From positions 18,231 through 82,230 of the forward strand of contig CAMYXL010000001.1 in NCBI GenBank assembly GCA_947303255.1: DNA of 64,000 nucleotides, in the 5' to 3' direction. The notes beneath the pieces are model-generated. The model searched no databases and had not been told where the DNA came from. It saw only the letters and a program-made list of their open reading frames with translations. Position numbers and translations under genes: made by a program. How positions within the stretch are numbered: position 1 is the stretch's first letter; every line of letters starts with the position of its first letter. Of the stretch, positions 1 to 64,000 are shown one piece after another. The DNA comes from an uncultured Clostridia bacterium (GTDB taxonomy: Bacteria > Bacillota > Clostridia > Saccharofermentanales > Saccharofermentanaceae).

Positions 1-739
1 CAAATCTCATGTTACCGAGTCTCTTGTCGAGTTCGTCACGGTTGGTGCAAAGTTCGAGAGGGAAGCATGCGTTCTCGTGTACTTCCTCCTGGGCTTCTCT
101 TACGAGGAGCATGTCTCTTTTGGCGGATGCTTTCCAGTGAATGCTCTTAAGAAGATCGCCCTGTGCGAATTCGCGGATGTCATAGATCTCGGATTCGAGA
201 GAATTGGATTTTACGGTCTTGCTGGATCTGGCAGCTTCGAAATCCGGAAGCCTGTCAGGTCTTAAAGAGATCGGCTTGACTAAGATCTCAGTCTTTCTGT
301 TCTTGTACGGAGTTACATAGAACAGACCGAAAAGATCGTAGATCTTGAGCTTTTCAACTTCATAGTAAAACGCACCGCAGTGTTCTGTATCGACGTTGAT
401 CGGGATATCGACGGGACCGTGACCTAAGTATGTTTTTGTGGTCACTTCACCGGTCATGATATCCGTGATCTTGAAGTCCATAATGTATGCGGATGATATG
501 AGAATGAGCACAGGCTTACCGATGATCTTAAGTTCGGCGATCATCTTGTGATATGTCTCTGCCGGGGTATTTATCTTAACTGTCATTCTCCTTGCCGAGA
601 GTATGAGAGCAACAAGTGAGAGCACAGGGAACAGTATGACTAACATCACACTTATCCATGCGAGCCACTTTTTGTAGAAAAAATAGAACAGCAGCGTACC
701 TATAAGCACAGCCAAATAGATTAGACGGTTCTTAGTCAT
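1..739 (-). CDS. DUF58 domain-containing protein (partial; runs off the window start)
   Basis: Not in the ORF track because no stop lies in the window. Translated by hand from the ATG at 739: MTKNRLIYLAVLIGTLLFYFFYKKWLAW..., two N-terminal hydrophobic segments, then the DUF58-type motif EIYDIREFAQGDLLKSIHWKASAKRDMLLVRE. It lies 10 bp downstream of a MoxR ATPase, the usual pairing. Confidence 0.85.
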   Translation of the reverse strand, partial: MTKNRLIYLAVLIGTLLFYFFYKKWLAWISVMLVILFPVLSLVALILSARRMTVKINTPAETYHKMIAELKIIGKPVLILISSAYIMDFKITDIMTGEVTTKTYLGHGPVDIPINVDTEHCGAFYYEVEKLKIYDLFGLFYVTPYKNRKTEILVKPISLRPDRLPDFEAARSSKTVKSNSLESEIYDIREFAQGDLLKSIHWKASAKRDMLLVREAQEEVHENACFPLELCTNRDELDKRLGNMRF

Positions 740-749
740 AGAGTAAGCC

Positions 750-1682
750 TTAGATCTTAGGAACTGGTACTGTTTCCAATATGTCGTTAACTACTTCGAG
801 GGTTGTTTTCTTGTTGACTTCAGCTTCCTGAGTCAGACGTATTCTGTGGCACATAACAGCAGGGAATACCGACTGAACATCAGAAGGGATAACGTAATTT
901 CTGTTAGACAGATATGCATATGATCTGGTCATGGATGTAAGGATAAGGGAAGCTCTCGGGCTCGCACCTCTAAGAAGATCAACGTGGTCTCTTGTTTTCG
1001 AGACGAGGTCGACGATGTAGTTGACGATATCGTCAGTTACGAACATGTTGCTTACTTCTTCCTGGATCTCCAGAAGCTTATTCGTATCGCAGATCTTCTC
1101 GATCTCGTCCATAGGATTTCTTCCGCCCTTACGGCTCTTGATCATGACCCTCTCTTCAACGTTTGAAGGGTATCCCATCGATACTCTTATAGAGAATCTG
1201 TCGAGCTGTGAATCAGGGATCATGGATGTACCTGAAGCATCGAACGGGTTCTGTGTGGCGAATACTATGAACGGCTTAGGAAGTTCGTATGTGTTGCCGT
1301 CAACGGTAACTTGTCCTTCTTCCATTGCCTCGAGGAGAGCTGACTGTGTACGCGAAGATGCACGGTTCAACTCGTCAGCCAGGAAGAGGTTATGGAATAC
1401 CGCGCCCTGCTGATATCTCATGGTGTCTGAATTCTTATCGTAAACGGAAAATCCCGTAATATCTGAAGGGAGGATATCAGGCGTGAACTGTACACGTCCG
1501 TAGTCAAGTCCCATTGCTTTGGAGAAAGCCAGAGCCATTGATGTCTTACCAACGCCCGGAACATCCTCGATAAGGACGTGACCTCCTGCAAGGATACCTG
1601 TAAGTGTCATGAGGATAACTTTGTCTTTACCGCAAATTATCTTCTTGACTTCGTCCATTATCTGGGTTGTTACTCTGCTCAT
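750..1682 (-). CDS. moxR: MoxR family AAA+ ATPase
   Basis: Walker A DVPGVGKT, RVQFTPDILPSDITG, Walker B LADELNRA, ATQNP and DRF motifs. Start moved to the ATG at 1682, which follows the RBS-like AAGGGGGGAAG. Confidence 0.93.
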   Translation of the reverse strand: MSRVTTQIMDEVKKIICGKDKVILMTLTGILAGGHVLIEDVPGVGKTSMALAFSKAMGLDYGRVQFTPDILPSDITGFSVYDKNSDTMRYQQGAVFHNLFLADELNRASSRTQSALLEAMEEGQVTVDGNTYELPKPFIVFATQNPFDASGTSMIPDSQLDRFSIRVSMGYPSNVEERVMIKSRKGGRNPMDEIEKICDTNKLLEIQEEVSNMFVTDDIVNYIVDLVSKTRDHVDLLRGASPRASLILTSMTRSYAYLSNRNYVIPSDVQSVFPAVMCHRIRLTQEAEVNKKTTLEVVNDILETVPVPKI

Positions 1683-1898
1683 GTTGATCTTCCCCCCTTT
1701 TCTCTGATAGTTCAATTATATGTGACGATAAAACCACTCGCCAACCCGAGAAATTCTAAATAAATCATAGGGAAACACTACAAGATTTATTGAAAAGAAG
1801 TGTTATCTGTCAAATACATGGGATATGCCGTAAATCGCCTATGCACAGATGTTTCCTCCATGTATAATAGAGAAAATCTGAATTCCAAGGGGCAACTT

Positions 1899-4688
1899 AT
1901 GAATAAGATATTAGATTGGAAAAAGTATATCGACTGCGCAACTGAAATCGCAGCCGAGGGAATAGTAATGCTGGAGAATAACGGCTGTCTTCCTCTGAAG
2001 AAGGGCACGAGTGTCGCATTGTTCGGAAGGATGCAGGACCACTACTACAAGAGCGGTACAGGCTCAGGCGGTATGGTCAATGTAAAGCACGTCGTTACCA
2101 TTAGAGAAGCGATCAAGAATTCCGACGGTCTCACGATCGATGAAGATCTCGCCAAGATATATGATGAATTCGACGTAACTAGTCCTATCGATAACGGTGT
2201 GGGCTGGGGCAATGAGCCATGGTCCCAGGAGGAGATGGAACTTACCGATGATATGGTCTCTTCCGCTGCTTCCAAGACCGACACGGCCATAATCATACTC
2301 GCGCGTCTCGCAGGTGAAGACCGCGACAATTCCGATGAGAAGGGCGCTTATGATCTGACTGATAAGGAAGAGGATATGCTCTCCAAGGTCACAAAGGCTT
2401 TCTCTAAGACCATCGTTCTCATCAATTCCGGCGGACTTTTGGACATGTCATTTGTTAAGAAGTATTCTCCTTCCGCAGTCCTTTATGTATGGCAGGCAGG
2501 AATGTCGGGCGCGAATGCGATCCCTCAGGTCCTTCTCGGCAACCAGGCTCCGTCAGGACACCTTTCCGAGACCATCGCCTACAGCATCGAGGATTATCCT
2601 TCCGACAGTAATTTCGGCAAGGGCGACGGCCAGCGCGACAATTATCAGGAAGACGTTTATGTAGGCTACAGATTTTTCGAGACCTTTTCCAAGGACAAGG
2701 TAATGTATCCGTTCGGATTCGGTCTCACGTACACAGAGTTTTCGATAAAGAATATCAAGCTTGACTATAGCGGCGACGTCACGGTTTCCTTTACCGTAGA
2801 GAATGTGGGCTCATACAAGGGCAAGTGCGTTCCGATGGTATTCGCATCCTGTCCTCAGGGTCAGCTCGGCAAGCCTTCCAGAGTCCTTTGCGGTTTCTCG
2901 AAAACATCCGTTCTCCTTCCGGGCGAGAGCGAAGACATGACTATCGTTATTAAGCCTGAGTACTTCGCATCTTATGACGACTCAGGAAAGACAACTAGCC
3001 CGTACTCATGGGTACTCGAAGAAGGAAAGTACGAATTCTTCATCGGCGAAAACGTCAGGGATACAAAGTTCTGCGGCTCATTCGAGATCAACGAACTCAA
3101 GGTCGTTGAGAAGCTCTGGACTGCACTTAAGCCGATCGATAAGTTCGACAGAGTCATTCCGAAGGCAACCGAAAACGGCTACGAAGTTTCATACGAGCCT
3201 GTTCCGACCAGAGAAGTCGAAGCTATCGACAGCAGGTTCGATCACCTGATGGCTGAGATCCCTCAGACAGGAAGAAAAGATATCTCCTTCAAGGACGTAA
3301 AAAGCGGCAAGGCTACATTGGAAGAATTCGTCGCATCAATGGATGACGAGGAACTTGCTCTCATCGTAAGAGGCGAGGGAATGGGAAGCCCTAAGGTCAC
3401 GACAGGTACCGCGGGTGCTTTCGCAGGCGTATCCGAAGAGATGATGGAAAGAGACGTTCCTTCATGCTGCTGTTCCGACGGTCCTTCAGGAATGAGGATC
3501 GACAGCGGTAAGTGCGCTATGGCACTTCCGAACGGATCATGTATCGCCAGCACATTCAACACAGCTCTTGTCGAGGAGCTCTTTGACTACTTCGGCATCG
3601 AGATGTTAAGTAACGAGATCGATGTAATCTTAGGCCCTGGTATCAACATCAGAAGACATCCTCTTAACGGACGTAACTTCGAGTATTTCTCTGAAGATCC
3701 GTTCCTTACGGGTAAGATCGCATGTGCCCAGTTAACGGCTCTTCACAGACATAAGGTAACAGGATGCATCAAGCATTTCTGCACGAACAACAGAGAGAAG
3801 AACCGTCAGACGATGAGTTCCAACGTATCAGAGAGAGCTCTTCGTGAGATCTATCTCAAGGGATTCGAGATGGCAGTTAAAGAAGCTGATGCCAAGTGCA
3901 TCATGACTGTCTATAACAGGATCAACGGCGTATACGGAGCATCCAACTACGAGCTCACGACCGAGATCTTAAGGAGACAGTTCGGCTTCAAGGGAATCGT
4001 AATGTCCGACTGGTGGGCTAACGTTAATTCCGCACCATACGAAGAAGGCCATAAGAGCGTTCAAAGCGAGATGGTACGTGCCCAGAACGACCTTTATATG
4101 TGCTGCCCTCTTGCTGAGCGTAAGGCACTCGACTTTACGGATGTTTATCAGAGCCTCAAGGAAGGTAAGCTTACGAGAGCAGAACTTCAAAGAAGTGCTC
4201 TTAACACTTTGAACTTCGCGCTCAATACTCCTGCAATGGACAGAGTAATGGGTGAGGGCGTAACGGTTGAACATATCGACTCACCGTTTGCAGATGACAA
4301 CGTACCTGTTAAGACAGATGTTTACTTCGAAGTCTTTGACGGAGCAGTAAGCGACCTTACAGCGTTTAAGACTGAAGACGGTCATGACGCGGTATTCGGT
4401 CTTTCCGTTAAGAAGATCGGAACTTATGATTTCAAGATCTACGCTTCTTCCGAACTCGACGAAGTCGCACAGATCCCGATGACATTCTTCTATACCAGTA
4501 TTCCGATCCAGGTTCTTACATGGAACGGAACAGGCGGAAAAGAAGACGTAAGACCGATAAGCGTATTCTGCAGCGGTCAGCCGGCCATCATCAGACTTCA
4601 CTTTGCGACACCGGGCGTTAAGCTCTTAAGGATCGAGACTACCTTCGTCTGTGACGAACGCCTTGAAAAACGGTGGGATTTTTCCTGA
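1899..4688 (+). CDS. GH3 beta-glucosidase/beta-xylosidase with inverted domain order
   Basis: GH3 C-type domain first (IVMLENNGCLPL, GEDRD), then an Fn3-like region (GFGLTYTEF...LCGFSKT), then the barrel domain (DGPSGMR, GPGINIRRHPLNGRNFEYFSEDP, KHF, nucleophile GIVMSDWW). Start taken at ATG 1899 after AAGGGG; no signal peptide. Confidence 0.92.
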   Translation: MNKILDWKKYIDCATEIAAEGIVMLENNGCLPLKKGTSVALFGRMQDHYYKSGTGSGGMVNVKHVVTIREAIKNSDGLTIDEDLAKIYDEFDVTSPIDNGVGWGNEPWSQEEMELTDDMVSSAASKTDTAIIILARLAGEDRDNSDEKGAYDLTDKEEDMLSKVTKAFSKTIVLINSGGLLDMSFVKKYSPSAVLYVWQAGMSGANAIPQVLLGNQAPSGHLSETIAYSIEDYPSDSNFGKGDGQRDNYQEDVYVGYRFFETFSKDKVMYPFGFGLTYTEFSIKNIKLDYSGDVTVSFTVENVGSYKGKCVPMVFASCPQGQLGKPSRVLCGFSKTSVLLPGESEDMTIVIKPEYFASYDDSGKTTSPYSWVLEEGKYEFFIGENVRDTKFCGSFEINELKVVEKLWTALKPIDKFDRVIPKATENGYEVSYEPVPTREVEAIDSRFDHLMAEIPQTGRKDISFKDVKSGKATLEEFVASMDDEELALIVRGEGMGSPKVTTGTAGAFAGVSEEMMERDVPSCCCSDGPSGMRIDSGKCAMALPNGSCIASTFNTALVEELFDYFGIEMLSNEIDVILGPGINIRRHPLNGRNFEYFSEDPFLTGKIACAQLTALHRHKVTGCIKHFCTNNREKNRQTMSSNVSERALREIYLKGFEMAVKEADAKCIMTVYNRINGVYGASNYELTTEILRRQFGFKGIVMSDWWANVNSAPYEEGHKSVQSEMVRAQNDLYMCCPLAERKALDFTDVYQSLKEGKLTRAELQRSALNTLNFALNTPAMDRVMGEGVTVEHIDSPFADDNVPVKTDVYFEVFDGAVSDLTAFKTEDGHDAVFGLSVKKIGTYDFKIYASSELDEVAQIPMTFFYTSIPIQVLTWNGTGGKEDVRPISVFCSGQPAIIRLHFATPGVKLLRIETTFVCDERLEKRWDFS

Positions 4689-4733
4689 CGTAATGATAAA
4701 ATAATAGGAGTTTTTTTATGGAAGGAGAAATGA

Positions 4734-5717
4734 ATGCGACGCGATTACTTTATTTGCGTGTTCTTACTGCTTATCGCGGTAGCACTGTCGTTCGTATGTC
4801 TTCTTCCTGTCTGCTACGCTTATGACGGCGTGATCGCACGTGAAGTTGGTATTATCGAGAAGATCGCGAGTATCCTCTTTGCGGTCGTAACGATAATCGC
4901 TTTCCCGATCCTTACTGCTGTTAAGAAAAAGTTTTGGGCTATGCTCGGTAACGCAGCATTTGGTCTTCTTGCTTTTATCCCGGGAATGTTTCTTCCTGGT
5001 ATGGCTGCTAAGCTTGCAGCTCCTGATGTAGCTATCACTACTACCGTTAAGGCATTCTTCTTTAAGGCGATCTACTCCATGACTTATGCTCCGTTCGTAG
5101 GTCTCGGATCTATAGTAGGCGACAAGGCGGGACAATTCTTTCCGAAGCTCATCCTTCCTATGTCACTTCTTATCTACGGTGCGGTCAAGCTTTTCAGATT
5201 CTACAAAGAGGCATATATCGCTGAAAGACTTGCACCTGTTCCGACTAACGATTCTCCTACGATCAGGACCAGAAAGCCTGATATCCTCGGAACTGTCATC
5301 TCAGCTCCTGTCAACAACAAGACAGCTCCTGAGACAGGTGACGAGACTAAGACCAACATAAGAGTTCCGGATCCTGCTCCGCAACCTAAGCCACAGCCTA
5401 GGCCGCAGCAGCCTCAACCACAACCTCAACCGCAGGTTAGAGCTCCTCAGCCGAAGCCTCAGCCACAGGCTGTAAAGGCACCTGAGCCGAAGCCTCAGAT
5501 CCCGCCTAAGCAACAGCAGAAGCCGACTGAGGGAGTTAGAGCTCCGAATATCAATATCTCATTTGATGCTATTCCTTTGGGAGCTCCTGACGAGAAGCCT
5601 TCCATCAGTGCTCCTGAGAAGAAGGATGTTATCCAGCTTGAGGCTCCGAAGAATAACGATGTCATCATTCTCGATGCGCCTAAGGACAAACCTATCGAGC
5701 TCGGTCCTCCTAAGTAA
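4734..5717 (+). CDS. Hypothetical multi-pass membrane protein with Pro/Gln-rich C-terminal tail
   Basis: About 5 hydrophobic segments in the first 155 aa, followed by a PQPKPQPRPQQPQPQPQPQ tract; RBS GGAG upstream. Confidence 0.7.
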   Translation: MRRDYFICVFLLLIAVALSFVCLLPVCYAYDGVIAREVGIIEKIASILFAVVTIIAFPILTAVKKKFWAMLGNAAFGLLAFIPGMFLPGMAAKLAAPDVAITTTVKAFFFKAIYSMTYAPFVGLGSIVGDKAGQFFPKLILPMSLLIYGAVKLFRFYKEAYIAERLAPVPTNDSPTIRTRKPDILGTVISAPVNNKTAPETGDETKTNIRVPDPAPQPKPQPRPQQPQPQPQPQVRAPQPKPQPQAVKAPEPKPQIPPKQQQKPTEGVRAPNINISFDAIPLGAPDEKPSISAPEKKDVIQLEAPKNNDVIILDAPKDKPIELGPPK

Positions 5718-5782
5718 TGCAGGGTTGAAAAGAGAGGTTTTCCCTTGTAGAATGTGACACAGAATAAAACACGGAGAATAGT

Positions 5783-6583
5783 ATGGCCAAGAATCTTAAA
5801 TTCTGGAAAAAGTATCTTACAACCAGTGAAGACATAAAAGTTGAACAGCAGAATGATGTTGACGCTTTGGAGAAGGGTCTTGAAGGTCTTTCATGGGAGG
5901 AAACTGCCCACAGATCTGCAGGAACCGTAAAGAAGACACATTTCTCACTTGGTGAAGAGATCGGTAACTCCGTTACTCACGCTGTTATGGCCGTATTCTT
6001 CCTTTGCATGATCCCGTACGCCAGTATCAGAGCATATACTCATGCTCCTGAGGGAAAAGAAGTTATCGATGCACTCGGTATCAGCATCTATATGATTTCT
6101 TCTTTCCTCATGTTCCTCGCTTCCACCTGGTATCATTCCACGATGAGAGGCACAACATGGAAATATGTAACGGGTAAGATCGATTATTGTTTCGTATTCG
6201 CCTGCATCGCAGGAACATATACGCCTATCTGGCTTTCCCTTATCGGAGGCGGTGTAGGCTTGGGATTCTGTATCGCTCAGTGGTGTCTCGCCCTCGCAGG
6301 AATCCTTTTTAAATCCCTCATGTACTCCAAGTCCAAGGCCAGCCAGATCATTTCCTGGGTCGTATATTTCCTTTTGGGCTGGATGATCTTTTTCTACATT
6401 GTGGGATTCTTCCACGCAGCATCTCTTCCGTGCTTCTGGCTCGTTCTCGCAGGAACGATCTGCTACACGGTCGGCGTTATCTTCTTCGCCGGTAAGTACA
6501 AGTTCGCACACATGGTATGGCACTTCCTCGTTGACTTCGGTGCTATCTGCCACTTCATCGGACTTGTATATTTCATGAGATAA
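5783..6583 (+). CDS. Hemolysin III / PAQR family membrane protein
   Basis: EEIGNSVTH, STWYHS, KIDYCFVF..IAGTYTP and HMVWHFLV..GAICHF motifs, with about 7 TM segments. Confidence 0.9.
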   Translation: MAKNLKFWKKYLTTSEDIKVEQQNDVDALEKGLEGLSWEETAHRSAGTVKKTHFSLGEEIGNSVTHAVMAVFFLCMIPYASIRAYTHAPEGKEVIDALGISIYMISSFLMFLASTWYHSTMRGTTWKYVTGKIDYCFVFACIAGTYTPIWLSLIGGGVGLGFCIAQWCLALAGILFKSLMYSKSKASQIISWVVYFLLGWMIFFYIVGFFHAASLPCFWLVLAGTICYTVGVIFFAGKYKFAHMVWHFLVDFGAICHFIGLVYFMR

Positions 6584-6617
6584 ATCTCAACTTAAGAATT
6601 AAATGATCGCATTAAAA

Positions 6618-6638
6618 GGGGGCTGATTTTCAGCCCCC
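6618..6638 (-). terminator. Intrinsic terminator hairpin between convergent genes
   Basis: GGGGGCTGA-ttt-TCAGCCCCC; a short T run follows on the minus strand. Confidence 0.65.
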
Positions 6639-6709
6639 AAAAACGATTTGGTTTCTGTCCATGAGGAGAAGACAGAAAGATATTATGAAAACTTACCCAT
6701 GTGTTAAGT

Positions 6710-9688
6710 TCACTTAATAAACTCGAAACTCTTAAGTGACGGATTGCCGACACCCTTGAATGTGAAGAACAACGGATATACGCCGTCCTTAAGGCTTACA
6801 TCTGCAGCACACTTTGTCCATGCTGTGCAGAATGTAACGTCAAACGTAGCGAGAACTTCGCCGTCAAGAGATGTACGAAGTTCGAACGTTCCCTGACCGT
6901 AGCCTCTTGTGGTGATCCTGATACCCTTAAGATCCTTGATGTCGAAGTACTTGAATCCGACAGTCGTTCCGTCAAAGATATCTCTTACATAACCGAGGTT
7001 GTGGTCACCGTCTCGTCCTTCCTGCGTGATGTAAGCAACCTTGTGCTCGCCTACATACATCTGCTTCCTGTCATCGAAAAGGTTACAAGCGATATACGCC
7101 GGGTACTCGCCCTCGCCCTTCAAAGGACCGCCGTTAAGACCACATGATGTGATCTCGACCTGCTTTATCTGACCCTTCTCATCGAAAACAATCTTTTCTG
7201 CGCAGCCCTGTCTTGAATACCAGTCATTGTTGGTCTGTCTGTGGTAGAAGATGTACCACTCGCCGTTGATCTCGATGATGCTTCCATGGTTATTGGCACC
7301 GTAAGCAGTCGGTTTATCTGCAGGCTTATATGTATCGATATGCATGTCGCAGTTACTTACGATAACGCCGCCATACGTAAACTCACCGAGGATATCTTCC
7401 GTATATGCGTAGCAAAGTTCATGCATTACCTGTGAAGAGTAGATGAGGTAATACATGTTTCCTCTCTTCCTTATGGAAGGAGCTTCGAAGAATGCATGAC
7501 CTTCATACTGGGAACCCTTGCTGTGCTGTGTGCTCGGGATCACGAACTCAGGAGCCTTTGTGATAGTGAGCATGTCTTTTCCGAGAACAGTTCTCATACA
7601 ACCGTGACGGCTCGCATCTCCCTGACCGCAGAAACCTGTGAACAGGTATGTTGTATCGCCTTCGGTGAGAACGCCCGGATCGAACTGAGGCTCGTCGCCT
7701 TCCTTCTCACCGAGAAGTGTTCCGTCTTCGTAATGAACATGTCCGTAGAACTCGAACTTGCCCTGCGGCTTATCGCTTACTGCAACTGCAACTACGTTTT
7801 TGTTATCGAGAACATAGTACATGTAGTATCTTCCATCAGGACCTACAGTTACGTCAGGAGCGTAGAGACATCCTCTGTCATCGCCGTTCTGCGGATCGTC
7901 TGATCTTCTGTAAGATACGCCTTCGTATGTCCAGTTTCCGAGATCATCAACTGGAGCAGACCAGGAAACATAATCGCCCGGACAGAAAGCTGTTCCGTTG
8001 AAGAAGTCATGTGAACCATAGACATAGACTCTGTTATTGAATACGTACGGCTCACCGTCAGGTACATATTCCCATGACGGCAGGTAAGGATTGAATGCCT
8101 GCTTTTTCGGAACTTCGTAAAGCTGTACTGCAGGAACTGCTGAGCCGCTTGAAGTCGAAGCAACCGTTCCGAGTGCACTTTGTTCAAGGTGCTCGGAAAT
8201 GAAGTCGATGAACTCTGAAGAAGGATTCTCATCCTGAGTCTTAGCAACAGGTCCTTCAGCTGTAAAGTGCATCTCATTCTTGTAGGAAGGTGAGTACGGC
8301 TTCCACATAGGCATAACCGACTCGTCAACATCATTACCGTTAGGATCGCCTGTCTTGATGAAGTTAACAAAGTAGTTACTCATCTTTCTCGCGAGATCAT
8401 AATGTCTTCCCGTGAACGGTCTCCAGCACTCGTGGAGGTTATCGAAGAAGAACCACAGATCTACGGAATGGAATGTACCCGGATTATCGTATCCCGGAAT
8501 ATCAGGCTCGAAGCAGTAATAGTAGCTAGGCTGATCATTATACTTAAACGCGGTCTTAACGGCACACTCGATTCCGCGAAGCGGTGCATGAAGGTTACCG
8601 TTGACCACAACTTTTGACTCAGGAAGTGAAAGGAACTTATCTGCCTTTTCTCCGAAAATTTCCTTTGCCTTGTTTACGAATTCCTCATCGGATTCAGCAG
8701 CGATAAAGCTCGGGAACTCATCAAAAGTATTACCTGAGATGAGCGGTACATGAGCATGCTTTCCTTCCAAAACGAGTTTGAACGGATCGCCGTCAAGGAA
8801 TACGTTATCGATCATAGGTGTGAAGAAGAAGCCGGTCGAATTACGGAAATCCGAAGCCTTTTCTCTTAAAGTAGCAGCGTCGATCTTACGAGCTTCTTCG
8901 ATAGTTTTTACTCCCAAAGTCTCGAAGAACTTAACGCCCCATGAGCAAGCATCATCAACAGTTCTTGGTGAGATAACAGTATCCTTCATATAAGGAGTCT
9001 GGATGATACCTGAGATGATTACTGCTCTGTTATAAAGTCCGATGCTGGACTTAGCAACAAGATGATTAAGAACGCTTCCTCCGCCTGCTGACTGACCTGC
9101 GATAGTGATGTTGTCAGGGTTGCCGCCGAAGTTTCTTATGTTCTCTTTAACCCACTTGATACCTGCCTGCTGGTCAAGACTTCCGAAGTTGGCAGGAGCA
9201 TCAGGATTTTCCTTGAAAAGATCAGGGTGCGGAAGGAATCCGAAAGCACCGAGTCTGTAGTTTACCGTTACAACGATGATGCCGCGCTTAGCGAGCTGCT
9301 CTCCGTTGAACTCCATCTCTGCAGTGTATCCCCACTGGAATCCGCCGCCGAAGAACCATACCAAAACAGGAAGGTTATCTTCCTTGGTCTTAGCTGGTGT
9401 CCATACGTTCAGGTAAAGACAATCTTCGTCCATCGGAATATCCGGATCTACGTGCCACTCACGGCAATAGATATCCGTTCCGATACCCGGCTGGTCCTGC
9501 ATTGAGATTGGTGCGAATTCAAAGGCGTCATATACGCCGTCCCACTTTTTACAAGGCTGTGGAGCCTTCCAGCGATTCTCTCCAACAGGCGGTGCCGCGA
9601 ACGGTATTCCTTTGAAGACTGAGATCCTGGTGTTGTTGCCTGAAAGACCGCGAACGAGACCATTCGCAGTTTCAACTGTCTTAAGCAT
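6710..9688 (-). CDS. Type-B carboxylesterase fused to GH43 (arabinofuranosidase/xylosidase-like) and a C-terminal CBM6-like module
   Basis: Esterase part: FKGIPFAAPPVG, EDCLYLNVWTP, GGGF, nucleophile GQSAGG, acid GNTFDE, His GTFHSVDL. Ser/Ala linker at about aa 505-530. GH43 part: NPYLPSWEYVPDGEP, YAPD, FDPG, FEAP, NNHG. CBM6-like part: GTTVGFKYFD...GVYPLFFTFKG. No signal peptide. Confidence 0.88.
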   Translation of the reverse strand: MLKTVETANGLVRGLSGNNTRISVFKGIPFAAPPVGENRWKAPQPCKKWDGVYDAFEFAPISMQDQPGIGTDIYCREWHVDPDIPMDEDCLYLNVWTPAKTKEDNLPVLVWFFGGGFQWGYTAEMEFNGEQLAKRGIIVVTVNYRLGAFGFLPHPDLFKENPDAPANFGSLDQQAGIKWVKENIRNFGGNPDNITIAGQSAGGGSVLNHLVAKSSIGLYNRAVIISGIIQTPYMKDTVISPRTVDDACSWGVKFFETLGVKTIEEARKIDAATLREKASDFRNSTGFFFTPMIDNVFLDGDPFKLVLEGKHAHVPLISGNTFDEFPSFIAAESDEEFVNKAKEIFGEKADKFLSLPESKVVVNGNLHAPLRGIECAVKTAFKYNDQPSYYYCFEPDIPGYDNPGTFHSVDLWFFFDNLHECWRPFTGRHYDLARKMSNYFVNFIKTGDPNGNDVDESVMPMWKPYSPSYKNEMHFTAEGPVAKTQDENPSSEFIDFISEHLEQSALGTVASTSSGSAVPAVQLYEVPKKQAFNPYLPSWEYVPDGEPYVFNNRVYVYGSHDFFNGTAFCPGDYVSWSAPVDDLGNWTYEGVSYRRSDDPQNGDDRGCLYAPDVTVGPDGRYYMYYVLDNKNVVAVAVSDKPQGKFEFYGHVHYEDGTLLGEKEGDEPQFDPGVLTEGDTTYLFTGFCGQGDASRHGCMRTVLGKDMLTITKAPEFVIPSTQHSKGSQYEGHAFFEAPSIRKRGNMYYLIYSSQVMHELCYAYTEDILGEFTYGGVIVSNCDMHIDTYKPADKPTAYGANNHGSIIEINGEWYIFYHRQTNNDWYSRQGCAEKIVFDEKGQIKQVEITSCGLNGGPLKGEGEYPAYIACNLFDDRKQMYVGEHKVAYITQEGRDGDHNLGYVRDIFDGTTVGFKYFDIKDLKGIRITTRGYGQGTFELRTSLDGEVLATFDVTFCTAWTKCAADVSLKDGVYPLFFTFKGVGNPSLKSFEFIK

Positions 9689-9828
9689 TGGATATCCTCA
9701 TTTCCGGAAAATAATATCTAAATTCATATTAAGCAAGATAAAATTGTTATACAACGGGACAAATTCTAGGTAAAAAACTGTTAAAGTTCAGCACTTGGGA
9801 AGCCCTTATTGAAATTTGCCCTGTCCTA

Positions 9829-9841
9829 TTGTAACTTACAA
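9829..9841. promoter_or_regulatory. Palindromic operator candidate TTGTAA-C-TTACAA upstream of the arabinose operon
   Basis: Perfect palindrome overlapping a putative -10 (TAACTT, 9832-9837) that lies 17 bp after TTGAAA (9809-9814). A related TTGT-TAT-ACAA occurs at 9744-9754. Resembles the TTGT..ACAA AraR-type boxes of Firmicutes, with different spacing. Confidence 0.4.
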
Positions 9842-9871
9842 CTTAACTAAGAAATAAATTAGGGGGACCTT

Positions 9872-11383
9872 ATGTACAAACTCTTTATCAACACAGGTAA
9901 GGAACTCGGGCACATCAACCCTGAGATCCAGGGACACTTTTCCGAGCATCTCGGCAGATGCATCTACGAAGGTGTCTATGTAGGCGAGAACTCCGATATC
10001 CCGAACACAAACGGTATGCGTAACGACGTAGTCGAAGCTCTCAAAGAAATGAAGATCCCTGTACTTCGTTGGCCGGGCGGATGCTTTGCCGATGAGTATC
10101 ACTGGAAAGACGGAATCGGTCCTAAGGACCAGAGAAAGAAGATGATCAACACCAACTGGGGCGGTGTTACCGAAGACAACTCTTTCGGTACTCACGAGTT
10201 CATGGAGCTTGCCGAGCAGCTGGGTTGTAAGACATACGTTAACGGTAACGTCGGAAGCGGTACCGTTCAGGAGATGAGCGAGTGGGTCGAGTACATGACA
10301 TTCGACGGCGTTTCTCCAATGGCAGATCTCAGAAGAAAGAACGGAAGAGAAAAGCCATGGACAGTTGACTACTTCGCAGTAGGTAACGAGACTTGGGGAT
10401 GCGGCGGTAACATGGTACCTGAGTACTACGCTAATCTTTATAAGCACTATCAGACATTCGTTAAGCAGTTTAATCCGGATAAGAAGATCAAGAAGATCGC
10501 TGTAGGTCCTACAGATAAGGACTACAACTGGACTGAGACAATGCTTCGCGAGTGCTTCAGACAGCAGGGAACATTCCCACAGAATTTCGGTTACATGGAC
10601 GGACTTACGCTCCATTACTACACACTTCCTTATGACTGGGACAAGAAGGGAAGTGCCACAGGCTTTAACGACAAAGAGTGGTACATGACTCTTGCTAAGA
10701 CATTCTGCATGGAAGAATTCATTGAGAAGCATTCAGCTATCATGGACAGATACGATCCTGAGTGTAAGATCGGTCTCATGGTCGATGAGTGGGGTACATG
10801 GTACGACGTAGAGGAAGGAACAAATCCCGGATTCCTTTACCAGCAGAATACTATAAGAGATGCGTTGATCGCAGCTATCAACCTCAACATCTTCAACAAG
10901 CACTGTAAGAGAGTCAAGATGGCTAACATCGCTCAGCTTGTTAACGTTCTTCAGGCAGTTATCCTTACTGAAGGCGACAAGATGATCAAGACTCCGACAT
11001 ATTACGTATTCAGGATGTACAGCTATCATCAGGACAACGAGCTTCTCGAGAGTTCCGTTAACACAGACAAGATCGGTCTTGAGGAGCAGTACATGGTTCC
11101 TAATCTTACCGAGTCTGTTTCCAAAGCTAAGGACGGCAAGATCCATATCACATTGGGCAATCTCTCATGCACGGATTCCTATGATCTTGAGAGCTGTCTT
11201 ATGGGTGAGACCATCAAGTCCGTTAAGGCTTCGATCGTTGCAGGTAAGATGGATGATCACAACACATTTGATGCTCCGAATGTAGTTGAGGAGAAAGTTT
11301 TCGAGAATATAAGCTTTGAGGGAGACAAGATCAAGTTCACTATGCCTGCTTCAAGCGTAATGCACATCGAAGTAGAGATCTGA
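9872..11383 (+). CDS. abfA: GH51 alpha-L-arabinofuranosidase
   Basis: [28 protein letters not shown], acid/base [11 protein letters not shown], nucleophile [18 protein letters not shown]. Confidence 0.95.
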
Positions 11384-11384
11384 C

Positions 11385-11630
11385 ATGGGCAAGATCTGCA
11401 GAAGATGCCTTTTAAGCGACATCAGCAAAGAGCAGTATGAGGCTTTGATCGTGGAAGGTCTTAAGGCTTTGCCGCCTGAGGATCTTGTTGATGGATATTC
11501 CTGCTCGAAAAGGCTGGAAATCTGCAGAGAATGTGAGAAACTAAATGAAGGAACTTGTCTCGCTTGCGGATGCTTTGTCGAGATAAGAGCGGCACTTAAA
11601 AAGGGCAGATGCCCGTATAACAAATGGTGA
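11385..11630 (+). CDS. Small Cys-rich protein (DUF6171-like)
   Basis: 81 aa with 9 Cys (CRRC, CREC, CLACGC, C-terminal CPYNKW); packed between the GH51 gene (1-bp gap) and the kinase gene. Confidence 0.75.
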   Translation: MGKICRRCLLSDISKEQYEALIVEGLKALPPEDLVDGYSCSKRLEICRECEKLNEGTCLACGCFVEIRAALKKGRCPYNKW

Positions 11631-13231
11631 TAACTATGGACTACAAAAATCTTCTTGCTGAAGGCAAATGCGTACTCGGAATCGAATTCGGTTCCACAAG
11701 GATCAAGGCAGTTCTCGCTGACATGAACGGCAACCCGATCGAATTCGGTGACCACATGTGGGAGAACGATCTTAAGGACGGCATCTGGACATATTCCGAA
11801 GATGCTATCTGGGGCGGACTTCAGGACGCTTACAAAAATCTCAAGGACAACGTAAAGGCTAAGTACGACGTTACACTTAAGTCTTTCGCGGCTATCGGTT
11901 TCTCCGCGATGATGCACGGCTACATCGCTCTTGATTCAAAGGACGAACTTCTCGTTCCGTTCAGGACATGGAGAAACACTATTACTGAGGAAGCAGCAGA
12001 TAAGCTTACAGAAGCTTTTGATTTCAACATTCCTCAGAGATGGAGCATCTCACATCTTTATCAGGCTATCTTAAACGGTGAAGAGCACGTTAAGGATATC
12101 TCATTCCTTACTACTCTCGCAGGTTATGTTCACTACAAGCTCACAGGCGTTAAGGCTTTGGGCGTAGGCGACGCATCAGGTATGTTCCCGATCGATTCGG
12201 ATACTATCGATTACGATTCCGGAATGCTCGGCATCTTCGCTGACATGATCAAGGATAAGAACTTCCCATGGGATCTTAAGGGTATCCTTCCTAAGGTCCT
12301 GAACGCAGGTGAGAACGCAGGAACACTTACCGCAGCAGGCGCTAAGCTTCTCGACGTTGAGGGCGATCTTAACGAGGGAATCCTCCTTTGCCCGCCGGAA
12401 GGTGACGCAGGAACAGGTATGGTCGCTACGAATTCCGTAGCTCCTGAGACAGGTAATATCTCTGCAGGAACTTCAGTTTTCGCCATGGTGGTTCTTAAGA
12501 AAGCAATGTCCAAGCTTCACAGAGAGATCGATATGGTAACTACACCTTCAGGTGCTCCTGTTGCCATGGTTCACTGCAATAACTGTACATCCGAGATCAA
12601 TGCTTGGGCTAACCTTTTCGATGAGTTCGGAAAGCTTATGGGAGCTAACTTCGACAAGGGCGAGATCTTCGGTAAGCTCTACGGATGCGCTCTTGACGGC
12701 GATAAGGATTGCGGCGGACTTGTAGGCTATAACTATCTTTCCGGTGAGCCTGTAACAGGTTTCATGAACGGAAGTCCACTCTTCATGAGAAGTGCAGAGG
12801 ACAGCTTCACGCTTCCTAACTTTATGAGAATGCAGCTTTATTCCGCACTCGCATCTTTGAAGATCGGCATGAACATCCTTACGGATGAGGAGAAGGTCGA
12901 GATCAAGAAGATGTTCGGTCACGGCGGTTTCTTCAAGACACCTAAGGCGGGACAGACAGTCTGCTCCGCAGCTATCAAAGCTCCGATCTGCCTTTTGACA
13001 ACAGCAGGTGAGGGCGGTGCATGGGGTATCGCAGTCCTTGCTCTTTATGCGGCTAAGAAAGATTCCTACGCAACACTCGAGAGCTTCCTCGAAGAGGAGA
13101 TCTTCAAGAGTGCCGAGGCAACTGAACTCATGGCTTCCGACGAAGACGTTAAGGGCTTCGACAAGTTCATGGAAAGATATGTTGCAGGACTTGCTACAGA
13201 GAAGAGCGCAACAGAAGTACTTATCAAGTGA
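11624..13231 (+). CDS. FGGY-family pentulose kinase, probably L-ribulokinase
   Basis: [43 protein letters not shown] and GHGG motifs; lies directly before araD. Alternative start at 11636. Confidence 0.85.
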
Positions 13232-13239
13232 GGTTAATT

Positions 13240-13935
13240 ATGCTGGAAGACATTAAGCAAAGAGTATACGAAGCAAATATGCTTCTTCCTAAGTTCGGAC
13301 TCGTTACTTTTACATGGGGTAACGTAAGTGAGATCGACAGGGAGAAGGGACTTGTAGTTATTAAGCCGAGCGGCGTTCCTTATGAGACGATGAAGCCTGA
13401 GGATATGGTCGTTCTCGATCTTGACGGAAACAGAGTCGAAGGTTCCATGAAGCCTTCTTCCGATGCTCCGACACACATCTATCTTTACAAGAAGTTCCCG
13501 AAGATCGGAGGCGTTGTTCATACGCATTCTTCATTCGCTACTTCATGGGCTCAGGCAGGCCGTGATGTTCCTTGCTACGGAACAACACACGCCGACTATT
13601 TCTACGGAAATATCCCTTGCGCACGTTCCCTCACAACAGAGGAGATCGAAGGCGAGTACGAGCTCAACACAGGTGTCATCATCGGTGAGGAATTCGACAA
13701 GCGCGGCATCGACTACGAGGCAGTTCCGGGCGTTCTTTGCACCAACCACGGACCATTTACATGGGGTAAGGACGGCCACGAGGCTGTTCATAACGCAGTA
13801 GTTCTCGAGGAAGTAGCAAAGATGGCGTTCAGGACTGAGATCATCAACAAGGACGTTAAGCCTGCTCCTCAGAATATCCAGGATAAGCACTACTTCAGAA
13901 AGCACGGAGCAAATGCTTACTACGGACAGAATTGA
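13240..13935 (+). CDS. araD: L-ribulose-5-phosphate 4-epimerase
   Basis: [63 protein letters not shown] at 13240 follows GAGG. Confidence 0.96.
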
Positions 13936-13957
13936 TACGATATAAATGATTTCATAG

Positions 13958-13993
13958 ACTGATCTCCTTTTCGAAAAAGGGGATCAGTTTTTT
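13958..13993 (+). terminator. Intrinsic terminator of the ara operon
   Basis: ACTGATCTCCTTT-tcgaa-AAAGGGGATCAGT stem followed by a T run. Confidence 0.8.
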
Positions 13994-14076
13994 ACCCGAT
14001 AAAACCGGAGATTTGCAATCGGTTCGGGTCTCTATATATAATAATAAAGACTTTTTTCGCGTATGAGGGGCATAAA

Positions 14077-15852
14077 GTGAGAAAAACCAAGACAAGCAGC
14101 ATCCTTAACAGCATGAACCTGAATACCAAGTTCATGGTTATTTACGTTGTCTGTATTATCTTCCCTCTCATACTTACTGACGGCTTCATCCTCCGTGCTC
14201 TCTATAACGAAGAGACCAGTAACGCGAGACACAACAGGGAAGCTGAGGCCCAGGCCGTTTACGATTCGGTCCTTTACAGTACATGGAACTACGACTTCTT
14301 CATCGCCAGCGCCATCGATAAGAACAAAGTCATCAACCAATTCCTCGATAAGAGTTATGCTGCTCCGTACGATTACTACAGCGCTTACACGCAGGACGTT
14401 TCCAACTCTTTCTTTAAGACACTTGCGGGCCTCCGAAGCGACAAGATCGTAATCTATGCCGATAACCCGACCATCCTTAACGGCGGTAACTTCAGACCAT
14501 TAAGTTCCGGCAAGAACGAAGAGTGGTACAAGAGATTTGTCGAACTTAATACCGACGAAGCTCTGCTTGTTTTCTACGACAGATCCGAGCGTTTTCTGGA
14601 ACAGAAAAAATTTATGTATGTTAAGAGAATGACGGAGATCAAATCTTCCAAAGAGAAGATAATCACCATCACCAACACCTACAGCAGCATGATGAACTCC
14701 CTCGACAGCATTCCGACCAGCAGCGGCGATGATATCTATGTCGTAACCAATAAATATGTTCCTATCTCGAACCAGGGCGACAATGTCCTTTATAACGACA
14801 TCAAGGACCGCATAGAGCGCGGCAGGAACATGACGGTCAAAGAAGGAAGCCTCAACACCACCGACTTCAAGATATACGTATTCAGCGACGAGGTCATGGT
14901 CCTTTCCGTCATCAGGAACAATTCCAGATTCCTGTTCCCGCTCATACTCTTAACACTCCTTCTTCCTCTTCTTGTCATGAAGCTTATCGAAAACTCTATC
15001 CTTCGAAGGATCAATCAGCTCCAGGATGCTTTCGTCGGTAACAGATCACAGACCTTCAGGACAATCGAGGATATTGACGGTAATGATGAGATAGCATCTC
15101 TTATGATCAACTACAACAACATGGTAAGACTTAACAACGAGCTTACCAACACGATCTATAAGGAGAAACTCAAGGATCAGCAGAACCACATCGCCCGTAA
15201 GAACGCAGAACTTCTCGCCCTTCAGAGCCAGATCAATCCGCACTTCCTGTTCAACGCTCTCGAGAGTATAAGAATGCACAGTATCCTCAAGGGCGAGGAC
15301 GAGACAGCTGAGATGGTAGAAAAGCTGGCGGTCATGGAGCGTCAGAACGTTGACTGGCAGCACGACTCCGTTACGGTCGGTGAGGAGACCGAGTTCATCA
15401 AGGCTTACCTTCAGCTCCAGAGCTACCGATTCGGTGACCGTCTCACATTCGACATCGATATAGCTGAAGGATGCGAGAACTATCTCATCCCTAAGCTCAC
15501 TTTGGTTACATTTGTTGAGAATGCCTGCGTACACGGCATCGAGTCCAAGTCTTCCCAGGGATGGATCTTTGTAAGAGTTTATCCGGATAAAGATAATGAA
15601 TACTTATATATAGAAGTAGAAGATACCGGTGACGGAATGAGCGAAGCCGAAGTTCAGAAACTGGCTAAGAGAATGAATTCCGTTACCATCGACACAATCA
15701 AGCAGGTTAAGCACGTCGGAATCCTCAACGCATGTTTGAGAATGAAGATGATGTTTGATGATAAGGCAAAGTTTTATGTGGATAGCGAACAGGGCGTTGG
15801 CATGGCGGTAGTGATCAAGATACCGATCGAAAACTTAACAAAGAGGGGTTAA
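14077..15852 (+). CDS. YesM-type sensor histidine kinase
   Basis: Two TM segments, HAMP region, ALQSQINPHFLFNALESI, TFVENACVHG, VEDTGDGM, SEQGVG. GTG start. Confidence 0.92.
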   Translation: MRKTKTSSILNSMNLNTKFMVIYVVCIIFPLILTDGFILRALYNEETSNARHNREAEAQAVYDSVLYSTWNYDFFIASAIDKNKVINQFLDKSYAAPYDYYSAYTQDVSNSFFKTLAGLRSDKIVIYADNPTILNGGNFRPLSSGKNEEWYKRFVELNTDEALLVFYDRSERFLEQKKFMYVKRMTEIKSSKEKIITITNTYSSMMNSLDSIPTSSGDDIYVVTNKYVPISNQGDNVLYNDIKDRIERGRNMTVKEGSLNTTDFKIYVFSDEVMVLSVIRNNSRFLFPLILLTLLLPLLVMKLIENSILRRINQLQDAFVGNRSQTFRTIEDIDGNDEIASLMINYNNMVRLNNELTNTIYKEKLKDQQNHIARKNAELLALQSQINPHFLFNALESIRMHSILKGEDETAEMVEKLAVMERQNVDWQHDSVTVGEETEFIKAYLQLQSYRFGDRLTFDIDIAEGCENYLIPKLTLVTFVENACVHGIESKSSQGWIFVRVYPDKDNEYLYIEVEDTGDGMSEAEVQKLAKRMNSVTIDTIKQVKHVGILNACLRMKMMFDDKAKFYVDSEQGVGMAVVIKIPIENLTKRG

Positions 15853-15857
15853 TTCAA

Positions 15858-17453
15858 ATGTTGAAAGTAATGCTAATTGATGATGAGCCGTATATCCTTC
15901 AGGGACTTCAGGTCCTGGTCAACTGGGAGAGTGAAGGTTACGAGATCGCAGCTGTAATGACTAACGGCAAGGACGCGTACAACTACCTTAAGGAGAATCA
16001 GGTCGATCTCATCATCTCCGATATCCAGATGCCTAACATGACGGGTATCGAACTTCTTGACGCGATCACCAAGGAGAACATCTCCGATGCGAAATTTGTA
16101 ATCCTCACAGGCTACGATGATTTCTCATACATGCAGAAAGCGATCCGCAACAACTGCTTCGACTACATCCTTAAGCCTGTTAACAAAGAGGAGCTCATTA
16201 CCCTTCTTCGAAAAGTATCCAATCTTAATAAGGAATCTATAATATTAAAAGAGAACCAGGAAAAAATGGCGGATGCTTATCTTGCTTCCAATGTCATCTC
16301 ACTTCTCAAAGGAAAGTACGGCGACGACGACCTGGCATATGTTAATAACCACATGCAGATCACGGGCGGCGTCAGGTTCATCGACATCGAGCTTGCCGAC
16401 GAATACGAGAATGCCGAAGCAACCGATTCCGACGACTACGATATGCGACTTATCCAAAGGCAGCTCTATAATGCCTGCAGGGAAGTCCTCAAAGAGAACG
16501 CCAACCATTTCATTTTCGACGTATCTTATGATGAAGATAATTATGATATAGGTTTTATATACTGTGACAACATGGCGACCAGGCGAGACCTCTCCGAGGA
16601 AGAGTTCCTGAACCTCATGCTCCGCAAGATCGAAGTCATCATGACAAAACCTATAAGAATGCTCTGCGGTAAGAAAGTCCCGAGCATCGCAGCCCTGTCA
16701 AAGTCTTACAGCTCCTGCAGCAGACTTAACAGTATCAAGGGTTTCCATAACCAGAAGAAGATCTATCTCTACGAAGATGAAGTGCAGGTAGGCCAGAACG
16801 GCATCATCCTTTGCAAGAACACCATCGATGATGTCATCGCCTCTATCGAAAACAATGACACCGAGAAGATCGATTCCGAGATCGACCGTCTCTATGCCGA
16901 GATGGGTTCCGGAGAAAACAAGGGCAGCACCATCGACCTCAACATCAACTACCTTCTCTTCCAGCTCATACACCTGGCTAGCGAGCAGGATGACAGTATC
17001 AACCAGGAAGAGATCGTCCAGTACATTTCCGAGCACTCTTTCGAGAGCACACTGAACCGAGGAAGTAATCAGCATATGAAGCGATTCGCCAAAGAGTATG
17101 CCAATTATCTTTCCGAACTTCGAAAAAGTGTATCCCGCGGAATCCTGGCAGATGTCGAAAACGAGATCAAGGATCACTTCGCAGAAAATATCTCCCTACG
17201 TTATTTAGGGGACAAATATCATATCAACAGTTCGTACTTAGGCCAGGTTTTCCGTAAGAAATACGGGATGAGTTTCAAAAACTACCTGACAAATTATAGG
17301 ATCAAGGAAGCAGCCAAGCAGGTTATCAATACTGAGAAGAAGATCAACCAGATTGCAGAGGATGTAGGCTATAAAGATACGGACTACTTTATCCGCAAAT
17401 TCATTGAAATAAAGGGCTGTACGCCGTCTAAGTACCGAAAAACCAACCGCTGA
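15858..17453 (+). CDS. YesN-type response regulator (REC plus AraC HTH)
   Basis: LIDDE, DLIISDIQMP, LTGY, YILKP; C-terminal INSSYLGQVFRKKYG and IAEDVGYKDTDYFIRKF..GCTPSKYR. Confidence 0.94.
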   Translation: MLKVMLIDDEPYILQGLQVLVNWESEGYEIAAVMTNGKDAYNYLKENQVDLIISDIQMPNMTGIELLDAITKENISDAKFVILTGYDDFSYMQKAIRNNCFDYILKPVNKEELITLLRKVSNLNKESIILKENQEKMADAYLASNVISLLKGKYGDDDLAYVNNHMQITGGVRFIDIELADEYENAEATDSDDYDMRLIQRQLYNACREVLKENANHFIFDVSYDEDNYDIGFIYCDNMATRRDLSEEEFLNLMLRKIEVIMTKPIRMLCGKKVPSIAALSKSYSSCSRLNSIKGFHNQKKIYLYEDEVQVGQNGIILCKNTIDDVIASIENNDTEKIDSEIDRLYAEMGSGENKGSTIDLNINYLLFQLIHLASEQDDSINQEEIVQYISEHSFESTLNRGSNQHMKRFAKEYANYLSELRKSVSRGILADVENEIKDHFAENISLRYLGDKYHINSSYLGQVFRKKYGMSFKNYLTNYRIKEAAKQVINTEKKINQIAEDVGYKDTDYFIRKFIEIKGCTPSKYRKTNR

Positions 17454-17459
17454 TTGCGT

Positions 17460-17469
17460 GAAACGTTTC
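17460..17469. promoter_or_regulatory. LacI-family-like operator GAAACGTTTC
   Basis: Perfect 10-bp palindrome with a central CG, upstream of the ABC transporter gene. Confidence 0.4.
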
Positions 17470-17630
17470 GTTGCAAATTGCCCAAAAAAAACTGACAAAT
17501 TATATTATTGTTATGTAGAATTTGTCTGTATTTATGTAAGAGTTCATAGGGTGTTGCCACAATTCTACCTATTTTATAATTTAGGTACCAATATACTGCG
17601 TCAGCAGTAAATATAATGAGGAGGCTTTAA

Positions 17631-19400
17631 ATGAAAAAGAAGTTATTTGCAGTTGTTATGGCTTCAATGATGGCAGTTTCTGCTCTCGCTGCTTGTACTG
17701 ATAAGAACGGTACAGACACTACAGCAGGTACAGCTGCTGCGCCAGACACAACAAATGCTGAAGGCGAAGCTGTTTACTCTCAGGAAGCTATCTTGGACAT
17801 GAAGATGTTCGCAGCAATGGCTGGTACAGAGATCAACAGCGGAAACAAGATCCAGGAATTGATCGCTGAGAAGACAGGTGTCCGTCTTAAGGAGACATGG
17901 CTTACAGGTCAGCAGGCTGGTGAGGCTATCGGTGCTATCATCGCATCCGGTGAGCTCCCTGACTTGATCGATGGTGGTGACGGTTCCGTTACTCTCTGGG
18001 AGAATGATTTGCTTGTAGCATGGGATCCTTATCTCGATATGTATCCAAACCTCAAGGAAATGTATACAGACGAGGAGTGGGATAAGTTCCGTATGGAAGA
18101 TGGTCACATCTATTGGGCTAACGTATTCGGTAACCACTATAAGGGAATCGATACATCAACAGGCCACAATGGTGAGGCTTTCTGGATCCAGGTTCGTGTA
18201 CTTGAGGATGCTGGTTATCCACAGGTTCAGACATTGGATGAGTACTTCGAGCTTCTTGACAACTATGTAGAAAAGTATAAGACAATGCCAGACGGTGAGA
18301 CACCTCTCATTGCTTACACAGCTCTTACAGATGGTTGGAAGTATTTCTGTCTTGAGAACCCTCCGATGTTCTTGGATGGTTATCCGAACGATGGTTGCTG
18401 TATCGTTAACGTTGACGATCCTGCTAACCCTGTAGTTGTTGACTACAACACAACAGACACAGCTAAGAAGTATTTCCAGAAGTTGAACGAAGAGTGGAAG
18501 AAGGGATCTATCAACCCTGACTTCGCTACACAGTCCTACGATGACTACATCTCCATGCTTTCTACAGGCCGTGTACTCGGTTTGTGTGACCAGTATTGGG
18601 ACTTCGCATACAGCCTTATGGGTCCATTCGCACAGAATCTTGACAGCCTTGACGGCGGACGTCTTGACGAACTCGGATGTGACTATGTACCTCTCGGTCT
18701 TACAATCGAGGCTGGTATGGAAAACCAGTGGCACTCTTACGGTGACGAGCTCAACCAGTCTTCTGGTGTAGCAGTTACAACTTCTTGTCCAGACCCTAAC
18801 CTCGCATTCAAGTTCTTGAGCGACGTTCTCGAGCAGGATGTTCACGATCTCCGTTTCTGGGGTATCGAAGGTGAAGACTACCTCGTTGGTGACGATGGTC
18901 TCTACTACAGAACAGAAGAGATGAGACAGCTCTGGAAAGATGACGATTATAAGGCTAACCACATCTGTTCTTATTCCTACTGCCCACAGTGGCTCGGAAT
19001 CAGCCGTGATGGTAAGAACGCTATGATGCCTTCTGAGCAGACATCTGAGTTCTATGCAGGTCTCGCTGAGCCTCTCGCTAAGTGCTTCCAGGCTTACGGC
19101 GCTGCTACATACGCTGACATGATCGGTTCACCTGATTGCGGACAGTACCCATGGTACCCACTCTGGTCTTGGTCAAACAACCTCAGCAACGACACTGACG
19201 GTGGTATCGCTTGGCAGAAGATGGGTGAAGTTAAGCACGAGTGGCTCCCTAAGATCGTTATGTCTAACAACTTCGAGTCTGACTGGAATTCTTACCTCGC
19301 AGCATATGCTGAGTGTAAGCCAGAGGACTTCCTCGCAGAGGCACAGGCAGAGGTTGATGCTAGACTTGCAACAGCTAGAGAGAATGGCTACGAAGGCTAA
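17631..19400 (+). CDS. ABC transporter sugar-binding lipoprotein
   Basis: Lipoprotein signal ending in lipobox LAAC; IAEKTGV, IIASGELPDLI, FWGIEGEDY; strong RBS GAGGAGG; codon bias similar to tuf and fusA. Confidence 0.92.
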   Translation: MKKKLFAVVMASMMAVSALAACTDKNGTDTTAGTAAAPDTTNAEGEAVYSQEAILDMKMFAAMAGTEINSGNKIQELIAEKTGVRLKETWLTGQQAGEAIGAIIASGELPDLIDGGDGSVTLWENDLLVAWDPYLDMYPNLKEMYTDEEWDKFRMEDGHIYWANVFGNHYKGIDTSTGHNGEAFWIQVRVLEDAGYPQVQTLDEYFELLDNYVEKYKTMPDGETPLIAYTALTDGWKYFCLENPPMFLDGYPNDGCCIVNVDDPANPVVVDYNTTDTAKKYFQKLNEEWKKGSINPDFATQSYDDYISMLSTGRVLGLCDQYWDFAYSLMGPFAQNLDSLDGGRLDELGCDYVPLGLTIEAGMENQWHSYGDELNQSSGVAVTTSCPDPNLAFKFLSDVLEQDVHDLRFWGIEGEDYLVGDDGLYYRTEEMRQLWKDDDYKANHICSYSYCPQWLGISRDGKNAMMPSEQTSEFYAGLAEPLAKCFQAYGAATYADMIGSPDCGQYPWYPLWSWSNNLSNDTDGGIAWQKMGEVKHEWLPKIVMSNNFESDWNSYLAAYAECKPEDFLAEAQAEVDARLATARENGYEG

Positions 19401-19447
19401 TATCACTTTTTGAAAGTCCATGAAAATGGCAATAGTTAAGTAATGTG

Positions 19448-19486
19448 GTGGCAACCACGGTAGATGCTGTGGTTGCCACTATTTTT
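19448..19486 (+). terminator. Stem-loop between the binding-protein and permease genes
   Basis: GTGGCAACCAC-N10-GTGGTTGCCAC (11-bp perfect stem) followed by TATTTTT. Confidence 0.65.
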
Positions 19487-19504
19487 AAGGGGGAATGGTT
19501 AAGC

Positions 19505-20470
19505 ATGAGTCTTTCGTCTACTTCTAGTCGTCGTAAAAAGAAGGCGAGTAATGGTGTTGAGTTCACCGCGAAAGAATTCAAACGTCAGTGGATACTCGTA
19601 GTTATTGCAGTTCTCTATGTTATTTACGGCGTAATCTTCAATTACCTGCCACTTGCTGGATGGATTATGGCTTTCCAGAATTATAAGTATAAGACAGGTA
19701 TCTTTGGTTCTAAGTTTGTAGGACTTGATAAGTTTAAGTTCTTGTTCTCTGATGACAAGTTCTTACAGGTTATCAGAAACACATTCTGCATGGGTGCGCT
19801 GATCCTTATCTTCAGTACAGTCATGGCAATTGCATTTGCGATCTTGCTCAATGAGATCAAAAACATTATGGGCAAAAAGTTGGTTCAGACAATCTCTTAT
19901 TTGCCTCACTTCCTTTCATGGATCGTTGTTTGTGGTATCGTTTCAGATACACTTTCTTCTACAGGAATTATTAACGAGCTTCTCACAAAGTTCGGTATTT
20001 TAGATAAACCTTTCTTGTTCCTTGGTAGTAAGCCGGCTTTCTGGCCGATCGTTGTAATCACTAACCTTTGGAAAGAGACAGGTTGGAATGCGATCATCTA
20101 TCTCGCAGCTATTACTTCTATCGACCCGGCTCTCTATGAGTCAGCTTCCATCGATGGTGCAGGACGTTTCCAGAAGATGTGGTATGTAACACTTCCTTCC
20201 ATCCGTCCTACAATCATGATTCTCTTGTTGATGAACATCGGTAACGTTCTTAACGCTGGTTTCGAGCTCCAGTACATCTTGGGTAATGGTCTTGTACAGA
20301 GCGTTTCCAGAACAATCGATATCTACGTCCTCGACTGGGCTATCAACGGTAGAAACATGGACTTCTCACTTGGTACCGCTGCCGGTATCTTTAAAACCGC
20401 GGTTTCCCTTGTCTTGATCGTTGGCGGTAACATGATCGCCAAGAAGACAGGCGATGAGCGTCTGTTCTAA
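19505..20470 (+). CDS. Carbohydrate ABC transporter permease (LplB-like)
   Basis: SKFVGLDKF, QTISYLPHFLSWIVV, WKETGWNAIIYLAAI, EAA loop ESASIDGAGRFQ. Start taken at ATG 19505. Confidence 0.93.
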   Translation: MSLSSTSSRRKKKASNGVEFTAKEFKRQWILVVIAVLYVIYGVIFNYLPLAGWIMAFQNYKYKTGIFGSKFVGLDKFKFLFSDDKFLQVIRNTFCMGALILIFSTVMAIAFAILLNEIKNIMGKKLVQTISYLPHFLSWIVVCGIVSDTLSSTGIINELLTKFGILDKPFLFLGSKPAFWPIVVITNLWKETGWNAIIYLAAITSIDPALYESASIDGAGRFQKMWYVTLPSIRPTIMILLLMNIGNVLNAGFELQYILGNGLVQSVSRTIDIYVLDWAINGRNMDFSLGTAAGIFKTAVSLVLIVGGNMIAKKTGDERLF

Positions 20471-20485
20471 GGAGGGAAGTAGAAA

Positions 20486-21406
20486 ATGGCAATTAGTACA
20501 GGTAAGCCTATCAAGAGAAAGATGGCACCGGAGGATTTGATCTTTACTATCTTCAATACTCTTTTCATGGTATTGTTCGCAGTAGTAACTCTCTATCCGG
20601 TATTAAACACATTAGCTTATTCATTTAATGACGGTTCTGACGCCGTAAGAGGCGGTATCCACCTCTTGCCTCGTGTATTCTCTCTTAAGAGTTACAAGAC
20701 CGTTTTGCACAAAGAAGGTATCTTGACCGGTGCAAAGATTACAGTATTGAGAACAATCATCGGTACACTTGCATCTCTTGCAGCTAACGCATTGCTCTCA
20801 TTCATCTTGAGCCGTAAGAAGTTCCTCTTTAAGTCAGGACTTTCACTTTTCTGGATCATCACAATGTACGCTAACGGTGGTTTGATTCCTACAATGGTTC
20901 TTTTCAGATCCCTCCACCTCACAGGTACATTCTGGGTATACGTAATCCCTGGTCTCGTAAGTGCATTCAACGTAATGGTTATGAGAACATACATGGCTGG
21001 TATCCCTGATTCCCTTGAAGAATCTGCTCAGCTCGAAGGTGCTGGTTACATGACAGTCTTCTTGAGAATCATCTCTCCACTCTGTAAGCCGGTTTACGCT
21101 ACAATCGCTTTGTTCGTAGCTGTATATCATTGGAACTCCTGGTTCGATGCTATGCTCTATAACAGAATGAATACTCAGTACACAACACTCCAGTACGAGT
21201 TGATGAAGCTCTTGGACTCTGTAGCAAACCAGGGCCAGGGCGGCGGCGGAGCAGCTTCTCACACACGTGAGTCTGTTGCTACAGTAGTTCCGATCACTGT
21301 TAGATCTGCTGCTACAATCGTTACCATCGCACCTATCATCTGTCTGTATCCATTCCTTCAGAGATACTTCGTTACAGGTCTTACAATCGGTGGTGTTAAA
21401 GAGTAA
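20486..21406 (+). CDS. Carbohydrate ABC transporter permease (LplC-like)
   Basis: LYPVLNTLAYSF, GGLIPT, EAA loop ESAQLEGAG, WNSWFDA, YPFLQRYFVTGLTIGGVKE. Confidence 0.93.
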   Translation: MAISTGKPIKRKMAPEDLIFTIFNTLFMVLFAVVTLYPVLNTLAYSFNDGSDAVRGGIHLLPRVFSLKSYKTVLHKEGILTGAKITVLRTIIGTLASLAANALLSFILSRKKFLFKSGLSLFWIITMYANGGLIPTMVLFRSLHLTGTFWVYVIPGLVSAFNVMVMRTYMAGIPDSLEESAQLEGAGYMTVFLRIISPLCKPVYATIALFVAVYHWNSWFDAMLYNRMNTQYTTLQYELMKLLDSVANQGQGGGGAASHTRESVATVVPITVRSAATIVTIAPIICLYPFLQRYFVTGLTIGGVKE

Positions 21407-21433
21407 TTATCATACACACTTTATAAAATCTCT

Positions 21434-21466
21434 GAAAGCCTGCCTTGGTCTTCAAGGCAGGCTTTC
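21434..21466 (+). terminator. Strong hairpin between the permease and GH10 genes (weak terminator or stabiliser)
   Basis: GAAAGCCTGCCTTG-gtctt-CAAGGCAGGCTTTC, a 14-bp perfect stem with no long T tract. Confidence 0.55.
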
Positions 21467-21500
21467 CTAAACATTGAAAACATTTTATCATTAGGTCAAT

Positions 21501-22718
21501 ATGAATATTCCCGAAAACAGAAAATCAAAAATCAGACTTATCACCGAAGATACGAACGGAAATGCTATTTGCAACGAGACTATGCATATTGATCTTCAGA
21601 AGCATAAGTTTTTGTTCGGATGCGGTGCTTTCGACATCAATAACTACATGAATACTGATGACGAAGAGCAGAAGAAGTTTTTCGAAGAAAGGACCAATAA
21701 GTGGCTTGATGTATTTAACTATGCGACACTTCCTTTCTACTGGGGTCAGTTTGAGCCTGAGGAAGGACAGCCGCATACAGAGCAGCTTATGAGAACAGCG
21801 AAGTTCCTTAAGGAAAAGAATGTGACGGTTAAAGGTCACCCGCTATGCTGGCACACGGAATGTGCTCCTTGGCTCATGAAGTATGACAATCCGACGATCA
21901 TGGAAAAGCAGCTTCAGAGGATCGACAGGGAAGTAGCAGGTTTTAAAGGTCTCATCGATATGTGGGATGTTATTAATGAAGTAGTCATCATGCCTGTTTT
22001 CGATAAGTACGATAATGCTGTTACGAGACTTTGCAATGAGTACGGACAGGTAGGTCTGGTTAAGAGAGTTTTCGATGAGGCAAGAAAGAATAATAAGGAT
22101 GCGACGCTGCTTATAAATGACTTCAACACTTCCCCTAAGTATGAGGATCTGTTGGAAAGGATCCTTGATGCAGGCGTGGAAGTTTCCGCCATCGGAATCC
22201 AGTCCCATCAGCATCAGGGTTATTGGGGCAAGGAGAAGATCCTGGATGTTTTGGAGAGATTTTCCAGATTCGGACTTCCGATCCACTTTACGGAGAATAC
22301 GTTGGTTTCAGGAACTGCGATCCCTGAGTATATCGTTGACCTGAACGACTGGCAGGTAGATGAATGGCCGTCGACTCCTGAACTCGAGGAAGTTCAGAAG
22401 AACAACATGAAGGAGATGTACACGACTTTGTTCGAGTGTCCTCAGGTCGAGGCGATCACAACATGGGATTTCACGGACGGTGCGTGGCTTAAGGCTCCTT
22501 CGGGTTTCCTTAGAACTGACAATTCCATCAAGCCTTCGTATGTTATGATGAAGGAGCTTATTCACAAAGAGTTGAGCACAAACGAAGAAATTGTTACCGA
22601 TTCTGACGGCGCCGTAACGGTTGAAGGTTTTAAGGGAGAATATATAATTACATATGGAGAAAAACCGGCGAAGTTTACGATCGATGACGGAATCGACACA
22701 GTAAAGATCGTATTCTGA
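21501..22718 (+). CDS. GH10 endo-1,4-beta-xylanase, intracellular
   Basis: YWGQFEP, KGHPLCWH, acid/base WDVINE, LLINDFN, GIQSH, nucleophile IHFTE; no signal peptide. Confidence 0.9.
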   Translation: MNIPENRKSKIRLITEDTNGNAICNETMHIDLQKHKFLFGCGAFDINNYMNTDDEEQKKFFEERTNKWLDVFNYATLPFYWGQFEPEEGQPHTEQLMRTAKFLKEKNVTVKGHPLCWHTECAPWLMKYDNPTIMEKQLQRIDREVAGFKGLIDMWDVINEVVIMPVFDKYDNAVTRLCNEYGQVGLVKRVFDEARKNNKDATLLINDFNTSPKYEDLLERILDAGVEVSAIGIQSHQHQGYWGKEKILDVLERFSRFGLPIHFTENTLVSGTAIPEYIVDLNDWQVDEWPSTPELEEVQKNNMKEMYTTLFECPQVEAITTWDFTDGAWLKAPSGFLRTDNSIKPSYVMMKELIHKELSTNEEIVTDSDGAVTVEGFKGEYIITYGEKPAKFTIDDGIDTVKIVF

Positions 22719-22746
22719 GCTAAATAATTACCTGAGGTGTGACTGA

Positions 22747-24261
22747 ATGAATTTTTTGAAGCCTGACAGTCCTGTCATGCGACTTATAAGTAAGATCGCG
22801 GACATTCTTGTTCTGAATATACTTACCATTATCTGCAGTATCCCGATAGTGACTATCGGTGCTGCCGTTACTGCTAATTTCAGCGTAGCCATGAAGGTAG
22901 TTAAGGATGAGGACAACGGCGTCTTTCTTCCTTATTTCAAGGCGTTTAAGAAGAACTTTAAGCCGGCAACGCTGGCTTGGATTGTTTTGGGTATGGCTAT
23001 ATTCCTCATAGTCATCGACTGGAGATGGATCATACAAAACGGTTGGGGAACAACACCGTTCGTGTACAGATTCCTCGTTGTGTTTATGAGTGCGTTTGTG
23101 TGGCTCATTACGCTTTCGATCTTTCCTCTTATCGCAAGATATGAGATGAAGATGATGGAATATTTCAAGGCTGCACTTATACTTTCCATAACTAGATTCA
23201 TTCCGCTTGCACTCGTTTCTTTGTTCATGCTCGGATCCGTTATTGCATGTATTTGGTATGCCAGATGGTTCCCGCTCCTTTATGCGTTCTGCACTCTTAC
23301 ATCCATGTACTTCCTCTGCCTTATCTATATAAAGGCATTTAATCGTCTTGAGATGAAGCAAAAGGAAGGCGAAGAGGGAGAAGAGAGCGAAGAAGAGAAT
23401 TCAGAAGAAACTGAAGAACCGGAAATCATCGAAGAAGCTGAAGAGGTCAAGGAAGAGGAGATACCTGAAACAGAGGGAGCTCCTGTACCGGTAAATGCTT
23501 CGATCATGGAAGAGGTATCTCATGCTCAGGCCGTAAAAGAACTTCATAAGGAAATGGAGATCGATACGGAAAGAGAGCCTGAAGAGGAGATAAAGGGAAA
23601 CAAGCTCACCAAGTTCATCAGAACGGAAAAGAAGAAACTTAAGGGGCTTACCACTAAGCAGAAGATCGGTTACTTCGTTCAGTACTATCTTCCTATAGTT
23701 ATCCTCCTTCTTGTTTTCATAGTCGGTGTATCATGGTTTGGCCACGACATATACGTTAACCATAAGATCATCCTTAAGGGCGGTATGATCAACTGTCAGG
23801 TTTCTGACGCCGGCCGAAAGTATGTGACTGACGGTTTTGTCGAGAGCCTTGGCTATACGACAAAGCAGAGGACAGCACTTTTGTCCGATACAAATCTGGA
23901 TTTCAAGTCTGATATCGAATTTGAGGAGCGTTATCTTGATATCTCGCTTCGTGCACAGATGGCTACAGGAACATTCTCCTATCTTCTCATTCGTGATGAT
24001 GCAATGTACAACTACACGAGAGATGACTATTTTACAGATCTTAATACTCTTATCGATATCAACGAGTATTTTGAAGAGGATGAGATATACTACGGAGCAG
24101 AGGATGTACCGGTAGGATTGAAGCTCAGGATCGATACAGTAAGAAAACTGGGCCTTTCCGAAGATCATGATTACTATGTTGTTTTCGGATACAATACGGG
24201 CGAGATGAAGACACAGAATGATTTCATCGGTTATCTGTTTGACCTTGATCCTGAAGCATAA
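22747..24261 (+). CDS. YesL (DUF624) membrane protein fused via an acidic linker to a second membrane-anchored domain
   Basis: N-terminal DSPVMRLISKIADILVLNILTIICSIPIVTIGAA (YesL), a Glu-rich linker at about aa 200-285, then KQKIGYFVQYYLP plus a TM helix and a soluble domain. Confidence 0.8.
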   Translation: MNFLKPDSPVMRLISKIADILVLNILTIICSIPIVTIGAAVTANFSVAMKVVKDEDNGVFLPYFKAFKKNFKPATLAWIVLGMAIFLIVIDWRWIIQNGWGTTPFVYRFLVVFMSAFVWLITLSIFPLIARYEMKMMEYFKAALILSITRFIPLALVSLFMLGSVIACIWYARWFPLLYAFCTLTSMYFLCLIYIKAFNRLEMKQKEGEEGEESEEENSEETEEPEIIEEAEEVKEEEIPETEGAPVPVNASIMEEVSHAQAVKELHKEMEIDTEREPEEEIKGNKLTKFIRTEKKKLKGLTTKQKIGYFVQYYLPIVILLLVFIVGVSWFGHDIYVNHKIILKGGMINCQVSDAGRKYVTDGFVESLGYTTKQRTALLSDTNLDFKSDIEFEERYLDISLRAQMATGTFSYLLIRDDAMYNYTRDDYFTDLNTLIDINEYFEEDEIYYGAEDVPVGLKLRIDTVRKLGLSEDHDYYVVFGYNTGEMKTQNDFIGYLFDLDPEA

Positions 24262-24303
24262 GAGATAAACAAACAACTAAAAGCGGCTAACAGCCTAAAT
24301 GAT

Positions 24304-24334
24304 AAAAACAGGTCTCACAGGGACCTGTTTTTTA
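24304..24334 (+). terminator. Intrinsic terminator of the xylan operon
   Basis: AAAAACAGGTCTC-aca-GGGACCTGTTTTT followed by TTATT. Confidence 0.8.
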
Positions 24335-24342
24335 TTGGGAAT

Positions 24343-24495
24343 AAATACAGTTGATTCTCCCTGTTGCCAGGGAGCAAACACAGGATTTAAGGCTAAAATC
24401 CAGTATTCAGTCCCTGTTCAATAGGGATATAGCACTGGAGAATGAGTCAAAATCTATTTGATGATCCCTGTAGTCAGGGAGTGTTTACTGTATTT
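24343..24495. repeat. Array of three 46-47-bp palindromic units
   Basis: Consensus AAATMCAGT-N6-TCCCTG-N4/5-CAGGGA-N6-ACTGKATTT; units at 24343-24388, 24396-24442 and 24450-24495, joined by 7-bp linkers. Confidence 0.75.
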
Positions 24496-24504
24496 TCAAA
24501 AGCA

Positions 24505-24545
24505 CAAAAAAGAGGTTGTCTCAACATTTAAGTGAGACAACCTCT
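24505..24545 (-). terminator. Intrinsic terminator of the decarboxylase operon
   Basis: AGAGGTTGTCTCA-N9-TGAGACAACCTCT preceded by an A run on the + strand, i.e. a T tail on the - strand. Confidence 0.85.
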
Positions 24546-24575
24546 GTTATGTTGTAATATACGTGACTTTAGTTA

Positions 24576-25772
24576 TTACTTACCGAAGAGGCTCAAGAGA
24601 ACGCCTGCGGCAACTGCAGAACCGATAACACCTGCTACGTTTGGACCCATAGCGTGCATCAGCAGGAAGTTGGAAGGATTAGCCTTCTGGCCTTCCTTAT
24701 TAGAAACACGTGCTGCCATTGGAACAGCGGATACACCGGCTGAACCGATGAGCGGGTTGATCTTTCCGCCTGAAACTGCATACATAACCTGACCGATGAG
24801 AAGACCACCGATTGTGGAGAATGCGAAAGCGATAAGACCCAAGATGATGATCTTGATAGTATCGAACTTAAGGAAGTTAGCACCCTGAGCTGTAGCACCA
24901 ACCGTAACACCCAAGAAGATAGTTACGATGTTACACAGAGCATTCTGTGCTGTATCGGAGAGACGCTCTGTTACGCCGGACTCACGGAAGAGGTTACCGA
25001 GCATGAGCATTCCGAGGAGAGGACCTACAGAAGGGAGAAGGAGAGTACAGATAACTGTAACGATGATAGGGAAGCAGATCTTCTCTACCTTTGATACGTT
25101 TCTGAGCTGTTCCATCTTAACTTCACGCTGCTTCTTTGTTGTAAGGAGCTTCATAAGCGGTGGCTGGATCATTGGGATCAAAGCCATGTATGAATAAGCT
25201 GCGATAGCGATAGCAGGAAGGATCTCAGGAGCAAGCTTTGTTGTAAGGAAGATAGCCGTAGGGCCGTCTGCACCACCGATGATAGCGATGGAAGCTGCCT
25301 GGTTAGCTGTAAAGCCAAGGAGAGAAGCTACAACGAAAGCAAATGAGATACCGAACTGAGCACCTGCACCCATGAAGAGTGAGGAAGGACGAGCGATCAA
25401 TGGTCCAAAGTCTGTCATGGCACCGACTGCCATAAAGATGAGACAAGGGAAGATAGAAAGCTTAACTCCAAGATAGATGAAGTCAAGAAGTCCGACGCTT
25501 ATAGCACTGTCCATGCCCGCTTCTTTACCTGTACCGAGGAGTTCCCAGTGGATGTGTCCGCCGGAGAATATCTCTGGGTGATAAAGATCAGCGAGAGGAA
25601 GATTGCTCAAGAGCATACCGAATGCGATCGGAAGCAAGAGCAATGGCTCGAACTTCTTTCCGACTGCCAAATAGATGAGCACGAAGGAAAGAACGAGCAT
25701 GATGGCATTACGGATGTCGATGTTAGCGAATCCGGATGACTGCCACAAGTTCATTAATGCATCAATAAACAC
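24576..25772 (-). CDS. oadB: Na+-translocating decarboxylase beta subunit
   Basis: FEPLLLLPIAFG, IFPCLIFMAVGAMTDFGPL, IIGGADGPT, AYSYMALIPMIQPP, GVSAVPMAAR, HAMGPNVAGVIGSA. Confidence 0.96.
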   Translation of the reverse strand: MFIDALMNLWQSSGFANIDIRNAIMLVLSFVLIYLAVGKKFEPLLLLPIAFGMLLSNLPLADLYHPEIFSGGHIHWELLGTGKEAGMDSAISVGLLDFIYLGVKLSIFPCLIFMAVGAMTDFGPLIARPSSLFMGAGAQFGISFAFVVASLLGFTANQAASIAIIGGADGPTAIFLTTKLAPEILPAIAIAAYSYMALIPMIQPPLMKLLTTKKQREVKMEQLRNVSKVEKICFPIIVTVICTLLLPSVGPLLGMLMLGNLFRESGVTERLSDTAQNALCNIVTIFLGVTVGATAQGANFLKFDTIKIIILGLIAFAFSTIGGLLIGQVMYAVSGGKINPLIGSAGVSAVPMAARVSNKEGQKANPSNFLLMHAMGPNVAGVIGSAVAAGVLLSLFGK

Positions 25773-25787
25773 TTTTAAGGCCTCCTA

Positions 25788-26183
25788 TCAAGAAATACTT
25801 AAGAGGACGTCGCCTGTGTTTACGGAAGCACCCTTGGATGTGAGAACCTGAGCTACTGTACCGGAACATGGTGCGTAGATCTCGTTCTCCATTTTCATAG
25901 CTTCGAGGATGCAAACGAGGTCGCCTTCGTTTACTTTAGCGCCGACTGCAACCTTAACGTTAAGGATAGTGCCCGGCATTGGTGCTGTAACAGGAGTTGT
26001 ACCTGCCTGAGCTGTAGCAGCAGGAGCTGCAGCTGGAGCAGCGGCTGCAGGTGCGGCAGCAACAGGAGCTGCGGCAACAGGAGCAGGAGCTGCCGTAACG
26101 GTTGTGGTCTTAAGAAGATTAGCTTTGCCCTTCTCTACCTCAACCTCATATTCTTTATCGTTGATTGTAACTTTATAGATCAT
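25788..26183 (-). CDS. Biotin carboxyl carrier subunit of the decarboxylase
   Basis: Ala/Pro linker, VTAPMPG, biotinylation motif EAMKM. Confidence 0.93.
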
Positions 26184-26197
26184 TTGAGGTATCTCCT

Positions 26198-26578
26198 TTA
26201 CTTGTTCTCTACGAGAGTGATGGATTTGAATACGAGCTCAGAAAGAGGAATGCCCGTATTGTCGCTTACGATAGCCATGATCATAGCAGCTGTCTTCTCA
26301 TCGCAGCCCTTAAGCTTAAGGCTTCCGGAAGAGAACTCTTCCTCAGCAACAGGAGCTGCAGCAGCTTCAGTAGCAGCAGGCTTTGTACCTGCAGGCTCTT
26401 CCTTCTTGGAAGTTACCTTCTCGATACCGCCGATGATGAATGAGAAGATCTTGATCGCAACACAGATGAGCAAAAGGACACCGAAAACGACAGCAATGGT
26501 AAATCCGGCTACAGCAAGTGCCTCAGGCAATGTTGCCTGATCTGGACCTGTGAGCAGATAAACAGCATAGTTAGTCAT
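26198..26578 (-). CDS. oadG: Decarboxylase gamma/delta subunit (OadG family)
   Basis: Single TM ([14 protein letters not shown]), Ala/Pro linker, AAMIMAIVS segment; position within the operon. Confidence 0.85.
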
Positions 26579-26583
26579 TTATC

Positions 26584-27966
26584 TTAGTCCTCCTTCTTCT
26601 CGATTGTGTAGTTAACAGTATTGGATTCCTGTTCCTCACGGTATTCGAAGAACTTTTCTGCATTTGTTGGGAATGCGATCCAGGAGAGAACGTCCTCATC
26701 AGATCTTGCGATCTTGCCGAGTTCCTTCTTGGCATCTTCGAACTGTGGCTTCAATGTATCAGCGAAACGGCATGTGATGATCTCTTCGTCACCCCAAACC
26801 TTCTTAACGAGATCCTGGTTAACTTCGCCCGGAGCCTTACCGTACTCACCCTTGAGGTAAGCCTTAACTTCCTTGGAAACGTTCTTATAACGCTCACCTG
26901 CGAGTACGTTAGCTGTAGCCTGAACACCAACCATCTGGCTGATAGGTGTTACGAGCGGTGGGTAACCCAAATCTTTTCTTACGTTTGGAACTTCTGCGAG
27001 AACCTCGTCGAGTCTGTCGTATGCGTTCTGAGCCTTGAGCTGAGCTACGAGGTTAGAGAGCATTCCGCCAGGTACCTGATATACGAGAGCATCTGTCTTT
27101 GTGCCCATTACGTACGGATCAAGTCCGCCGGACTCGAGGAACTTAGCCTTAACAGGAGCGAAGAAGTCGTTGATCTCTTTGAGCTTCTTGGAATCGAGTG
27201 TTGTCTCGTATCCGAGCTGCTCAAGAGCATACTTCATTGTCTCTGTAGCAGGCTGAGCAGTACCGCCTGAGAACTGTGAGATAGCGCAGTCGATACCGTC
27301 GCATCCTGCCTCAACAGCCTTGAGGTATGTCATTGGGCCGAGGCCTGTTGTTGCATGTGTGTGGAGGAATACAGGGAGCTTAGTGGAAGACTTCAAAGCC
27401 TTGATGAGCTTATAAGCTTCGTCTGGTCCCATGATACCGGCCATATCCTTGATACAGATGGAGTGAACACCCATATCCTCGAGTTCCTTACCCATCTGGG
27501 CATACTTCTCGAGTGTGTGAACCGGGCTTGTTGTATAGCAGATACAGCCCTGAGCGTGCTTACCGCACTTAAGTACTTCGTCTACTGCGACCTGGATATT
27601 TCTGAAGTCGTTCAAAGCATCGAAGATACGGAAGATATCCATTCCGTTCTCTGCTGATTTTCTGACGAAGAGTCTTACTACGTCATCCGGATAGTGCTTG
27701 TAACCGAGGATGTTCTGTCCTCTGAGAAGCATCTGGAGAGGTGTCTTAGGGCACTTAGCCTTGATTTTTCTAAGTCTCTCCCACGGATCCTCGTTCAAGT
27801 AACGAAGGCAGGAATCGAATGTAGCGCCGCCCCAGCACTCGAGTGAGTAGTAGCCGGCATTGTCCAAAGTCTCGAGGATGCCTTCGAAGTCTGAGAACGG
27901 CAAACGTGTAGCGATCAATGACTGGTTAGCGTCACGAAGTACCGTCTCGGTAATGTTAACTTTCAT
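26584..27966 (-). CDS. oadA: Oxaloacetate decarboxylase alpha subunit (carboxyltransferase only, no biotin domain)
   Basis: ITETVLRDANQSLIATR, ECWGGATFD, LRGQN, IKDMAG, HTHAT, YQVPGGM, GYPPLVTPISQMVG. Confidence 0.92.
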   Translation of the reverse strand: MKVNITETVLRDANQSLIATRLPFSDFEGILETLDNAGYYSLECWGGATFDSCLRYLNEDPWERLRKIKAKCPKTPLQMLLRGQNILGYKHYPDDVVRLFVRKSAENGMDIFRIFDALNDFRNIQVAVDEVLKCGKHAQGCICYTTSPVHTLEKYAQMGKELEDMGVHSICIKDMAGIMGPDEAYKLIKALKSSTKLPVFLHTHATTGLGPMTYLKAVEAGCDGIDCAISQFSGGTAQPATETMKYALEQLGYETTLDSKKLKEINDFFAPVKAKFLESGGLDPYVMGTKTDALVYQVPGGMLSNLVAQLKAQNAYDRLDEVLAEVPNVRKDLGYPPLVTPISQMVGVQATANVLAGERYKNVSKEVKAYLKGEYGKAPGEVNQDLVKKVWGDEEIITCRFADTLKPQFEDAKKELGKIARSDEDVLSWIAFPTNAEKFFEYREEQESNTVNYTIEKKED

Positions 27967-28077
27967 AAAGTCACGCTCCTTATAATATAGTTATTTTTAA
28001 TAATAAACATTATTTCACCTATATGAGTATATTCAAATCCTCATTGGTTGTATAGTCAGAAAAACATGTTTTTTGTT

Positions 28078-28563
28078 TCATTTTTCTCCGAAACATGCCG
28101 TTATCTCATCAAGTATGTCTGACACCTTTGAAAGGAAGATTTCTTCTTTCGGAGCCTCCTCCTCGAAAAAGAGCATTATCGGAAGTCTGTCTTCCTTGGT
28201 AAAGAGCAGGAAGCAGGAGTTTTCGTTCCTTTTCGAGCGGTTCTTGGTATATGCCTGAAGATCACCGATTATTATGTCGATGGTGCTTTTCGAAAAGTCG
28301 TCCACAAACTCTTCCTTGGCCTTGAAAAGAAGTTGCTTTGCCTCAAGGACGGTCATCTTTGTGAGCTTGTCGTCTAAAACAGGGTTCATGTAAAAGTAGT
28401 CCATGACAGGGAAGAAGTCCTTGCCGCCGACCTTTACGGAGGATGAGTGCCTTACGACGTAGATGTCGCTGTCGGGTTTAAGTGTGCCGTCGTCAAGATC
28501 GGACTTAAGAGATTCCAGGATCTCCTCGTAATCGATGGAATCGTATGAAGTGGTTGAATTCAT
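28078..28563 (-). CDS. Hypothetical protein
   Basis: 161-aa ORF with RBS GGAGG before the ATG at 28563; no recognised motif. Confidence 0.6.
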   Translation of the reverse strand: MNSTTSYDSIDYEEILESLKSDLDDGTLKPDSDIYVVRHSSSVKVGGKDFFPVMDYFYMNPVLDDKLTKMTVLEAKQLLFKAKEEFVDDFSKSTIDIIIGDLQAYTKNRSKRNENSCFLLFTKEDRLPIMLFFEEEAPKEEIFLSKVSDILDEITACFGEK

Positions 28564-28616
28564 AAAAGTACCTCCGTATAATAAGTCAGTTCCCATTCTA
28601 CCCTCGAAAAATGGTG

Positions 28617-28645
28617 TTTACAACAAATACCTGAGGTGATAGAAT
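28617..28645 (+). promoter_or_regulatory. Sigma-A promoter of the str operon
   Basis: TTTACA-N17-TAGAAT with an extended TG at 28637-28638. Confidence 0.6.
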
Positions 28646-28725
28646 AAATTGCTCGCGGGAGAACTGCGCCCATTTTTTGCGCGCGTTTTTTCGAGAAGCC
28701 AAATAAAACGAAAGGAGAAGTATTG

Positions 28726-29154
28726 ATGCCAACGTTCAATCAATTAGTTAAGTCCGGCAGACACGATAAGACATACAAGTCTGCTTCACCGGCATTGCTC
28801 TTCGGCTTGAACACAATCCACAAGAAGGAAACAGACAGTTTCTCTCCTCAAAAGCGTGGTGTGTGCACGGTTGTTAAAACAACGACACCTAAGAAGCCTA
28901 ACTCGGCTCTTCGTAAGGTTGCTCGTGTACGTTTGACAAACGGCTATGAAGTAACAGCATATATTCCGGGTATCGGACACAACCTGCAGGAGCACTCCGT
29001 TGTACTCATCAGAGGCGGACGTGTTAAGGATCTTCCTGGTGTACGTTATCACATCGTTAGAGGTACACTCGACACAGCAGGCGTTGCTAACCGTATGCAG
29101 GCTCGTTCCAAGTACGGCGCTAAGAAGCCAAAGGCTGCAAAAGTAAAGAAGTAA
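28726..29154 (+). CDS. rpsL: 30S ribosomal protein S12
   Basis: [40 protein letters not shown]. Confidence 0.99.
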
Positions 29155-29322
29155 TCCTATTGCAGGATTGGACAACAAAAGTGATCAGTACTTTGTTCAT
29201 AGATCATATCTACTGGGCTAAAGCTATCTGAGCACCTGACACGGGTCCAAAAGAACAACTGAAACGTGAGTACCTATGGTTTCAGATCAAAAAACTGATA
29301 ATCATTAAAGGAGGGAAGACAA

Positions 29323-29793
29323 GTGCCAAGAAAGGGCAATATCCCAGTTAGAGAAGTGCTCCCTGATCCGCTTTACAATGATGTTAAGGTATCTAAGCTT
29401 ATCAACAACATCATGCTTGACGGTAAAAAGGGTGTAGCACAGAAAATTTGCTACGACGCTTTCGATATCATCAAAGAGCGTACGGGCTCCGAGCCTTTGG
29501 AAGTTTTCTACAAGGCTCTCGAAAATGTTATGCCTGTTCTCGAGTGTAAGGCAAGACGTGTCGGTGGTGCAAACTACCAGGTACCTCTTGAAGTACGTCC
29601 TGCAAGACGTCAGACACTCGGACTTCGTTGGATCGTTACATATGCTAGACAGAGAAGCGAGCGCACAATGAAAGAGCGTCTTGCTGCAGAGCTCATCGAT
29701 GCATCAAACGAGACAGGCGGAGCTTTCAAGAAGAAAGAAGACATGCACAAGATGGCAGATGCAAACCGTGCATTTGCTCATTACAGATGGTAA
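29323..29793 (+). CDS. rpsG: 30S ribosomal protein S7
   Basis: [36 protein letters not shown] start. Confidence 0.99.
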
Positions 29794-29814
29794 TTACTAA
29801 GGAGCATTGAAACG

Positions 29815-31881
29815 ATGAATAGAGAGTATCCACTCGAAAGAACAAGAAATATCGGTATCATGGCTCACATCGACGCAGGTAAGACAACAACTACTGAGCG
29901 TATCCTTTACTACACAGGTATCAACCGTAAGATGGGTGAGGTTCACGAGGGTGCTGCTACGATGGACTTCATGGTACAGGAGCAGGAGAGAGGTATTACT
30001 ATCCAGTCTGCTGCTACAACAGCTCCTTGGAAGAATCACCGTATCAACATCATCGATACTCCAGGCCACGTTGACTTCACAGTTGAGGTTGAGCGTTCCC
30101 TTCGTGTATTGGACGGTGCCGTTACGGTTATGTCCGCTAGAGGCGGTGTTGAGCCTCAGACAGAAACAGTTTGGAGACAGGCTGAGCACTACGGTGTACC
30201 ACGTATGGTATACGTAAACAAGATGGATATCTTGGGTGCTAACTTCTTCAGAGTTGTCGACATGATCAAGGATCGTTTGAAGAGCAACGCTGTTGCTATC
30301 CAGATCCCGATCGGTGCAGAGGACAGCTTCGAAGGAATTATCGACCTCATGACACTCCGTGCTGAGGTTTACACAAGTGAAGACGGTATGCAGTATGAGG
30401 ACCGTGAGGTTCCTGCTGACATGATGGATCTCGTTCAGGAGAAGAGAGATCTCATGATCGAGAAGATCGCCGAGACAGATGAAGAACTCACAATGAAGTT
30501 CCTCGAAGGCGAAGAGATCAGCGTTGACGAGCTCAAGGCTGCACTTCGTAAGGCTACAGTAGCATGCGAGATCATCCCTGTTATCTGTGGTACATCTTTG
30601 AGAAACAAAGGTGTTCAGATGATGCTCGACGCTATCGTTGACTACATGCCATCACCACTTGATATCAAGGCTATTTCAGGTGTTAACCCTGATACAGAAG
30701 AGGAAGAGACACGTCCTGCATCTGATGAAGAGCCATTCGCAGCTCTTGCATTCAAGATCATGACAGACCCATTCGTAGGTAAGCTTTGCTTCTTCCGTGT
30801 ATATTCAGGTGTACTTGATGCAGGTTCTTATGTTCTTAACGCAACAAAGAACAAGAAGGAGCGTATTGGACGTATCGTTCAGATGCACGCTGACTCCCGT
30901 AAGGAGATCGAAAAGGTTTACTCAGGTGATATCGCTGCTGCTATCGGTCTTAAGGACACAACAACAGGTGATACGCTCTGTGATGAGAACCATCCGATCA
31001 TCCTCGAGTCCATGGAGTTCCCGGAGCCTGTTATCGAAGTAGCTATCGAGCCTAAGAGCCGTGCTTCACAGGAGAAGATGATCATCGCTCTCCAGAAGCT
31101 CGCAGAAGAGGATCCTACATTTAAGACATATACCAACCAGGAAACAGGACAAACGATCATCGCAGGTATGGGTGAGCTTCACCTCGATATCATCGTTGAC
31201 CGTCTCCTCCGTGAGTTCAAGGTTGAGGCTAACGTAGGTGCTCCTCAGGTTTCCTATAAGGAGACAATCCGTAAGACTGTTGAGTGCGAAGGTAAGTTCG
31301 TACGTCAGTCCGGTGGTCACGGTCAGTACGGTCACTGCTGGCTCAGACTTGAGCCACAGGAGCCAGGTACAGGCTATCAGTTCCTTAACGAGACTGTCGG
31401 CGGTTCCATCCCTAAGGAGTTTATCGCTCCTATCGATGCCGGTGTACAGGAAGCTATGCAGGCCGGTATCCTCGGCGGATTCCCTGTAGTAGACGTTAAG
31501 GTTACAGTATTCGACGGTTCCTACCACGATGTCGACTCTTCAGAAATGGCATTTAAGATCGCAGGTTCCATGGGATTCAAGGCTGGTATGGCTAAGGCTG
31601 ATCCTTGCCTCCTCGAGCCAATCATGAAGGTTGACGTTGAAGTACCTGATGAGTACTTGGGTGACGTTATCGGCGGTCTTAACGCTCGTCGTGGTCAGAT
31701 CAAGACTATCGAGCCTGAGAACGGTTCACAGCAGATCACTGCTGAAGTACCTCTCGCACAGATGTTCGGTTACGCAACGGCTCTCCGTTCCACAACTCAG
31801 GGACGTGGTACCTTCGTAATGCAGATCAGCCACTTCGCTGAGACACCTAAGAGCATCATGGAAGAGGTTCTTAAGAAATAA
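29815..31881 (+). CDS. fusA: Elongation factor G
   Basis: [34 protein letters not shown]. Confidence 0.99.
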
Positions 31882-31962
31882 GTTTGATTTAATATCGCAA
31901 GATTTTAAATACAACAGACACATCGTTATCTTCTCGGCGGTAAGCCTAATGGGTTTTTCTAC

Positions 31963-31991
31963 TTGAAACCGAGTGTTAAATCTTTTAAAAT
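31963..31991 (+). promoter_or_regulatory. Internal sigma-A promoter for tuf
   Basis: TTGAAA-N17-TAAAAT in the fusA-tuf spacer. Confidence 0.7.
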
Positions 31992-32056
31992 AGGTTTTAT
32001 CGCGAGAATATAGCGGAAAGAAATTTTATCGTAATTTTCTAAGGAGGAAAATTAAA

Positions 32057-33259
32057 ATGGCTAAGGAAAAGTTTGTACGTAATAAGCCACACGTAAACAT
32101 CGGTACAATCGGTCACGTTGACCACGGTAAGACAACTCTTACAGCTGCTATCACAAAGGTACTCGCTATGAAGGGTGGAGCTGAGTTCAAGGATTACAGC
32201 AACATCGACTCCGCACCCGAGGAAAGAGCTCGTGGTATCACGATCAACACAGCACACGTTGAGTACGAGACAGAGACACGTCACTATGCACACGTTGACT
32301 GCCCCGGCCACGCTGACTACATCAAGAACATGATCACTGGTGCTGCTCAGATGGACGGCGCTATCCTCGTAGTTTCCGCTGCTGATGGCCCGATGCCACA
32401 GACTCGTGAGCACATCCTTCTCGCTCGTCAGGTTGGCGTTCCTTACATCGTTGTATTCATGAACAAGTGCGACCAGGTTGATGACGAAGAGCTTCTCGAG
32501 CTCGTTGAGATGGACATCCGTGACCTCTTGAACCAGTACGAGTTCCCAGGTGATGATACACCAATCATCCGTGGTTCTGCTCTTGCTGCAATCGAGTCTT
32601 CTTCTACAGATATCAACGCTCCTGAGTATGCTCCTATCGTTGAGCTCATGAAGGCTGTTGATGAGTATATCGCTACACCAGAGCGTCCAACAGATAAGCC
32701 ATTCCTTATGCCTGTTGAGGACGTATTCACAATCACAGGTCGTGGTACAGTTGCTACAGGCCGTCTCGAGAGAGGTGTTGTTAAGGTTGGTGACGCTGCT
32801 GAGATCGTTGGTCTCCAGGATGAGCCTAAGTCCACAACAATCACAGGTGTTGAGATGTTCCGTAAGCAGATGGATCAGGCTGAGGCTGGTGACAACATCG
32901 GTGCTCTTCTCCGTGGTATCGACCGTAAGGAAGTTGAGAGAGGTCAGGTTCTTGCTAAGCCAGGTACAATCACACCTCACACAAAGTTCACAGGTCAAGT
33001 TTACGTATTGACAGCAGAAGAGGGTGGCCGTCATAAGCCATTCTTCAACGGTTATCGTCCACAGTTCTACTTCAGAACAACAGACGTTACAGGTGTTGCA
33101 CATCTCCCAGAGGGAACAGAAATGTGTATGCCTGGTGACCACGTAACAATCTCCGTTGAGCTTATCACACCTATCGCTATGGAGCAGGGTCTTAAGTTCG
33201 CTATCCGTGAGGGTGGTCATACAGTTGGTGCTGGTACAGTTTCCACAATCGTTGAGTAA
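32057..33259 (+). CDS. tuf: Elongation factor Tu
   Basis: [35 protein letters not shown]. Confidence 0.99.
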
Positions 33260-33287
33260 TCTTTACTGATTATTGAATGAAATTAAC

Positions 33288-33317
33288 AGAGGTCGTCTTC
33301 GGATGGCCTCTTTTTTT
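33288..33317 (+). terminator. Intrinsic terminator of the str operon
   Basis: AGAGGTCGTC-TTCG-GATGGCCTCT followed by a T run. Confidence 0.9.
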
Positions 33318-33365
33318 GTCCGAAAAAAGTTATAATTGATATCGGGGAGAACGGAGGATAAAGTC

Positions 33366-34061
33366 ATGAAAGACAAGAAAACAATCGTTTCTGCGATACT
33401 GTCGGTCATTGCGGTCGTTGCATTTATCTATTCTTACTTTACTGAAGAGTATTGGGCTTTCATCGCGGCAGTGGGACTAAGCTTTATTGTCTATTCGATC
33501 ATGTTCCTTTTCGCGGACAGGAATAAAAAAGAAAGCAAGCTTAGGATCACTTTGGCAGTGATGGCTGTGACCGGAGTTTATCTGATGGTCACGAGCCTTC
33601 TTTGGGGTATCGGCCCTTATGATATAAGCGATTGGATAAATGACCATATCTGGTCTTTAATATTCCTGGCAGTCGTATTTATAGGAATAACGCTGATGGC
33701 AGCTAGCCTTGATATCGTAAACTCAAGAAAGAGGATGTGTGATCTGGAGGTCGTTGCCGAGTGCGTGGAACTTGCCGAGAAGATCGAAGGTGAAGACGAA
33801 AGGCCGACCTATTCTCCAATATGGGAGTTCAACCATGACGGTGAGATGAAAAGGATACAAAGGGAGTTTTATACCAATGTTAAGAAATGGCTCCCGGTGA
33901 TCGGTGAGAAGAGAACGCTGCACATCAATTCGGTGACTTTCGATGATTATTATGAGGATAAACCTTCTGATGCTTTTAGTAAGGTATTCCTTTTCATAGG
34001 ACTGGGATTCACGGTGATCGGATTATTCGCCACGGTGATCGCGATATTATTCATACAATGA
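33366..34061 (+). CDS. Membrane protein with a DUF3592-like C-terminal beta domain
   Basis: Four N-terminal TM segments, then YSPIWEFNHDGE...IGEKRTLHIN and a final TM; RBS GGAGG. Confidence 0.65.
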   Translation: MKDKKTIVSAILSVIAVVAFIYSYFTEEYWAFIAAVGLSFIVYSIMFLFADRNKKESKLRITLAVMAVTGVYLMVTSLLWGIGPYDISDWINDHIWSLIFLAVVFIGITLMAASLDIVNSRKRMCDLEVVAECVELAEKIEGEDERPTYSPIWEFNHDGEMKRIQREFYTNVKKWLPVIGEKRTLHINSVTFDDYYEDKPSDAFSKVFLFIGLGFTVIGLFATVIAILFIQ

Positions 34062-34065
34062 CAAC

Positions 34066-34086
34066 GGCTGCTTCGGCAGCCTTTTT
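34066..34086 (+). terminator. Intrinsic terminator
   Basis: GGCTGC-TTCG-GCAGCC-TTTTT. Confidence 0.8.
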
Positions 34087-34184
34087 GATGAGAATACTCA
34101 AAACTTCATAAAATCTTAAGGACTTTGCTTATATCATCTTAATCGGGGTATGGGTAGAATAAAGTTACATAAGGAGGAGAAGCC

Positions 34185-34880
34185 ATGGCAAACATTCTTA
34201 TATGCGACGACGAGAGGGACATTGTTAACGCGCTCAAGATATATCTCAATGATCCCGATTACGTGCTTTTCGAGGCGCACAACGGAAAGGAAGCCGTTGA
34301 TATCGTACGAGATGAGGAAATACATCTGGTCCTGCTGGACATCATGATGCCGGTAATGGACGGAATACAGGCAATGTCGCGTATAAGAGAAACGAGCAAC
34401 GTCCCGATAATCCTTCTTACCGCGAAAAGCGAAGATGCTGATAAGGTACTGGGCTTAAACGTCGGAGCAGACGACTATATAACAAAACCCTTCAGCCCGC
34501 TAGAGGTTTGTGCCAGAGTAAGATCACAGCTTCGCAGATACCTAAGTCTCGGCGCCGGCGCCACGAAGACTTCGGTAGTGCTTACGATAGGAGGTCTGGA
34601 ACTTGACGACAATTCAAAGACCGTGACCTTGGACGGCGAGCAGATATCTCTGACCAAGAAAGAATTTGAGATATTGAAGCTTTTGATGGAGAACCCGAAC
34701 AGAGTGTTTTCGCCGAAAGAGATCTACAGCAAGGTCTGGAATGAAGATCCGATAGGAACGGACAACACCGTCGCAGTACATATTAGACATCTGAGAGAAA
34801 AGACTGAGATCAATCCCGCAGAGCCGAGATATATAAAGGTTGTTTTCGGACAGGGATATAAGATCCAGAAGGGAAAGTGA
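34185..34880 (+). CDS. OmpR/PhoB-family response regulator
   Basis: ILICDDE, LVLLDIMMP, LLTAK, GADDYITKPF; winged helix LTKKEFEIL...VAVHIRHLREK. Confidence 0.95.
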   Translation: MANILICDDERDIVNALKIYLNDPDYVLFEAHNGKEAVDIVRDEEIHLVLLDIMMPVMDGIQAMSRIRETSNVPIILLTAKSEDADKVLGLNVGADDYITKPFSPLEVCARVRSQLRRYLSLGAGATKTSVVLTIGGLELDDNSKTVTLDGEQISLTKKEFEILKLLMENPNRVFSPKEIYSKVWNEDPIGTDNTVAVHIRHLREKTEINPAEPRYIKVVFGQGYKIQKGK

Positions 34881-34881
34881 A

Positions 34882-36801
34882 ATGAAAAACTTTTTTAGGA
34901 CATTTGTGGGAAAAGGAATCCTATATACTGCTGTGATCCTGTCGACACTGATGTTTCTGGCGTCGATCTGCAGTGCAGGTTATATGATCTTCAGTGATTA
35001 CTACAAGTCAAGTGAAGAAGATCTTAGAAAGACCGAACTGGAACGGTATGCCAATAACCATCTGGAAATGCAGTTCTATAACAACTTTAACTTTACAACC
35101 GGTAAACTCGATAATGTAATGGTAAATGACGACGGCAACTTCCTTTTCAGGATCTCGGATAAGGATGGAAACGTTATCTTAACGTCCCATCATGAGCCGG
35201 CGGAATATACATATAAAGAGTATATTACCGTTCTTCCGAGAGAAGATGTTACTATTACGGAGGGTACCAGATACGATGTTACCAGCCATTCGAGCAGCAG
35301 CATGGTTTCTGATTACCTGATAAAGCTCAACGATAAGCAGGAACTCTTTATCCTCGAAGGCGGTCTTGATCCGGAACTTAAGTATATAGATGATTTCAAG
35401 CTGTTTCTGACGTTCCATCACACCCTCTATACATTGAAGTACGGGATCTACTTTATCGGAATAGCATCATTCGTTCTTATGATTGTTTCCTTTGTCGCTC
35501 TCATGTGCGTATCCGGAAGACGGCCTAAGAAAGAAGAGATCGTACCGTGGTACTTCCATAAGGTTCCGTATGAACTGTTGCTGGTTCCGTTTGTGTTTGT
35601 CATGCTGATCGGAGCCTCAAGCTTCAACGGAGATGAAGAGATTGTGGTGACGCTTCTGGGAATAATGTATCTGTTCTTCCCGTTACTGTGCATGAGTACA
35701 GCCGTAAGGATAAAGACTCATACCCTTATCAAAAACACCCTGACTTACAAGGCTATCATGCTCTGCTGGAAGATCCTGAAGCTTATCGGAAAAGGCATCT
35801 ATGCAGTTCTTAAGAACATGGGGATCCTCTATAAAGTTCTCATCGCTCTTTTCGTAATGATGTGCTTCTGGTTTGTGATGATAGGCGTCCATGACAGAAG
35901 AGCGAATGTATTCCTTTTCTTCATGACAGCTCTGATCGTTATTCCGGCTATCATCGCTGTTGTTCTACAGATCAATAAGCTCAGGAAGGGCGCTAAGGAA
36001 CTGGCAGCAGGAAACTTCGATCATGTGATCGATACAAAGTGGATGCTTCCGGAGATCAGAAAGCACGCGGAAGATCTGAACAATATTGCTGAAGCACAGA
36101 AGATCGCAGTTGCCGAGAAGGTAAAAAGCGAGAGGATGAAGACTGAACTTATCACAAACGTTTCTCACGACATCAAGACTCCTCTTACATCTATTATCAA
36201 TTATGCCGATCTCATTTCCAAAGAGGAGACGACCAGTGAGAAGGGAAAAGAGTATTCTGAAGTTTTGGTAAGACAGTCGGTAAGACTTAAGACGCTTTTG
36301 GAAGATCTCGTTGAGGCATCGAAGGCTTCCACCGGAAACTTAGAAGTCGATCTTCAGCCGTGTGACGCACAGGTTTTCGTGACTCAGTGCGCAGGCGAGT
36401 TTGAAGAGAAGATGAGCAATGCGAATTTAACGCTCGTGACTAACGTGCCTGATGAATCCATAAGGATCATGGCTGACGGCAGAAGGATGCAGAGAGTTTT
36501 CGATAATCTTCTGAATAATGCCTGCAAGTATTCGCTTCCGGGAACCAGAGTTTATGTGGATCTTCAGGACAATGGCACTGATGCGGTGTTCGTTTTCAAG
36601 AACACGTCAAAGGAGCCGCTCAACATGTCGGAAGAAGAACTCATGGAGCGATTCACCAGAGGCGATTCCTCGAGAAACACTGAAGGCAGCGGCCTCGGAC
36701 TCTCGATCGCGGGCAACCTCGCGGAACTTCAGAACGGCAAGCTGAGACTATCTACGGACGGAGACCTTTTTAAGGCTACTCTGACCTTTCCTAAGATATA
36801 A
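34882..36801 (+). CDS. Membrane-bound sensor histidine kinase (HisKA)
   Basis: Multiple TM segments, ITNVSHDIKTPLTSII, NLLNNACKY, RFTRGD, GSGLGLSIA. ATG at 34882. Confidence 0.93.
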   Translation: MKNFFRTFVGKGILYTAVILSTLMFLASICSAGYMIFSDYYKSSEEDLRKTELERYANNHLEMQFYNNFNFTTGKLDNVMVNDDGNFLFRISDKDGNVILTSHHEPAEYTYKEYITVLPREDVTITEGTRYDVTSHSSSSMVSDYLIKLNDKQELFILEGGLDPELKYIDDFKLFLTFHHTLYTLKYGIYFIGIASFVLMIVSFVALMCVSGRRPKKEEIVPWYFHKVPYELLLVPFVFVMLIGASSFNGDEEIVVTLLGIMYLFFPLLCMSTAVRIKTHTLIKNTLTYKAIMLCWKILKLIGKGIYAVLKNMGILYKVLIALFVMMCFWFVMIGVHDRRANVFLFFMTALIVIPAIIAVVLQINKLRKGAKELAAGNFDHVIDTKWMLPEIRKHAEDLNNIAEAQKIAVAEKVKSERMKTELITNVSHDIKTPLTSIINYADLISKEETTSEKGKEYSEVLVRQSVRLKTLLEDLVEASKASTGNLEVDLQPCDAQVFVTQCAGEFEEKMSNANLTLVTNVPDESIRIMADGRRMQRVFDNLLNNACKYSLPGTRVYVDLQDNGTDAVFVFKNTSKEPLNMSEEELMERFTRGDSSRNTEGSGLGLSIAGNLAELQNGKLRLSTDGDLFKATLTFPKI

Positions 36802-36830
36802 TTTACTCCTATTCACCACCTTAAGTAAAA

Positions 36831-36869
36831 GCAGAGGCATTTGAGTCAATTCAGATGTCTCTGTTTTTT
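36831..36869 (+). terminator. Intrinsic terminator
   Basis: CAGAGGCATTTGA/TCAGATGTCTCTG stem (includes G-U pairs) followed by a T run. Confidence 0.7.
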
Positions 36870-36978
36870 GCAAGATTCGGTGTAAAAAATGTTTATATGA
36901 TTGAACAAATAAACAAGTTGATTTTTCCGCCATTTAGAGTATATTCATAAAGGACTATTTTCGAAAAAGGAGAAAAGC

Positions 36979-37809
36979 ATGGGTAATGATGGCGGCTCCC
37001 GTATGGAGATCAATTTTGCCAAGCGTATCGTAGTCAAAGTCGGTACTTCTACGATCACTTATGAGACAGGCCGTATGAACCACGGCAATATTGACAGGCT
37101 CTGCCGTGCCATTGCCGACCTTATGAATGCGGGTAAGGAAGTTGTACTCGTAACATCAGGCGCAATCGGTGTTGGTATAGGATGCCTTAATCTCCCCGAA
37201 AAGCCCACATCCATCCGTGAGAAACAGGCTATCGCTTCAGTAGGTCAGTGCGAGCTCATGAATGCATACATGAGAAGCTTTGCCGAGTATTCTTATGCCT
37301 GCGGTCAGATCCTCCTTACAAAGGACGACCTTCTCGACAATCTCACGAAGTCCAATATCAACAATACATTCGAGGCGCTCTTGGAGAAGAGGATCATTCC
37401 GGTAGTTAACGAGAATGACTCCGTTTCCACAGCTGAGATCCTTCATAACGGAACATTCGGTGATAACGATACATTGTCTGCTCAGGTTGCAACTCTCGTA
37501 AACGCAGACCTTCTTATCATCCTTTCCGATATCAACGGTCTTTATGACGACAACCCGCGTGAGAATCCGGACGCTAAGAGGATCTCTTATGTTGAGGAGA
37601 TCACTGACGAGATGCTCCAGTCTTCCACAGGCGCAGGTTCCAAGCTCGGCACAGGCGGAATGTTTACCAAGCTTACAGCTATGCAGAAGGTTACATCCCA
37701 CGGCATCAACGGTGTTATTGCCGAGGGTTCTGATCCTCATGTCTTGGGTAAGATCCTGGATTGCGAGGACATCGGAACATTCTTCCAGTCCAAGGCTCCG
37801 GTCATTTAA
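36979..37809 (+). CDS. proB: Glutamate 5-kinase (no PUA domain)
   Basis: IVVKVGTS, VTSGAI, GQILLT, VNENDSV, FGDNDTLSA, GTGGMFTK. Confidence 0.95.
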   Translation: MGNDGGSRMEINFAKRIVVKVGTSTITYETGRMNHGNIDRLCRAIADLMNAGKEVVLVTSGAIGVGIGCLNLPEKPTSIREKQAIASVGQCELMNAYMRSFAEYSYACGQILLTKDDLLDNLTKSNINNTFEALLEKRIIPVVNENDSVSTAEILHNGTFGDNDTLSAQVATLVNADLLIILSDINGLYDDNPRENPDAKRISYVEEITDEMLQSSTGAGSKLGTGGMFTKLTAMQKVTSHGINGVIAEGSDPHVLGKILDCEDIGTFFQSKAPVI

Positions 37810-38312
37810 ACCGCGTATTTTTCCAGCATATCAATAAGTATTTGAGCAGCACCCCTGATCGTTTCCGGACAGGGGCGCTTTTTATAGTACTCCTCTGTTC
37901 TCGGGGCAGGGACGAACGTGCCTTCGGACTTTTCAAGGCCCAGTATCTCGCGACATATTATGGATCCGTTCTTTTCTCGAAAAAGCTCAGCCGCTTCCTG
38001 GACGAGCCTGTAGTTCTCTGTCTTCGCTTCATGGTCTTTGCCTTCGGTCTGTCCCGCGAAAAGGCCCAGCACTATCAGGATCCCCGAAAAAGCTCCGCAG
38101 ACTTCTCTCAGCCTTCCCATGCCGCCGCCAAATGAAGCAGACATGCGAAGTGCGATATTCTCATCCACATCGAAAAGGTCACAGAAGGAGACGACTACAC
38201 TCTGCGAGCAGTTGAAACCCTCAAAAAACATTCGCTTAGCCTTATCGGCACGGTTCTCACCATTGCCGTCGACTCTTATTAATTCTTTGTTGATCTTAGC
38301 GTATGCCATCAT
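37806..38312 (-). CDS. C-GCAxxG-C-C family putative redox-active protein
   Basis: GFNCSQSV, FGGGMG..REVCGAFSG, GSIICREIL, RPCPETI. Confidence 0.88.
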   Translation of the reverse strand: MMAYAKINKELIRVDGNGENRADKAKRMFFEGFNCSQSVVVSFCDLFDVDENIALRMSASFGGGMGRLREVCGAFSGILIVLGLFAGQTEGKDHEAKTENYRLVQEAAELFREKNGSIICREILGLEKSEGTFVPAPRTEEYYKKRPCPETIRGAAQILIDMLEKYAV

Positions 38313-40627
38313 TAACCTCCAGGCTGGCCGCCGTCCTGATTATTCGGATCAGGAGTTATCGGCTGTCCGTCAGGACCGATCTCTACATCAGGAGTAGGTG
38401 TCGGCGGAGGTGTATGGATCGGACACGGATCGTCAGGGAGGAGATAGCTTCCTTCTACGAAGTAGTCCGTATAGACTGATCCGCTCTCATTACAGTAATC
38501 AGTTGCCAGATAACCTGTACTGCAAACGGTCGCCTGAACGATGGTATCAGGCTTATTGAAGTCGAGACCCGAGCAGTCGTCGTGGATCTGAGTCATTATG
38601 TTGAACCAGATCTTGATGGCGTTGTTTCTGTCAACGTCAGGGATGACTGTCTGTCTTAGTCTGTTGTCGTATCCGTACCAGACTGCGCAGGAATAATAAG
38701 GAGTGTAACCGCAGAACCACTTATCGAGGTTATCATCAGTCGTACCTGTCTTACCTGCTGCAGGGATAACTTCACCGTTGGAGTTAACGATCTGCTGAGC
38801 ATTACTTGAAGCGGTACCGTATTCGATAACGTCCACGAGCATATCAGTCATAAGGAATGACGTCTCCTGCGAGAAAACCCTGTACTTAGGAGGGTTGCAC
38901 TCAAGAATTACGTTGTTGTTCGAATCGATTACCTTTGTATATGCGTAAGGCTGTGTAAATGTGCCTTCAGCTGCGAGTGTGTTATATGCGCCTGCCATCT
39001 CGAGCGGTGTCATACCGACTGTGAAAGCACCGATAGCCTGAGCCGGATAGTATCCGTCTTCCAGTCTGTCGATACCCATTCTGGATAAGAACCACAGAGC
39101 AGTCTCGCCCGTGACATCATTCCAGACTTGAACGGCGATGGTATTCTTGGATCTCGCGACCGCCTGACGTATCGTCATGGTTCCCGCATAAGACCTGTCC
39201 GCGTTAAGCGGCCATACCTGATCCGGATTGTTCGGATTAAGGTGACATTCGTAGTCGTCGTAGATAGTTGCCGGAGCGATCTTCTGAAGCTGCAGTGCCG
39301 GCGCATAGTCTATAAGCGGCTTGATGGATGAACCAGGTGACCTGTTGGCCGATACCGCTCGGTTAAGTCCCAGGTTAACGGTCTTTTCCCCGTAGCCGCC
39401 CTGCATACCCGCTATGGCGCCTGTCTGTACGTTGATGACGACGATACCTGCCTGAGGTTTCTCAGGAAGATTAACGAGAAGCGACGGGTCATTCTGGAAC
39501 AGGCTCTCCGTCATTACTGTCTCATCGAGCACCTCCTGAACGTTCGGCTCCATAGTCGTATAGATGTGATAGCCTCTGTTGTAGACGAGGGTAGCTGCAA
39601 GTGAAGTGGAGATGTTACGCTGTTTGCTCAGGTCATTGATAACTTCCTGGATAGCGTACTCAGCAAAGTAGGAATTGATACTCGTTGAAGAATGGGTATC
39701 CTTGGATTTGAAGTTCAGCTCTGTGTTGAGAGCCTCATCGTATTCGTCCTTGGTGATGGAACCGAGCTCGTACATTTTCGAGAGGACGATCCTTTGTCTT
39801 CTTAAGGCGTTACGGCGTCCGGACTCACGGAGCGGATTATAGTAGGACGGGCTCTTAGGAAGACCTGCGAGGAATGCACACTCAGCGATGTTAAGTTCGC
39901 TGGCGTTCTTTCCAAAGTAGTTCTGCGCAGCAGACTGGATGCCTACATAGTTGTTACCCATAGGAGCGAGGTTGATGTAAAGTTCCATGATCTCGTCCTT
40001 GGTAAGGTCCTGCTCAAGAGCCATGGCGGAATACCACTCCTGAACCTTACGGGATGTGGAGTGCTCGTCCTGACCTGTGATGAGCTTAACTGTCTGCTGT
40101 GTAATGGTGGAACCGCCGTATGTAGCAGTACCGCCGTTGGCGAGGGCTGAGAGAACGGCACTGCCGATACGCTTAACGTCGATACCGGAGTGGGTGTAGA
40201 AACGCTCATCCTCGATGGCGATGATAGCTTCGTCGATATATGTGTCCTTTACGTCAGCGAAAGAAACGTAGATCCTGTCAACGTTCTCGCTTCCGACAAG
40301 CTTCGCGATAACGTTGCCTTCGCTGTCGTAAACGAATGAAGTCTGAACATCTTCTGTGTGGGTAAGGTCGCCGATCGAAAGAGGTTCTGCCGTATTAACG
40401 TAGCCCAGGAGCATTCCTCCGCCAAAGCCGCCGAGGATAAATGCAAGGCATAGAACGAGTACGAGACCGATCTTAAGGATGTCAGATGCGAAACCTATGA
40501 ACTCCCTGTAGATACTTCTGTCGAAGCCCGACCTTGTCGGTTTGCCCTTGAGAGTTGATCGAAGCTCACTTGCCAGTGCCGTCTTTTCCGGCGGTACCGG
40601 TTTGGAGGTTCTCTGCCTGTTGTCCAT
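38312..40627 (-). CDS. Class A penicillin-binding protein (PBP1A)
   Basis: Transglycosylase motifs EDERF, GGSTITQQ and RKVQE; transpeptidase motifs SSIK, SKN and KTG; Pro-rich C-terminus. Start taken at ATG 40627 (the ORF extends to 40645). Confidence 0.95.
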   Translation of the reverse strand: MDNRQRTSKPVPPEKTALASELRSTLKGKPTRSGFDRSIYREFIGFASDILKIGLVLVLCLAFILGGFGGGMLLGYVNTAEPLSIGDLTHTEDVQTSFVYDSEGNVIAKLVGSENVDRIYVSFADVKDTYIDEAIIAIEDERFYTHSGIDVKRIGSAVLSALANGGTATYGGSTITQQTVKLITGQDEHSTSRKVQEWYSAMALEQDLTKDEIMELYINLAPMGNNYVGIQSAAQNYFGKNASELNIAECAFLAGLPKSPSYYNPLRESGRRNALRRQRIVLSKMYELGSITKDEYDEALNTELNFKSKDTHSSTSINSYFAEYAIQEVINDLSKQRNISTSLAATLVYNRGYHIYTTMEPNVQEVLDETVMTESLFQNDPSLLVNLPEKPQAGIVVINVQTGAIAGMQGGYGEKTVNLGLNRAVSANRSPGSSIKPLIDYAPALQLQKIAPATIYDDYECHLNPNNPDQVWPLNADRSYAGTMTIRQAVARSKNTIAVQVWNDVTGETALWFLSRMGIDRLEDGYYPAQAIGAFTVGMTPLEMAGAYNTLAAEGTFTQPYAYTKVIDSNNNVILECNPPKYRVFSQETSFLMTDMLVDVIEYGTASSNAQQIVNSNGEVIPAAGKTGTTDDNLDKWFCGYTPYYSCAVWYGYDNRLRQTVIPDVDRNNAIKIWFNIMTQIHDDCSGLDFNKPDTIVQATVCSTGYLATDYCNESGSVYTDYFVEGSYLLPDDPCPIHTPPPTPTPDVEIGPDGQPITPDPNNQDGGQPGG

Positions 40628-40750
40628 CTTAAAAACCTCATTCATATAATATTAGATAACTATTTTACCACTTTTCGAAAAGGACTATACAAATAATCGA
40701 AAATTGCCACAAAGTGCTACAATAGGGTGAAGTTCGAATCGGAGGCCTAA

Positions 40751-42076
40751 ATGGAAAAGATCAAGGCAAGAACCCTCGGAAATGAAGGCCAGGGAATAGG
40801 AAATCTCAGTAGCGGCAAAGTGTTCTTTGCCGAGGGCCTGCTGCCGGGCGAAGAAGCCATGGCCGAGGTAGTCTCCGATAAGAAAAAGATCATGATCGCG
40901 AAGGTAACAGAGCGCCTTTCTGATTCCCCTCAAAGGATCATCCCTTCATGCGAAAACTACGGTAAGTGCGGCGGGTGCGATATCATGCACATGACCTCTG
41001 ACCTTGAACTGTCATTTAAGCAGAACAAGGTAAAGGAAGCACTTCAAAGGATCGGAGGGCTGGATATCGAAGTAAATGATATCATCGACTCGCCGAGAAG
41101 GCTTAACTACCGTAATCACATGCAGTATGTGATCTACGGAATGGACATCGGGCTTCGCTCACAGAGCAGCAATGACTTCGCGTGCTGTGACGGATGCATG
41201 ATCGAATACGAAGCTTTTTCGAAGATAAGAAAGATCATGAAGGAATGTTTTGAATATCACCCGACCACACTTTTCTCGTCACTTATCCTGAGAGGGTCCG
41301 AGAGAACGGGGGAGTATCTCATGGAGTTCGTGACCGAGAGCAGTCAGAGTCATGAGATACTCATCAGAGATGCTCAAAAGTATATCGAGTCCATGAATGT
41401 TTTCGAGAAGATAAATGAGACGATCGACGGTGAACTTAAAGGCATTGTACTTCAGATGTGCGGAGATAAGACATCGAGGAGGACCAGGAGCGGCAAGCGT
41501 GTGGTGCTCTGCGGCAAGGACTATTTCCATGAGATCTTAAGTGACAGAAGATTCAGGATAAGAGCTGGCGCGTTCTTCCAGGTGAATACCGAAGGCGCGG
41601 AGAAATTATATGCTCCGGTAAGAGAGTTCGTTAAGGACGCGGAAGTTCTCTATGACCTGTTCTGCGGTACGGGATCCATCGGTCTATGCTGCGCATCACC
41701 TGATACGCGACTGTTCGGTATCGAGGTATCATCGGAGGCAGTGTCTTCGGCCAAGACGAATGCGGAACTTAACGGGATTACGAATGCCGATTTCGTTGTT
41801 AAGCAGGCGGAGAGATTTGACTTTGACGGAGGCGATCTTCCGAAGCCTGATGCGGTCATCGTTGACCCGCCGAGAAAGGGTATGGATATAGCTCTGATCG
41901 CGAAGCTCAAAAAGCTCGCGCCGCAGAAGATCGCGTATGTATCATGCGATCCTGCAACACTCGCGAGAGACCTTAAGTACCTAGCGACTGACTATGAAGT
42001 CTTGAGCGTAACGCCGGTAAATATGTTTCCGTATTCGCATCATGTTGAAACGGTGGTCTTGATGTCCCGTGTCTAA
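40751..42076 (+). CDS. rlmD: 23S rRNA (uracil-5)-methyltransferase RlmD/RumA
   Basis: TRAM-like N-terminus, CENYGKCGGC, FFQVN, DLFCGTG, VDPPRKG, YVSCDPATLARD, HVETV. Confidence 0.95.
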   Translation: MEKIKARTLGNEGQGIGNLSSGKVFFAEGLLPGEEAMAEVVSDKKKIMIAKVTERLSDSPQRIIPSCENYGKCGGCDIMHMTSDLELSFKQNKVKEALQRIGGLDIEVNDIIDSPRRLNYRNHMQYVIYGMDIGLRSQSSNDFACCDGCMIEYEAFSKIRKIMKECFEYHPTTLFSSLILRGSERTGEYLMEFVTESSQSHEILIRDAQKYIESMNVFEKINETIDGELKGIVLQMCGDKTSRRTRSGKRVVLCGKDYFHEILSDRRFRIRAGAFFQVNTEGAEKLYAPVREFVKDAEVLYDLFCGTGSIGLCCASPDTRLFGIEVSSEAVSSAKTNAELNGITNADFVVKQAERFDFDGGDLPKPDAVIVDPPRKGMDIALIAKLKKLAPQKIAYVSCDPATLARDLKYLATDYEVLSVTPVNMFPYSHHVETVVLMSRV

Positions 42077-42081
42077 CATAA

Positions 42082-42112
42082 AAAGACCTCCATATCAGGT
42101 ATAGAGGTCTTT
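42082..42112. terminator. Hairpin between convergent rlmD and ECF genes
   Basis: AAAGACCTC-N13-GAGGTCTTT. Confidence 0.55.
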
Positions 42113-42142
42113 GGTATATATCCGGGTTTGGAGAGACTTCAA

Positions 42143-43657
42143 TCAGCCTACTTTTTCTGCGCTGACTATGGTGCCTCTGTCTATTACTGCACCTTCATCA
42201 AATTCAGCAATGATAGTGTACAAAGAATCCTGGTAGAAAGCGAATCTCACAGTACAATCCTCATATTCGTACACGTAATAAGCATAATCATCACTTATCT
42301 CCGGCGTAGTATCTGCTCCTGCGTTAGCAACTAAGTCTTCAGGTGTCATAGTGAGAGGGAACTCAAATTCGATCCCATCTTCCCATGCATCGATATAATC
42401 AGAATTGAAACAGACACCGCATACTACGCAGTCAATAATGGTTCCGTCTGTTTCTGCTCTTGCGATAAAGAATATCGGACAACTCCAATTCTTTCCTTCA
42501 GGACGATCCGTTTCTTCGTCCATATCAAACACGTTTAAGACCACCACATCTCCGGTCTCTACCGGATCATCAAGCTGGTTGTCATAAGCAAAGTCTCTGT
42601 CCAGCATGTATGCACCTACATAGCATCCGGTATCAACAAGATCCTGAACGGTGGAATTATTCATGGTGATAACATCTCCGTTGACCTTTACTTTCATGTC
42701 GTCGAAGTTGACATAATTCCTGCCGTCAGCACCAAAATCAAAATCTGTTCCGACTCTGTCCAGATTTCCTCCAGCTTCGTTGGATTTCGTTTTTGACTCA
42801 TCATCAGGATCGATCTCAGAGATCTCGTTTCCTGCATTCTTTTTGATATTCTCTTTCGAAAGAGGATCCTCATCTTTGTGTGTAGCGTAATAAACAATAC
42901 CTGTTGTGGCGGCGCCTGCAAGTACGATTGCGGCAATAGTAATAATGATCTTTTTCATGGCAAATTCTGTCCCTTTCGTTATTGCTTTGGAAGCAAGTTT
43001 TGAACCGGCTGCTTTTGTTGCAGCCTTAGTTGTTGATGCGGACAGATTTGAAAGTGAAGACGGCATTGGCTTAAAAGGCACCTGCTCGGCTTCTTTTGTA
43101 AATAGTTTCGTTAAGAATGGTACGACCATATAAAGTTTTGTGTCGTTGTCTTTTTCATATTTTTCGACCTCCTTCTTGATTTTTTTCTTGGCAGAATTAA
43201 TGCGCCACGATACTGTTCCTTCAGGAATATTGAGAGCTTTAGCGATCTCTTTGGTACTCATCTCGTCAAAGTAAAACAGGATGAGTGTCCTACGGATATC
43301 TTCAGACAAAGAATTGTTGATGATATCCATGATGATCTTGCGCATCTCGGCAGACTCGATTATTGAGTCAGGCAGGAAATCCTCGGGAACAGTCTCGACT
43401 GTGTCAAAGAACTCGTCATCAACGTTATCCGTTTTCGTTCTGGTAATACGATTCAGGGATTTGTTGGCTGCGACCTTTTTAAGCCATGGCAGAGTCTTAC
43501 TCTTATCCTTAATGCTGTCGTATGAGTTAAACAGAGAGATAAAAGTGTCCTGTACGATGTCCTGTGCATCATCTTCATTTTTCAGAAGAGAAAATGCTGT
43601 CCAGTACACCGCGCGATAGGCTTCGTTATAGATCTTTTCCAGTTCTTTGTCGGTCAT
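42143..43657 (-). CDS. ECF sigma factor fused to a TM helix and an acidic extracytoplasmic domain
   Basis: Sigma2 region (DAQDIVQDTF, LPWLKKVAANKSLN), sigma4 region (LFYFDEMSTKEIAKALNIPEGTVSWRIN), TM segment KKIIITIAAIVLAGAATTGIVYYA, and an Asp/Glu-rich C-terminal domain of about 240 aa. Start taken at ATG 43657 after GGAG. Confidence 0.88.
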   Translation of the reverse strand: MTDKELEKIYNEAYRAVYWTAFSLLKNEDDAQDIVQDTFISLFNSYDSIKDKSKTLPWLKKVAANKSLNRITRTKTDNVDDEFFDTVETVPEDFLPDSIIESAEMRKIIMDIINNSLSEDIRRTLILFYFDEMSTKEIAKALNIPEGTVSWRINSAKKKIKKEVEKYEKDNDTKLYMVVPFLTKLFTKEAEQVPFKPMPSSLSNLSASTTKAATKAAGSKLASKAITKGTEFAMKKIIITIAAIVLAGAATTGIVYYATHKDEDPLSKENIKKNAGNEISEIDPDDESKTKSNEAGGNLDRVGTDFDFGADGRNYVNFDDMKVKVNGDVITMNNSTVQDLVDTGCYVGAYMLDRDFAYDNQLDDPVETGDVVVLNVFDMDEETDRPEGKNWSCPIFFIARAETDGTIIDCVVCGVCFNSDYIDAWEDGIEFEFPLTMTPEDLVANAGADTTPEISDDYAYYVYEYEDCTVRFAFYQDSLYTIIAEFDEGAVIDRGTIVSAEKVG

Positions 43658-43975
43658 TTTTTCTGTCTCCTTTTTGTCCGCATCTACTCTATAGACACAT
43701 GACAAAAGAGATTTCTTGGGTGGTTCGAAAAAATTTTTACTCTTGGATTTTATCATCATTGCCGGAGCGTTGTCTAAACATATGTGGAAACGCGTTGCTG
43801 TTGCGAGCTTAGAAAGTGATCCGTAAGGCTTTAAATATCAAGGATATTTTGGTGAATATTGTCATTATATTGATTATAATGTGGGCAATTTCAGAAAGTT
43901 TTTTCGAGCAAATGAAACAAAAGGCATACCATTATCTGTCTATGATGAGTATCTAAAACGTATGAGGAGAAAACT

Positions 43976-44977
43976 ATGGAAAAGAAGAAATCAGGAAAAG
44001 CCCGCAAGATCGTAAAGAATATCTTCAAGGTATTGGGCATTATTCTCGCGGTCATCGCGGCAGTTATCGTGATCCTGGCTATCAGGAATGTTATCAAGAA
44101 CAGTAGCGACAGAAAAAAGTGCGAGAACGCATACGGCGAATACTATACGACCGAGAGCGGCGACCGCATGAACTATACTTTCTACGACAGCGATTCGGAG
44201 AAGGTTGCGGTCATCCTTCCGGGATACGGATGCGCGTCGGTGCACTATGAATTCGATTCTTTCGCGAAGGCGATCAATGATGACTATAAGCTCATCCTCG
44301 TTGAGCCTTTGGGCTACGGATTAAGTGATGAGGCATCGACACCGAGAACTGTGGAGAATTACTGCAGCGAGCTTCACGGACTTTTAAGTTCGCTCGGATA
44401 TGATAAGTACACGCTTATCGCACACTCCATCGGAGGAATCTATTCGCTCTACTATGCGAACGAGTATCCTGATGAGGTCGAGGCTTATATCGGTATTGAT
44501 TCGTCTGCGCCTCATCAGCAGGATGCGGATATCTGGATGGCTAAGCCGAAGAATACTGCGTTTCTCTATAAGCTCATGAATATCGGTCTTTCCAAGACGG
44601 GAATCTACCGTACACTGACTGAACTTGGCGGAACCAAGGCTTTTGATACTGTGCCGACTCTGACTGAGGATGAGAAAGAGAAATTCCTCGCGCTTACCTG
44701 CTACACGGCTATGAACAAGACGCAGATGGATGAGATGGCTAATATCGAGGACAACTTCAAGAAGACATATGATCTGAAGTTCCCGGAAAGCATTCCGGTC
44801 CTCTATGTCCTGTGTTCGAGCAATGTTGAGATGATGCCGGGATGGGAGCAGATCCACAAAGACCTGGTGACGAATCCGAAGAGTAAGGTCATCGTCATCG
44901 AAGGTGAGCATTACCTCCACTACACGAGCTTTGATGCTTTGATAAGTGAGATCGATAATTGGAGTTACGAAGAATGA
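43976..44977 (+). CDS. Membrane-anchored alpha/beta hydrolase
   Basis: N-terminal TM, ILPGYG, GYGLSD, nucleophile AHSIGG, EGEHYLH. Confidence 0.85.
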   Translation: MEKKKSGKARKIVKNIFKVLGIILAVIAAVIVILAIRNVIKNSSDRKKCENAYGEYYTTESGDRMNYTFYDSDSEKVAVILPGYGCASVHYEFDSFAKAINDDYKLILVEPLGYGLSDEASTPRTVENYCSELHGLLSSLGYDKYTLIAHSIGGIYSLYYANEYPDEVEAYIGIDSSAPHQQDADIWMAKPKNTAFLYKLMNIGLSKTGIYRTLTELGGTKAFDTVPTLTEDEKEKFLALTCYTAMNKTQMDEMANIEDNFKKTYDLKFPESIPVLYVLCSSNVEMMPGWEQIHKDLVTNPKSKVIVIEGEHYLHYTSFDALISEIDNWSYEE

Positions 44978-44979
44978 TC

Positions 44980-45007
44980 AAAAGGCTGTCTGAAAAGACA
45001 GCCTTTT
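44980..45007. terminator. Intrinsic terminator (bidirectional type)
   Basis: AAAAGGCTGTCT-GAAA-AGACAGCCTTTT. Confidence 0.85.
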
Positions 45008-45225
45008 GTTGTCATAATATTGAGATTGTGTCTATATAATTATTTTGTCATCGAAATATAATAATTTTGTTTAAGAAGTTTTGACCATCAAAGCTTTGTT
45101 TTTTGGTTAAATGTCGCATTCAAAGCGGTTTTCGTGCTAATATGTAATCATTCTTAAATATCAGATTTCGTTGATTAATGTTCAGTAATTTTGTATCATC
45201 ATCTTATGACAAGGAGGTATTCATT

Positions 45226-47289
45226 ATGCTCAAAAAATTTAAGCTACAAGTAACATCCCTGGCTATTGCTTTGACTATGCTCGCGGGAGGAGTAACAGTC
45301 ATGGCGGACGAGGAAAAGCCGGAGTTTTCTCCTATCTCTGCTGGTACGACAGTAACTGTTGAGGAGACAAAGTATTACACTTTTACTCCTGAGGAAGACG
45401 GACTTTATCTTTTTGATTCCAGCGCCATTGAAGATGGACCTGATGAGGGTGATCCTCTTATGTATATATATTTATCTTCCGATATAGATAATTCCATTAT
45501 ATATGCGTGTCTGGATGATGATAATGAAGGACACTGTTTCAGTGGTTTGGTTAGATTGAAAGCTGGCAAAGAATACTTTTTGTGGGTTGGCTTTTATAAT
45601 AGTGAAGAAATTGGCACATGCTCATATAACTTTACCATTAAAAGTTATGCAGGTTATGGTTTTACCGACAAGGAAACTTTTGATTTCATGCTTGTAGATC
45701 CTAATAGCAAGCTCTCAATTAATTTCCCTCAATATAAGGTTCCAGATGATGAATTATTTAGTGATGTAAAAGAATATGCATATTCTTTTCCTGCTAAATC
45801 GAAGCTTAGTGATTCTGTGATATCATTTGATGATGGTGCTGCTGAGAATACATGGGTCGGTATAGGTTTGGAGGGGCTTTATGATACAAAATTGATCAAT
45901 ATTTTTGTCATGGAAGATGAACCGGAAGTTTTGGAATCCGGAAAGACAATAAGCATCAATAACACTTTTGAATATACAGAGTTAGATGATGAAGATTCTA
46001 TCGGTGAAGACGATGACGAGGAAGAACTTGCAATCGAGCCTGGTTCATGGTATACGGGAGAACTACAGGGTTTATATTCATTCACTCCTGAGAAGAACGG
46101 AACAGCTAAGATCAGCATTACAAATATGAAATCTGGACTTCCGATGATCGCCCTTTTCGACCAGGATTACAACCTGATCAAAAAAGAGGTCGGATGTGAT
46201 ATAGATGATATGTATATGTATCTTGGATATGAGGAAGGCATGGTAGAGGGCAATATTCCGCAATCATTGGATACAGACGGCGAAGAAGAGGAAGATGTTG
46301 AGGTCGAACCTGAGGATACCAAAGAGGATGTAAAGCCTGTATCTTACGAGGATATCTGTATCGAGGCAACACTTGAAGGCGGAAAGACATACTATGTTGC
46401 AATCCCGTTCTATATTGTTGAAGCTGTAAAACTTGACACAGTTCTTGATCTGACTCTTGATTTCGAAGAAGAGAAGGAAGAAGAAAAGAACGACGACGAC
46501 AACAACAATAACAATAACAACAACGGCAACGAGAACGGCAATGGCAACGAAGATTCCAATAAGGATGAGAAAAATGTAGAGGCTTTTGTTAAGAGACTTT
46601 ACGAGGAAGTATTCGGCCGTGACGCTGATGAGGGCGGATTGAAGTACTGGGTAGACAGGATCAATAACGGCGCTACAGGTGCAGATGTTGTTAAGGAATT
46701 CCTGGCAAGCCCTGAGTTTGACGGAAAGAAACTTAATGATGAGGATTTCGTTATCAAGCTTTACAGCATTTTCTTCGGACGTGTTCCTGGCAAGGACGAG
46801 ATTAAGTTCTGGGTAGATTCTCTGAAGACTGATTCCAGAGATACGGTTGTCAACAACTTCATCAATACGACAGAGTGGGATGAGTTCTGCAAGTCATACG
46901 GAGTCAAGTCCGGTGCGAGATTCCCGATCAATGATCCGTCGAATATCCTGGATTTCGCGAAGAGACTTTACACATGCTGTCTTGAGAGAGACCCTGATGA
47001 GAGCGGACTTAATTTCTGGAATGATGCACTTGTAAATCATAAGATGACAGGTACACAGGTTGCCAAGGAGTTCTTCTGGTCAGCTGAGTTCATGTCATTC
47101 AAGACAAGCGATGCTGAGTTCATCACAAGACTTTACAGAACGATGATGGGTCGTGAGCCTGAGCCGGAAGGATTCGCATTCTGGATGAACGATATCAAGG
47201 TCGAGTCACGTGAGCAAGTATTCATGGGATTTGCACAGTCTCCTGAGTTCAAGAGCGTTTGCGAGAAGTGCGGTATTTCCTGGATGTGA
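45226..47289 (+). CDS. Secreted acidic surface protein with C-terminal DUF4214 repeats
   Basis: Signal peptide ending VTVMA-DEE; two YxFTPExxG beta modules; Asn/Gly/Glu linker; three repeats of the F(V/A)xRLY...GR..D..G..(Y/F)W...F..S.EF type. Confidence 0.8.
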   Translation: MLKKFKLQVTSLAIALTMLAGGVTVMADEEKPEFSPISAGTTVTVEETKYYTFTPEEDGLYLFDSSAIEDGPDEGDPLMYIYLSSDIDNSIIYACLDDDNEGHCFSGLVRLKAGKEYFLWVGFYNSEEIGTCSYNFTIKSYAGYGFTDKETFDFMLVDPNSKLSINFPQYKVPDDELFSDVKEYAYSFPAKSKLSDSVISFDDGAAENTWVGIGLEGLYDTKLINIFVMEDEPEVLESGKTISINNTFEYTELDDEDSIGEDDDEEELAIEPGSWYTGELQGLYSFTPEKNGTAKISITNMKSGLPMIALFDQDYNLIKKEVGCDIDDMYMYLGYEEGMVEGNIPQSLDTDGEEEEDVEVEPEDTKEDVKPVSYEDICIEATLEGGKTYYVAIPFYIVEAVKLDTVLDLTLDFEEEKEEEKNDDDNNNNNNNNGNENGNGNEDSNKDEKNVEAFVKRLYEEVFGRDADEGGLKYWVDRINNGATGADVVKEFLASPEFDGKKLNDEDFVIKLYSIFFGRVPGKDEIKFWVDSLKTDSRDTVVNNFINTTEWDEFCKSYGVKSGARFPINDPSNILDFAKRLYTCCLERDPDESGLNFWNDALVNHKMTGTQVAKEFFWSAEFMSFKTSDAEFITRLYRTMMGREPEPEGFAFWMNDIKVESREQVFMGFAQSPEFKSVCEKCGISWM

Positions 47290-47314
47290 TCGTAAGATCT
47301 AACGCTAACTATTT

Positions 47315-47344
47315 GGGGGAGCCTGAGCGGCTCCCTCATTTTTT
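47315..47344 (+). terminator. Intrinsic terminator
   Basis: GGGGGAGCC-tgagc-GGCTCCCTC followed by ATTTTTT. Confidence 0.75.
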
Positions 47345-47549
47345 GGACTTTTTTGGTGAGTCAGGCGGTTTTGGTCCAAGATTTCTTGGACCATTTGGTG
47401 CCCGGAACGTGTTTTGGTCCAAGTTTGATGCTGATCCGGCAAGGTGAAGGGGCAATTTGAACGGTAACTTGGACCAAATGGGTGAGAAGTGACGATTTGG
47501 TCCAAGAAAAGTTGGACCATTTTGCCTGCGCGGAGACATTTGGTCCAAG
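47343..47549. repeat. Array of four TTGGACCA-N21-TGGTCCAA inverted-repeat units
   Basis: Units at 47343-47379 (first core degenerate, TTGGACTT), 47386-47422, 47469-47505 and 47512-47548; gaps between units of 6, 46 and 6 bp. Confidence 0.8.
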
Positions 47550-47640
47550 AATGCCGTGAAGTTGTTATAGTTAAGCCGTTATTATATAATCTCGGTGTAA
47601 GTTCGCCGCCTTTTTCGAGCGGCAGGAAAAAGAGGTTAGT

Positions 47641-48567
47641 ATGAAAGCTGATTTGGATGAGAGGACGGAGTTTATCCGTAACGGTTCTCTTCACGCGGAT
47701 TTGCTCGATGTCAGTGATGACGGTCTGTTGCAGTACTTTGATCTTTACTGCGACCTTCATAAGGCGAAGACCATGCTGGGCGATGTGGATTATTCCATGG
47801 AGAAGTCCCTGGACCCTGAGAAGAAGCGCGTGGTGGACGTTAACCGCATCCTTCCGTATGATGACGCTGAATTCGTGAAGCTTTCGTACCTGGCGCTTTT
47901 CGGCAGGAAGGCTCTTGTGCGCGAAGTCGAAGAGACGCTTTATCTTTTTCGAAAAGGCGAGAGGAGCAAACTCGACATACTCCTTACAATGGCAGCATCC
48001 GATGAGGGCAGATATAAGAACGTGTCGCTCACGGGCATCGACACTGTCGGCGTGAACGAGCTCCTTAAGTTCGAGGACCGCGAGTTCATCCGCGTGGCAT
48101 ACGCGCTGATCTTCGCCAGAAGATCCGACATCGAAGGCGAGGAGCAGTACCTGAGAGTCCTAAGGGAGAAGGGTTCCACGAAGGCACAGATCTTGAAGAT
48201 GCTCAGAAATTCCGAAGAGGCGGATAAGATCGGCGTTACGATCACAGGCCTTGATGAAGCTGCCGCAGTGGCCCCGCAGGAGAAGAAGATCTACACGCTG
48301 CCTGTGATAGGCAAGATCGCGAGACTTCTCCGCGGCGTAAAAAATCTCAACGAAGACGTCAGGACGCTTAAGGCAAGCGACGTAAATATCTATGACAAGC
48401 TCAGCACCAGGATCGCGACGACAGACGATACCGTAAGGGAGCTGAAGTTCAACGACGAGCTCAAGCAGGAGAATATCCGCAACACGGACGCGAAGGTCTA
48501 TGAGCTTCAGAAGGAAGTAGACGAGCTCAAAAAGCAGATCGAGATCCTTACGAAGGAAAGCAGGTGA
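47641..48567 (+). CDS. DUF4214-like repeat protein with C-terminal coiled coil
   Basis: Two repeats (DDAEFVKLSYLALFGRKA, EDREFIRVAYALIFARRSD), the segment IYTLPVIGKIARLL, and a heptad-rich C-terminus; no signal peptide. Confidence 0.75.
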   Translation: MKADLDERTEFIRNGSLHADLLDVSDDGLLQYFDLYCDLHKAKTMLGDVDYSMEKSLDPEKKRVVDVNRILPYDDAEFVKLSYLALFGRKALVREVEETLYLFRKGERSKLDILLTMAASDEGRYKNVSLTGIDTVGVNELLKFEDREFIRVAYALIFARRSDIEGEEQYLRVLREKGSTKAQILKMLRNSEEADKIGVTITGLDEAAAVAPQEKKIYTLPVIGKIARLLRGVKNLNEDVRTLKASDVNIYDKLSTRIATTDDTVRELKFNDELKQENIRNTDAKVYELQKEVDELKKQIEILTKESR

Positions 48568-48571
48568 TCCT

Positions 48572-49087
48572 TTGAACATAGAAAGGATCGCTTCCTCTAA
48601 GCCCGTGAACGACATCATGGCGGACCTCATCGAATCGAAGGTCCTGAGTATCCTCGTTGACGAGAACATCTCATCCGACAATCTTAACAATATCCTCAAG
48701 GCCCTCTACATCTACATCTGCAGGGCCGATTACGAGATCATGCTCTACATGGTAAAGGACGGCAGTGAGCCGAAGGTCCTCGAGACCGCCACCGAGATGA
48801 GCCTCATGAGCAGCATCAAATACATCGACGGCGACGACGATCAGAAGATGCTGTCGTACCTTCTGTCCTGCGACATGATGATAACCGATAATGAATCTTC
48901 CGATCTTTTGTCTCTTTCTCGAAAACTCTATCTTCCGAGGATCGTCATAAAAGAAAACGGAAGCCTTAAGTTCGAGGACGGCATCCTCAAACTCAACAGT
49001 GATCCTGTTGATATCTGTTCCGCTTTTAAGCTCGTGAAGGATAAAGCTCACAGAGACGAATTAAGCGGACACAGAAGACTGGTGTGA
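48572..49087 (+). CDS. Hypothetical protein in the glycan cluster (possibly a GT-B C-terminal-like fold)
   Basis: TTG start with RBS GCAGGTG; CDMMITDNESS-like segment; tightly packed in the operon. Confidence 0.55.
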   Translation: MNIERIASSKPVNDIMADLIESKVLSILVDENISSDNLNNILKALYIYICRADYEIMLYMVKDGSEPKVLETATEMSLMSSIKYIDGDDDQKMLSYLLSCDMMITDNESSDLLSLSRKLYLPRIVIKENGSLKFEDGILKLNSDPVDICSAFKLVKDKAHRDELSGHRRLV

Positions 49088-49100
49088 AAGGGGTAAGAAG

Positions 49101-50144
49101 ATGAGAATTGCAATTGCTACAGTTCAGGTACCTTTCACCACAGGTGGCGCAGAGATACTTACCGGAATGCTCAAAGACGAGCTCATCAAGCGCGGACACA
49201 AGGCGGAGATCGTAAGCATTCCGTTCAAGTGGTATCCGTGGCAGTCTCTGGTTCAGTGCATGAACATGGGACGTCAGATAGATCTCACGGAAGCAAGCGG
49301 CGAGAAGATCGACAAGGTCATCGCCATGAAGTTTCCTGCCTACTACCTAAAGCACGACAACAAGGTCCTCTGGCTCATGCATCAGCACCGCCAGGCCTAC
49401 GACATGTGGGATACCGACTACAGCGACATCCGTAAGTGGGAAAACGGCGAGGAGATAAGAGACTTCATCCGCGACTGCGACAGAAAATACATAGGCGAAT
49501 GCAAAGGAAGGTTCACCATCTCCGGCAATACCACCGGAAGGCTCAAACACTTCCTAGGGATCGATTCGGAAGTTTTGTATCATCCTCCGAAGGATCACGA
49601 GAAACTTCACGCGGACGAATACGGCGACTTTATCTTCTATCCGAGCAGGATCACGCAGATAAAGAGACAAAGACTCCTGGTCGAAGCAGCACGCTACACC
49701 AAGACCGGTGTTAAGGTCGTGATCGCAGGCGGCGGAAGCGAAGAAGAGATCTCTTATCTTAAGGAGAAGATCGCCGAATATAAATTGGAAGACAAAGTAA
49801 AGCTCGCGGGATTTATCTCCGATGAGGAGAAGATCGATATGTATGCCAAGTGCCTCGGCGTATATTTTGGCGCCTATGATGAGGACTACGGATATATAAC
49901 TCTCGAAGCATTTTTCTCCGAGAAACCTGTCATCGTCCATAAGGATGTAGGCGGACCTCTCGAGTTCGTAAGAGACGGCGAGAACGGATTTGTGATCGAT
50001 GCGGATCCGAAGGTGATCGCGGAGAAGATGGACAGACTTTTCGAGCAGAAAGAAGAAGCAAAGAAACTCGGCACATGCGGCAAGCAGACCCTGCTTAACA
50101 TGAACATGGACTGGGATTACGTAATAAAGAGACTGTTGGAATGA
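49101..50144 (+). CDS. GT4 glycosyltransferase
   Basis: VPFTTGGAE, PSRITQIKRQRLLVEA, EDYGYITLEAF, GGPLEFV. Confidence 0.9.
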   Translation: MRIAIATVQVPFTTGGAEILTGMLKDELIKRGHKAEIVSIPFKWYPWQSLVQCMNMGRQIDLTEASGEKIDKVIAMKFPAYYLKHDNKVLWLMHQHRQAYDMWDTDYSDIRKWENGEEIRDFIRDCDRKYIGECKGRFTISGNTTGRLKHFLGIDSEVLYHPPKDHEKLHADEYGDFIFYPSRITQIKRQRLLVEAARYTKTGVKVVIAGGGSEEEISYLKEKIAEYKLEDKVKLAGFISDEEKIDMYAKCLGVYFGAYDEDYGYITLEAFFSEKPVIVHKDVGGPLEFVRDGENGFVIDADPKVIAEKMDRLFEQKEEAKKLGTCGKQTLLNMNMDWDYVIKRLLE

Positions 50145-50155
50145 GGAGAAGCTAA

Positions 50156-51322
50156 GTGACAAAACCTACTTTACTATACGGCAGCCCGTTCGCTCCGAAG
50201 ATGAGCGGAATCTCCGATTATTCGGTGATCCTGGTTAATGCGCTTTCTGAGTTCTTTGACGTGACGCTCTATACCGATAACTACGAGATCGAGGCTTCTG
50301 ACGTTAAGGATTTTAAGGTGCTGAAGCACGGCGTGGACGAGATCGACTTCGACTCTTTTGACTACCGTCTCTATAACATGGGCAATAACGCAGAGTACCA
50401 CATCTACATCTACGATGCGGCAGTGGAGCACCCGGGCGCGCTTATCATGCACGACCTTTCCATCTGCGACTTTATGCAGGGATATATCAAGGCCAAGGGT
50501 TATCCGTATTATTCGTACATCTATGAGAACTTCGGCCTGGAGGCTTTTACGATCCTTAAGGAAGCGAAGATCGACAAGACTTTCGGCAAGGGCATCGTGT
50601 CGAAGCTCATGCTTAACGACGGGCTTCTTAAGTCAGGCAACAAGATAATCGTTCACTCGGATTATTCGAGAAACAAGATCCTGGAGACGGGACTTGTAAG
50701 TGAAGATAAGATCAGAAAGATCAAGATGATCGAGCAGATAAAGACAGGGGAGGAGTTCATCCCGAAGGCCGATCTCATCAGTAAGTTCAAGATCCCTGAA
50801 GACGCGGTGATCATCTGCGCTTTCGGATTCGCGAGCGACTTTAAGTTCAATGTGGAGACTGCCCGTGCGGTCAAGGAACTTAACAGGGAACTTGATAAGA
50901 AGCTGTGCTACGTCATGGTCGGATCAGGTAACTACGCTGACGAAGAGATCAAGGAAGGCGAAGTTATCAAGACGGGCTTTACGACTATCGAGGAGTTCAA
51001 CAGCTTCGTTAACTGCGCCGACATTATCGTTAACTTAAGATATCCGCCGCTGGGTGAGACTTCAGGTTCCATGTTAAGGATCCTGCAATTAGGTAAGCCG
51101 TGTATCACCAATAACGGCGGCTGGTTTTCTGAGATCCCTGACGACACCGTTATCAAGATCTCAGTCGATAACGTCGAGCAGGAACTTAAGATGACACTTA
51201 AGGAACTTGTAACTGATCCCGAGAAGGCGAAGGATGTGGGTGACAATGCTGCGGCGTACATCAGGGAGAACCACGGGAAAAGTCTCATAGCTAAGGAGTT
51301 TTACGATTATCTCACGAGATGA
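50156..51322 (+). CDS. GT4 glycosyltransferase
   Basis: SPFAPKMSGISDYS, YNMGNN..H, LRYPPLGETSGS, GKPCI. Confidence 0.87.
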   Translation: MTKPTLLYGSPFAPKMSGISDYSVILVNALSEFFDVTLYTDNYEIEASDVKDFKVLKHGVDEIDFDSFDYRLYNMGNNAEYHIYIYDAAVEHPGALIMHDLSICDFMQGYIKAKGYPYYSYIYENFGLEAFTILKEAKIDKTFGKGIVSKLMLNDGLLKSGNKIIVHSDYSRNKILETGLVSEDKIRKIKMIEQIKTGEEFIPKADLISKFKIPEDAVIICAFGFASDFKFNVETARAVKELNRELDKKLCYVMVGSGNYADEEIKEGEVIKTGFTTIEEFNSFVNCADIIVNLRYPPLGETSGSMLRILQLGKPCITNNGGWFSEIPDDTVIKISVDNVEQELKMTLKELVTDPEKAKDVGDNAAAYIRENHGKSLIAKEFYDYLTR

Positions 51323-51331
51323 TTTGATATA

Positions 51332-52366
51332 ATGAGCATAATGAATAAAAGTGATATCGACATCGTCATATACTGGGTCGACGGATCCGACGAGAAGTGG
51401 CTTTCGAAGAAGGCTTCTTATTCACCTGCTTCAAATACTGACATGTCCGCTGCCAGATACAGGGATACCGAGACATTGAAGTATACCTTTAGGGGCATAG
51501 AGAAGTTCATGCCATGGGTAAATAATGTTTATTTTGTTACCGATGAGCAGCTTCCGGATTGGCTCAACAAAGAGGCTCCGAACCTTAAGCTCGTCGACCA
51601 CAAGGACTTCATCCCGCACGAGTATCTTCCTACTTTCAGCGCCAACCCTATAGAACTGAACTTTCACAGGATCGCGGGTCTTAATGAGAAGTTCATCGTG
51701 TTCAACGATGACTTCATTACGACTGCGCCGACTAAGCCGGAGGACTTCTTTATCGACGGCAAGCCGAGAGATATCTTCATGGAATATCCGATCATGTGCG
51801 GCGGCAAGACCCCTGTGTTCTCGTCGCTTTTGACCAATACATATAATCTGATCGGAAAGCATTTCGACAGGAGCGATTATAAGAAGAGACTTAAGTCCAA
51901 GATCCTGTCATTTAAGTACGGCAAGTACTATTTCTATAATCTCATGATGTACATGATGCCGTTCCCGAAGTTCTTCGGACTTCTGACGCCTCACTTCGCG
52001 AGACCTTATCTCAAGTCGACATTCGAGAAGGTCTGGAAGGAGGAGGGCGATGCTCTCGACAAAGTCTGCCACAACAGGTTCAGGTCGAGCGAAGATATCA
52101 ATATCTACGCCATGCGCCTGTGGAACCTCATGGAGGGCAACTTCGTTCCGGGCAATATCCACAAGGACGGCAAGGCGTACCTTCTGACGAGCATTGAAGA
52201 TACGAAGGCAGCCGCATCCGAGATAAAGAGCAGCAGGCGTAAGCTCATCTGCATCAACGACAACCTGGAAGAGAAGGATTTTGACGAGGCCAAGAAGATA
52301 TTCCTGGGCGCTCTGGAAGAGATCTTACCTGAGACTTGTGTTTTCGAAAAAGGTGAGAAAAGATGA
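51332..52366 (+). CDS. Stealth-family hexose-1-phosphate transferase
   Basis: CR1 IDIVIYWVDGSD; CR2 LKYTFRGIEKFMPW and DHKDFIP..LPTFSANPIE..FNDD; CR4 ICIND. Confidence 0.9.
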   Translation: MSIMNKSDIDIVIYWVDGSDEKWLSKKASYSPASNTDMSAARYRDTETLKYTFRGIEKFMPWVNNVYFVTDEQLPDWLNKEAPNLKLVDHKDFIPHEYLPTFSANPIELNFHRIAGLNEKFIVFNDDFITTAPTKPEDFFIDGKPRDIFMEYPIMCGGKTPVFSSLLTNTYNLIGKHFDRSDYKKRLKSKILSFKYGKYYFYNLMMYMMPFPKFFGLLTPHFARPYLKSTFEKVWKEEGDALDKVCHNRFRSSEDINIYAMRLWNLMEGNFVPGNIHKDGKAYLLTSIEDTKAAASEIKSSRRKLICINDNLEEKDFDEAKKIFLGALEEILPETCVFEKGEKR

Positions 52367-53370
52367 GCGAACCCAAGGTCTCGATAATCATAGCTGTCTA
52401 CAATACCGAGAAGTACCTCAAGGACTGCATCGAATCAGTCCTTTCCCAGGACTACGAAAACATCGAGCTGTTCCTGGTGGACGACGGCAGCACCGACGGA
52501 TCTCCTGCCATCATGGATTCCTATGTGGAGAAATATCCGTCCAAGGTCGTCAAGCTCACCAAGGAGAACGGCGGTCAGGCATCCGCGAGAAATCTCGCAC
52601 TGGATAAGATCTCCGGCGAATATCTGACATTCATGGATTCCGACGACTACATCGCCAAGGACTACATAAGGACCCTCATCACTGAGGCGGCCGCGCACGA
52701 TGCCGACATGGTCGCATCGGGCCAGTTCAAGGTTGGCGAGGACGGCCATATCATCGACACCATCCGCTATAAGGTTACCGACGGCAAGTCGCTTCAGAGG
52801 CGTCTTAATATCGCGGGCAAGCTCTACAGGACCGAGTACGTCAGAAGGTTCAATATCAAGTTCCCGGAAGGCAAGCTCTACGAGGATAATTCTTTCAACT
52901 TCCTGGCGTTCTTCCTAAGCCCGAACGTTAGGATCCTTCCTTACGAGGGCTACAACCAGGTGGTCCACGAGGGCAGCACGACAGCTAAACTGATCGACCA
53001 CAAAAAGCTCCCGTTCGACAACTGGAGCTACTGCATAAGGACAGTCAAGGAAAAGGCCGTCCCTGGCGTTGACATGGACCTTTTCGACATCACGGTCCTG
53101 AGTTTTTTCACGTATTTTCTCATCATCCGCAACAGGAAAAGGGAGTACCTTCCGAACGAGGACCGCCAAAACTCCATGGACAATGCCTATGCCATCTCCG
53201 ACATGTTCGAAAACATGACCAACGAGTTTTTCGGAGACTTCAAGAAGAATAAATACAGGAGTCTTTTCTCGGGGCTCCCGCTGAAGCAGGTCCTGGGCGT
53301 CCGCGTTTTTTATTCATACGCATCGAGGAAAAAACTTCGAAAACTTGTTAAAATGTTGTATCGATTCTAA
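52363..53370 (+). CDS. GT2 glycosyltransferase
   Basis: VSIIIAVYN, VDDGSTDGS, NGGQASARN, FMDSDD, YED. Confidence 0.92.
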   Translation: MSEPKVSIIIAVYNTEKYLKDCIESVLSQDYENIELFLVDDGSTDGSPAIMDSYVEKYPSKVVKLTKENGGQASARNLALDKISGEYLTFMDSDDYIAKDYIRTLITEAAAHDADMVASGQFKVGEDGHIIDTIRYKVTDGKSLQRRLNIAGKLYRTEYVRRFNIKFPEGKLYEDNSFNFLAFFLSPNVRILPYEGYNQVVHEGSTTAKLIDHKKLPFDNWSYCIRTVKEKAVPGVDMDLFDITVLSFFTYFLIIRNRKREYLPNEDRQNSMDNAYAISDMFENMTNEFFGDFKKNKYRSLFSGLPLKQVLGVRVFYSYASRKKLRKLVKMLYRF

Positions 53371-53382
53371 TGAGGTCCGGCC

Positions 53383-54429
53383 ATGAGATACTATGTCACA
53401 GAAAGAGAGTTTGACGAATACGACAGCGTCACCGCCCGCGCCAAGGCAAGGGATGATGCTGAATCGATCGTGAAGGAACTGGGTTACATGCCTATCGTTA
53501 TCGACGTGCCGGACAGATCTTCCTTCAGCATTCCCCGTAAGATCTGGTGGCAGATAAGGATCGTCCCTGTATGGGTCAGGAATCTTAAGCAGGTCACAAA
53601 GGGCGACGAGCTCTTTATCCAGTTCCCGTTCAGGGAGCATTCTGTCTTTCTTCCTCTTGTTCTTCGAAAAAGCAGGAAGAAGGGCGTCAGGATCGTCATG
53701 CTCGTTCACGACTTTGAACTTTTCAGAGCCCTCAAGGACAGTGGGAAAACTATTTTCGATAAGGTAAAGAATTACTTTGATGCAAAGAGCCTTAAGTATG
53801 CGAGCAAGGTCATCCTCCATAACGATAAGATGATCAAGGCGGCCAAAGAGAAGGGCTTAAGCGAACTTCGCCTTATAGACCTTCAGATATTCGATTATCT
53901 TACGGACGCGCCGATCTCCGGTAAGCGCGGTCTTAACGAGCCTTTGATCGTGGCAGGTAATCTCATGAGAAGCAAGTCCGGATACCTCTACGAACTTCCG
54001 TCCGACCTTAAGATCAATCTCTACGGTCCGGGCTACGAAGGCGAGGCGACGGATAATATCAACATCATGGGTGCTTTCCCGCCTGAGGAACTTCCGGGTA
54101 AGCTCGAAGGAAGCTTCGGTATCGTCTGGGACGGTCCGACCGCAGCGACCTGCGACGGCGTTTTCGGAAAGTACCTTACTATCAATAATCCTCATAAGAC
54201 GTCGCTTTATCTCGCGTCAGGTCTTCCGGTCATCATCTGGAAGGAAGCGGCCCTGGCGGATTTCATCGTCAAGAACGGCCTGGGGATCGCGGTCAACAGC
54301 CTAAGCGAGATACCTATGAGACTTAAGTCCATGAGTGAAAGCGACTATAACAAAATGGTCGCCAATACAAAGGACATTAGTGGCAAATTACGAACAGGTT
54401 TCTTTCTGAAAAAAGCACTCAAAGAGTAG
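53383..54429 (+). CDS. Galactofuranosyltransferase-like glycosyltransferase (WbbI/Gtf3-type)
   Basis: ARAKARDD, LVHDFE, FDYL, AGNL, FGIVWDG, YLTINNPHKTSLYLASGLPVIIW. Confidence 0.8.
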   Translation: MRYYVTEREFDEYDSVTARAKARDDAESIVKELGYMPIVIDVPDRSSFSIPRKIWWQIRIVPVWVRNLKQVTKGDELFIQFPFREHSVFLPLVLRKSRKKGVRIVMLVHDFELFRALKDSGKTIFDKVKNYFDAKSLKYASKVILHNDKMIKAAKEKGLSELRLIDLQIFDYLTDAPISGKRGLNEPLIVAGNLMRSKSGYLYELPSDLKINLYGPGYEGEATDNINIMGAFPPEELPGKLEGSFGIVWDGPTAATCDGVFGKYLTINNPHKTSLYLASGLPVIIWKEAALADFIVKNGLGIAVNSLSEIPMRLKSMSESDYNKMVANTKDISGKLRTGFFLKKALKE

Positions 54430-54457
54430 ATTATTTATGCTATAATTCATTCTGTTT

Positions 54458-55669
54458 ATGAGTGAGAGTATTAAACAGAAACAAAGAAGTATATTCAAAG
54501 TTAACTTATTGGGGATAGGCAGCGGACTTTTGATATTCTTTACGCTGTGCGCGTTTGTGACCGCAATTGCGCTTATCCTTCTGTTTATGTTCCACGGTTT
54601 TTCCGACACCATCATCGATTACGGCAGGATCATTGCAGGCATCGCTTTGTTCGAGAACCCGTTCCTTTGGGCGGGAATACTTCTCATCTACATGTCATCC
54701 GCTTATCTTGATTTTAATTCCAAGGTCATCGGCGCACTTTGCTGCCTCGTACCTATCGTTCATTTTGCGGTCCTGGTCCTGATCCTCAAGGTCAGCATCC
54801 GCGAGTACAGAAACGAGAAGATGAGACTCGCACTTCAGGAAACAGGCGCGGTATCAGACGTATGCGGCACCAAGTACCCGATCCTTCTGATCCACGGAAT
54901 CTTCTTCAGAGACTTCCAGGCACTGAGTTATTGGGGCCGTATTCCTTATTATCTCGAAAAAAACGGCGCAAAGATCTTCTACGGCGATCACGAATCCTGT
55001 GAGAACGTCGAAAAGAGCGCAGAAGATATCGCAGCAAGGATCCGCGAGATCGTTGAGACAACTGGCTGCGAGAAAGTCAACATCATCGCACATTCCAAGG
55101 GCGGCCTTGACGTTAAGTATGCTGTTGCAAAGATGGGCATCGAGAAGCATGTCGCTTCGATAACGACCATCAGCACACCTCACTACGGCTGTGAATATGC
55201 AGACTATTTCCTCGGACTTATCCCTGGTAAGGCTAAGCCTGTTCTCTCATACATCGCCAATTCCATTTTCAAAAGACTCGGCGACCGTAACCCGGACGTT
55301 CTTTCCGCAGTTGAGGAATTGACTGTCGAGAGATGTCTTGAACTTAACCGTGAGACTTCCGACTTCGATTTGGAGGCCAACGGCATCTACACCCAGAGCT
55401 TCGGATCAGGCTTAAGATACGGCAGGAGCGGCATTCTTCCTCTGGATCTGTTCTGCAGGGTAGTCGACAGATTTGACGGTCCGAACGACGGTCTTGTCGG
55501 ACTTGCTTCATTCCGTTGGGGCGAGAAATATACGCTTCTTGATAACGGCAGGAGAAGAGGAATCTCCCACGGCGATATGATCGACATCACCAGAGACAAG
55601 GTTCCGGGTTTTGATGTTTGCTCATTTTATATCGATCTTGCCAGCAATCTTCGTTGCAGAGGTCTTTAA
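54458..55669 (+). CDS. Membrane-anchored triacylglycerol lipase-like alpha/beta hydrolase
   Basis: Three N-terminal TM segments, YPILLIHG, YWGRIP, nucleophile AHSKGG, TPHYG, NDGLV, ISHGD. Confidence 0.85.
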   Translation: MSESIKQKQRSIFKVNLLGIGSGLLIFFTLCAFVTAIALILLFMFHGFSDTIIDYGRIIAGIALFENPFLWAGILLIYMSSAYLDFNSKVIGALCCLVPIVHFAVLVLILKVSIREYRNEKMRLALQETGAVSDVCGTKYPILLIHGIFFRDFQALSYWGRIPYYLEKNGAKIFYGDHESCENVEKSAEDIAARIREIVETTGCEKVNIIAHSKGGLDVKYAVAKMGIEKHVASITTISTPHYGCEYADYFLGLIPGKAKPVLSYIANSIFKRLGDRNPDVLSAVEELTVERCLELNRETSDFDLEANGIYTQSFGSGLRYGRSGILPLDLFCRVVDRFDGPNDGLVGLASFRWGEKYTLLDNGRRRGISHGDMIDITRDKVPGFDVCSFYIDLASNLRCRGL

Positions 55670-55730
55670 ACTTTACTCCTAAATGTGTAAAATACTACAA
55701 GATGAACAGTTTGATGGGAGAAGTGTTTCT

Positions 55731-56423
55731 TTGATCGGTTATTATGACTACACAGTTTGGCTGACGTATTGCTCACTGATTTCGGCAGGAATCGGTATCT
55801 TCAGCTCCCTTAGTGGCGGCGGCCACCCGTATATCGGAATGTTCTTCCTTCTTTTATCCGGACTTTGCGACGCTTTTGACGGCAAGGTTGCCAGGACCAA
55901 GAAGAACAGGACAGAGATGCAGATCGATTTTGGTATCCAGATCGATTCTCTTGCCGACCTTGTAGCCTTCGGAGTTCTTCCTGCCAGCATCGGCGTCAGT
56001 ATGCTCCGCATCTTCGATCACACATGGGGATTCCATCCGAGAACAGCATCAACGCTTCTCGTTCACCTTGCTCTTTATACCGTTTTGGTATTCTACGTTC
56101 TTGCAGCACTTATTAGACTTGCTTACTTTAACGTTCTCGAAGCTCAGAGAAGAAGAGACGGCGGTACAGGCGCCAACAAGGAATACAGAGGTCTTCCTGT
56201 TACGTCCGCTGCTCTTTTGTTCCCGACAGTGCTTCTCGTTCAGTACGCAACTTCTATCGATATCACGTTCACTTATTTCGCTACGATACTCGTTACGGGT
56301 ATTCTCTTCATCACCCCGTTCAAGCTTAAGAAGCCGGGTACCAGAGATATCCTCATCATGGTCGGTATCGGCGCACTTGAACTTGCTGCTCTCATCGTTA
56401 TGAAGATCATTGCCCGCAGGTAA
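55731..56423 (+). CDS. pssA: CDP-diacylglycerol--serine O-phosphatidyltransferase
   Basis: CDP-alcohol phosphotransferase motif DAFDGKVAR...FGIQIDSLADLVAFG and YRGLP; adjacent to psd. TTG start at 55731 after GGGAG (the ORF extends to 55683). Confidence 0.85.
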   Translation: MIGYYDYTVWLTYCSLISAGIGIFSSLSGGGHPYIGMFFLLLSGLCDAFDGKVARTKKNRTEMQIDFGIQIDSLADLVAFGVLPASIGVSMLRIFDHTWGFHPRTASTLLVHLALYTVLVFYVLAALIRLAYFNVLEAQRRRDGGTGANKEYRGLPVTSAALLFPTVLLVQYATSIDITFTYFATILVTGILFITPFKLKKPGTRDILIMVGIGALELAALIVMKIIARR

Positions 56424-56434
56424 GGAGTCCGACA

Positions 56435-57280
56435 TTGCCCCAGCCACCGATCAAGATCCAACCCGACAGCAAGAGTTTGCGATTCCTCTATAAGAACCCA
56501 ATCGGAAGAGTATTCCTTAAGCTTTTGTGCGCTCCTTGGCTTTCCAAGGTCTGCGGCGCATATCTTTCTTCGTCTTTTTCGAGACCTTTGATCAATTCTT
56601 TTGTTCGAAAAAACGGTATCGACATGTCCCAGTATGAGAACCGTCCGTACCACGATTTCAACGATTTCTTTACCCGTAAGATAAATCCCGAACTTCGTCC
56701 GGTGGACATGGATCCTGAGGCTTTTGTCGCACCTTGCGACGGCCTTCTTACGGTTTTCCCGATCGACAAGGACACGGTGCTTCCTGTTAAGCAGAGCAAC
56801 TACAAGATCACTGATCTTCTTGATTCTCCTGAAGAAGCGAAAATGTTCGAAGACGGCATCTGCCTTGTCTTCAGACTCTGCGTCGATCATTATCACAGAT
56901 ATTTCTTCTTTGATGACTGCGAAGTCGGAAAGCCTCAATTCATTAAGGGCAAACTTCACACGGTCCGTCCGATAGCTCTTGAGACGGAGCATGTTTTCAC
57001 GACAAACAGCAGGGAGAAGACACTTCTTAAGACCAGGAACTTCGGTAACGCCATGCAGGTCGAAGTCGGCGCCATGCTCGTCGGCAAGATCAAGAACCAC
57101 GACATCTCTTCAGCCAAAAGAGGCGATGAGAAGGGCATGTTCCTTTACGGCGGCTCCACAGTCATCCTCCTTCTCGAAAAAGACCGCGTCAATCTTTACG
57201 AGGATTTTTTCAGGAATTCTTCAGAGTATGCCGAGACTCCTGTCAAGTTCGGCGAGAAGCTCGGCGAAATTTGCCGATGA
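56435..57280 (+). CDS. psd: Phosphatidylserine decarboxylase proenzyme
   Basis: FNDFFTRK, APCDG, DHYHR, EVGAMLVGKI, self-cleavage motif GGST. Confidence 0.92.
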   Translation: MPQPPIKIQPDSKSLRFLYKNPIGRVFLKLLCAPWLSKVCGAYLSSSFSRPLINSFVRKNGIDMSQYENRPYHDFNDFFTRKINPELRPVDMDPEAFVAPCDGLLTVFPIDKDTVLPVKQSNYKITDLLDSPEEAKMFEDGICLVFRLCVDHYHRYFFFDDCEVGKPQFIKGKLHTVRPIALETEHVFTTNSREKTLLKTRNFGNAMQVEVGAMLVGKIKNHDISSAKRGDEKGMFLYGGSTVILLLEKDRVNLYEDFFRNSSEYAETPVKFGEKLGEICR

Positions 57281-57334
57281 CTTTTTCGCGTGAGCATATA
57301 TAATATATAACGATTTTAATTTTCAGAGGTTATT

Positions 57335-58261
57335 ATGATCTTCAATAATATTCTTGAGGCGATGGGAAGCACTCCGCTCGTCAAACTATCGAAAATGGTC
57401 GGTCCTGACAGCGCGAGGATCCTCGTTAAGGTCGAGGGCCTGAACGTCGGAGGTTCCATCAAGACCAGAACAGCATATAACATGATCAGGGCTGCCGAGG
57501 AAAAAGGCCTTATCAACGAGAACACCATAATTGTTGAGCCGACCAGCGGCAACCAGGGTATCGGCCTTGCTCTCGTCGGAGCAGTAAGAGGCTATAAGAC
57601 TATCATCATCATGCCTGACTCCGTCAGCGAAGAGAGAAAGAAACTTGTTGAGCACTACGGCTCTCAGGTTATCCTGATCCACGACGCAGGCAACATCGGT
57701 GCTTGTATCGAAGAGTGTCTCCAGACTGCTCTTAGGATGCAAAGGGAAGATCCGAATGTCTTCGTTCCGCAGCAGTTCGAGAATCCTGCCAATCCTGCAG
57801 TTCACAAGAAGCAGACAGGTATCGAGATCTTAAACCAGGTTGACGGACATATCCACGGTTTCTGCTCCGGTATCGGAACAGGAGGAACCATCACGGGTAT
57901 CGGTGAGGTGCTTAAGTCTGAGAACCCGGATATCGAGATCTGGGCTGTAGAGCCTGAGCACGCGGCTATCCTTTCAGGCGGTTCCATCGGAACACATCTT
58001 CAGATGGGAATCGGCGACGGCGTAATCCCGAAGATATTGAATCAGGATATCTACAACGATATCTGCATCGTAAAAGACGAAGAAGCTATCCAGGCAGCCA
58101 AAGACCTGGCTTCCAAGGAAGGCATCATGTGCGGTATCTCAAGCGGAACCAATGTGGCAGCTGCTTTGAAGCTCGCCAAGAAACTGGGCCCGGGCAAGAC
58201 GGTGGTAACGGTCCTTCCGGACACAGCCGAGAGATACTTCTCGACACCGCTTTTTGACTGA
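57335..58261 (+). CDS. cysK: Cysteine synthase A
   Basis: GSTPLV, GSIKTR (PLP lysine), PTSGNQG, QQFENPAN, GIGTGGT, GISSG. Confidence 0.93.
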   Translation: MIFNNILEAMGSTPLVKLSKMVGPDSARILVKVEGLNVGGSIKTRTAYNMIRAAEEKGLINENTIIVEPTSGNQGIGLALVGAVRGYKTIIIMPDSVSEERKKLVEHYGSQVILIHDAGNIGACIEECLQTALRMQREDPNVFVPQQFENPANPAVHKKQTGIEILNQVDGHIHGFCSGIGTGGTITGIGEVLKSENPDIEIWAVEPEHAAILSGGSIGTHLQMGIGDGVIPKILNQDIYNDICIVKDEEAIQAAKDLASKEGIMCGISSGTNVAAALKLAKKLGPGKTVVTVLPDTAERYFSTPLFD

Positions 58262-58268
58262 TAATATC

Positions 58269-58301
58269 ACGGCACGTCCAACGATCCGGGCGTGCCGTTT
58301 T
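58269..58301 (+). terminator. Intrinsic terminator
   Basis: ACGGCACGTCC-N8-GGGCGTGCCGT-TTT. Confidence 0.7.
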
Positions 58302-58424
58302 GCAATTTGAAAACAAAATAGAATAAACTATTTGCAAGCCTGAGATATATACACCCTTAGCTTAAATGTTAGAATTATACCGTAAGTTTAAAGCTTGTTT
58401 CTTTATACGTTATGGAGTAAAAAA

Positions 58425-59315
58425 ATGACAAACATCAAGATTCATCAGTGCCCGTCCTGCGGCGGCAATCTCACCGTAGACAACGACAGACAAATGTATC
58501 ATTGCTCTTTCTGCGGCAGCTCTTTCGATTATGAGTATTTTCGAGAAGAACAGGCTCATGAGATGGGCGAGAAATACTTAAGCAGAGGCGAGTATGCCGC
58601 AGCTATCGATCTTTATAAGTTCGTATTGGATAAGAATCCGCATGATTTTATTTCTCTCAGGGGTCTGATGCTCGCGTCGGCACGCCTGAAGGAGATGAAG
58701 GAACTGACCTCCAAAGTCGGCACTGAAGGTTTCTCATATGACACAAAGCAGGTTGATTTCATCTGCGGCAGTGCTTCTCCGGATGACAAAGAATATTTTG
58801 ACGGTATGTCAAAGATTTATTCCGATATTAAGTCCGTCTCGGCCCTGGTCGAAGAGCAGAATGTTCTTCGTAAGGAAAAGAGGAGGATCGAGGACAAGAT
58901 CCATCTCGAGCTCAAGAGCCGTGAAGAGTGCAGTGTCAAAGACAGATACGGAACCGGACATGATCCGATAAAGGCTTTTATAGCGATGACCGCTATCTGC
59001 GGATTTTTCCTTCTGGTAATCCTCGTCCTGGTGATAGTAGGACTTTTTACGGAAGATTGGGTAGTCGGAATCGGTTTTATGCTCCTTCTTCTGGCGGTCC
59101 CGTTGACAATCATCGATTTTTTGATAGTATTCCCGCGCTTCAAGAAGGCAAGGGAGATCGATGCCAGGATCGGTAAATACGGCATCGAGTCCGGCAAGCG
59201 TCAGAGAAGGATCAACGAGCTGGGCGAGCTGATCGACAAGGAGTCTTCAGCCATCAAGCATGCGTGCTCCGACCTTATGAAGAAGGACACAAAGATCATG
59301 AATGAACTCAAATAA
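58425..59315 (+). CDS. Hypothetical protein: Zn-ribbon, helical/coiled-coil region and two TM segments
   Basis: CPSCGG...CSFCG at the N-terminus, a TPR-like helix pair, a coiled coil and two hydrophobic segments. ATG at 58425 after GGAG. Confidence 0.65.
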   Translation: MTNIKIHQCPSCGGNLTVDNDRQMYHCSFCGSSFDYEYFREEQAHEMGEKYLSRGEYAAAIDLYKFVLDKNPHDFISLRGLMLASARLKEMKELTSKVGTEGFSYDTKQVDFICGSASPDDKEYFDGMSKIYSDIKSVSALVEEQNVLRKEKRRIEDKIHLELKSREECSVKDRYGTGHDPIKAFIAMTAICGFFLLVILVLVIVGLFTEDWVVGIGFMLLLLAVPLTIIDFLIVFPRFKKAREIDARIGKYGIESGKRQRRINELGELIDKESSAIKHACSDLMKKDTKIMNELK

Positions 59316-59320
59316 TATAA

Positions 59321-59345
59321 GTGACTGTCTCATTGAGGCAGTCAC
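59321..59345. terminator. Hairpin after the hypothetical gene
   Basis: GTGACTGTCTC-att-GAGGCAGTCAC. Confidence 0.6.
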
Positions 59346-59360
59346 TAAATATTTGTAGGA

Positions 59361-59592
59361 ATACTAACCTGATCGGTCTTTTTTGTAAATAAGGTTAGTA
59401 TAAATCGGTCTTACAAATAATCGAGTACTAACCCTTTTTTCGAAAACATGCATGATGGTAAGTGTTTTTCTACATGATCGAAAATAAAATACTAACCTAA
59501 AACGCGATAATTGCCATATTGATTAGTACGACTTCAGATTTCCGGCGAAATATACTAACCTTTTGGCAGATTTTCACGATTTTGATCAGTAC
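59361..59592. repeat. Phased array of four 63-64-bp units, each TACTAACC-N23-GGTTAGTA
   Basis: Forward cores at 59362, 59426, 59490 and 59553; reverse cores at 59393, 59457, 59521 and 59584 (the last three degenerate). Confidence 0.75.
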
Positions 59593-59659
59593 TCAACAGG
59601 ATGAATCTGAGGGAATCGTGTCTTTTTTGAGACAACCCTCAGTTTTTTTCGAAAATAAA

Positions 59660-59733
59660 AGTCAAAAAAAGTCAAAAAGCTATTGACAAACACTGAAAAC
59701 GGGACGATAATACTAATATCAAAGAAAGTCAAA
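59660..59733 (+). promoter_or_regulatory. CtsR-repressed sigma-A promoter
   Basis: CtsR box AGTCAAA-AAA-AGTCAAA (59660-59676); -35 TTGACA (59683); -10 GATAAT (59706, 17-bp spacer); second box TATCAAA-GAA-AGTCAAA (59717-59733), with further GTCAAA copies downstream. Confidence 0.88.
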
Positions 59734-59781
59734 GTCAAAATCAAAGTCGAATTTGACCAAAGCAGGAAGGGAGGAACAGAT

Positions 59782-60252
59782 GTGGCTAGACTCGTTGATG
59801 TTATAGAGTTAATGATCAAAGAGATGCTGGACGAGAACAACGGCAAGGCGACCATAAGCAGAAGCGATCTCGCTGAGAGAGCGAACTGCGTGCCTTCGCA
59901 GATAACCTACGTGTTGTCCACCAGATTCTCGTCAGGTAACGGATATATAGTCGAGAGCCGAAGAGGCGGCGGCGGACAGATCACCATCAGGCGAGCGAAG
60001 ATCATCAGCAAGGGAGAGTACCTGCAGTCGGTGCTTAACGCGGTAGGCAATGATCTTACTCAGCAGCAGGCGAAGATCTATCTGACCAATCTCGTATCGA
60101 GCGGTGCGATCTCACCTCATGAGGCGACAGTCGTTATGGCGACGGTGTCGGACAGAGCTCTGGTCCATGTTGATTCCGATATAAGGTCTGTGGTAAGAGC
60201 CGATATTTTCAAGAATGCTTTGGTAAGTCTGATGTTAGACGGTGCGAGCTGA
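59782..60252 (+). CDS. ctsR: Class III stress gene repressor CtsR
   Basis: MARLVDVIE, LAERANCVPSQITYVLSTRF, GYIVESRRGGGG. GTG start after GGGAGG. Confidence 0.95.
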   Translation: MARLVDVIELMIKEMLDENNGKATISRSDLAERANCVPSQITYVLSTRFSSGNGYIVESRRGGGGQITIRRAKIISKGEYLQSVLNAVGNDLTQQQAKIYLTNLVSSGAISPHEATVVMATVSDRALVHVDSDIRSVVRADIFKNALVSLMLDGAS

Positions 60253-60268
60253 AAGGAAGTGATACATA

Positions 60269-60898
60269 ATGCGTTGTGAAAGATGCGGAAAGATAGTAGA
60301 TAAATCATATACAAATTATAACGGCAGGTTTTTCTGTCCGGAATGTGCCAAGGAGTTGGGACTTCCTGATGCGGCTACTCTTGCCAGCAGTGCATTCAGG
60401 TTCCTGGATGACGGACTTACGTCATTCTTCCCTCTCATGAGAGAGCAGTTGGAGTTCTCCCCTACGAGAAGCCAGATCAAATGCCCTAAGTGCGGTACGA
60501 CTCTGAAGGAGTTCGAAGCAACGGGCAATCTCGGATGCATTGAGTGCTACAACACTTTTAATGAATCCGTTATGAGACTTCTCATGAGACTTCAGGCAGA
60601 CAACCACTATAGAGGAAGGTCTCCGGGTATCGCATCCGAACCTATGGAAGACAGCAAAGAGACCAAGGAGATCGATGCAGCAGAGATCGGTTCCAATTCC
60701 GAGAGCAAGGAGCCTGAGGTTTCTCCTGCCAAGGAGATCGCGGCTGACGAGAATAAGCTCCTCAAGTATTCCAATGCAGATATCGGAATGCTCACTAACG
60801 AGGACTTAAACGAAGCCATCAAACTAGCTGTAGCTCATGAAGATTACCTTCTTGCAGCAAAATTCAGAGATGAACTCAGAAGCAGGGAGGGCGTGTAA
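60269..60898 (+). CDS. mcsA: McsA (CxxC motifs plus UVR domain)
   Basis: CERC, CPEC, CPKC, GNLGCIECY; UVR-like LNEAIKLAVAHEDYLLAAKFRDELR. Confidence 0.9.
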   Translation: MRCERCGKIVDKSYTNYNGRFFCPECAKELGLPDAATLASSAFRFLDDGLTSFFPLMREQLEFSPTRSQIKCPKCGTTLKEFEATGNLGCIECYNTFNESVMRLLMRLQADNHYRGRSPGIASEPMEDSKETKEIDAAEIGSNSESKEPEVSPAKEIAADENKLLKYSNADIGMLTNEDLNEAIKLAVAHEDYLLAAKFRDELRSREGV

Positions 60899-61876
60899 AT
60901 GAAGTGGTACGAAGAAAACGGTGAGAACAGTGATGTTATCCTTACATCAAGAGTCGTTGTGAGGCGTAACATAAAAGGATATTCCTTCCCTTCGAAAATG
61001 GATGACAGCGAGCGCGAGACCGTACAGCATCTCGTTACTGCAAAGGCAGAGGAGCTCGGTTACGAAGTAAAGATCGAGGAGCCTGCTTCGAATATTCCTG
61101 ATGCGCTCAAAAAGCGCGGCAGTGACGCCATGTTCCAGAGCAGTGACGAAGCGATCGGTGCCATGATCAACAAGATCAACCACCTGACCTTCTACGGAAA
61201 CATCAGAGGCTCCAATGTCAAAGAGATGTTCACGAGAGTCGAGAAGATGGTCATCGATTTCGAGAGAGCATTCGATATGGCTTATTCCGAGAGATTGGGC
61301 TTCCTTACGGCAGAACCTCAGAACGTAGGTTCCGGAATCACGGTGGATATCGTTGTAGCTATTCCGGGAATCGTTAAGTCGGGAACTTTCCCTTCACTTC
61401 AGAAGAAGCTTACGGTTGCCGAGTGGAGACTTAAGCCTTACATCAATCAGAACAGCGGCATCAAAAGACCTGAGACTTTGTTCTCTCTTACCAATGTCGC
61501 TACTCTCGGCATCGGTGAAGACAAGCTCTACGAGCGCGCCATCACGATAATCAACGACATCATCAAAGTCGAGCGTATGTGCCGTGAGGCTATCTATAAG
61601 AAGAACAGACTGGTCGTCGAAGATCAGTACTACAGAGGATACGGACTTTTGAAGTTCTGCAGGAAGATCGAACTTCCTGAGGCACTCGAAGTACTCGGCT
61701 GGATCAGATTCGGCTTAGGTCTTATCGATGACAAGGAAACGGGGATCACACTCTCCGTCATTAATGAGATAACAGAAAAACTATGTAAAGAATACGACCT
61801 GCATCCGCGCAGCTTCAACAGACACAATGAGCAGCGTGCAGCGTATATCAAGGAAATACTGGAAAGGGGTGAATGA
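60899..61876 (+). CDS. mcsB: McsB homolog with a degenerate arginine-kinase active site
   Basis: Position in the ctsR operon; [44 protein letters not shown]. The NEED and CPTN motifs are absent. Confidence 0.85.
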
Positions 61877-64000
61877 TCATGAAATTTGGAGAAGGTGCCA
61901 TTCAATTGATATCTGATTCCTGGCTTTTCGCCAAGGCATTCAAATGTGAGACGATCGGAAGCGAATTCCTGCTTCTTGCCATGTGCAATCTCAATTGCCC
62001 TGCCAAGAATATTCTTGAAGTTCAGGGTATTACCGATGAGAAGGTAATCGAGTGTATCGAAAGAAACGAGAGAACAACAATGCAAAAGCCGAGCGACGAA
62101 GAGATCGCCAGCATCGACTTTGAAGAAGGTCTTCACGCTTGCCGTGTTGATACAAAGCGAGTACTTGCAGAGGCCGATATCGTTGCCAACAGATTCGGTG
62201 ACGGAATCGTTACTCCTGAGCATATCTTAAGTGTCCTTGCCTCGAAAAGGAGTTTTACAGCTGCCAAGATCATGATCTACCTCAATGCAGATCTTGAGGC
62301 CATCAGACAGCAGACACTCGCTGCTATCATGGGTTCAGGAGACGACGACTTTATGGACGGCGGTTCCTCTGAAGAATCTCCGCGTCAGTCTGCAGCAGCA
62401 AATCTGGCCAGAATGGGCTCGAAAAAGAGCGCAAAGGGCAAGCATCCTACATTGGACAAGTTTGGTAAGAATCTTACTCAGCTTGCCAAGGACGGCAAGA
62501 TCGATCCGGTTATCGGAAGAGAAGAAGAGATCAACCGTGTAATGCAGATCCTCGCCAGAAGAACAAAGAACAATCCTTGTCTCGTTGGTGAGCCTGGTGT
62601 AGGTAAGACAGCTATCGCTGAAGGCCTTGCACTTAAGATCGCTGAAGGAGACGTACCTGATATCCTTAAGGGTAAGACTGTATTCAATATCGAAGTAGGC
62701 TCAATGGTTGCAGGTTCCAAGTTCAGAGGTGACTTTGAAGAGAGGATCCAGAAGGTCCTTGATGAAGCATCCTCCAACGAAGACATCATCCTCTTTATCG
62801 ATGAGATCCATACTCTCGTAGGAGCAGGTGACGGCGGCAACGGTTCCCTTGATGCAGCAAACATCATGAAGCCGATGCTCACAAAGGGCGAGCTTCAGAT
62901 CATCGGTGCTACGACACTTGATGAATACAGCAAGATCATCGAGAAAGATTCAGCTCTCGAGAGAAGATTCCAGAAAGTTCTTATCGAAGAACCTTCACAG
63001 GCAGATGCCATCCTTATCCTTAAGGGACTTCGCCCGCGTTACGAAGAGCATCACAAGATCAAGATCAGTGATGAGGCTATCGAACAGGCAGTTCTCCTGT
63101 CGACCAGATATCTGTCCGACAGATTCCTTCCTGATAAAGCCATCGACCTTATCGATGAGGCAGCAGCGAAAAAGAGGATCAACTTCCAGGTATCCACGGA
63201 ACTTAATACCCTCACCAGCAGACTTACTGAAGTAGGTAACCTCAAGAAGGTCGCTGCTGAGAAGATGGAGTTTGAGAAAGCTCAGGAACTTCACGTTCAG
63301 GAGCAGGAGATCGAGAAGAGGATCGAGGAACTTAAAAATACCAACAAGCCGGATAACGACGGCTTTACAGGTGAGCTCACCGTAGAAGATATCGCAGAAG
63401 TCCTTGCCAAGTGGTCAGGTATCCCTGTATCTAAGATCACGGAGTCTGATGCAGAGAAGCTTAAGACATTGGAGGATGAGCTTAAGTCAAGAGTTATCGG
63501 TCAGGATGAGGCAGTAAGTGCCATTGCACGTGCCATCAGAAGAAGCCGTCTGGGTCTTAAGGATCCTAAGCGTCCTTCCGGATCGTTCATCTTCCTCGGT
63601 ACTACCGGTGTAGGTAAGACTGAGCTTGCAAGAGCACTCGCAGAGGTAATGTTCGGTAATGAGAATGCACTTGTCAGGATCGATATGTCCGAGTACATGG
63701 AAAAGCACGATGTAAGTAAACTCATCGGATCGCCTCCGGGCTATGTCGGATACGATGAGGGAGGTCAGCTTACAGAGAAGATAAGAAGACATCCTTATTC
63801 GGTAGTCCTTTTCGATGAGATAGAGAAGGCGCATCCTGATATCTTTAACAGCATGCTCCAGATCCTGGATGACGGAAGACTTACTGACGGTAAGGGCCGG
63901 CTCGTAGATTTTAAGAATACTATTATAATAATGACTTCTAATATAGGTGCGCGTATGCTCACTGCAGAAGCGAGCCGCAAGATCGGATTCGAGCTCGAGG
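61873..64000 (+). CDS. clpC: ClpC AAA+ unfoldase (partial; runs off the window end)
   Basis: Not in the ORF track (no stop in window). Translated in frame from ATG 61873 (alternative start 61879): two Clp N repeats, [27 protein letters not shown] (62587), [26 protein letters not shown], second Walker [45 protein letters not shown]. Confidence 0.96.

What the first reader, a model, noticed from the sequence alone, without database searches (positions are those of the whole stretch)
24343..24495. Triple palindromic array between two convergent terminators, with attC-like box-spacer-box geometry
Seen: three units with a 53-54-bp period: aaatacagt-tgattc-TCCCTG-ttgc-CAGGGA-gcaaac-acaggattt; aaatccagt-attcag-TCCCTG-ttcaa-TAGGGA-tatagc-actggagaa; aaatctatt-tgatga-TCCCTG-tagt-CAGGGA-gtgttt-actgtattt. 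Every N6 spacer and both 7-bp linkers differ in sequence but not in length. Folded as a single strand, each unit gives an outer stem, a 6x6 bubble and an inner stem, reminiscent of integron attC or HUH-recognised REP hairpins; the whole element can also fold as one long rod. It lies outside both flanking transcripts. Inference: recombination or protein-binding sites, a non-autonomous mobile element, or an independently transcribed structured RNA. I do not recognise it as a named family.
Basis: partly seen in the sequence, partly recalled or inferred. Interest (0 to 1): 0.7.

Follow-up and report, generated by a model that had tools for sequence, protein, structure and literature searches.

The report
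Dispersed tandem palindrome repeat family
The three palindromes are real and belong to an unnamed, low-copy family of tandem palindromic DNA repeats in the gene-free gaps of a few closely related uncultured rumen Clostridia; they look like protein-recognition sites of a REP/BOX-type dispersed repeat, not an RNA gene.

Summary
Window 24343-24495 holds three 46-47-bp dyad units at a 53/54-bp period, between two convergent terminators.

It is not single-copy. A pattern scan of 185,579 species genomes found the same unit in 1-4-unit arrays at six distinct intergenic sites. All six lie in three closely related rumen MAGs (92-96% identical at shared loci).

Each unit is two inverted bipartite half-sites, AAATMCAGT-N6-TCCCTRT. 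Spacers, loops and linkers are fixed in length (±1) but carry no sequence information.

RNA structure is not supported:
- no Rfam hit;
- no compensatory changes, and spacers complementary only at chance level;
- folding energy equals a null that keeps the boxes and shuffles the rest, and the predicted folds differ between arrays;
- no promoter-like site, and no metatranscriptome contig over the array.

Sister lineages lack the arrays at two orthologous loci, so arrays are gained or lost quickly.

Best reading: a new REP/BIME/BOX-like dispersed DNA repeat whose boxes are recognition sites for an unidentified protein. Whether that protein reads duplex DNA or an extruded hairpin is unresolved. 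Defining features of REP, attC, MITE and CRISPR were tested and not met. Interest is moderate.

The parts
24343..24388 (.). Unit 1. Box A 24343-24351 (AAATACAGT), spacer 24352-24357, box B 24358-24363 (TCCCTG), loop 24364-24367, box B' 24368-24373 (CAGGGA), spacer 24374-24379, box A' 24380-24388 (ACAGGATTT).
   Evidence: nhmmer 37.5 bits. Position 24382 reads A in the window; T, the family consensus, in runs X1 and X6; and C in runs X8, X16 and X25.
24389..24395 (.). Linker 1 (AAGGCTA, 7 bp), not conserved.
24396..24442 (.). Unit 2. Box A 24396-24404, spacer 24405-24410, box B 24411-24416, 5-nt loop 24417-24421, box B' 24422-24427 (TAGGGA), spacer 24428-24433, box A' 24434-24442 (ACTGGAGAA, with a decayed 3' end).
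   Evidence: It is the only unit whose own predicted fold shows outer stem, 6x6 bubble and inner stem.
24443..24449 (.). Linker 2 (TGAGTCA, 7 bp), not conserved.
24450..24495 (.). Unit 3. Box A 24450-24458 (AAATCTATT, decayed), spacer 24459-24464, box B 24465-24470, loop 24471-24474, box B' 24475-24480, spacer 24481-24486, box A' 24487-24495 (ACTGTATTT).
24304..24332 (+). Intrinsic terminator of the upstream + strand gene (AAAAACAGGTC-tcacagg-GACCTGTTTTT), bidirectional in form. It is context, not part of the repeat. It lies within the roughly 237-bp stretch of this intergenic gap that has no counterpart in the sister lineage L031.
   Evidence: (I7).
24504..24552 (-). Intrinsic terminator of the - strand oxaloacetate/methylmalonyl-CoA decarboxylase operon. 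Context only. It corresponds to the single terminator of the sister lineage L031.
   Evidence: (I2).
22747..24261 (+). Upstream gene, a 504-aa DUF624/YesL-family protein. It ends a glycoside-hydrolase and transporter cluster. Context only.
24576..25772 (-). Convergent gene, the Na+-translocating decarboxylase beta subunit (OAD_beta). Context only.

Best explanation
The element is one three-unit array of an undescribed, low-copy, lineage-restricted family of non-coding tandem palindromic DNA repeats. The family lives in the gene-free gaps (terminator-to-terminator or terminator-to-promoter) of a narrow clade of uncultured rumen Clostridia.

Shown:
- The working module is a 22-bp bipartite half-site, AAATMCAGT-N6-TCCCTRT.
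- Two half-sites face each other across 2-3 bp to make a 46-48-bp dyad unit.
- Units follow each other after 6-8-bp linkers, giving a 52-54-bp period (about five DNA helical turns). Arrays hold 1-4 units.
- The boxes are conserved as sequences, each half-site on its own. Everything between them is fixed in length but free in sequence.

Inferred:
- The boxes are recognition sites for a sequence-specific protein with two DNA-reading surfaces per subunit.
- That protein binds either to duplex DNA or to the hairpin the unit can extrude.
- The family spreads or turns over as a REP/BIME- or BOX-like dispersed, probably non-autonomous, element.
- It is not an RNA gene.
- The protein was not identified.
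For: Multi-copy and clade-restricted:
- A full-unit pattern scanned over 596 Gb of species genomes gave 13 loci, against roughly 1 expected by chance (my own estimate).
- Eight of the loci lie in three rumen MAGs (RUI342, RGIG9768, RUG14894). They form arrays of 1, 3, 3, 3, 3, 4, 4 and 4 units with periods of 52-54 bp.
- Those genomes are 92-96% identical at shared loci. The eight loci reduce to six distinct genomic sites.

Boxes versus spacers:
- In 33 half-sites the box positions carry 1-2 bits each. Spacer positions carry 0.02-0.5 bit.
- Spacer similarity between units is at chance (P=0.13).

Half-sites behave independently:
- The R/Y positions and the M/K positions do not covary (9/18 and 6/18 cells unpaired).
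- Overall 79.3% of cells pair, against 77.7% after shuffling partners (62 of 500 shuffles as high).

Turnover:
- A relative whose DUF624 protein is 87% identical has only a 79-bp gap with one terminator at the window's locus.
- Relatives whose UPF0371 protein is 96% identical lack the L006 array.
- The window itself lacks the L002 array upstream of its orthologous ctsR operon.

Context: all arrays lie in intergenic gaps beside housekeeping genes. Four of the six sites lie 5-25 bp from a terminator's T-run.

Not RNA.
Against: - No candidate binding protein or transposase was found. None lies within 3-4 kb of any array.
- There are no target-site duplications or distinct terminal modules.
- Copy number is low: at least 4 arrays in one MAG, and one per 64 kb here. 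That is far below classic REP families.
- Units share no spacer similarity, which is unusual for recently transposed copies.
- Between orthologous arrays and between strains, substitutions are not depleted in boxes. About 5 of 6 L006/L013 differences and 3 of 7 strain variants fall in boxes. Present-day purifying selection on individual boxes is therefore not demonstrated, though the numbers are small.
- Loop length varies (4 or 5 nt) while box-to-box spacers are almost always 6 nt. That fits a hairpin at least as well as a rigid duplex site.
Confidence: 0.55

Rival explanations
1. Folded single-strand recombination or cleavage site. Each unit extrudes as a hairpin (9-bp outer stem, unpaired 6x6 centre, 5-6-bp inner stem, 4-5-nt loop). 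That hairpin is the substrate of a tyrosine recombinase (attC/IntI- or CTX/XerCD-like) or of a Y1 HUH transposase (REP/RAYT-like), which copies or moves the units.
For: The geometry is that of a recombinase core site with an unpaired centre. Loop length varies between 4 and 5 nt and linkers between 6 and 8 nt, while the spacers are 6 nt in 33 of 36 cases. That is what a hairpin tolerates. Arrays are gained and lost between close relatives. Folded attC sites are defined by unpaired features rather than by sequence (PMC5027507).
Against: No compensatory change keeps A/A' or B/B' paired. Units 1 and 3 of the window do not form the outer stem. The units are symmetric, whereas attC needs asymmetry (extrahelical bases) to choose a strand. 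There are no R-box/GTTRRRY motifs, no cassettes, no GTAG/CGTC tag, and no integrase or Y1 transposase next to any array.
Confidence: 0.15
2. Host chromosomal binding-site arrays. A cellular DNA-binding protein (nucleoid-organising, topological or regulatory) binds cooperatively to dyads phased every five helical turns. The arrays serve the host rather than themselves.
For: Box conservation with free spacers and a constant 52-54-bp period. Half-sites are conserved independently, as expected for duplex recognition. REP/BIME elements are known to be binding sites for several host proteins (PMC2817692).
Against: Array positions are not conserved beyond about 92% nucleotide identity. The neighbours are unrelated housekeeping genes, so no regulon logic appears. 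In the window the array sits between two terminators, away from any promoter.
Confidence: 0.15
3. Structured RNA: an sRNA or 3'-UTR hairpin array. Examples would be a stabiliser against exonucleases, or a protein sponge presenting one A-G-GGA (ANGGA, CsrA-like) motif per unit.
For: The + strand folds better than the - strand (-63 against -53 kcal/mol). In L003 and L004 the array starts 4-11 nt after a stop codon, so it should be co-transcribed there. Every unit carries AGGGA.
Against: No Rfam family matches. There is no covariation. Spacer pairing is at chance. Energy equals the box-preserving null and the folds differ between arrays. G-T and A-C mismatches are mixed within the same array, so no strand is favoured. 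No promoter-like site lies near the array. The window array lies outside both transcripts. Metatranscriptome contigs cover neighbouring genes at 2-5x but not the arrays; this last point is weak because depth is low.
Confidence: 0.08
4. Accessory bidirectional terminator or insulator. Each unit has the form A-tract, stem, stem, T-tract (AAAT-CCAGT...ACTGG-ATTT[T]) and may add termination capacity between neighbouring transcription units.
For: Arrays always lie between transcription units. L003 has no other recognisable terminator between the upstream gene and the next promoter. One unit core scored as terminator-like.
Against: The G+C-rich inner stem is 15 nt away from the T-run. The window, L001, L004 and L006 arrays sit next to strong canonical terminators, so they would be redundant. 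A terminator role does not explain sequence-specific conservation of both boxes.
Confidence: 0.05
5. Functionless decaying tandem duplication, or chance.
For: Recent substitutions are not visibly depleted in boxes.
Against: Eighteen non-redundant units at six sites keep the same four boxes while all intervening positions are randomised. The pattern is absent from 64 kb of surrounding sequence. Neutral decay would hit boxes and spacers alike.
Confidence: 0.02

Closest known systems
REP / BIME elements (repetitive extragenic palindromes, clustered as bacterial interspersed mosaic elements) with their RAYT transposases
   Same: Small non-coding palindromes in intergenic gaps, often after terminators or between convergent genes. 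They are regularly spaced in clusters, lineage-specific, and act as binding sites for proteins (PMC2817692, PMC3733652, PMC3116915).
   Different: REPs are 20-40 bp, usually more than 100 copies per genome, carry a GTAG or CGTC tag at one end, and alternate in orientation. They are conserved along their whole length and travel with a RAYT gene flanked by REPs. Here the units are 46-48 bp self-dyads with bipartite boxes and free spacers. Only a handful of arrays exist per genome, there is no tag, and no RAYT lies next to any array.
Pneumococcal and streptococcal BOX elements (boxA-(boxB)n-boxC)
   Same: Found in Firmicutes. They are intergenic and modular, with a variable number of tandem internal modules. 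They are predicted to fold as stem-loops, and no transposase of their own is known (PMC3049150).
   Different: BOX elements have distinct terminal modules (boxA, boxC) and boxB copies that are similar along their whole length. They number over a hundred per genome and are transcribed. Here there are no terminal modules, the spacers are randomised, and no transcript was seen.
Integron attC sites
   Same: The R''-spacer-L''...L'-spacer-R' layout folds into outer stem, unpaired central spacer, inner stem and variable loop. Length is conserved and sequence is free between the boxes (PMC5027507).
   Different: attC sites are asymmetric (extrahelical bases). They carry RYYYAAC/GTTRRRY boxes, and each follows a gene cassette next to an intI gene. 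Their paired positions are kept by structure, not by sequence. None of this holds here.
res-type accessory sites of serine resolvases (three dimer-binding subsites in about 120 bp)
   Same: Three dyad subsites within about 150 bp, each made of two inverted half-sites. This comparison rests on my own knowledge, not on a tool result.
   Different: res subsites differ in spacing, sit next to the resolvase gene, and are single-copy per element. Here all units are alike, arrays have 1-4 units, and they lie at unrelated chromosomal sites.
CRISPR arrays
   Same: Regularly spaced palindromic repeats with variable intervening sequence of constant length.
   Different: The variable segments here are only 4-8 nt. 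Four boxes alternate with four variable segments in each 53 bp. No cas genes or leader were seen near any array.

Membership tests
Any Rfam RNA family (6S, REP-like, sRNAs, etc.) | Match to a covariance model at or above its gathering score | tested here: not met
   There were 0 matches in the 64-kb window. The best hits at E<=10 around the array are unrelated and far below threshold. Five other array loci give only a TPP riboswitch elsewhere in L001.
Structured RNA (generic) | Compensatory base changes, or pairing beyond what the column composition gives | tested here: not met
   79.3% of cells pair against 77.7% after shuffling (62 of 500 shuffles as high), with no excess of double changes. 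Spacer complementarity is 27/90 against 29.4 expected. Folding energy z is -1.1 to +0.05 against a box-preserving null.
REP / BIME | 20-40-bp palindrome carrying a GTAG or CGTC tetranucleotide at one end | tested here: not met
   Units are 46-48 bp and begin AAAT and end ATTT. No GTAG/CGTC tag is present in the 18 aligned units. Definition from PMC3733652.
REP / BIME | High copy number (typically more than 100 per genome) | tested here: inconclusive
   The strict pattern finds 4 arrays in MAG RUI342 and 2 each in two others, and one array in the 64-kb window. Whole genomes could not be scanned with a relaxed model. Further copies exist in rumen metagenome contigs.
REP / BIME | Associated RAYT (Y1 HUH transposase) gene flanked by the repeats | tested here: inconclusive
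   No long ORF unaccounted for by the housekeeping or membrane genes lies within 3-4 kb of the arrays at L001-L004 and L006. Those ORFs were identified by eye from the first 40 residues; no family scan was run on them. The seven genes around the window array were scanned with Pfam and none is a transposase or recombinase. The rest of the genomes could not be searched.
Integron attC | R''/R' boxes RYYYAAC...GTTRRRY, extrahelical bases giving asymmetry, and a position at the 3' end of gene cassettes near intI | tested here: not met
   The boxes are AAATMCAGT and TCCCTR. The units are symmetric dyads in direct tandem without ORFs between them, and no integrase is nearby.
MITE | Terminal inverted repeats plus target-site duplication, with copies similar along their whole length | tested here: not met
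   There are no flanking direct repeats at the six sites. The variable segments of different copies are no more alike than chance.
BOX elements | boxA and boxC terminal modules around tandem boxB modules | tested here: not met
   Arrays begin and end with ordinary half-units. The flanks share nothing. Definition from PMC3049150.
CRISPR | Repeats of about 23-47 bp separated by spacers of about 21-72 bp, usually with cas genes | tested here: not met
   The variable segments are 4-8 nt. No ORF resembling a cas gene was noted in the flanks; those ORFs were read by eye and not scanned against protein families. The size ranges are from my own knowledge.
Phage, plasmid or virus sequence | Similar DNA in phage, plasmid or viral collections | tested here: not met
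   No match in IMG/VR, PLSDB or INPHARED.

The most novel reading that the evidence does not exclude
The arrays may represent an undescribed class of modular intergenic element: lattices of short recognition boxes held at fixed distances by free-sequence spacers, built or maintained by an unknown enzyme. One candidate is a recombinase or HUH enzyme acting on extruded hairpins whose unpaired 6x6 centre mimics a crossover region. Two unrelated box sets occur in the same clade, and different sets occupy the same terminator-to-promoter gap in sister genomes: the TCCCT family in L002, and an RTACTAACC-N23-GGTTAGTAY family with a 64-bp period at window 59358-59610.
Probability: 0.12. Interest if true: 0.75.

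Novelty: new variant of a known kind. Interest (0 to 1): 0.42.

Why it matters
Small dispersed repeats such as REP, BIME and BOX shape genome stability, transcript ends and supercoiling, and they are handles for strain typing. Almost all described families come from cultured Proteobacteria and streptococci.

This one comes from uncultured rumen Clostridia and has an unusual grammar: four conserved boxes at fixed distances with free sequence in between. That grammar points to a specific, still unknown DNA-recognising protein. Finding that protein would add a new sequence- or structure-specific DNA-binding or recombination module.

On the practical side:
- Several arrays lie at or close to the ends of MAG contigs, which would fit assembly breaks at the repeats.
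- They could be mistaken for sRNA genes because of their very low folding energy.

Tried and rejected
- **Rfam.** Searched at gathering score and at E<=10. Nothing relevant.
- **JGI metagenome contigs.** A half-unit pattern gave 17 loci. All are chance half-matches without the second arm.
- **Viral, plasmid and phage collections.** No match.
- **Literature search for the box sequences.** Only unrelated primer hits.
- **Tandem Repeats Finder.** It does not see the array, because the units are too dissimilar outside the boxes.
- **Covariation for three pairing schemes** (within a unit, across a linker, and first-with-last as in a rod). Checked by hand on the M/K position and formally for the within-unit hairpin. 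No scheme is supported.
- **Spacer homology between units at different loci.** An apparent excess under a composition null disappears under a column-preserving null (P=0.13). I therefore dropped the idea that whole arrays are collinear copies of each other.
- **The 'long rod'.** Rejected as a conserved structure.
- **Independent transcript.** One 199-nt contig of run X25 covers 24334-24511 only. That run is of unknown type and covers the neighbouring gene at similar depth, so it is not evidence of an sRNA.
- **Other tandem arrays in relatives.** A generic lag-autocorrelation scan for 40-70-bp periods found none in the relatives' loci.
- **Caenibius hits.** L007, L010 and L011 are a different repeat that happens to share TCCCTG-N5-CAGGGA.

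Full report
**1. What is in the window.** It holds three units of 46, 47 and 46 bp, starting at 24343, 24396 and 24450, joined by 7-bp linkers.
- Each unit reads box A (AAATNNNNT), 6 nt, TCCCTG, 4 or 5 nt, YAGGGA, 6 nt, box A' (ACNGNANNN).
- The core pattern TCCCTG-N3-7-YAGGGA occurs only here in 64 kb. Chance expectation is 0.04, and 0 of 100 shuffles reach the observed count.
- The array lies between two convergent intrinsic terminators. One is at 24304-24332, after a 504-aa DUF624/YesL gene ending at 24261. The other is at 24504-24552, after the OAD_beta gene of a Na+-decarboxylase operon ending at 24576.
- Tandem Repeats Finder misses the array because the units share little outside the boxes.

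**2. It is a family, not a singleton.** I scanned one genome for each of 185,579 species with a full-unit pattern (AAAT-N4-T-N6-TCCCTG-N4-5-YAGGGA-N6-AC-N-G-N-A). The scan returned 13 loci, where I expected about one by chance.
- Eight loci lie in three rumen MAGs: Clostridia bacterium RUI342, Clostridiales bacterium RGIG9768 (yak omasum) and Ruminococcaceae bacterium RUG14894.
- L009 is the window's own locus in RUI342 (96.5% identical).
- The others are arrays of 1 unit (L001), 3 units (L002, L004, L008) and 4 units (L003, L006, L013), with periods of 52-54 bp.
- L004/L008 and L006/L013 are orthologous pairs, with flanks 96% and 92-93% identical. That leaves six distinct sites and 18 non-redundant units.
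- The remaining five loci are chance matches or, in a Caenibius MAG, a different repeat.
- Nothing was found in JGI metagenome contigs (17 chance half-matches), IMG/VR, plasmids or phages.
- A profile built from the units finds no second copy in the window or in the flanks of the other loci.
- Rumen metagenome runs that hold the window's strain also hold contigs with further, unfetched family members. These show up as loose ends such as ...CCAGTTTATTCTCTCTGCTGATAGGGAGCA....

**3. Anatomy.** I folded left and right halves together, giving 33 half-sites. The logo is AAATMCAGT-N5-V-TCCCTRT.
- Box positions carry 1.0-2.1 bits each. The six spacer positions carry 0.02-0.5 bit.
- Spacers are 6 nt in 33 of 36 cases and 7 nt in the other three. 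Loops between TCCCTR and YAGGGA are 4 nt, or 5 nt in three of the units. Linkers are 6-8 nt.
- A unit is therefore a dyad of two bipartite half-sites, and an array is a lattice with a period of about five helical turns.

**4. RNA or DNA?** Several independent tests speak against a structured RNA.
- No Rfam family matches.
- On the 18-unit alignment, the hairpin pairs form in 79.3% of cells against 77.7% after shuffling partners (62 of 500 shuffles as high). The two variable paired positions (M/K in box A, R/Y at the loop edge) are unpaired in 9/18 and 6/18 units. They vary independently.
- The 6-nt spacers of a unit are complementary at 27 of 90 positions, against 29.4 expected. They are neither paired nor kept apart.
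- The impressive folding energy (-63 kcal/mol, z -6) is entirely due to the boxes. I kept the boxes in place and shuffled only the variable nucleotides. The five multi-unit arrays then fold no better than the null (z -1.1 to +0.05), and their predicted topologies differ: a rod in the window, other shapes elsewhere.
- Only unit 2 of the window folds alone into outer stem, bubble and inner stem.
- G-T and A-C mismatches are mixed within arrays, so neither strand is favoured.
- No sigma-70-like promoter lies near the array.
- In four rumen metatranscriptomes, contigs cover the adjacent decarboxylase operon at about 2-5x, but none covers the array. The same holds at the L008 locus. This is weak evidence because depth is low and contigs drop rare molecules.

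**5. Evolutionary behaviour.** Synteny around the window's locus (DUF624 gene facing OAD_beta) is kept in relatives, but the array is not.
- The closest relative found (DUF624 protein 87% identical, L031) has a 79-bp gap with one bidirectional terminator, corresponding to the window's right-hand terminator. About 237 bp of the window's gap, holding the array and the left terminator, has no counterpart there.
- More distant relatives have another gene in the gap and no array.
- At the L006 site, relatives whose UPF0371 protein is 96% identical (L039-L044) have a 372-bp gap without any unit.
- The L002 array sits upstream of the ctsR-mcsA-mcsB-clpC operon. The window contains the orthologous operon (59643-63998, 92.5% identical) but not that array.
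- Within the species, seven metagenomes all show three units at the window's locus and only single-base variants. At position 24382 (A in the window) runs X1 and X6 read T, the consensus ACTGGATTT, and runs X8, X16 and X25 read C.
- Between orthologous arrays and between strains, substitutions are not visibly depleted in boxes. The numbers are too small to decide.

**6. Interpretation.** Three things together are the signature of protein recognition sites rather than base-paired RNA: sequence-conserved boxes, independent half-sites, and free spacers of fixed length.
- Dispersal to unrelated intergenic gaps, a narrow host range and rapid gain or loss are the behaviour of REP/BIME- or BOX-type repeats (PMC2817692, PMC3116915, PMC3049150).
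- I therefore read the element as one array of a new dispersed DNA repeat family whose boxes are bound by an unidentified protein with a bipartite reading head (confidence 0.55).
- Whether the protein reads duplex DNA or an extruded hairpin stays open. The 4/5-nt loop variation against near-constant 6-nt spacers leans towards a hairpin. The lack of compensatory change leans towards duplex DNA.
- The attC and REP-RAYT analogy is kept as a rival mechanism (0.15), not as membership. The defining features of attC, REP, MITE, BOX and CRISPR were tested and not met.

**7. Limits.** Copy number per genome is a lower bound. The RNA evidence is negative but shallow.

**8. A second array type seen in passing.** The window's own ctsR-upstream gap (59358-59610) holds four units with a 64/64/63-bp period. 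Each is RTACTAACC-N23-GRTNAGTAY, that is, 9-nt inverted boxes around a free 23-nt spacer. RTACTAACC occurs 6 times in the window against 0.44 expected. The same gap in L002 holds the TCCCT family instead. One low-depth metagenome contig lacks 244 bp of this second array, between two copies of GTCTTTTTTG. This suggests the 'boxes at fixed distances' grammar is a more general habit of these genomes, and it is the basis of the novel case.

Noticed in passing
window 59358-59610: A second, unrelated tandem array in the gap between a terminator (59320-59346) and the ctsR promoter. It has four units with a period of 64/64/63 bp. Each unit is RTACTAACC-N23-GRTNAGTAY, that is, 9-nt inverted boxes around a free-sequence spacer of fixed length. 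RTACTAACC occurs 6 times in the window against 0.44 expected.
   Followed up: partly
window 59376-59385 and 59620-59629; run X2: One low-depth metagenome contig joins 59375 to 59620. It lacks 244 bp of the second array, between two copies of the 10-bp direct repeat GTCTTTTTTG. This is either a microhomology deletion or an empty site.
   Followed up: no
L002 82-233 versus window 59290-59642: The same intergenic gap upstream of the orthologous ctsR-mcsA-mcsB-clpC operon (92.5% identical) holds the TCCCT-family array in L002 and the RTACTAACC array in the window. The two gaps are not alignable.
   Followed up: partly
window 59657-59748: Direct repeats of AAAGTCAAA upstream of a 189-aa gene and the mcsA/mcsB/clpC-like genes. 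They look like CtsR operator heptad repeats. The CtsR operator consensus is from my own knowledge.
   Followed up: no
L009 and L002 (both MAG RUI342) versus the window: Two contigs of the same MAG differ in their identity to the window: 96.5% for L009 and 92.5% for L002. The bin may mix two related strains, or divergence may be uneven along the genome.
   Followed up: no
window 24150-24640; run X2: A 526-nt contig from a roughly 83%-identical relative joins 24261 directly to 24576. It lacks the whole 314-bp gap with both terminators and the array. This is consistent with array-free sister lineages such as L031, but could be an assembly artefact.
   Followed up: partly
window 24334-24511; run X25: A 199-nt contig of a run of unknown type covers just the array and nothing of either terminator. 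Depth is similar to that of the neighbouring gene, so it is probably patchy DNA coverage rather than a transcript.
   Followed up: partly
L006 5040-5150: Two NrdR-box-like palindromes (ACACAATATATAGT and CCTATATCTAGTGT) and an extended -10 element for the nrdG-nrdD operon lie directly beside the four-unit array. The NrdR consensus is from my own knowledge.
   Followed up: no
L001 5781-5885: A TPP riboswitch (RF00059, 66 bits) lies upstream of a 208-aa gene. It is unrelated to the repeat.
   Followed up: no
L007 3223-3269, L010 929-975, L011 2476-2522 (Caenibius sp. MAG): A different repeated element in an alphaproteobacterial MAG, TAATTCGGT-N6-TCCCTG-N5-CAGGGA-ATCTAC-AGGGAATTT. It shares only the TCCCTG/CAGGGA core with the rumen family.
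   Followed up: no
window 26009-26093: An imperfect GCAGCAGCTGGAGC-type tandem repeat inside the 131-aa biotin-carrier gene (25788-26183). It probably encodes the Ala/Pro-rich linker. Relatives show the same periodicity.
   Followed up: no

Follow-up and report, generated by a model that had tools for sequence, protein, structure and literature searches.

Three intergenic arrays of short conserved words in a rumen Clostridia chromosome are most likely clusters of protein-binding sites

The DNA analysed here, a window of 64 kb of chromosomal DNA from an uncultured rumen Clostridia bacterium, carries three intergenic arrays, each built from one short conserved DNA word and freely drifting spacers. 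No known repeat family fits these arrays; their design recurs in related genomes, and they are most likely clusters of protein-binding sites. More specifically, and tentatively, we favour the reading that they are operator-like clusters of double-stranded DNA sites for putative sequence-specific, oligomerising DNA-binding proteins.

The arrays and their setting

The original prediction placed three arrays at 24343, 47343 and 59361, each directly behind a terminator hairpin, and all three are found there (Table 1), real and non-random. In a blind k-mer cluster scan of the window, 18 clustered 7-mers were recovered against 0.5 in shuffles, and the strong non-genic clusters were these three arrays; the CtsR operator also surfaced in the 8- and 9-mer scans. 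Seven of the eight copies of TGGTCCAA in the window, and five of the six copies of TACTAACC, lie inside the arrays, and a core recurs about once in 64 kb outside its own array, which is the chance level. No internal gene gap of the window is longer than the three that hold the arrays, and none of the three was reported as an array by Tandem Repeats Finder. Encoded next to the arrays are DUF624, OAD-beta, DUF4214, a zinc-ribbon membrane protein and CtsR. The window genes that were scanned or listed include neither a nuclease nor a recombinase near the arrays, nor a DNA-binding gene adjoining any of them. The site architectures differ (palindromes of 16-17 bp in array 1 and of 9 bp in array 2, half-sites 31 bp apart in array 3), as do the spacers (~37 nt in array 1, 5-46 nt in array 2 and 23-25 nt in array 3), in units of 53-126 bp. 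Thus, the "one grammar" first proposed for the arrays holds as a recurring design but not as one demonstrated system, given three different architectures and an array 1 that has no promoter.

Array 1 is the least explained of the three. Each of its units holds one small palindrome of the TCCCTG...CAGGGA type (CTCCCTG-ttgc-CAGGGAG, TCCCT-N7-AGGGA and TCCCTG-tagt-CAGGGA; TCCCTG starts at 24358, 24411 and 24465). Because the TCCCTG hexamer alone is common, with 54 copies in the 64-kb window, the call rests on the palindromes and on the homology of the 53-bp units, not on the hexamer. The element has dyad symmetry over its whole length, folds as one long hairpin (-63 kcal/mol, z = -7) and ends in terminal inverted repeats (AAATACAGT...ACTGTATTT) with no target-site duplication. 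The terminator hairpin that precedes it holds ACAGGGAC, complementary to the unit-B core. Two convergent genes and their terminators enclose array 1, which has no promoter nearby to act on; the array is ~97% identical in the relative RUI342 and absent in relatives with OAD-beta proteins 95% and 90% identical.

Arrays 2 and 3 lie in the gap from an upstream terminator to a sigma-70 promoter, and strains without them keep the same promoters. Array 2 is richer than the three to four palindromic units originally attributed to it, with seven full sites (at 47371, 47386, 47414, 47469, 47497, 47512 and 47540) and a partial one, TTGGAC, into which the T-tail of the preceding terminator continues. The GGWCC cores are spaced by 15, 28, 55, 28, 15 and 28 bp, which makes two 126-bp super-units, and 12 bp lie between its downstream end and the -35 box of the promoter of an envelope-glycopolymer operon (11 DUF4214/glycosyltransferase/phospholipid genes, 47641-58261). 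It is absent in strains with DUF4214 proteins 83% and 53% identical, where the promoter is either retained or replaced. In array 3, the left cores start at 59362, 59426, 59490 and 59553 and the right cores at 59393, 59457, 59521 and 59584; the second hairpin, T2, stands at the position of the single terminator of array-less relatives. The promoter that follows serves the ctsR-mcsA-mcsB-clpC stress operon, and ctsR RNA contigs begin at 59706-59746. The CtsR operator consists of tandem heptads, (A/G)GTCAAA-N3-4-(A/G)GTCAAA, at class III heat-shock promoters. Such heptads flank the ctsR promoter, at 59657-59678 and 59725-59757; since these boxes are outside array 3 and the core TACTAACC is unrelated to them, we reject the view that array 3 is itself a CtsR operator.

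Table 1. Positions of the arrays and of the features around them in the 64-kb window
Feature	Positions	Strand	Remarks
Terminator hairpin of DUF624/MusI-like gene (22747-24261)	24304-24332	+	Inverted repeats I7, I10
Array 1	24343-24495		Three ~53-bp units: 24343-24381, 24395-24435, 24450-24488
Terminator hairpin of oxaloacetate decarboxylase beta-subunit gene (24576-25772, minus)	24504-24552	-	Inverted repeat I2; Pfam OAD_beta
Terminator of 703-aa DUF4214 gene	47314-47338	+	Conserved in three genomes
Array 2	47343-47549		One partial and seven full TTGGWCCAA
Sigma-70-type promoter TTGTTA-17-TATAAT	47562-47590	+	100% identical in three genomes
Hairpin T1 after zinc-ribbon/membrane protein gene (58395-59315)	59320-59346	+	Weak T-tail
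Array 3	59361-59592		Four 63-64-bp units, TACTAACC-N23-GGTTAGTA-like-N24/25
244-bp segment between 10-bp direct repeats GTCTTTTTTG (59376-59385, 59620-59629)	59376-59629		Direct repeat D7
Second terminator-like hairpin T2 (CTGAGGG...CCCTCAG + T7)	59606-59650	+	Between array 3 and ctsR promoter
ctsR promoter TTGACA-17-GATAAT (59683-59711) with flanking CtsR heptad operators	59657-59757	+	CtsR Pfam domains in downstream gene

Conservation and variation of cores, spacers and units

When array 2 is compared with its counterparts in two relatives, the cores are 95% and 89% conserved and the spacers 69% and 56% (Fisher p ~2e-5 and 4e-6). The GGWCC pentamer is unchanged in every one of the seven full sites of each genome, and TT/AA on either side of it is looser, a gradation typical of a protein motif. 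Pairing between sites is dispensable: the central W of paired sites flips, such that in RGIG9768 both neighbouring pairs are non-complementary at their centres, and hairpin pairing is therefore not the thing that is kept. The spacers are positionally homologous in the three genomes, at 56-69% identity, and hence were not acquired. For array 3, the left arm is perfect in all four units and the right arm degenerate in three (GGTAAGTG, GATTAGTA and GATCAGTA), with changes that are neither compensated nor G-U compatible. Its spacers are unrelated to one another, aligning no better than the null, and the variants seen in population contigs (5 SNPs and 2 indels) all fall in spacers. The proposal that selection acts on core and geometry and not on spacers is thus borne out directly for array 2, by the three-genome comparison, and indirectly for array 3, by four perfect cores amid unrelated spacers and by population variation confined to the latter. 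A nearly identical array 3 is found in L099; at the same site, other relatives carry different arrays or nothing.

The design recurs, in that many further arrays with private cores are found in related genomes. About 15 of them, in metagenomic loci of relatives, sit immediately upstream of the ctsR promoter or of a small stress-protein gene, each with its own core; the ctsR slot alone holds twelve or more unrelated cores among related genomes, and this slot is many-fold richer in arrays than other gene gaps of the same +/-4-kb flanks. A geometry is nevertheless common to ~18 arrays with unrelated cores: of 69 same-strand steps, 18 measure 11-13 bp, and units are mostly 53-75 bp. Unit periods cluster around integer multiples of 10.5 bp (V-test p~2e-5), a statistic dominated by nine arrays with 60-64-bp units, in which helical phase is inseparable from preferred unit length. 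In the arrays of L071 and L033, where two direct copies are followed by two inverted ones, the 5-6-nt spacers of the mirrored pairs are non-complementary. Among L080, L081 and L085, the whole array shows ~2 differences in ~125 bp and the flanks ~18 in ~145 bp, as counted by eye from the alignment.

The arrays are also polymorphic. Natural populations hold array-deleted and copy-number variants, with deletions and unit-number changes bounded by repeats; array 2 has a variant in the number of its 126-bp units, and a co-existing variant of array 3 lacks the 244-bp segment (joint 59375>59620 in runs X16/X17, at a depth of 9.4 vs 14 and 3.9 vs 6). Arrays 1-3 are each found at one locus only in the contigs of four metagenomes that hold the genome at 4-16x, and plasmid and phage collections returned no matches to them. 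In four to five rumen metatranscriptomes, where the organism is present at only 2-8x contig depth, no RNA contigs cover the arrays, and no promoter was found preceding them. Rfam 15 gave zero hits in the window at gathering thresholds, the best sub-threshold matches scoring 18-23 bits against cut-offs of 31-90.

Operator-like clusters and the rival explanations

In the proposed arrangement, the short core would be the recognition element of a putative binder, and the spacers would set only distance and helical phase and would be free to drift. The binders probably differ between arrays, and arrays 2 and 3 may be optional, lineage-specific upstream regulatory or insulating modules. Several lines of evidence favour this operator reading, and with it the "several DNA-binding specificities" of the original prediction: the graded constraint on the cores of array 2, where pairing is not kept; the non-complementary mirrored spacers of L071 and L033; the perfect left cores, uncompensated right-arm changes and spacer-only population variants of array 3; the common geometry despite unrelated cores; the position upstream of promoters, for array 2 and for ~15 arrays in relatives; the L080/L081/L085 array being more conserved than its flanks; and the lack of array RNA contigs where ctsR mRNA is seen, together with the lack of an Rfam family. 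Other observations weaken it. Local regulators are usually encoded beside their targets, and no DNA-binding gene adjoins any array; a global regulator is not indicated either, because the cores do not recur elsewhere in the 64 kb. A dozen or more cores at the ctsR slot would demand many binders or one with an unusually fast-changing specificity, array 1 has no nearby promoter, eight perfect sites exceed the number in ordinary bacterial operators, and templated correction between complementary arms could in principle conserve cores. Going further, the arrays might be the DNA side of an undescribed system of rumen Saccharofermentanaceae-like Clostridia, in which one oligomeric binder family, or a programmable binder, keeps its architecture (an 11-13-bp step and a ~62-bp unit) and rapidly diversifies its specificity. 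We consider this improbable; if true, each lineage would have arrays with cores of its own at favoured slots, the ctsR promoter among them.

The main rival, which we regard as unlikely, is that the arrays are non-functional or selfish tandem-palindrome DNA. Sequences near terminator hairpins would be duplicated, direct or inverted, by replication slippage or template switching, templated (quasi-palindrome) correction would keep the complementary cores alike as the spacers decay, and the terminator-promoter gap would merely tolerate such DNA. This accounts for the start of every array directly behind a terminator hairpin, for the 8-mer common to the terminator and a core of array 1, for the duplicated terminator arms of L079, and for cores private to one locus with no binder gene nearby. 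It also fits the repeat-bounded variants of natural populations, the location of arrays in locally divergent, recombined segments, and gain or loss between near-identical genomes: an element with the core ATGTAATGGTCAATGT, with 14-19-bp terminal inverted repeats and a 62-bp internal period, is present in L093 and absent from L079, which is 98.5% identical. However, arm-to-arm correction does not predict an array 2 core that is the same in three lineages, graded, and non-complementary at its centres, and perfect left arms beside decaying right arms in array 3 are the opposite of arm homogenisation. Nor is there an obvious mutational cause for an 11-13-bp step and a ~62-bp unit across unrelated cores, and the many-fold excess of arrays at the ctsR slot over other gaps of the same flanks also speaks against this rival. 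Quite improbable, in our judgement, is that the arrays are miniature or decayed mobile elements, either akin to MITEs or what remains of the arm regions of integrative elements. Their cores would serve as transposase or integrase/excisionase sites, and mobilisation would occur in trans, with insertion favoured behind terminators or upstream of ctsR. The layouts of integrase arm-type or Xis sites do resemble tandem 10-12-bp steps with mirrored sets, and this view would explain why the ATGTAATGGTCAATGT element sits at another gene gap in L080/L081/L085, giving two loci among relatives, why array 1 has terminal inverted repeats and a single-hairpin fold, why the 244-bp segment of array 3 has 10-bp direct-repeat borders and is precisely missing in some cells, and why the array of L017 adjoins an IS3-like orfA. 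Against it, the window arrays are single-locus and have no counterpart in collections of plasmids or phages; no clean target-site duplication marks the L093 insertion, and its flank is itself locally divergent, which suggests import of the allele by recombination. Moreover, the first core survives the 244-bp deletion, a pattern closer to slippage than to excision, and the window holds no transposase, integrase or HUH gene, so that the recombinase/HUH specificities raised by the original prediction find no support.

Least probable is that the arrays are transcribed and act as RNA, be it as multi-hairpin sRNAs, protein sponges, 3'-UTR stabilisers or processed guide-like arrays. T2 is a good terminator after array 3, the pairs of array 2 look like small terminator hairpins, unit lengths are CRISPR-like, and the three regions fold better than shuffles (z = -7, -5.2 and -3.8), but the folding is a trivial consequence of inverted cores. 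The metatranscriptomes, at the low depth given above, hold no array contigs and ctsR mRNA starts at its own promoter; the arrays have no promoter ahead of them, changes in the arms go uncompensated, mirrored spacers are non-complementary, and no Rfam family matches. The guide-like RNAs originally entertained are further disfavoured by the mismatch to TIGR and CRISPR geometry and by array 2 spacers that are homologous between strains and hence not acquired.

Comparison with known systems

The alternative that each array maps to a separate known element was not borne out, as no CRISPR, TIGR, REP, integron or Rfam family fits and a MITE identity seems improbable. REP/BIME elements (REPIN-RAYT) of Enterobacteria are 20-40-nt units of one consensus, tied to RAYT and dispersed in hundreds of copies. 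The arrays share with them palindromic units alternating in orientation, linkers of set length, an intergenic position behind terminators and possible structural or insulating roles; unlike REP/BIME, they have cores of 6-9 bp that are private to one locus. Identity is rejected, since the same unit is not dispersed (each array is at one locus in four metagenomes, with its core at chance level elsewhere in the 64 kb); no RAYT (Y1 HUH transposase) gene was found within the window. The STAR repeats of Staphylococcus aureus, short GC-rich direct repeats with ~40-bp variable spacers and strain-variable copy number, appear similar in their short conserved core, variable spacers, intergenic position and strain-level variation in unit number, but STAR is one core at many loci and in direct repeats only, whereas here the core differs from array to array and also occurs inverted. 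Plasmid iteron and partition-site arrays (R1 parC, F sopC, the omega sites of pSM19035) likewise contain many copies of a short word, direct or inverted, at helical-turn spacing, and their sequence diverges fast as the geometry stays; those arrays, however, adjoin rep or par genes on plasmids, and the ones described here are chromosomal, beside housekeeping and stress genes and with no par or rep gene.

CRISPR arrays consist of near-identical ~23-47-bp direct repeats and unrelated, independently acquired spacers of similar size, and orphan arrays exist. The regular alternation of conserved and variable DNA is alike, and a ~62-bp unit resembles a repeat plus a spacer; we reject a CRISPR identity because the cores are 6-9 bp and in both orientations and the array 2 spacers are homologous between strains. 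No Cas domain was found among the window genes scanned or listed. In TIGR-Tas systems, two alternating 8-12-nt repeats are separated by 9-12-nt spacers (a 36-nt unit), or stem-loop units carry box C/D, and the array, adjacent to a tas gene for a Nop-domain protein, is transcribed and processed into unit-length RNAs (PMC12045711). A terminator follows array 3, as it does TIGR arrays (PMC12045711). TIGR-Tas is nonetheless rejected, with units of 53-126 bp, mismatching spacers and no Nop-domain or tas gene beside the arrays. MITEs have terminal inverted repeats flanked by a target-site duplication and occur in multiple copies with filled and empty sites; the window arrays are not multi-copy, and the ATGTAATGGTCAATGT element of relatives has two loci and an empty site, in L079. 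Integron attC sites and CALINs carry R''/R' boxes, RYYYAAC...GTTRRRY, and paired L boxes. By eye, TACTAAC/GTTAGTA is off this consensus at one to two positions per box and the other cores are unrelated to it, and attC is rejected; no integron integrase gene was found among the window genes scanned or listed.

Clustered operators are exemplified by the direct-repeat boxes of OmpR/PhoB-type regulators and by multi-site repressors, such as SinR with its sites at the B. subtilis eps promoter. An OmpR/PhoB-type box pairs two direct repeats of 6-7 bp at a distance of roughly one helical turn (10-11 bp). About eight arrays of relatives have 11-13-bp direct pairs (for example, TTAAGC-N6-TTAAGC in L030); arrays 1-3 have none, and for the window arrays this identity is rejected. 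Unlike clustered operators, the arrays have four to eight near-perfect sites in regular 53-126-bp units, a core private to the locus, no adjacent regulator gene, and cores that vary between related genomes at one slot. Like them, they are composed of short words, direct and inverted, at fixed spacing and with free sequence between, upstream of the sigma-70 promoters of envelope and stress operons.

Arrays in the window and their setting

The three intergenic arrays, in which short conserved words (cores) are separated by variable DNA (spacers), are where the original prediction had placed them: the repeats are present, and a blind k-mer cluster scan of the window, with 18 clustered 7-mers vs 0.5 in shuffles, gave arrays 1, 2 and 3 as its strong non-genic clusters (8- and 9-mer scans also picked up the CtsR operator). 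Seven of the eight copies of TGGTCCAA and five of the six copies of TACTAACC in the whole window lie inside arrays. The array sites are the three longest internal gene gaps of the window and, as was also anticipated, a terminator hairpin immediately precedes the start of each array.

Array 1 lies between convergent genes and their two terminators, with no promoter alongside, and folds whole as a single long hairpin (z = -7). Array 2 ends 12 bp upstream of the -35 box of the promoter that heads the glycosyltransferase operon. One side of array 3 is bounded by the hairpin that follows a gene for a zinc-ribbon membrane protein and the other by a terminator-like hairpin (T2), beyond which lies the ctsR promoter. 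The latter belongs to a class III heat-shock locus of classical type, with two CtsR heptad operators bracketing TTGACA-17-GATAAT, a promoter that fits the metatranscriptome contigs starting at 59706-59746; the heptad operators are a known feature, separate from array 3. A lone GGTTAGTA, the reversed core of array 3, overlaps the RBS region and start codon of the first gene of the operon downstream of array 2; since it is kept in relatives without array 3, it is most likely a coincidence.

The window is chromosomal DNA (GC ~46%) of an uncultured rumen Clostridia bacterium, whose closest homologues are named 'Clostridia bacterium' and 'Clostridiales bacterium' and, further out, 'Saccharofermentanaceae bacterium'; the nearest named relative is the MAG RUI342 (GCA_024699245.1), with 96-98% identity across most of the region that the two have in common. 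The arrays have ordinary genes as neighbours: xylan/arabinan utilization, a Na+-translocating decarboxylase operon, rpsL-rpsG-fusA-tuf, two two-component systems, an apparent ECF sigma/anti-sigma fusion, an 11-gene DUF4214/glycosyltransferase/phospholipid operon and ctsR-mcsA-mcsB-clpC.

Features of the window and of related loci (L-numbers; coordinates of each sequence's own)
Sequence	Feature	Coordinates	Description
Window	Array 1	24343-24495	3 units of ~53 bp, one TCCCTG...CAGGGA palindrome each
Window	Coding tandem repeats	26009-26093; 26344-26379	GCAGCAGCTGGAGC-like, CAG runs, in decarboxylase biotin-carrier and gamma-subunit genes; probably encode a low-complexity linker
Window	538-aa protein	42143-43759 (-)	N-terminal ECF sigma-70 domain, long C-terminal extension; resembles a fusion of sigma and anti-sigma; 4 kb upstream of array 2
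Window	Array 2	47343-47549	9-bp palindrome TTGGWCCAA, 7 full and 1 partial; two 126-bp super-units
Window	Sigma-70 promoter	47562-47590	TTGTTA-17-TATAAT, good; heads glycosyltransferase operon
Window	Lone GGTTAGTA	47634-47641	
Window	Array 3	59361-59592	TACTAACC-N23-GGTTAGTA, 4 units of 63-64 bp; left arms perfect, right arms degenerate
Window	Terminator-like hairpin	59606-59650	Between array 3 and ctsR promoter
Window	CtsR operators and promoter	59657-59757	
Window	ctsR, mcsA, mcsB, start of clpC	59782-64000	ctsR GTG start at 59782
L071	Core		TCTACCT
L033	Core		TCCCGC
L036	Core		CGTTTCA
L052	Core		TACCGAC-N25-GTCGGTA
L061	Core		TAAGTAA plus GAGTTAC
L041	Core, tandem array	3440-3800	GTACTCT; upstream of ctsR, six or more (about seven) ~54-bp units in tandem, each with GTACTCT and a GTACC-N7-GGTAC palindrome
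L043	Core		GTACCTATAAA
L077	Core		GGCCGTAA
L030	Core		TTAAGC
L056	Core		TTCACC
L058	Core	490-550	TGTACAGG; TGTACAG type (TTTGTACAGG/CCTGTACAAA)
L008	Core	15985-16232	TGTACAG type (TTGTACAGT/ACTGTACA)
L044	Core, word order	3700-3830	GGTCCTCTGTTT; A-B...A'-B' (GTCCTC, CTGTTT ... GAGGAC, AAACAG), not A-B...B'-A'
L038	Core		AATGGGGA
L079	Duplicated terminator arms	3600-3880	Terminator right arm GGGAGTTCTCT three times over ~200 bp upstream of ctsR
L017	IS3-like orfA and repeats	11240-12235	Downstream of OAD-beta gene (protein 90% identical): orfA between direct repeats TTGAAGTGAACCCCCAAAGTTGGACAGAC, 11-bp tandem (GCACTAAGATG-like), then AGCAAGAAGTTCATCA-N16-GATGAACTTTCTGCTG array, 61-bp period, into contig end

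Conservation of cores and common geometry

In a three-way alignment of array 2, with the window as reference, the cores (nine positions) are 95% identical in RUI342 and 89% in the yak-omasum MAG RGIG9768, whereas the spacers are 69% and 56% identical (Fisher p ~2e-5 and ~4e-6). GGWCC is unchanged at all seven full sites in the three genomes, the flanking TT/AA varying at times, and the promoter downstream shows 100% identity among the three. The central W flips between genomes and leaves both neighbouring site pairs of RGIG9768 non-complementary at the centre; thus, array 2 keeps the word and not the hairpin pairing. The eight spacers of array 3 are mutually unrelated, with alignment scores at null level, its left cores are perfect in all four units, and its right-arm changes are uncompensated. 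Within array 3, all five SNPs and both indels found in metagenome contigs fall in spacers, a pattern only suggestive of core constraint, because the cores make up 28% of the array and chance alone would give it about 1 time in 10. The core-versus-spacer comparison is one of array 2, since all-against-all blastn of the ctsR slots (the gene gap directly upstream of ctsR) matched the coding flanks alone and returned no further diverged orthologous array pairs.

Across about 20 arrays of the window and its relatives, same-strand steps cluster at 11-13 (18 of 69), 42, 50-55, 60-64, 72-75 and 126 bp. For 18 independent arrays, the unit period falls close to a whole multiple of 10.5 bp (V-test p ~2e-5, best fit 10.5); as nine of the 18 periods are 60-64 bp, helical phase and a preferred unit of ~62 bp are inseparable. 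Both readings suggest that arrays with unrelated cores share an architectural constraint or a way of arising. In many arrays two copies in direct orientation precede two in inverted orientation, and the 5-6-nt spacers of the mirrored pairs are non-complementary, which argues against selection for hairpins. The earlier proposal that selection acts on core and geometry is supported.

Recurrence and turnover of arrays in relatives

Among 79 loci from a metagenome scan with CtsR, about 15 have an array with a core of its own in front of ctsR, or in front of a small stress-protein gene that precedes ctsR; arrays are rare in the other gene gaps of the same +/-4-kb flanks. Within one clade that has the same genes on either side, the slot measures between 19 and 475 bp, the arrays being in the long versions. 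The array 3 slot holds a different array in RUI342 (core GTACAGT) and a third in the MAG L010 (AGTAACCCTA, six copies); in two other MAGs (L011 and L088) there is no array and the terminator abuts the CtsR box. A possible shared leader at array starts, TTTTTGCTCTTC, was found in L008 and L010 only. The L041 array looks young, because its unit-to-unit identity is far above that of the window arrays, and the layout of L044 cannot form a simple hairpin. TGTACAG-type cores occupy the ctsR slot of two quite distant genomes (L008 and L058), through either a shared binder or convergence.

Strains with a first operon protein 83% identical lack array 2 and keep the promoter; in strains further away a divergent TetR gene takes its place. 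Array 1 is nearly identical in RUI342, and its gap is filled by other DNA in relatives with OAD-beta proteins 95% and 90% identical. Near arrays 2 and 3, identity to RUI342 falls to 64-89%, well below the rest, which indicates import of divergent alleles by recombination. The segments of low identity are 45305-47500, with the 703-aa DUF4214 gene (45305-46483 gives no alignment), and 58580-59320, in the 3' half of the gene for the zinc-ribbon membrane protein; they look like recombined or hypervariable surface-protein alleles.

Variants also segregate in populations. An array 3 form lacking 244 bp within 59376-59629, a segment with the 10-bp direct repeat GTCTTTTTTG at both ends, is found in sheep and cattle metagenomes; it also loses the left arm of T2 and, in two metagenomes, co-exists with the full form at ~40% of depth (9.4 vs 14; 3.9 vs 6). 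A low-depth variant of array 2 lacks exactly one 126-bp super-unit (47413-47538; contigs join 47412 to 47539), and in a third strain unrelated upstream DNA is joined at 47549, directly after the last core. Whichever reading of the arrays holds, natural deletion and copy-number alleles are already at hand for comparison.

Possible roles of the arrays and comparison with known systems

The reading with the best support, at somewhat less than an even chance, is that the cores are putative double-stranded DNA recognition sites for oligomerizing, sequence-specific proteins, with spacers that set distance and phase only. Arrays 2 and 3 would then serve the envelope operon and the ctsR stress operon, respectively, as optional upstream modules. 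The 11-13-bp direct pairs present in several relatives may resemble response-regulator boxes. Several observations speak against such sites: there is no adjacent binder gene, each core is private to a single locus, many different cores occupy one slot across related genomes, and array 1 lacks a promoter. The main rival, which we consider unlikely, is neutral or selfish tandem-palindrome DNA, born beside terminator hairpins and kept regular through templated correction.

That the arrays are remnants of mobile elements is improbable, although a single observation, on one element with core ATGTAATGGTCAATGT (115-140 bp, 14-19-bp terminal inverted repeats, 62-bp internal period), favours mobility. 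The element is in L093 and not in the 98.5% identical L079, and L080, L081 and L085 have it at another gene gap, where the whole element, counted by eye on the alignment, is better conserved than its flanks. No clean target duplication was seen at the L093 insertion and the flank is locally divergent, so that recombinational import may be at work. An RNA function is very improbable: no rumen metatranscriptome contig lies on any of the three arrays, a weak negative at a depth of 2-8x, and contigs of the same metatranscriptomes cover ctsR from the promoter onward.

Should the cores be protein sites, they would provide lineage-specific regulatory inputs to the central stress operon ctsR-clpC and to an envelope-polysaccharide operon in uncultured rumen bacteria, and the ctsR slot would be a natural series of ~15 alternative modules of one geometry and different words, a test bed for the co-evolution of binding specificity and sites. 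If they are instead self-maintaining palindromic repeats, a mutational process would build regular arrays behind terminators and mimic short-motif selection, a caution for motif discovery and for CRISPR-like array finders in metagenomes.

Known families did not accommodate the arrays. The TIGR-Tas unit is 36 nt with 9-nt spacers (PMC12045711), a geometry that does not match, and no Nop-domain gene is nearby; CRISPR was ruled out by repeat length, orientation, spacer homology and the absence of cas genes. With neither geometry matching and no array RNA contigs at this low depth, the guide-RNA option of the original prediction is unsupported. Likewise, its recombinase/HUH option finds no backing: the window yielded neither HUH/RAYT, transposase nor recombinase genes (nor any of the Cas or Nop-domain kind), and each array is single-locus in the four metagenomes holding the genome. 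The latter, together with the private cores, also speaks against REP/BIME and MITE for the window arrays. Runs X8-X11, compared with array 1, hardly contained the organism. Rfam gave no usable match at gathering thresholds or in E-value mode, the integron attC consensus is unmatched, and blastn of the arrays found no similar sequence in plasmid and phage collections. A restriction-site explanation of GGWCC finds no support, as the window shows no avoidance of this word (72 copies seen vs ~82 expected). Literature searches on such arrays near ctsR or in Clostridia gave nothing relevant.

Follow-up and report, generated by a model that had tools for sequence, protein, structure and literature searches.

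The stretch of DNA analysed here (64,000 nucleotides, hereafter the window) carries on its minus strand, between positions 42143 and 43759, a single open reading frame without interruption. It encodes a protein, P0001, that joins an ECF sigma factor (residues 1–171), a conserved cytoplasmic segment (172–208), a Ser/Ala/Lys linker and a transmembrane (TM) helix (237–258) to an acidic stalk and an alpha/beta ectodomain of 190 residues. The ATG at 43657 is the likely start codon, since GGAG lies 10 nt upstream and all orthologues begin there (MT[DE]KELE). Copies with 98–100% identity are present in further MAGs. The gene is flanked by an RlmD-like methyltransferase gene (convergent) and a membrane-anchored alpha/beta hydrolase gene (divergent), and inspection of the locus neighbours revealed no adjacent anti-sigma gene. 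In the direction of transcription, the features are as follows:

43728–43738, minus strand: A5T6 tract at the UP-element position, upstream of the −35 element, palindromic with its flanks and present in most loci.
43692–43720, minus strand: ECF-type promoter, with −35 CCCAAG at 43720–43715, a 17-nt spacer and −10 TGTCTA at 43697–43692.
43675–43685, minus strand: leader box AGAUGCGGACA, the 5′ arm of a long-range helix, invariant in 38 loci.
42146–43657, minus strand: coding sequence of P0001 (504 aa), with the stop codon at 42143–42145.
43433–43630, minus strand: sigma region 2, residues 10–75 (Pfam PF04542, Sigma70_r2, E 9e-11; AF2 pLDDT 85–92).
43145–43351, minus strand: sigma region 4, residues 103–171 (Pfam PF08281/PF04545; AF2).
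43046–43144, minus strand: conserved cytoplasmic segment after sigma region 4, residues 172–204 (family alignments; AF2 pLDDT 62–71).
43035–43045, minus strand: coding-sequence box CUGUCCGCAUC, codons 205–208 (LSAS), the 3′ arm of the helix, where synonymous entropy is lowest within the N-terminal half.
42965–43033, minus strand: Ser/Ala/Thr/Lys low-complexity linker, residues 209–231, ending in the invariant K228-G229-T230.
42884–42958, minus strand: Met234-Lys-Lys and the TM helix, residues 237–258, with the conserved G253 (hydropathy scan).
42716–42883, minus strand: acidic, Lys-rich extracellular stalk, residues 259–314 (AF2 pLDDT <50; variable in alignments).
42146–42715, minus strand: extracellular alpha/beta domain, residues 315–504 (AF2 pLDDT 80.5, pTM 0.81).

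The initial annotation had placed sigma, linker, TM helix and extracellular domain in one chain and had seen no anti-sigma gene beside it; the uninterrupted frame with its Pfam and TIGR02937 matches and the identity of the two neighbours bear this out. A continuous frame of 470–700 residues is retained across more than 660 protein clusters and ~140 genomic loci, and the fusion is therefore not a frameshift or assembly artefact; no stop or frameshift parts the sigma from the TM portion. Natural two-gene versions, which would have argued that sigma and anti-sigma parts are separable, were also rejected, as the three short family copies (two at G044:C15; G059:C9) comprise two frameshifted genes and one cut by a contig end. 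All of these clusters, which share the sigma-TM-ectodomain architecture, come from rumen Saccharofermentanaceae-type MAGs, and they constitute a large, undescribed family of one-protein sensors. The number of copies is 1–6 per genome in the family and 5–7 in the genome of P0001. Family members keep a constant cytoplasmic half and carry swapped ectodomains.

Both sigma regions proved complete, as first proposed: Pfam matched residues 10–75 and, with Sigma70_r4_2, residues 115–160, TIGR02937 (ECF) scored 93 bits (cut-off 42.9), and Foldseek matched the sigma part to ECF sigma structures. With sigma2 and sigma4 and without sigma3 or sigma1.1, P0001 belongs to the ECF (group 4) branch of the sigma-70 family. 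No NCBIfam subfamily or equivalog model reached its cut-off, the best being TIGR02985 (93.9 against 126.4). The sigma4 recognition helix, residues 145–157, reads P-E-G-T-V-S-W-R-I-N-S-A-K.

In family alignments, the segment 172–204 contains the invariant residues T173, P180, F181, L182, L185, E189 and E191; residues 180–187 make up an amphipathic helix. Since synonymous variation there is ordinary, the constraint lies at the protein level, and we regard the segment as a candidate autoinhibitory or RNAP-contact element. AlphaFold confidence was low to moderate for residues 172–188 and absent for 189–314, and no confident docking of residues 172–231 was obtained. The protein had been labelled a sigma/anti-sigma fusion, a label that is not supported, as Pfam and NCBIfam profiles detected no anti-sigma domain of a known class in P0001, neither ZAS nor FecR. 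Residues 172–236 hold no Cys or His, hence no ZAS motif, and gave no zf-HC2 match in Pfam. Against the four-helix anti-sigma domain (ASD) of ~80–90 residues that defines class I, we found only ~35 conserved residues, for which two short helices are predicted, in a region of low pLDDT, and no class I ASD profile matched.

A hydropathy scan identified MKKIIITIAAIVLAGAATTGIVYYA (residues 234–258, with Met234 at window positions 42958–42956) as the sole hydrophobic stretch in P0001, and an N-in/C-out topology is strongly indicated. The stalk that follows is of low complexity and predicted to be disordered, which makes it a candidate site-1 cleavage region. What had been described as an acidic Cys-containing domain is an acidic stalk followed by a six-Cys domain, but at most one of the cysteines recurs among relatives and none is invariant. 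The domain itself was predicted with confidence to adopt an alpha/beta fold. Pfam and PDB sequence searches with residues 315–504 returned no match, and Foldseek returned nothing at E<1e-3. Its comparison with 4ygt (DUF4309, a YjgB-like lipoprotein domain) gave a probability of 0.75–0.99, but a TM-score of only 0.31–0.40 and E-values of 5e-3 to 9e-2; Pfam gave no DUF4309 match.

Relatives of the ectodomain form 25 clusters in 1.84e9 proteins, and many are lipoproteins of 200–280 aa. Residues 241–493 of P0001 align with residues 4–245 of the lipoprotein precursor P0122 (47% identity, E 3e-76), with the TM helix lying on the signal peptide of the lipoprotein. Judged from these alignments, the ectodomain is derived from a lipoprotein precursor. 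A lipoprotein gene lies downstream of 22 of 49 family genes by lipobox pattern (24 of 49 with two read by eye). We rejected the idea of a general paralogy between ectodomain and neighbouring lipoprotein: at E<1e-3 it was seen in just 2 of 25 pairs, to which C101, L095 and L096 can be added, a minority of cases.

The ECF-type promoter is kept upstream of every paralog and orthologue, and CCAAG-N17-TGTCTA, conserved in 38 loci, corresponds computationally to the AAC-N16-17-CGT-type, usually autoregulated promoter that is a hallmark of ECF sigma factors. The promoter of P0001 is the top PWM match in its genome, while a role of the A5T6 tract as an UP element is inferred only. In the sigma4 helix encoded by the same gene, the two residues that follow GTV covary with the −35 box (SW with CCAAG, SR with CGAAG, RR with CGAAC, LW with CCAAT and LS with CGAAT), and the two positions of this code assort independently. 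This covariation strongly points to positive autoregulation of the family genes and to partial orthogonality between paralog classes. The genome has two further copies of the SW/CCAAG class, with which P0001 would very probably cross-talk.

Matched promoters also precede neighbouring non-sigma genes, namely those of a lipoprotein at C101 and a secreted protein at C21, with further cases at L024, L026, L027, L047, L037 and L040. In the 94%-complete MAG, PWM and regular-expression scans found no target of P0001 beyond its own promoter, returning only sigma-paralog promoters, one decayed remnant and two LS-class targets. The divergent hydrolase, earlier suggested as a regulon member, finds no support in that role: the sole strong match at the locus is P0001's own promoter, and the scans found no matching promoter before the hydrolase or before the C100 lipoproteins.

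We also observed a new and unexpected element, a conserved helix between the 5′ UTR and the coding sequence. The leader box (consensus GAUGCGGAYA) lies immediately 3′ of the −10 element, probably at or near the mRNA 5′ end (predicted TSS ~43684–43687), and pairs over 10–13 bp with codons 205–208, 620 nt downstream. Of 38 loci, 36 show this complementarity, and compensatory changes accompany it; the helix is part of the MFE structure in 18 of 19 folds. We propose that it adds a post-transcriptional layer to the expression of the family. An intragenic inverton acting on the two repeats is unlikely: half of the sequences have a G·U pair within the helix, which at the DNA level is a mismatch, the ~140 genomic loci are all collinear, and metagenome contigs contained no inverted junction, whereas the first 120 control matches included at least 28 normal alleles. 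A local hairpin around the −10 element was rejected separately (78% of cells paired, covariation not above shuffles, nothing predicted by RNAalifold); its 5′ arm resembles the coding-sequence box.

The initial annotation further suggested a free product from an internal Met. The box AAAGGGACA (42976–42968), which encodes K228-G229-T230, does lie 12 nt upstream of Met234, and its codon use is biased in a family that otherwise prefers AAG (K228 is AAA in 33 of 33 sequences, T230 is ACA in 28 of 31). However, synonymous constraint at 224–230 is unexceptional (a ratio of 0.54–0.59 against a median of 0.71), and we rejected the box as an internal Shine–Dalgarno sequence. Met occupies position 233 or 234 in most members, but the distant paralogs C101 and C6 lack it.

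One-component membrane-spanning ECF sigma factors are, to our knowledge, catalogued but almost unstudied, and a mechanism has been shown for IutY only, the one one-chain sigma/TM/extracytoplasmic protein for which we know of demonstrated proteolytic release at sites 1 and 2. The cases in Actinobacteria and Planctomycetes are predictions. IutY of Pseudomonas putida (ECF243), a sigma/anti-sigma hybrid, is cleaved by Prc (site-1) and RseP (site-2) (PMC5411451, PMC8999054). Like IutY, P0001 is a single chain that runs from an ECF sigma through one TM helix to an extracytoplasmic domain at the C-terminus, and neither is accompanied by a separate gene for an anti-sigma factor. IutY is the product of a single gene in a Gram-negative host, with a FecR-type periplasmic domain and a TonB-dependent outer-membrane transducer, whereas the P0001 family is Clostridial, with a 65-residue conserved cytoplasmic stalk, exchangeable ectodomains and 1–6 paralogs per genome; P0001 has no FecR match in Pfam or NCBIfam, no receptor gene is adjacent, and the host belongs to Gram-positive-type Clostridia.

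Actinobacterial ECF52, ECF53 and ECF48 proteins, such as SCO4117 of Streptomyces coelicolor, have TM-containing C-terminal extensions with extracellular binding-type domains, and proteolytic activation has been proposed for them (PMC5826349, PMC8999054). The view that TM-extended ECFs are best described in Actinobacteria was correct, but the P0001 family shares no extension feature with ECF52/53. In the actinobacterial proteins, a zinc finger (ZAS-like, HxxxCxxC) directly follows sigma4, and the extension also includes Pro-rich stretches as well as hydrolase or carbohydrate-binding domains, while P0001 lacks Cys and His between sigma4 and the TM helix and gives no such Pfam matches. In Clostridium thermocellum, SigI/RsgI form multiple autoregulated sigma/sensor units with diverged promoter specificities (PMC10328401). 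The likeness lies in plant-fibre-degrading Clostridia, paralogous units and differing extracellular modules that resemble regulated surface-protein domains. SigI, however, is a non-ECF sigma, and RsgI, a protein in its own right, has an anti-sigma domain at its N-terminus and a periplasmic domain that cleaves itself; P0001 has all parts in one chain, its best models are ECF families, and neither RsgI_N nor SigI is among its top NCBIfam or Pfam matches. Planctomycetal/PVC ECF57 (formerly ECF01-Gob) likewise has many paralogs, in which the sigma-TM cassette stays constant and the large ectodomains vary, but differs in phyla, stalks and ectodomains (WD40/beta-propeller and others), only the sigma core being related.

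Taken by analogy with IutY, RsiV and RsiW, we favour, at a probability of roughly 0.55, the reading that P0001 is a one-polypeptide transmembrane sensor whose tethered sigma is freed by proteolysis and then activates its own promoter. In this picture, a complete cytoplasmic ECF sigma is tethered to the membrane by the ~65-residue conserved stalk and one TM helix, the 190-residue lipoprotein-derived domain is displayed outside the cell, and in the resting state the sigma would be unable to form a productive holoenzyme. Binding or loss of an extracellular ligand may expose the disordered stalk to a site-1 protease, after which an M50 site-2 protease would cut the Gly-containing TM helix. The freed sigma would act on its own promoter and would also switch on an adjacent lipoprotein gene in many members of the family; segment 172–204 probably has a modulating role, either as an autoinhibitor or in the processing of the tail. 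Regulated intramembrane proteolysis is plausible as the most economical mechanism, because the genome encodes a site-2 protease of the M50 family (G000 C6:29804-31051, 176 bits), and Gly253 is conserved in the TM helices of the family. Against proteolytic release, Clp-type degradation from the new C-terminus would threaten the fused sigma unless stopped, and the lack of a detectable anti-sigma domain counts against a tethered, inactive state. The undocked residues 172–231 in the AlphaFold model, the failure of the MAG scans to reveal a second target and the searches that gave the ectodomain no characterised relative weigh on the same side.

In an alternative that we consider unlikely, residues 172–231 form a minimal unclassified anti-sigma element (compare class II CnrY and NepR) that clamps sigma2/sigma4 in cis; activation would then mean removing or unfolding it, with tethering secondary. 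The invariant residues and amphipathic helix of the segment are consistent with such a clamp, and Foldseek sets the sigma core beside the CnrH-CnrY and RpoE-NepR complexes, a proximity that reflects the sigma fold only. Yet pLDDT reaches only 62–71, no family HMM matches, and for the LSAS portion of the block the RNA pairing accounts for the conservation instead.

More doubtful is a sigma that works while tethered, with no proteolysis, its ~65-residue flexible linker reaching core RNAP at membrane-near promoters and its ectodomain adjusting the output either by oligomerisation or by conformational signals relayed along the conserved stalk, in the manner of ToxR/CadC. The missing anti-sigma domain and the long, conserved cytoplasmic stalk agree with this, and adjoining exported-lipoprotein genes as targets would suit membrane-proximal transcription. 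However, IutY, the one studied hybrid, needs cleavage, a single flexible TM helix with a disordered stalk is a poor conduit for conformational signals, and the conserved helix-breaking Gly fits an S2P substrate; we know of no precedent for a membrane-bound active sigma.

With similarly little confidence, we consider the family as plug-and-play, RNA-gated sensors, in which a single gene supplies tethered sigma and free decoy at a controlled ratio. Entire lipoprotein precursors with their signal peptides would have been captured in frame onto a constant sigma-plus-stalk cassette, and the RNA helix, tying the mRNA 5′ end to codons 205–208 at the border of the sigma and sensor parts, would couple sigma translation to the fate of the message and could protect its 5′ end; alternatively, it may be a processing site that parts the sigma message from a TM-ectodomain message starting at Met234. 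That P0001 yields two products, the full fusion and a free TM-ectodomain from Met234 (through an internal start at AAAGGGACA or mRNA processing at the helix) serving as decoy or partner of the sensor, is very improbable: the prevalence of Met at 233/234, the AAA/ACA bias, the end-to-end alignment of the part from Met234 onward with a lipoprotein precursor and the position of the 3′ helix arm 26 codons upstream would agree, but 12 nt is long for Shine–Dalgarno spacing, constraint at 224–230 is ordinary, C101 and C6 lack the Met, and Met-Lys-Lys may simply have been left over from the signal peptide that was captured.

Under the favoured reading of proteolytic release, the family poses testable questions: how a tethered sigma is silenced without an anti-sigma domain, and how it is freed without degradation. 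For synthetic biology, its members are a source of small, orthogonal sensor modules that span the membrane. The system is unusually readable: nature supplies hundreds of versions that keep one cytoplasmic cassette and exchange the sensor, and the two-residue/two-base code between sigma4 and the −35 box predicts which paralogs cross-talk. Overall, the P0001 family extends the one-component ECF design to Clostridia, among them fibre degraders that abound in the rumen, with a clear evolutionary route through the capture of lipoprotein precursors.

P0001, the 504-aa sigma factor with a transmembrane (TM) helix and an ectodomain, is encoded by a single open reading frame (43759 to 42143, minus strand). 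We assign the start codon to the ATG at 43657, since a GGAG lies 10 nt upstream, all relatives start at the matching position with MT(D/E)KELE, and the 34 additional codons of the longer frame overlap the promoter. The protein passes the ECF superfamily model TIGR02937 with 93 bits (cut-off 42.9) and none of the named ECF subfamily models. Its features are arranged as follows:

Residues 10-75: Sigma70_r2
Residues 115-160: Sigma70_r4_2
Residues 237-258: the sole hydrophobic helix, with KGTEFAMKK before it and an acidic stalk after it

By the positive-inside rule, the helix flanks fit an N-in/C-out orientation. An AlphaFold2 model built with a 121-sequence alignment was confident for sigma2 (1-75) and sigma4 (103-171), of moderate confidence for residues 172-188 and without confidence for 189-314; the C-terminal domain, whose fold the initial annotation had proposed to predict, was confidently folded, also in isolation (pLDDT 80.5, pTM 0.81). 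Next to P0001 lie a convergent gene for an RlmD-type methyltransferase and a divergent one for a membrane-anchored alpha/beta hydrolase; no anti-sigma gene is among the neighbours. The reading frame, domain models and structure prediction agree at every observed point with the initial description of sigma, linker, TM helix and ectodomain in one chain with no anti-sigma gene adjacent.

A search of 5.8 billion proteins recovered over 660 clusters of proteins like P0001, 470-700 aa in length, all from rumen Clostridiales/Saccharofermentanaceae MAGs. Residues 1-260 share 60-80% identity across clusters, and the C-terminal halves are mutually unrelated or weakly related, some carrying BspA-type LRR domains. 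Beyond the Saccharofermentanaceae-type clade, identity drops sharply to ~30%, the generic ECF level. Copies (1-6 per genome) occur in 62 of the 121 species genomes of this GTDB family, spread over two of its eight genera. Paralogs, which the initial annotation had suggested counting, number five full-length copies in the source MAG, G000 (2.94 Mb, 94% complete, fragmented), namely C1, C104, C62, C26 and a distant 773-aa C6, together with two truncated at contig ends (C101, C10) and one decayed remnant. The fused form is the functional one, since all short copies are frameshifted or truncated by contig ends. A sigma-paralog relic outside the window (G000 contig C62:2185-2330) still has the whole family promoter and the leader box; next come ~60 nt of sigma2 coding sequence (..ILPWLKKVVANRSLNRL..) and then a terminator hairpin. 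The relic is 1.7 kb away from the intact C62 paralog, and a lipoprotein gene lies downstream of it. The frameshifted genes L095 (G044:C15) and L096 (G059:C9) from two other genomes are pseudogenes or assembly errors, and the lipoproteins downstream share the domain of the broken sensor, being near-identical to it in L096.

The P0001 C-domain had no Pfam or PDB relative, and its best structural resemblance was weak (DUF4309 lipoprotein YjgB, TM-score 0.31-0.40). When 1.84 billion representatives were searched exhaustively with HMMER, this domain returned just 25 clusters, some of them 500-aa sigma fusions and the rest proteins of 200-280 aa with a lipoprotein signal peptide. The closest lipoprotein, P0122 (254 aa), is 47% identical to P0001 residues 241-493, and its signal peptide aligns onto the P0001 TM helix. 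In three contigs P0122 lies directly 3' of another sigma fusion with an ectodomain of the same family, and tandem lipoproteins on G000 contig C100 are two weaker relatives. These comparisons point to a captured lipoprotein as the origin of the ectodomain, and the lipoprotein relatives and the matching signal peptide place the C-domain outside the cell. The initial annotation had rightly noted that MKKIIITIAAIV looks like the start of a separate membrane-anchored protein; it would do so because it once was one, a lipoprotein precursor. By lipobox pattern, 22 of 49 family genes with sufficient flank have a same-strand lipoprotein gene next downstream (24 after adding two with FGC lipoboxes, read by eye). 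The sensor domain is detectably shared by this lipoprotein in a minority: 2 of 25 by BLAST, with one pair of the set counted on a looser lipobox, plus C101, L095 and L096. In the metagenome contigs L098 and L099, NikA-like, relaxase and serine recombinase genes adjoin P0122, which places it at the border of a mobilisable element and offers a possible route for sensor modules to spread.

Every copy has a common layout at its 5' side: an A/T tract, C(C/G)AA(G/C/T)A, a 17-nt spacer, (T/C)GT(C/T)TA, about 7 nt, AGATGCGGA(C/T)A and then GGAGG. The -35 box covaries with the two sigma4 recognition-helix residues following G-T-V; the first of the two follows base 5 of the box and the second follows base 2, with independent assortment.

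Pairing of sigma4 recognition-helix residues with the -35 box
SW: CCAAG
SR: CGAAG
RR: CGAAC
LW: CCAAT
LS: CGAAT

The same pairing holds for neighbouring non-sigma targets. This covariation is strong comparative evidence that every family member recognises the promoter of its own gene, with partial orthogonality between paralog classes. Since P0001 shares the SW/CCAAG class with C104 and C62, cross-activation among the three would be expected. In G000, a PWM scan confined the motif to the sigma paralogs, the decayed remnant and two other genes, both with LS/CGAAT-class promoters: a 357-aa lipoprotein immediately 3' of paralog C101 (C101:3157-4295), with a YD/RHS-like repeat domain that matches the ectodomain of the upstream paralog at 30% identity (E 1e-26), and a 726-aa secreted repeat protein (C21:39168-41413). 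No further SW/CCAAG-class target was found in this fragmented, 94%-complete MAG; the divergent hydrolase, initially proposed as a regulon member, had no matching site before its gene in motif scans. In other MAGs (L026, L027 and L047), the motif precedes lipoprotein genes immediately downstream of the sigma gene, and in L024 it precedes a contig-truncated ORF starting MKKL. Family promoters matched to an adjacent LW-class sigma also occur at L037:3262 and L040:3839 (both minus strand), in front of a divergent gene whose product is a membrane protein of 470-510 aa bearing a double CxxC zinc ribbon.

Upstream of the P0001 A/T tract by ~20 nt is an extended -10-like box, TGATAAAAT (43747-43755, minus strand), and TGnTA(A/T)AAT-like boxes recur 5' of many family genes. 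It may be a second, housekeeping-sigma promoter for basal expression. At 43686-43712 (minus strand) and the corresponding positions of related loci, the promoter spacer of many copies holds CCGCATC-like bases, which mirror the leader box as an inverted repeat on the other side of the -10 element; pairing extended to 78% of cells, and covariation was not above shuffles. A transcript from TGATAAAAT would carry this spacer arm, itself able to pair with the leader box.

Family alignments showed that conservation extends past sigma4. T173, P180, F181, L182, L185, E189, E191, L205-S206-A207-S208 (LSAS), G229 and K236 are invariant, and K228, T230 and, within the TM helix, G253 are nearly so. Silent sites vary normally across residues 172-200, which indicates constraint at the protein level there, and codons 203-208 have the lowest silent-site entropy in the N-terminal half (0.19-0.26 of expectation; median 0.71). 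T173 is likewise frozen (ACG in 30 of 31), and K162-E163 (about 43169-43174, minus strand) are AAG GAG in 36/36 and 35/35 sequences, a perfect SD-like AAGGAG within the sigma4 coding region with no start codon evident downstream.

The freeze at LSAS is explained by an RNA helix between two invariant elements 620 nt apart:

43685-43675, minus strand: leader box, 5'-(A)GAUGCGGA(C/U)A
43045-43035, minus strand: codons 205-208, CUG UCC GCA UC, its reverse complement

Between 10 and 13 contiguous pairs are kept in 36 of 38 loci. Both arms are altered in L047 (leader GGACA to GAAAA, coding sequence UGUCC to UUUUC), L029 has a compensatory change at the helix flank, L024 and L033 preserve pairing via G.U, and one position is U.G in half of the sequences. 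In a 36-sequence alignment, 88% of cells pair, versus 21-46% in slid controls; two-sided changes occur at five pairs, versus 1.3 ± 0.7 in shuffles (reached by 0/500), and the covariation score exceeded all shuffles. In ViennaRNA folds of the 725-nt 5' part, 18 of 19 genes had this helix in the minimum-energy structure, and for most of them the pair probability was close to 1. The 5' arm follows the -10 element directly and probably lies at the very 5' terminus of the mRNA; the loop closed by the helix spans the SD, the start codon and all of the sigma-coding part. Given this explanation, the "LSAS motif" should not be taken as a protease site. An intragenic inverton using the boxes as inverted repeats is unlikely: metagenome contigs gave 0 inverted junctions versus at least 28 normal alleles, every genomic copy is collinear, and the G.U pattern favours RNA.

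P0001 is best interpreted as a one-component, IutY-type sensor (PMC5411451, PMC8999054). Sigma would be held unproductive at the membrane until an extracellular event exposes the disordered acidic stalk (259-314) to a site-1 protease; an M50 site-2 protease, for which the genome holds a gene, would then cut the Gly-containing TM helix. Released sigma would activate transcription from its own promoter, together with the adjoining lipoprotein gene in many family members. Alternatively, sigma could be active while still tethered, or residues 172-204 could form a minimal cis anti-sigma element. The sigma/anti-sigma fusion initially proposed was not borne out: anti-sigma profiles of any class gave no match, and no Cys or His occurs between sigma4 and the TM helix, so P0001 is not a recognisable fusion in the ECF52 or FecR sense. 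The initially suggested second product from Met234 keeps in its favour the constant AAA at K228 and mainly ACA at T230, but the 12-nt spacing, ordinary silent-site constraint and absence of the Met from distant paralogs argue against it.

The general one-chain design of such a sensor is already known from IutY, ECF48/52/53 and ECF57. Unlike IutY, the P0001 family has no FecR domain or TonB transducer; unlike ECF48/52/53, it lacks both a zinc finger and a Pro-rich region, and there is no RsgI-type partner. Judged by sequence, it thus lacks the defining extension features of each known design, and no published description was found in the literature on Saccharofermentans sigma factors and ECF fusions in Firmicutes. 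Three points are of broader interest: the apparent lipoprotein-capture origin of the sensor, a sigma4/-35 code that can be read, and an RNA helix conserved between leader and CDS.
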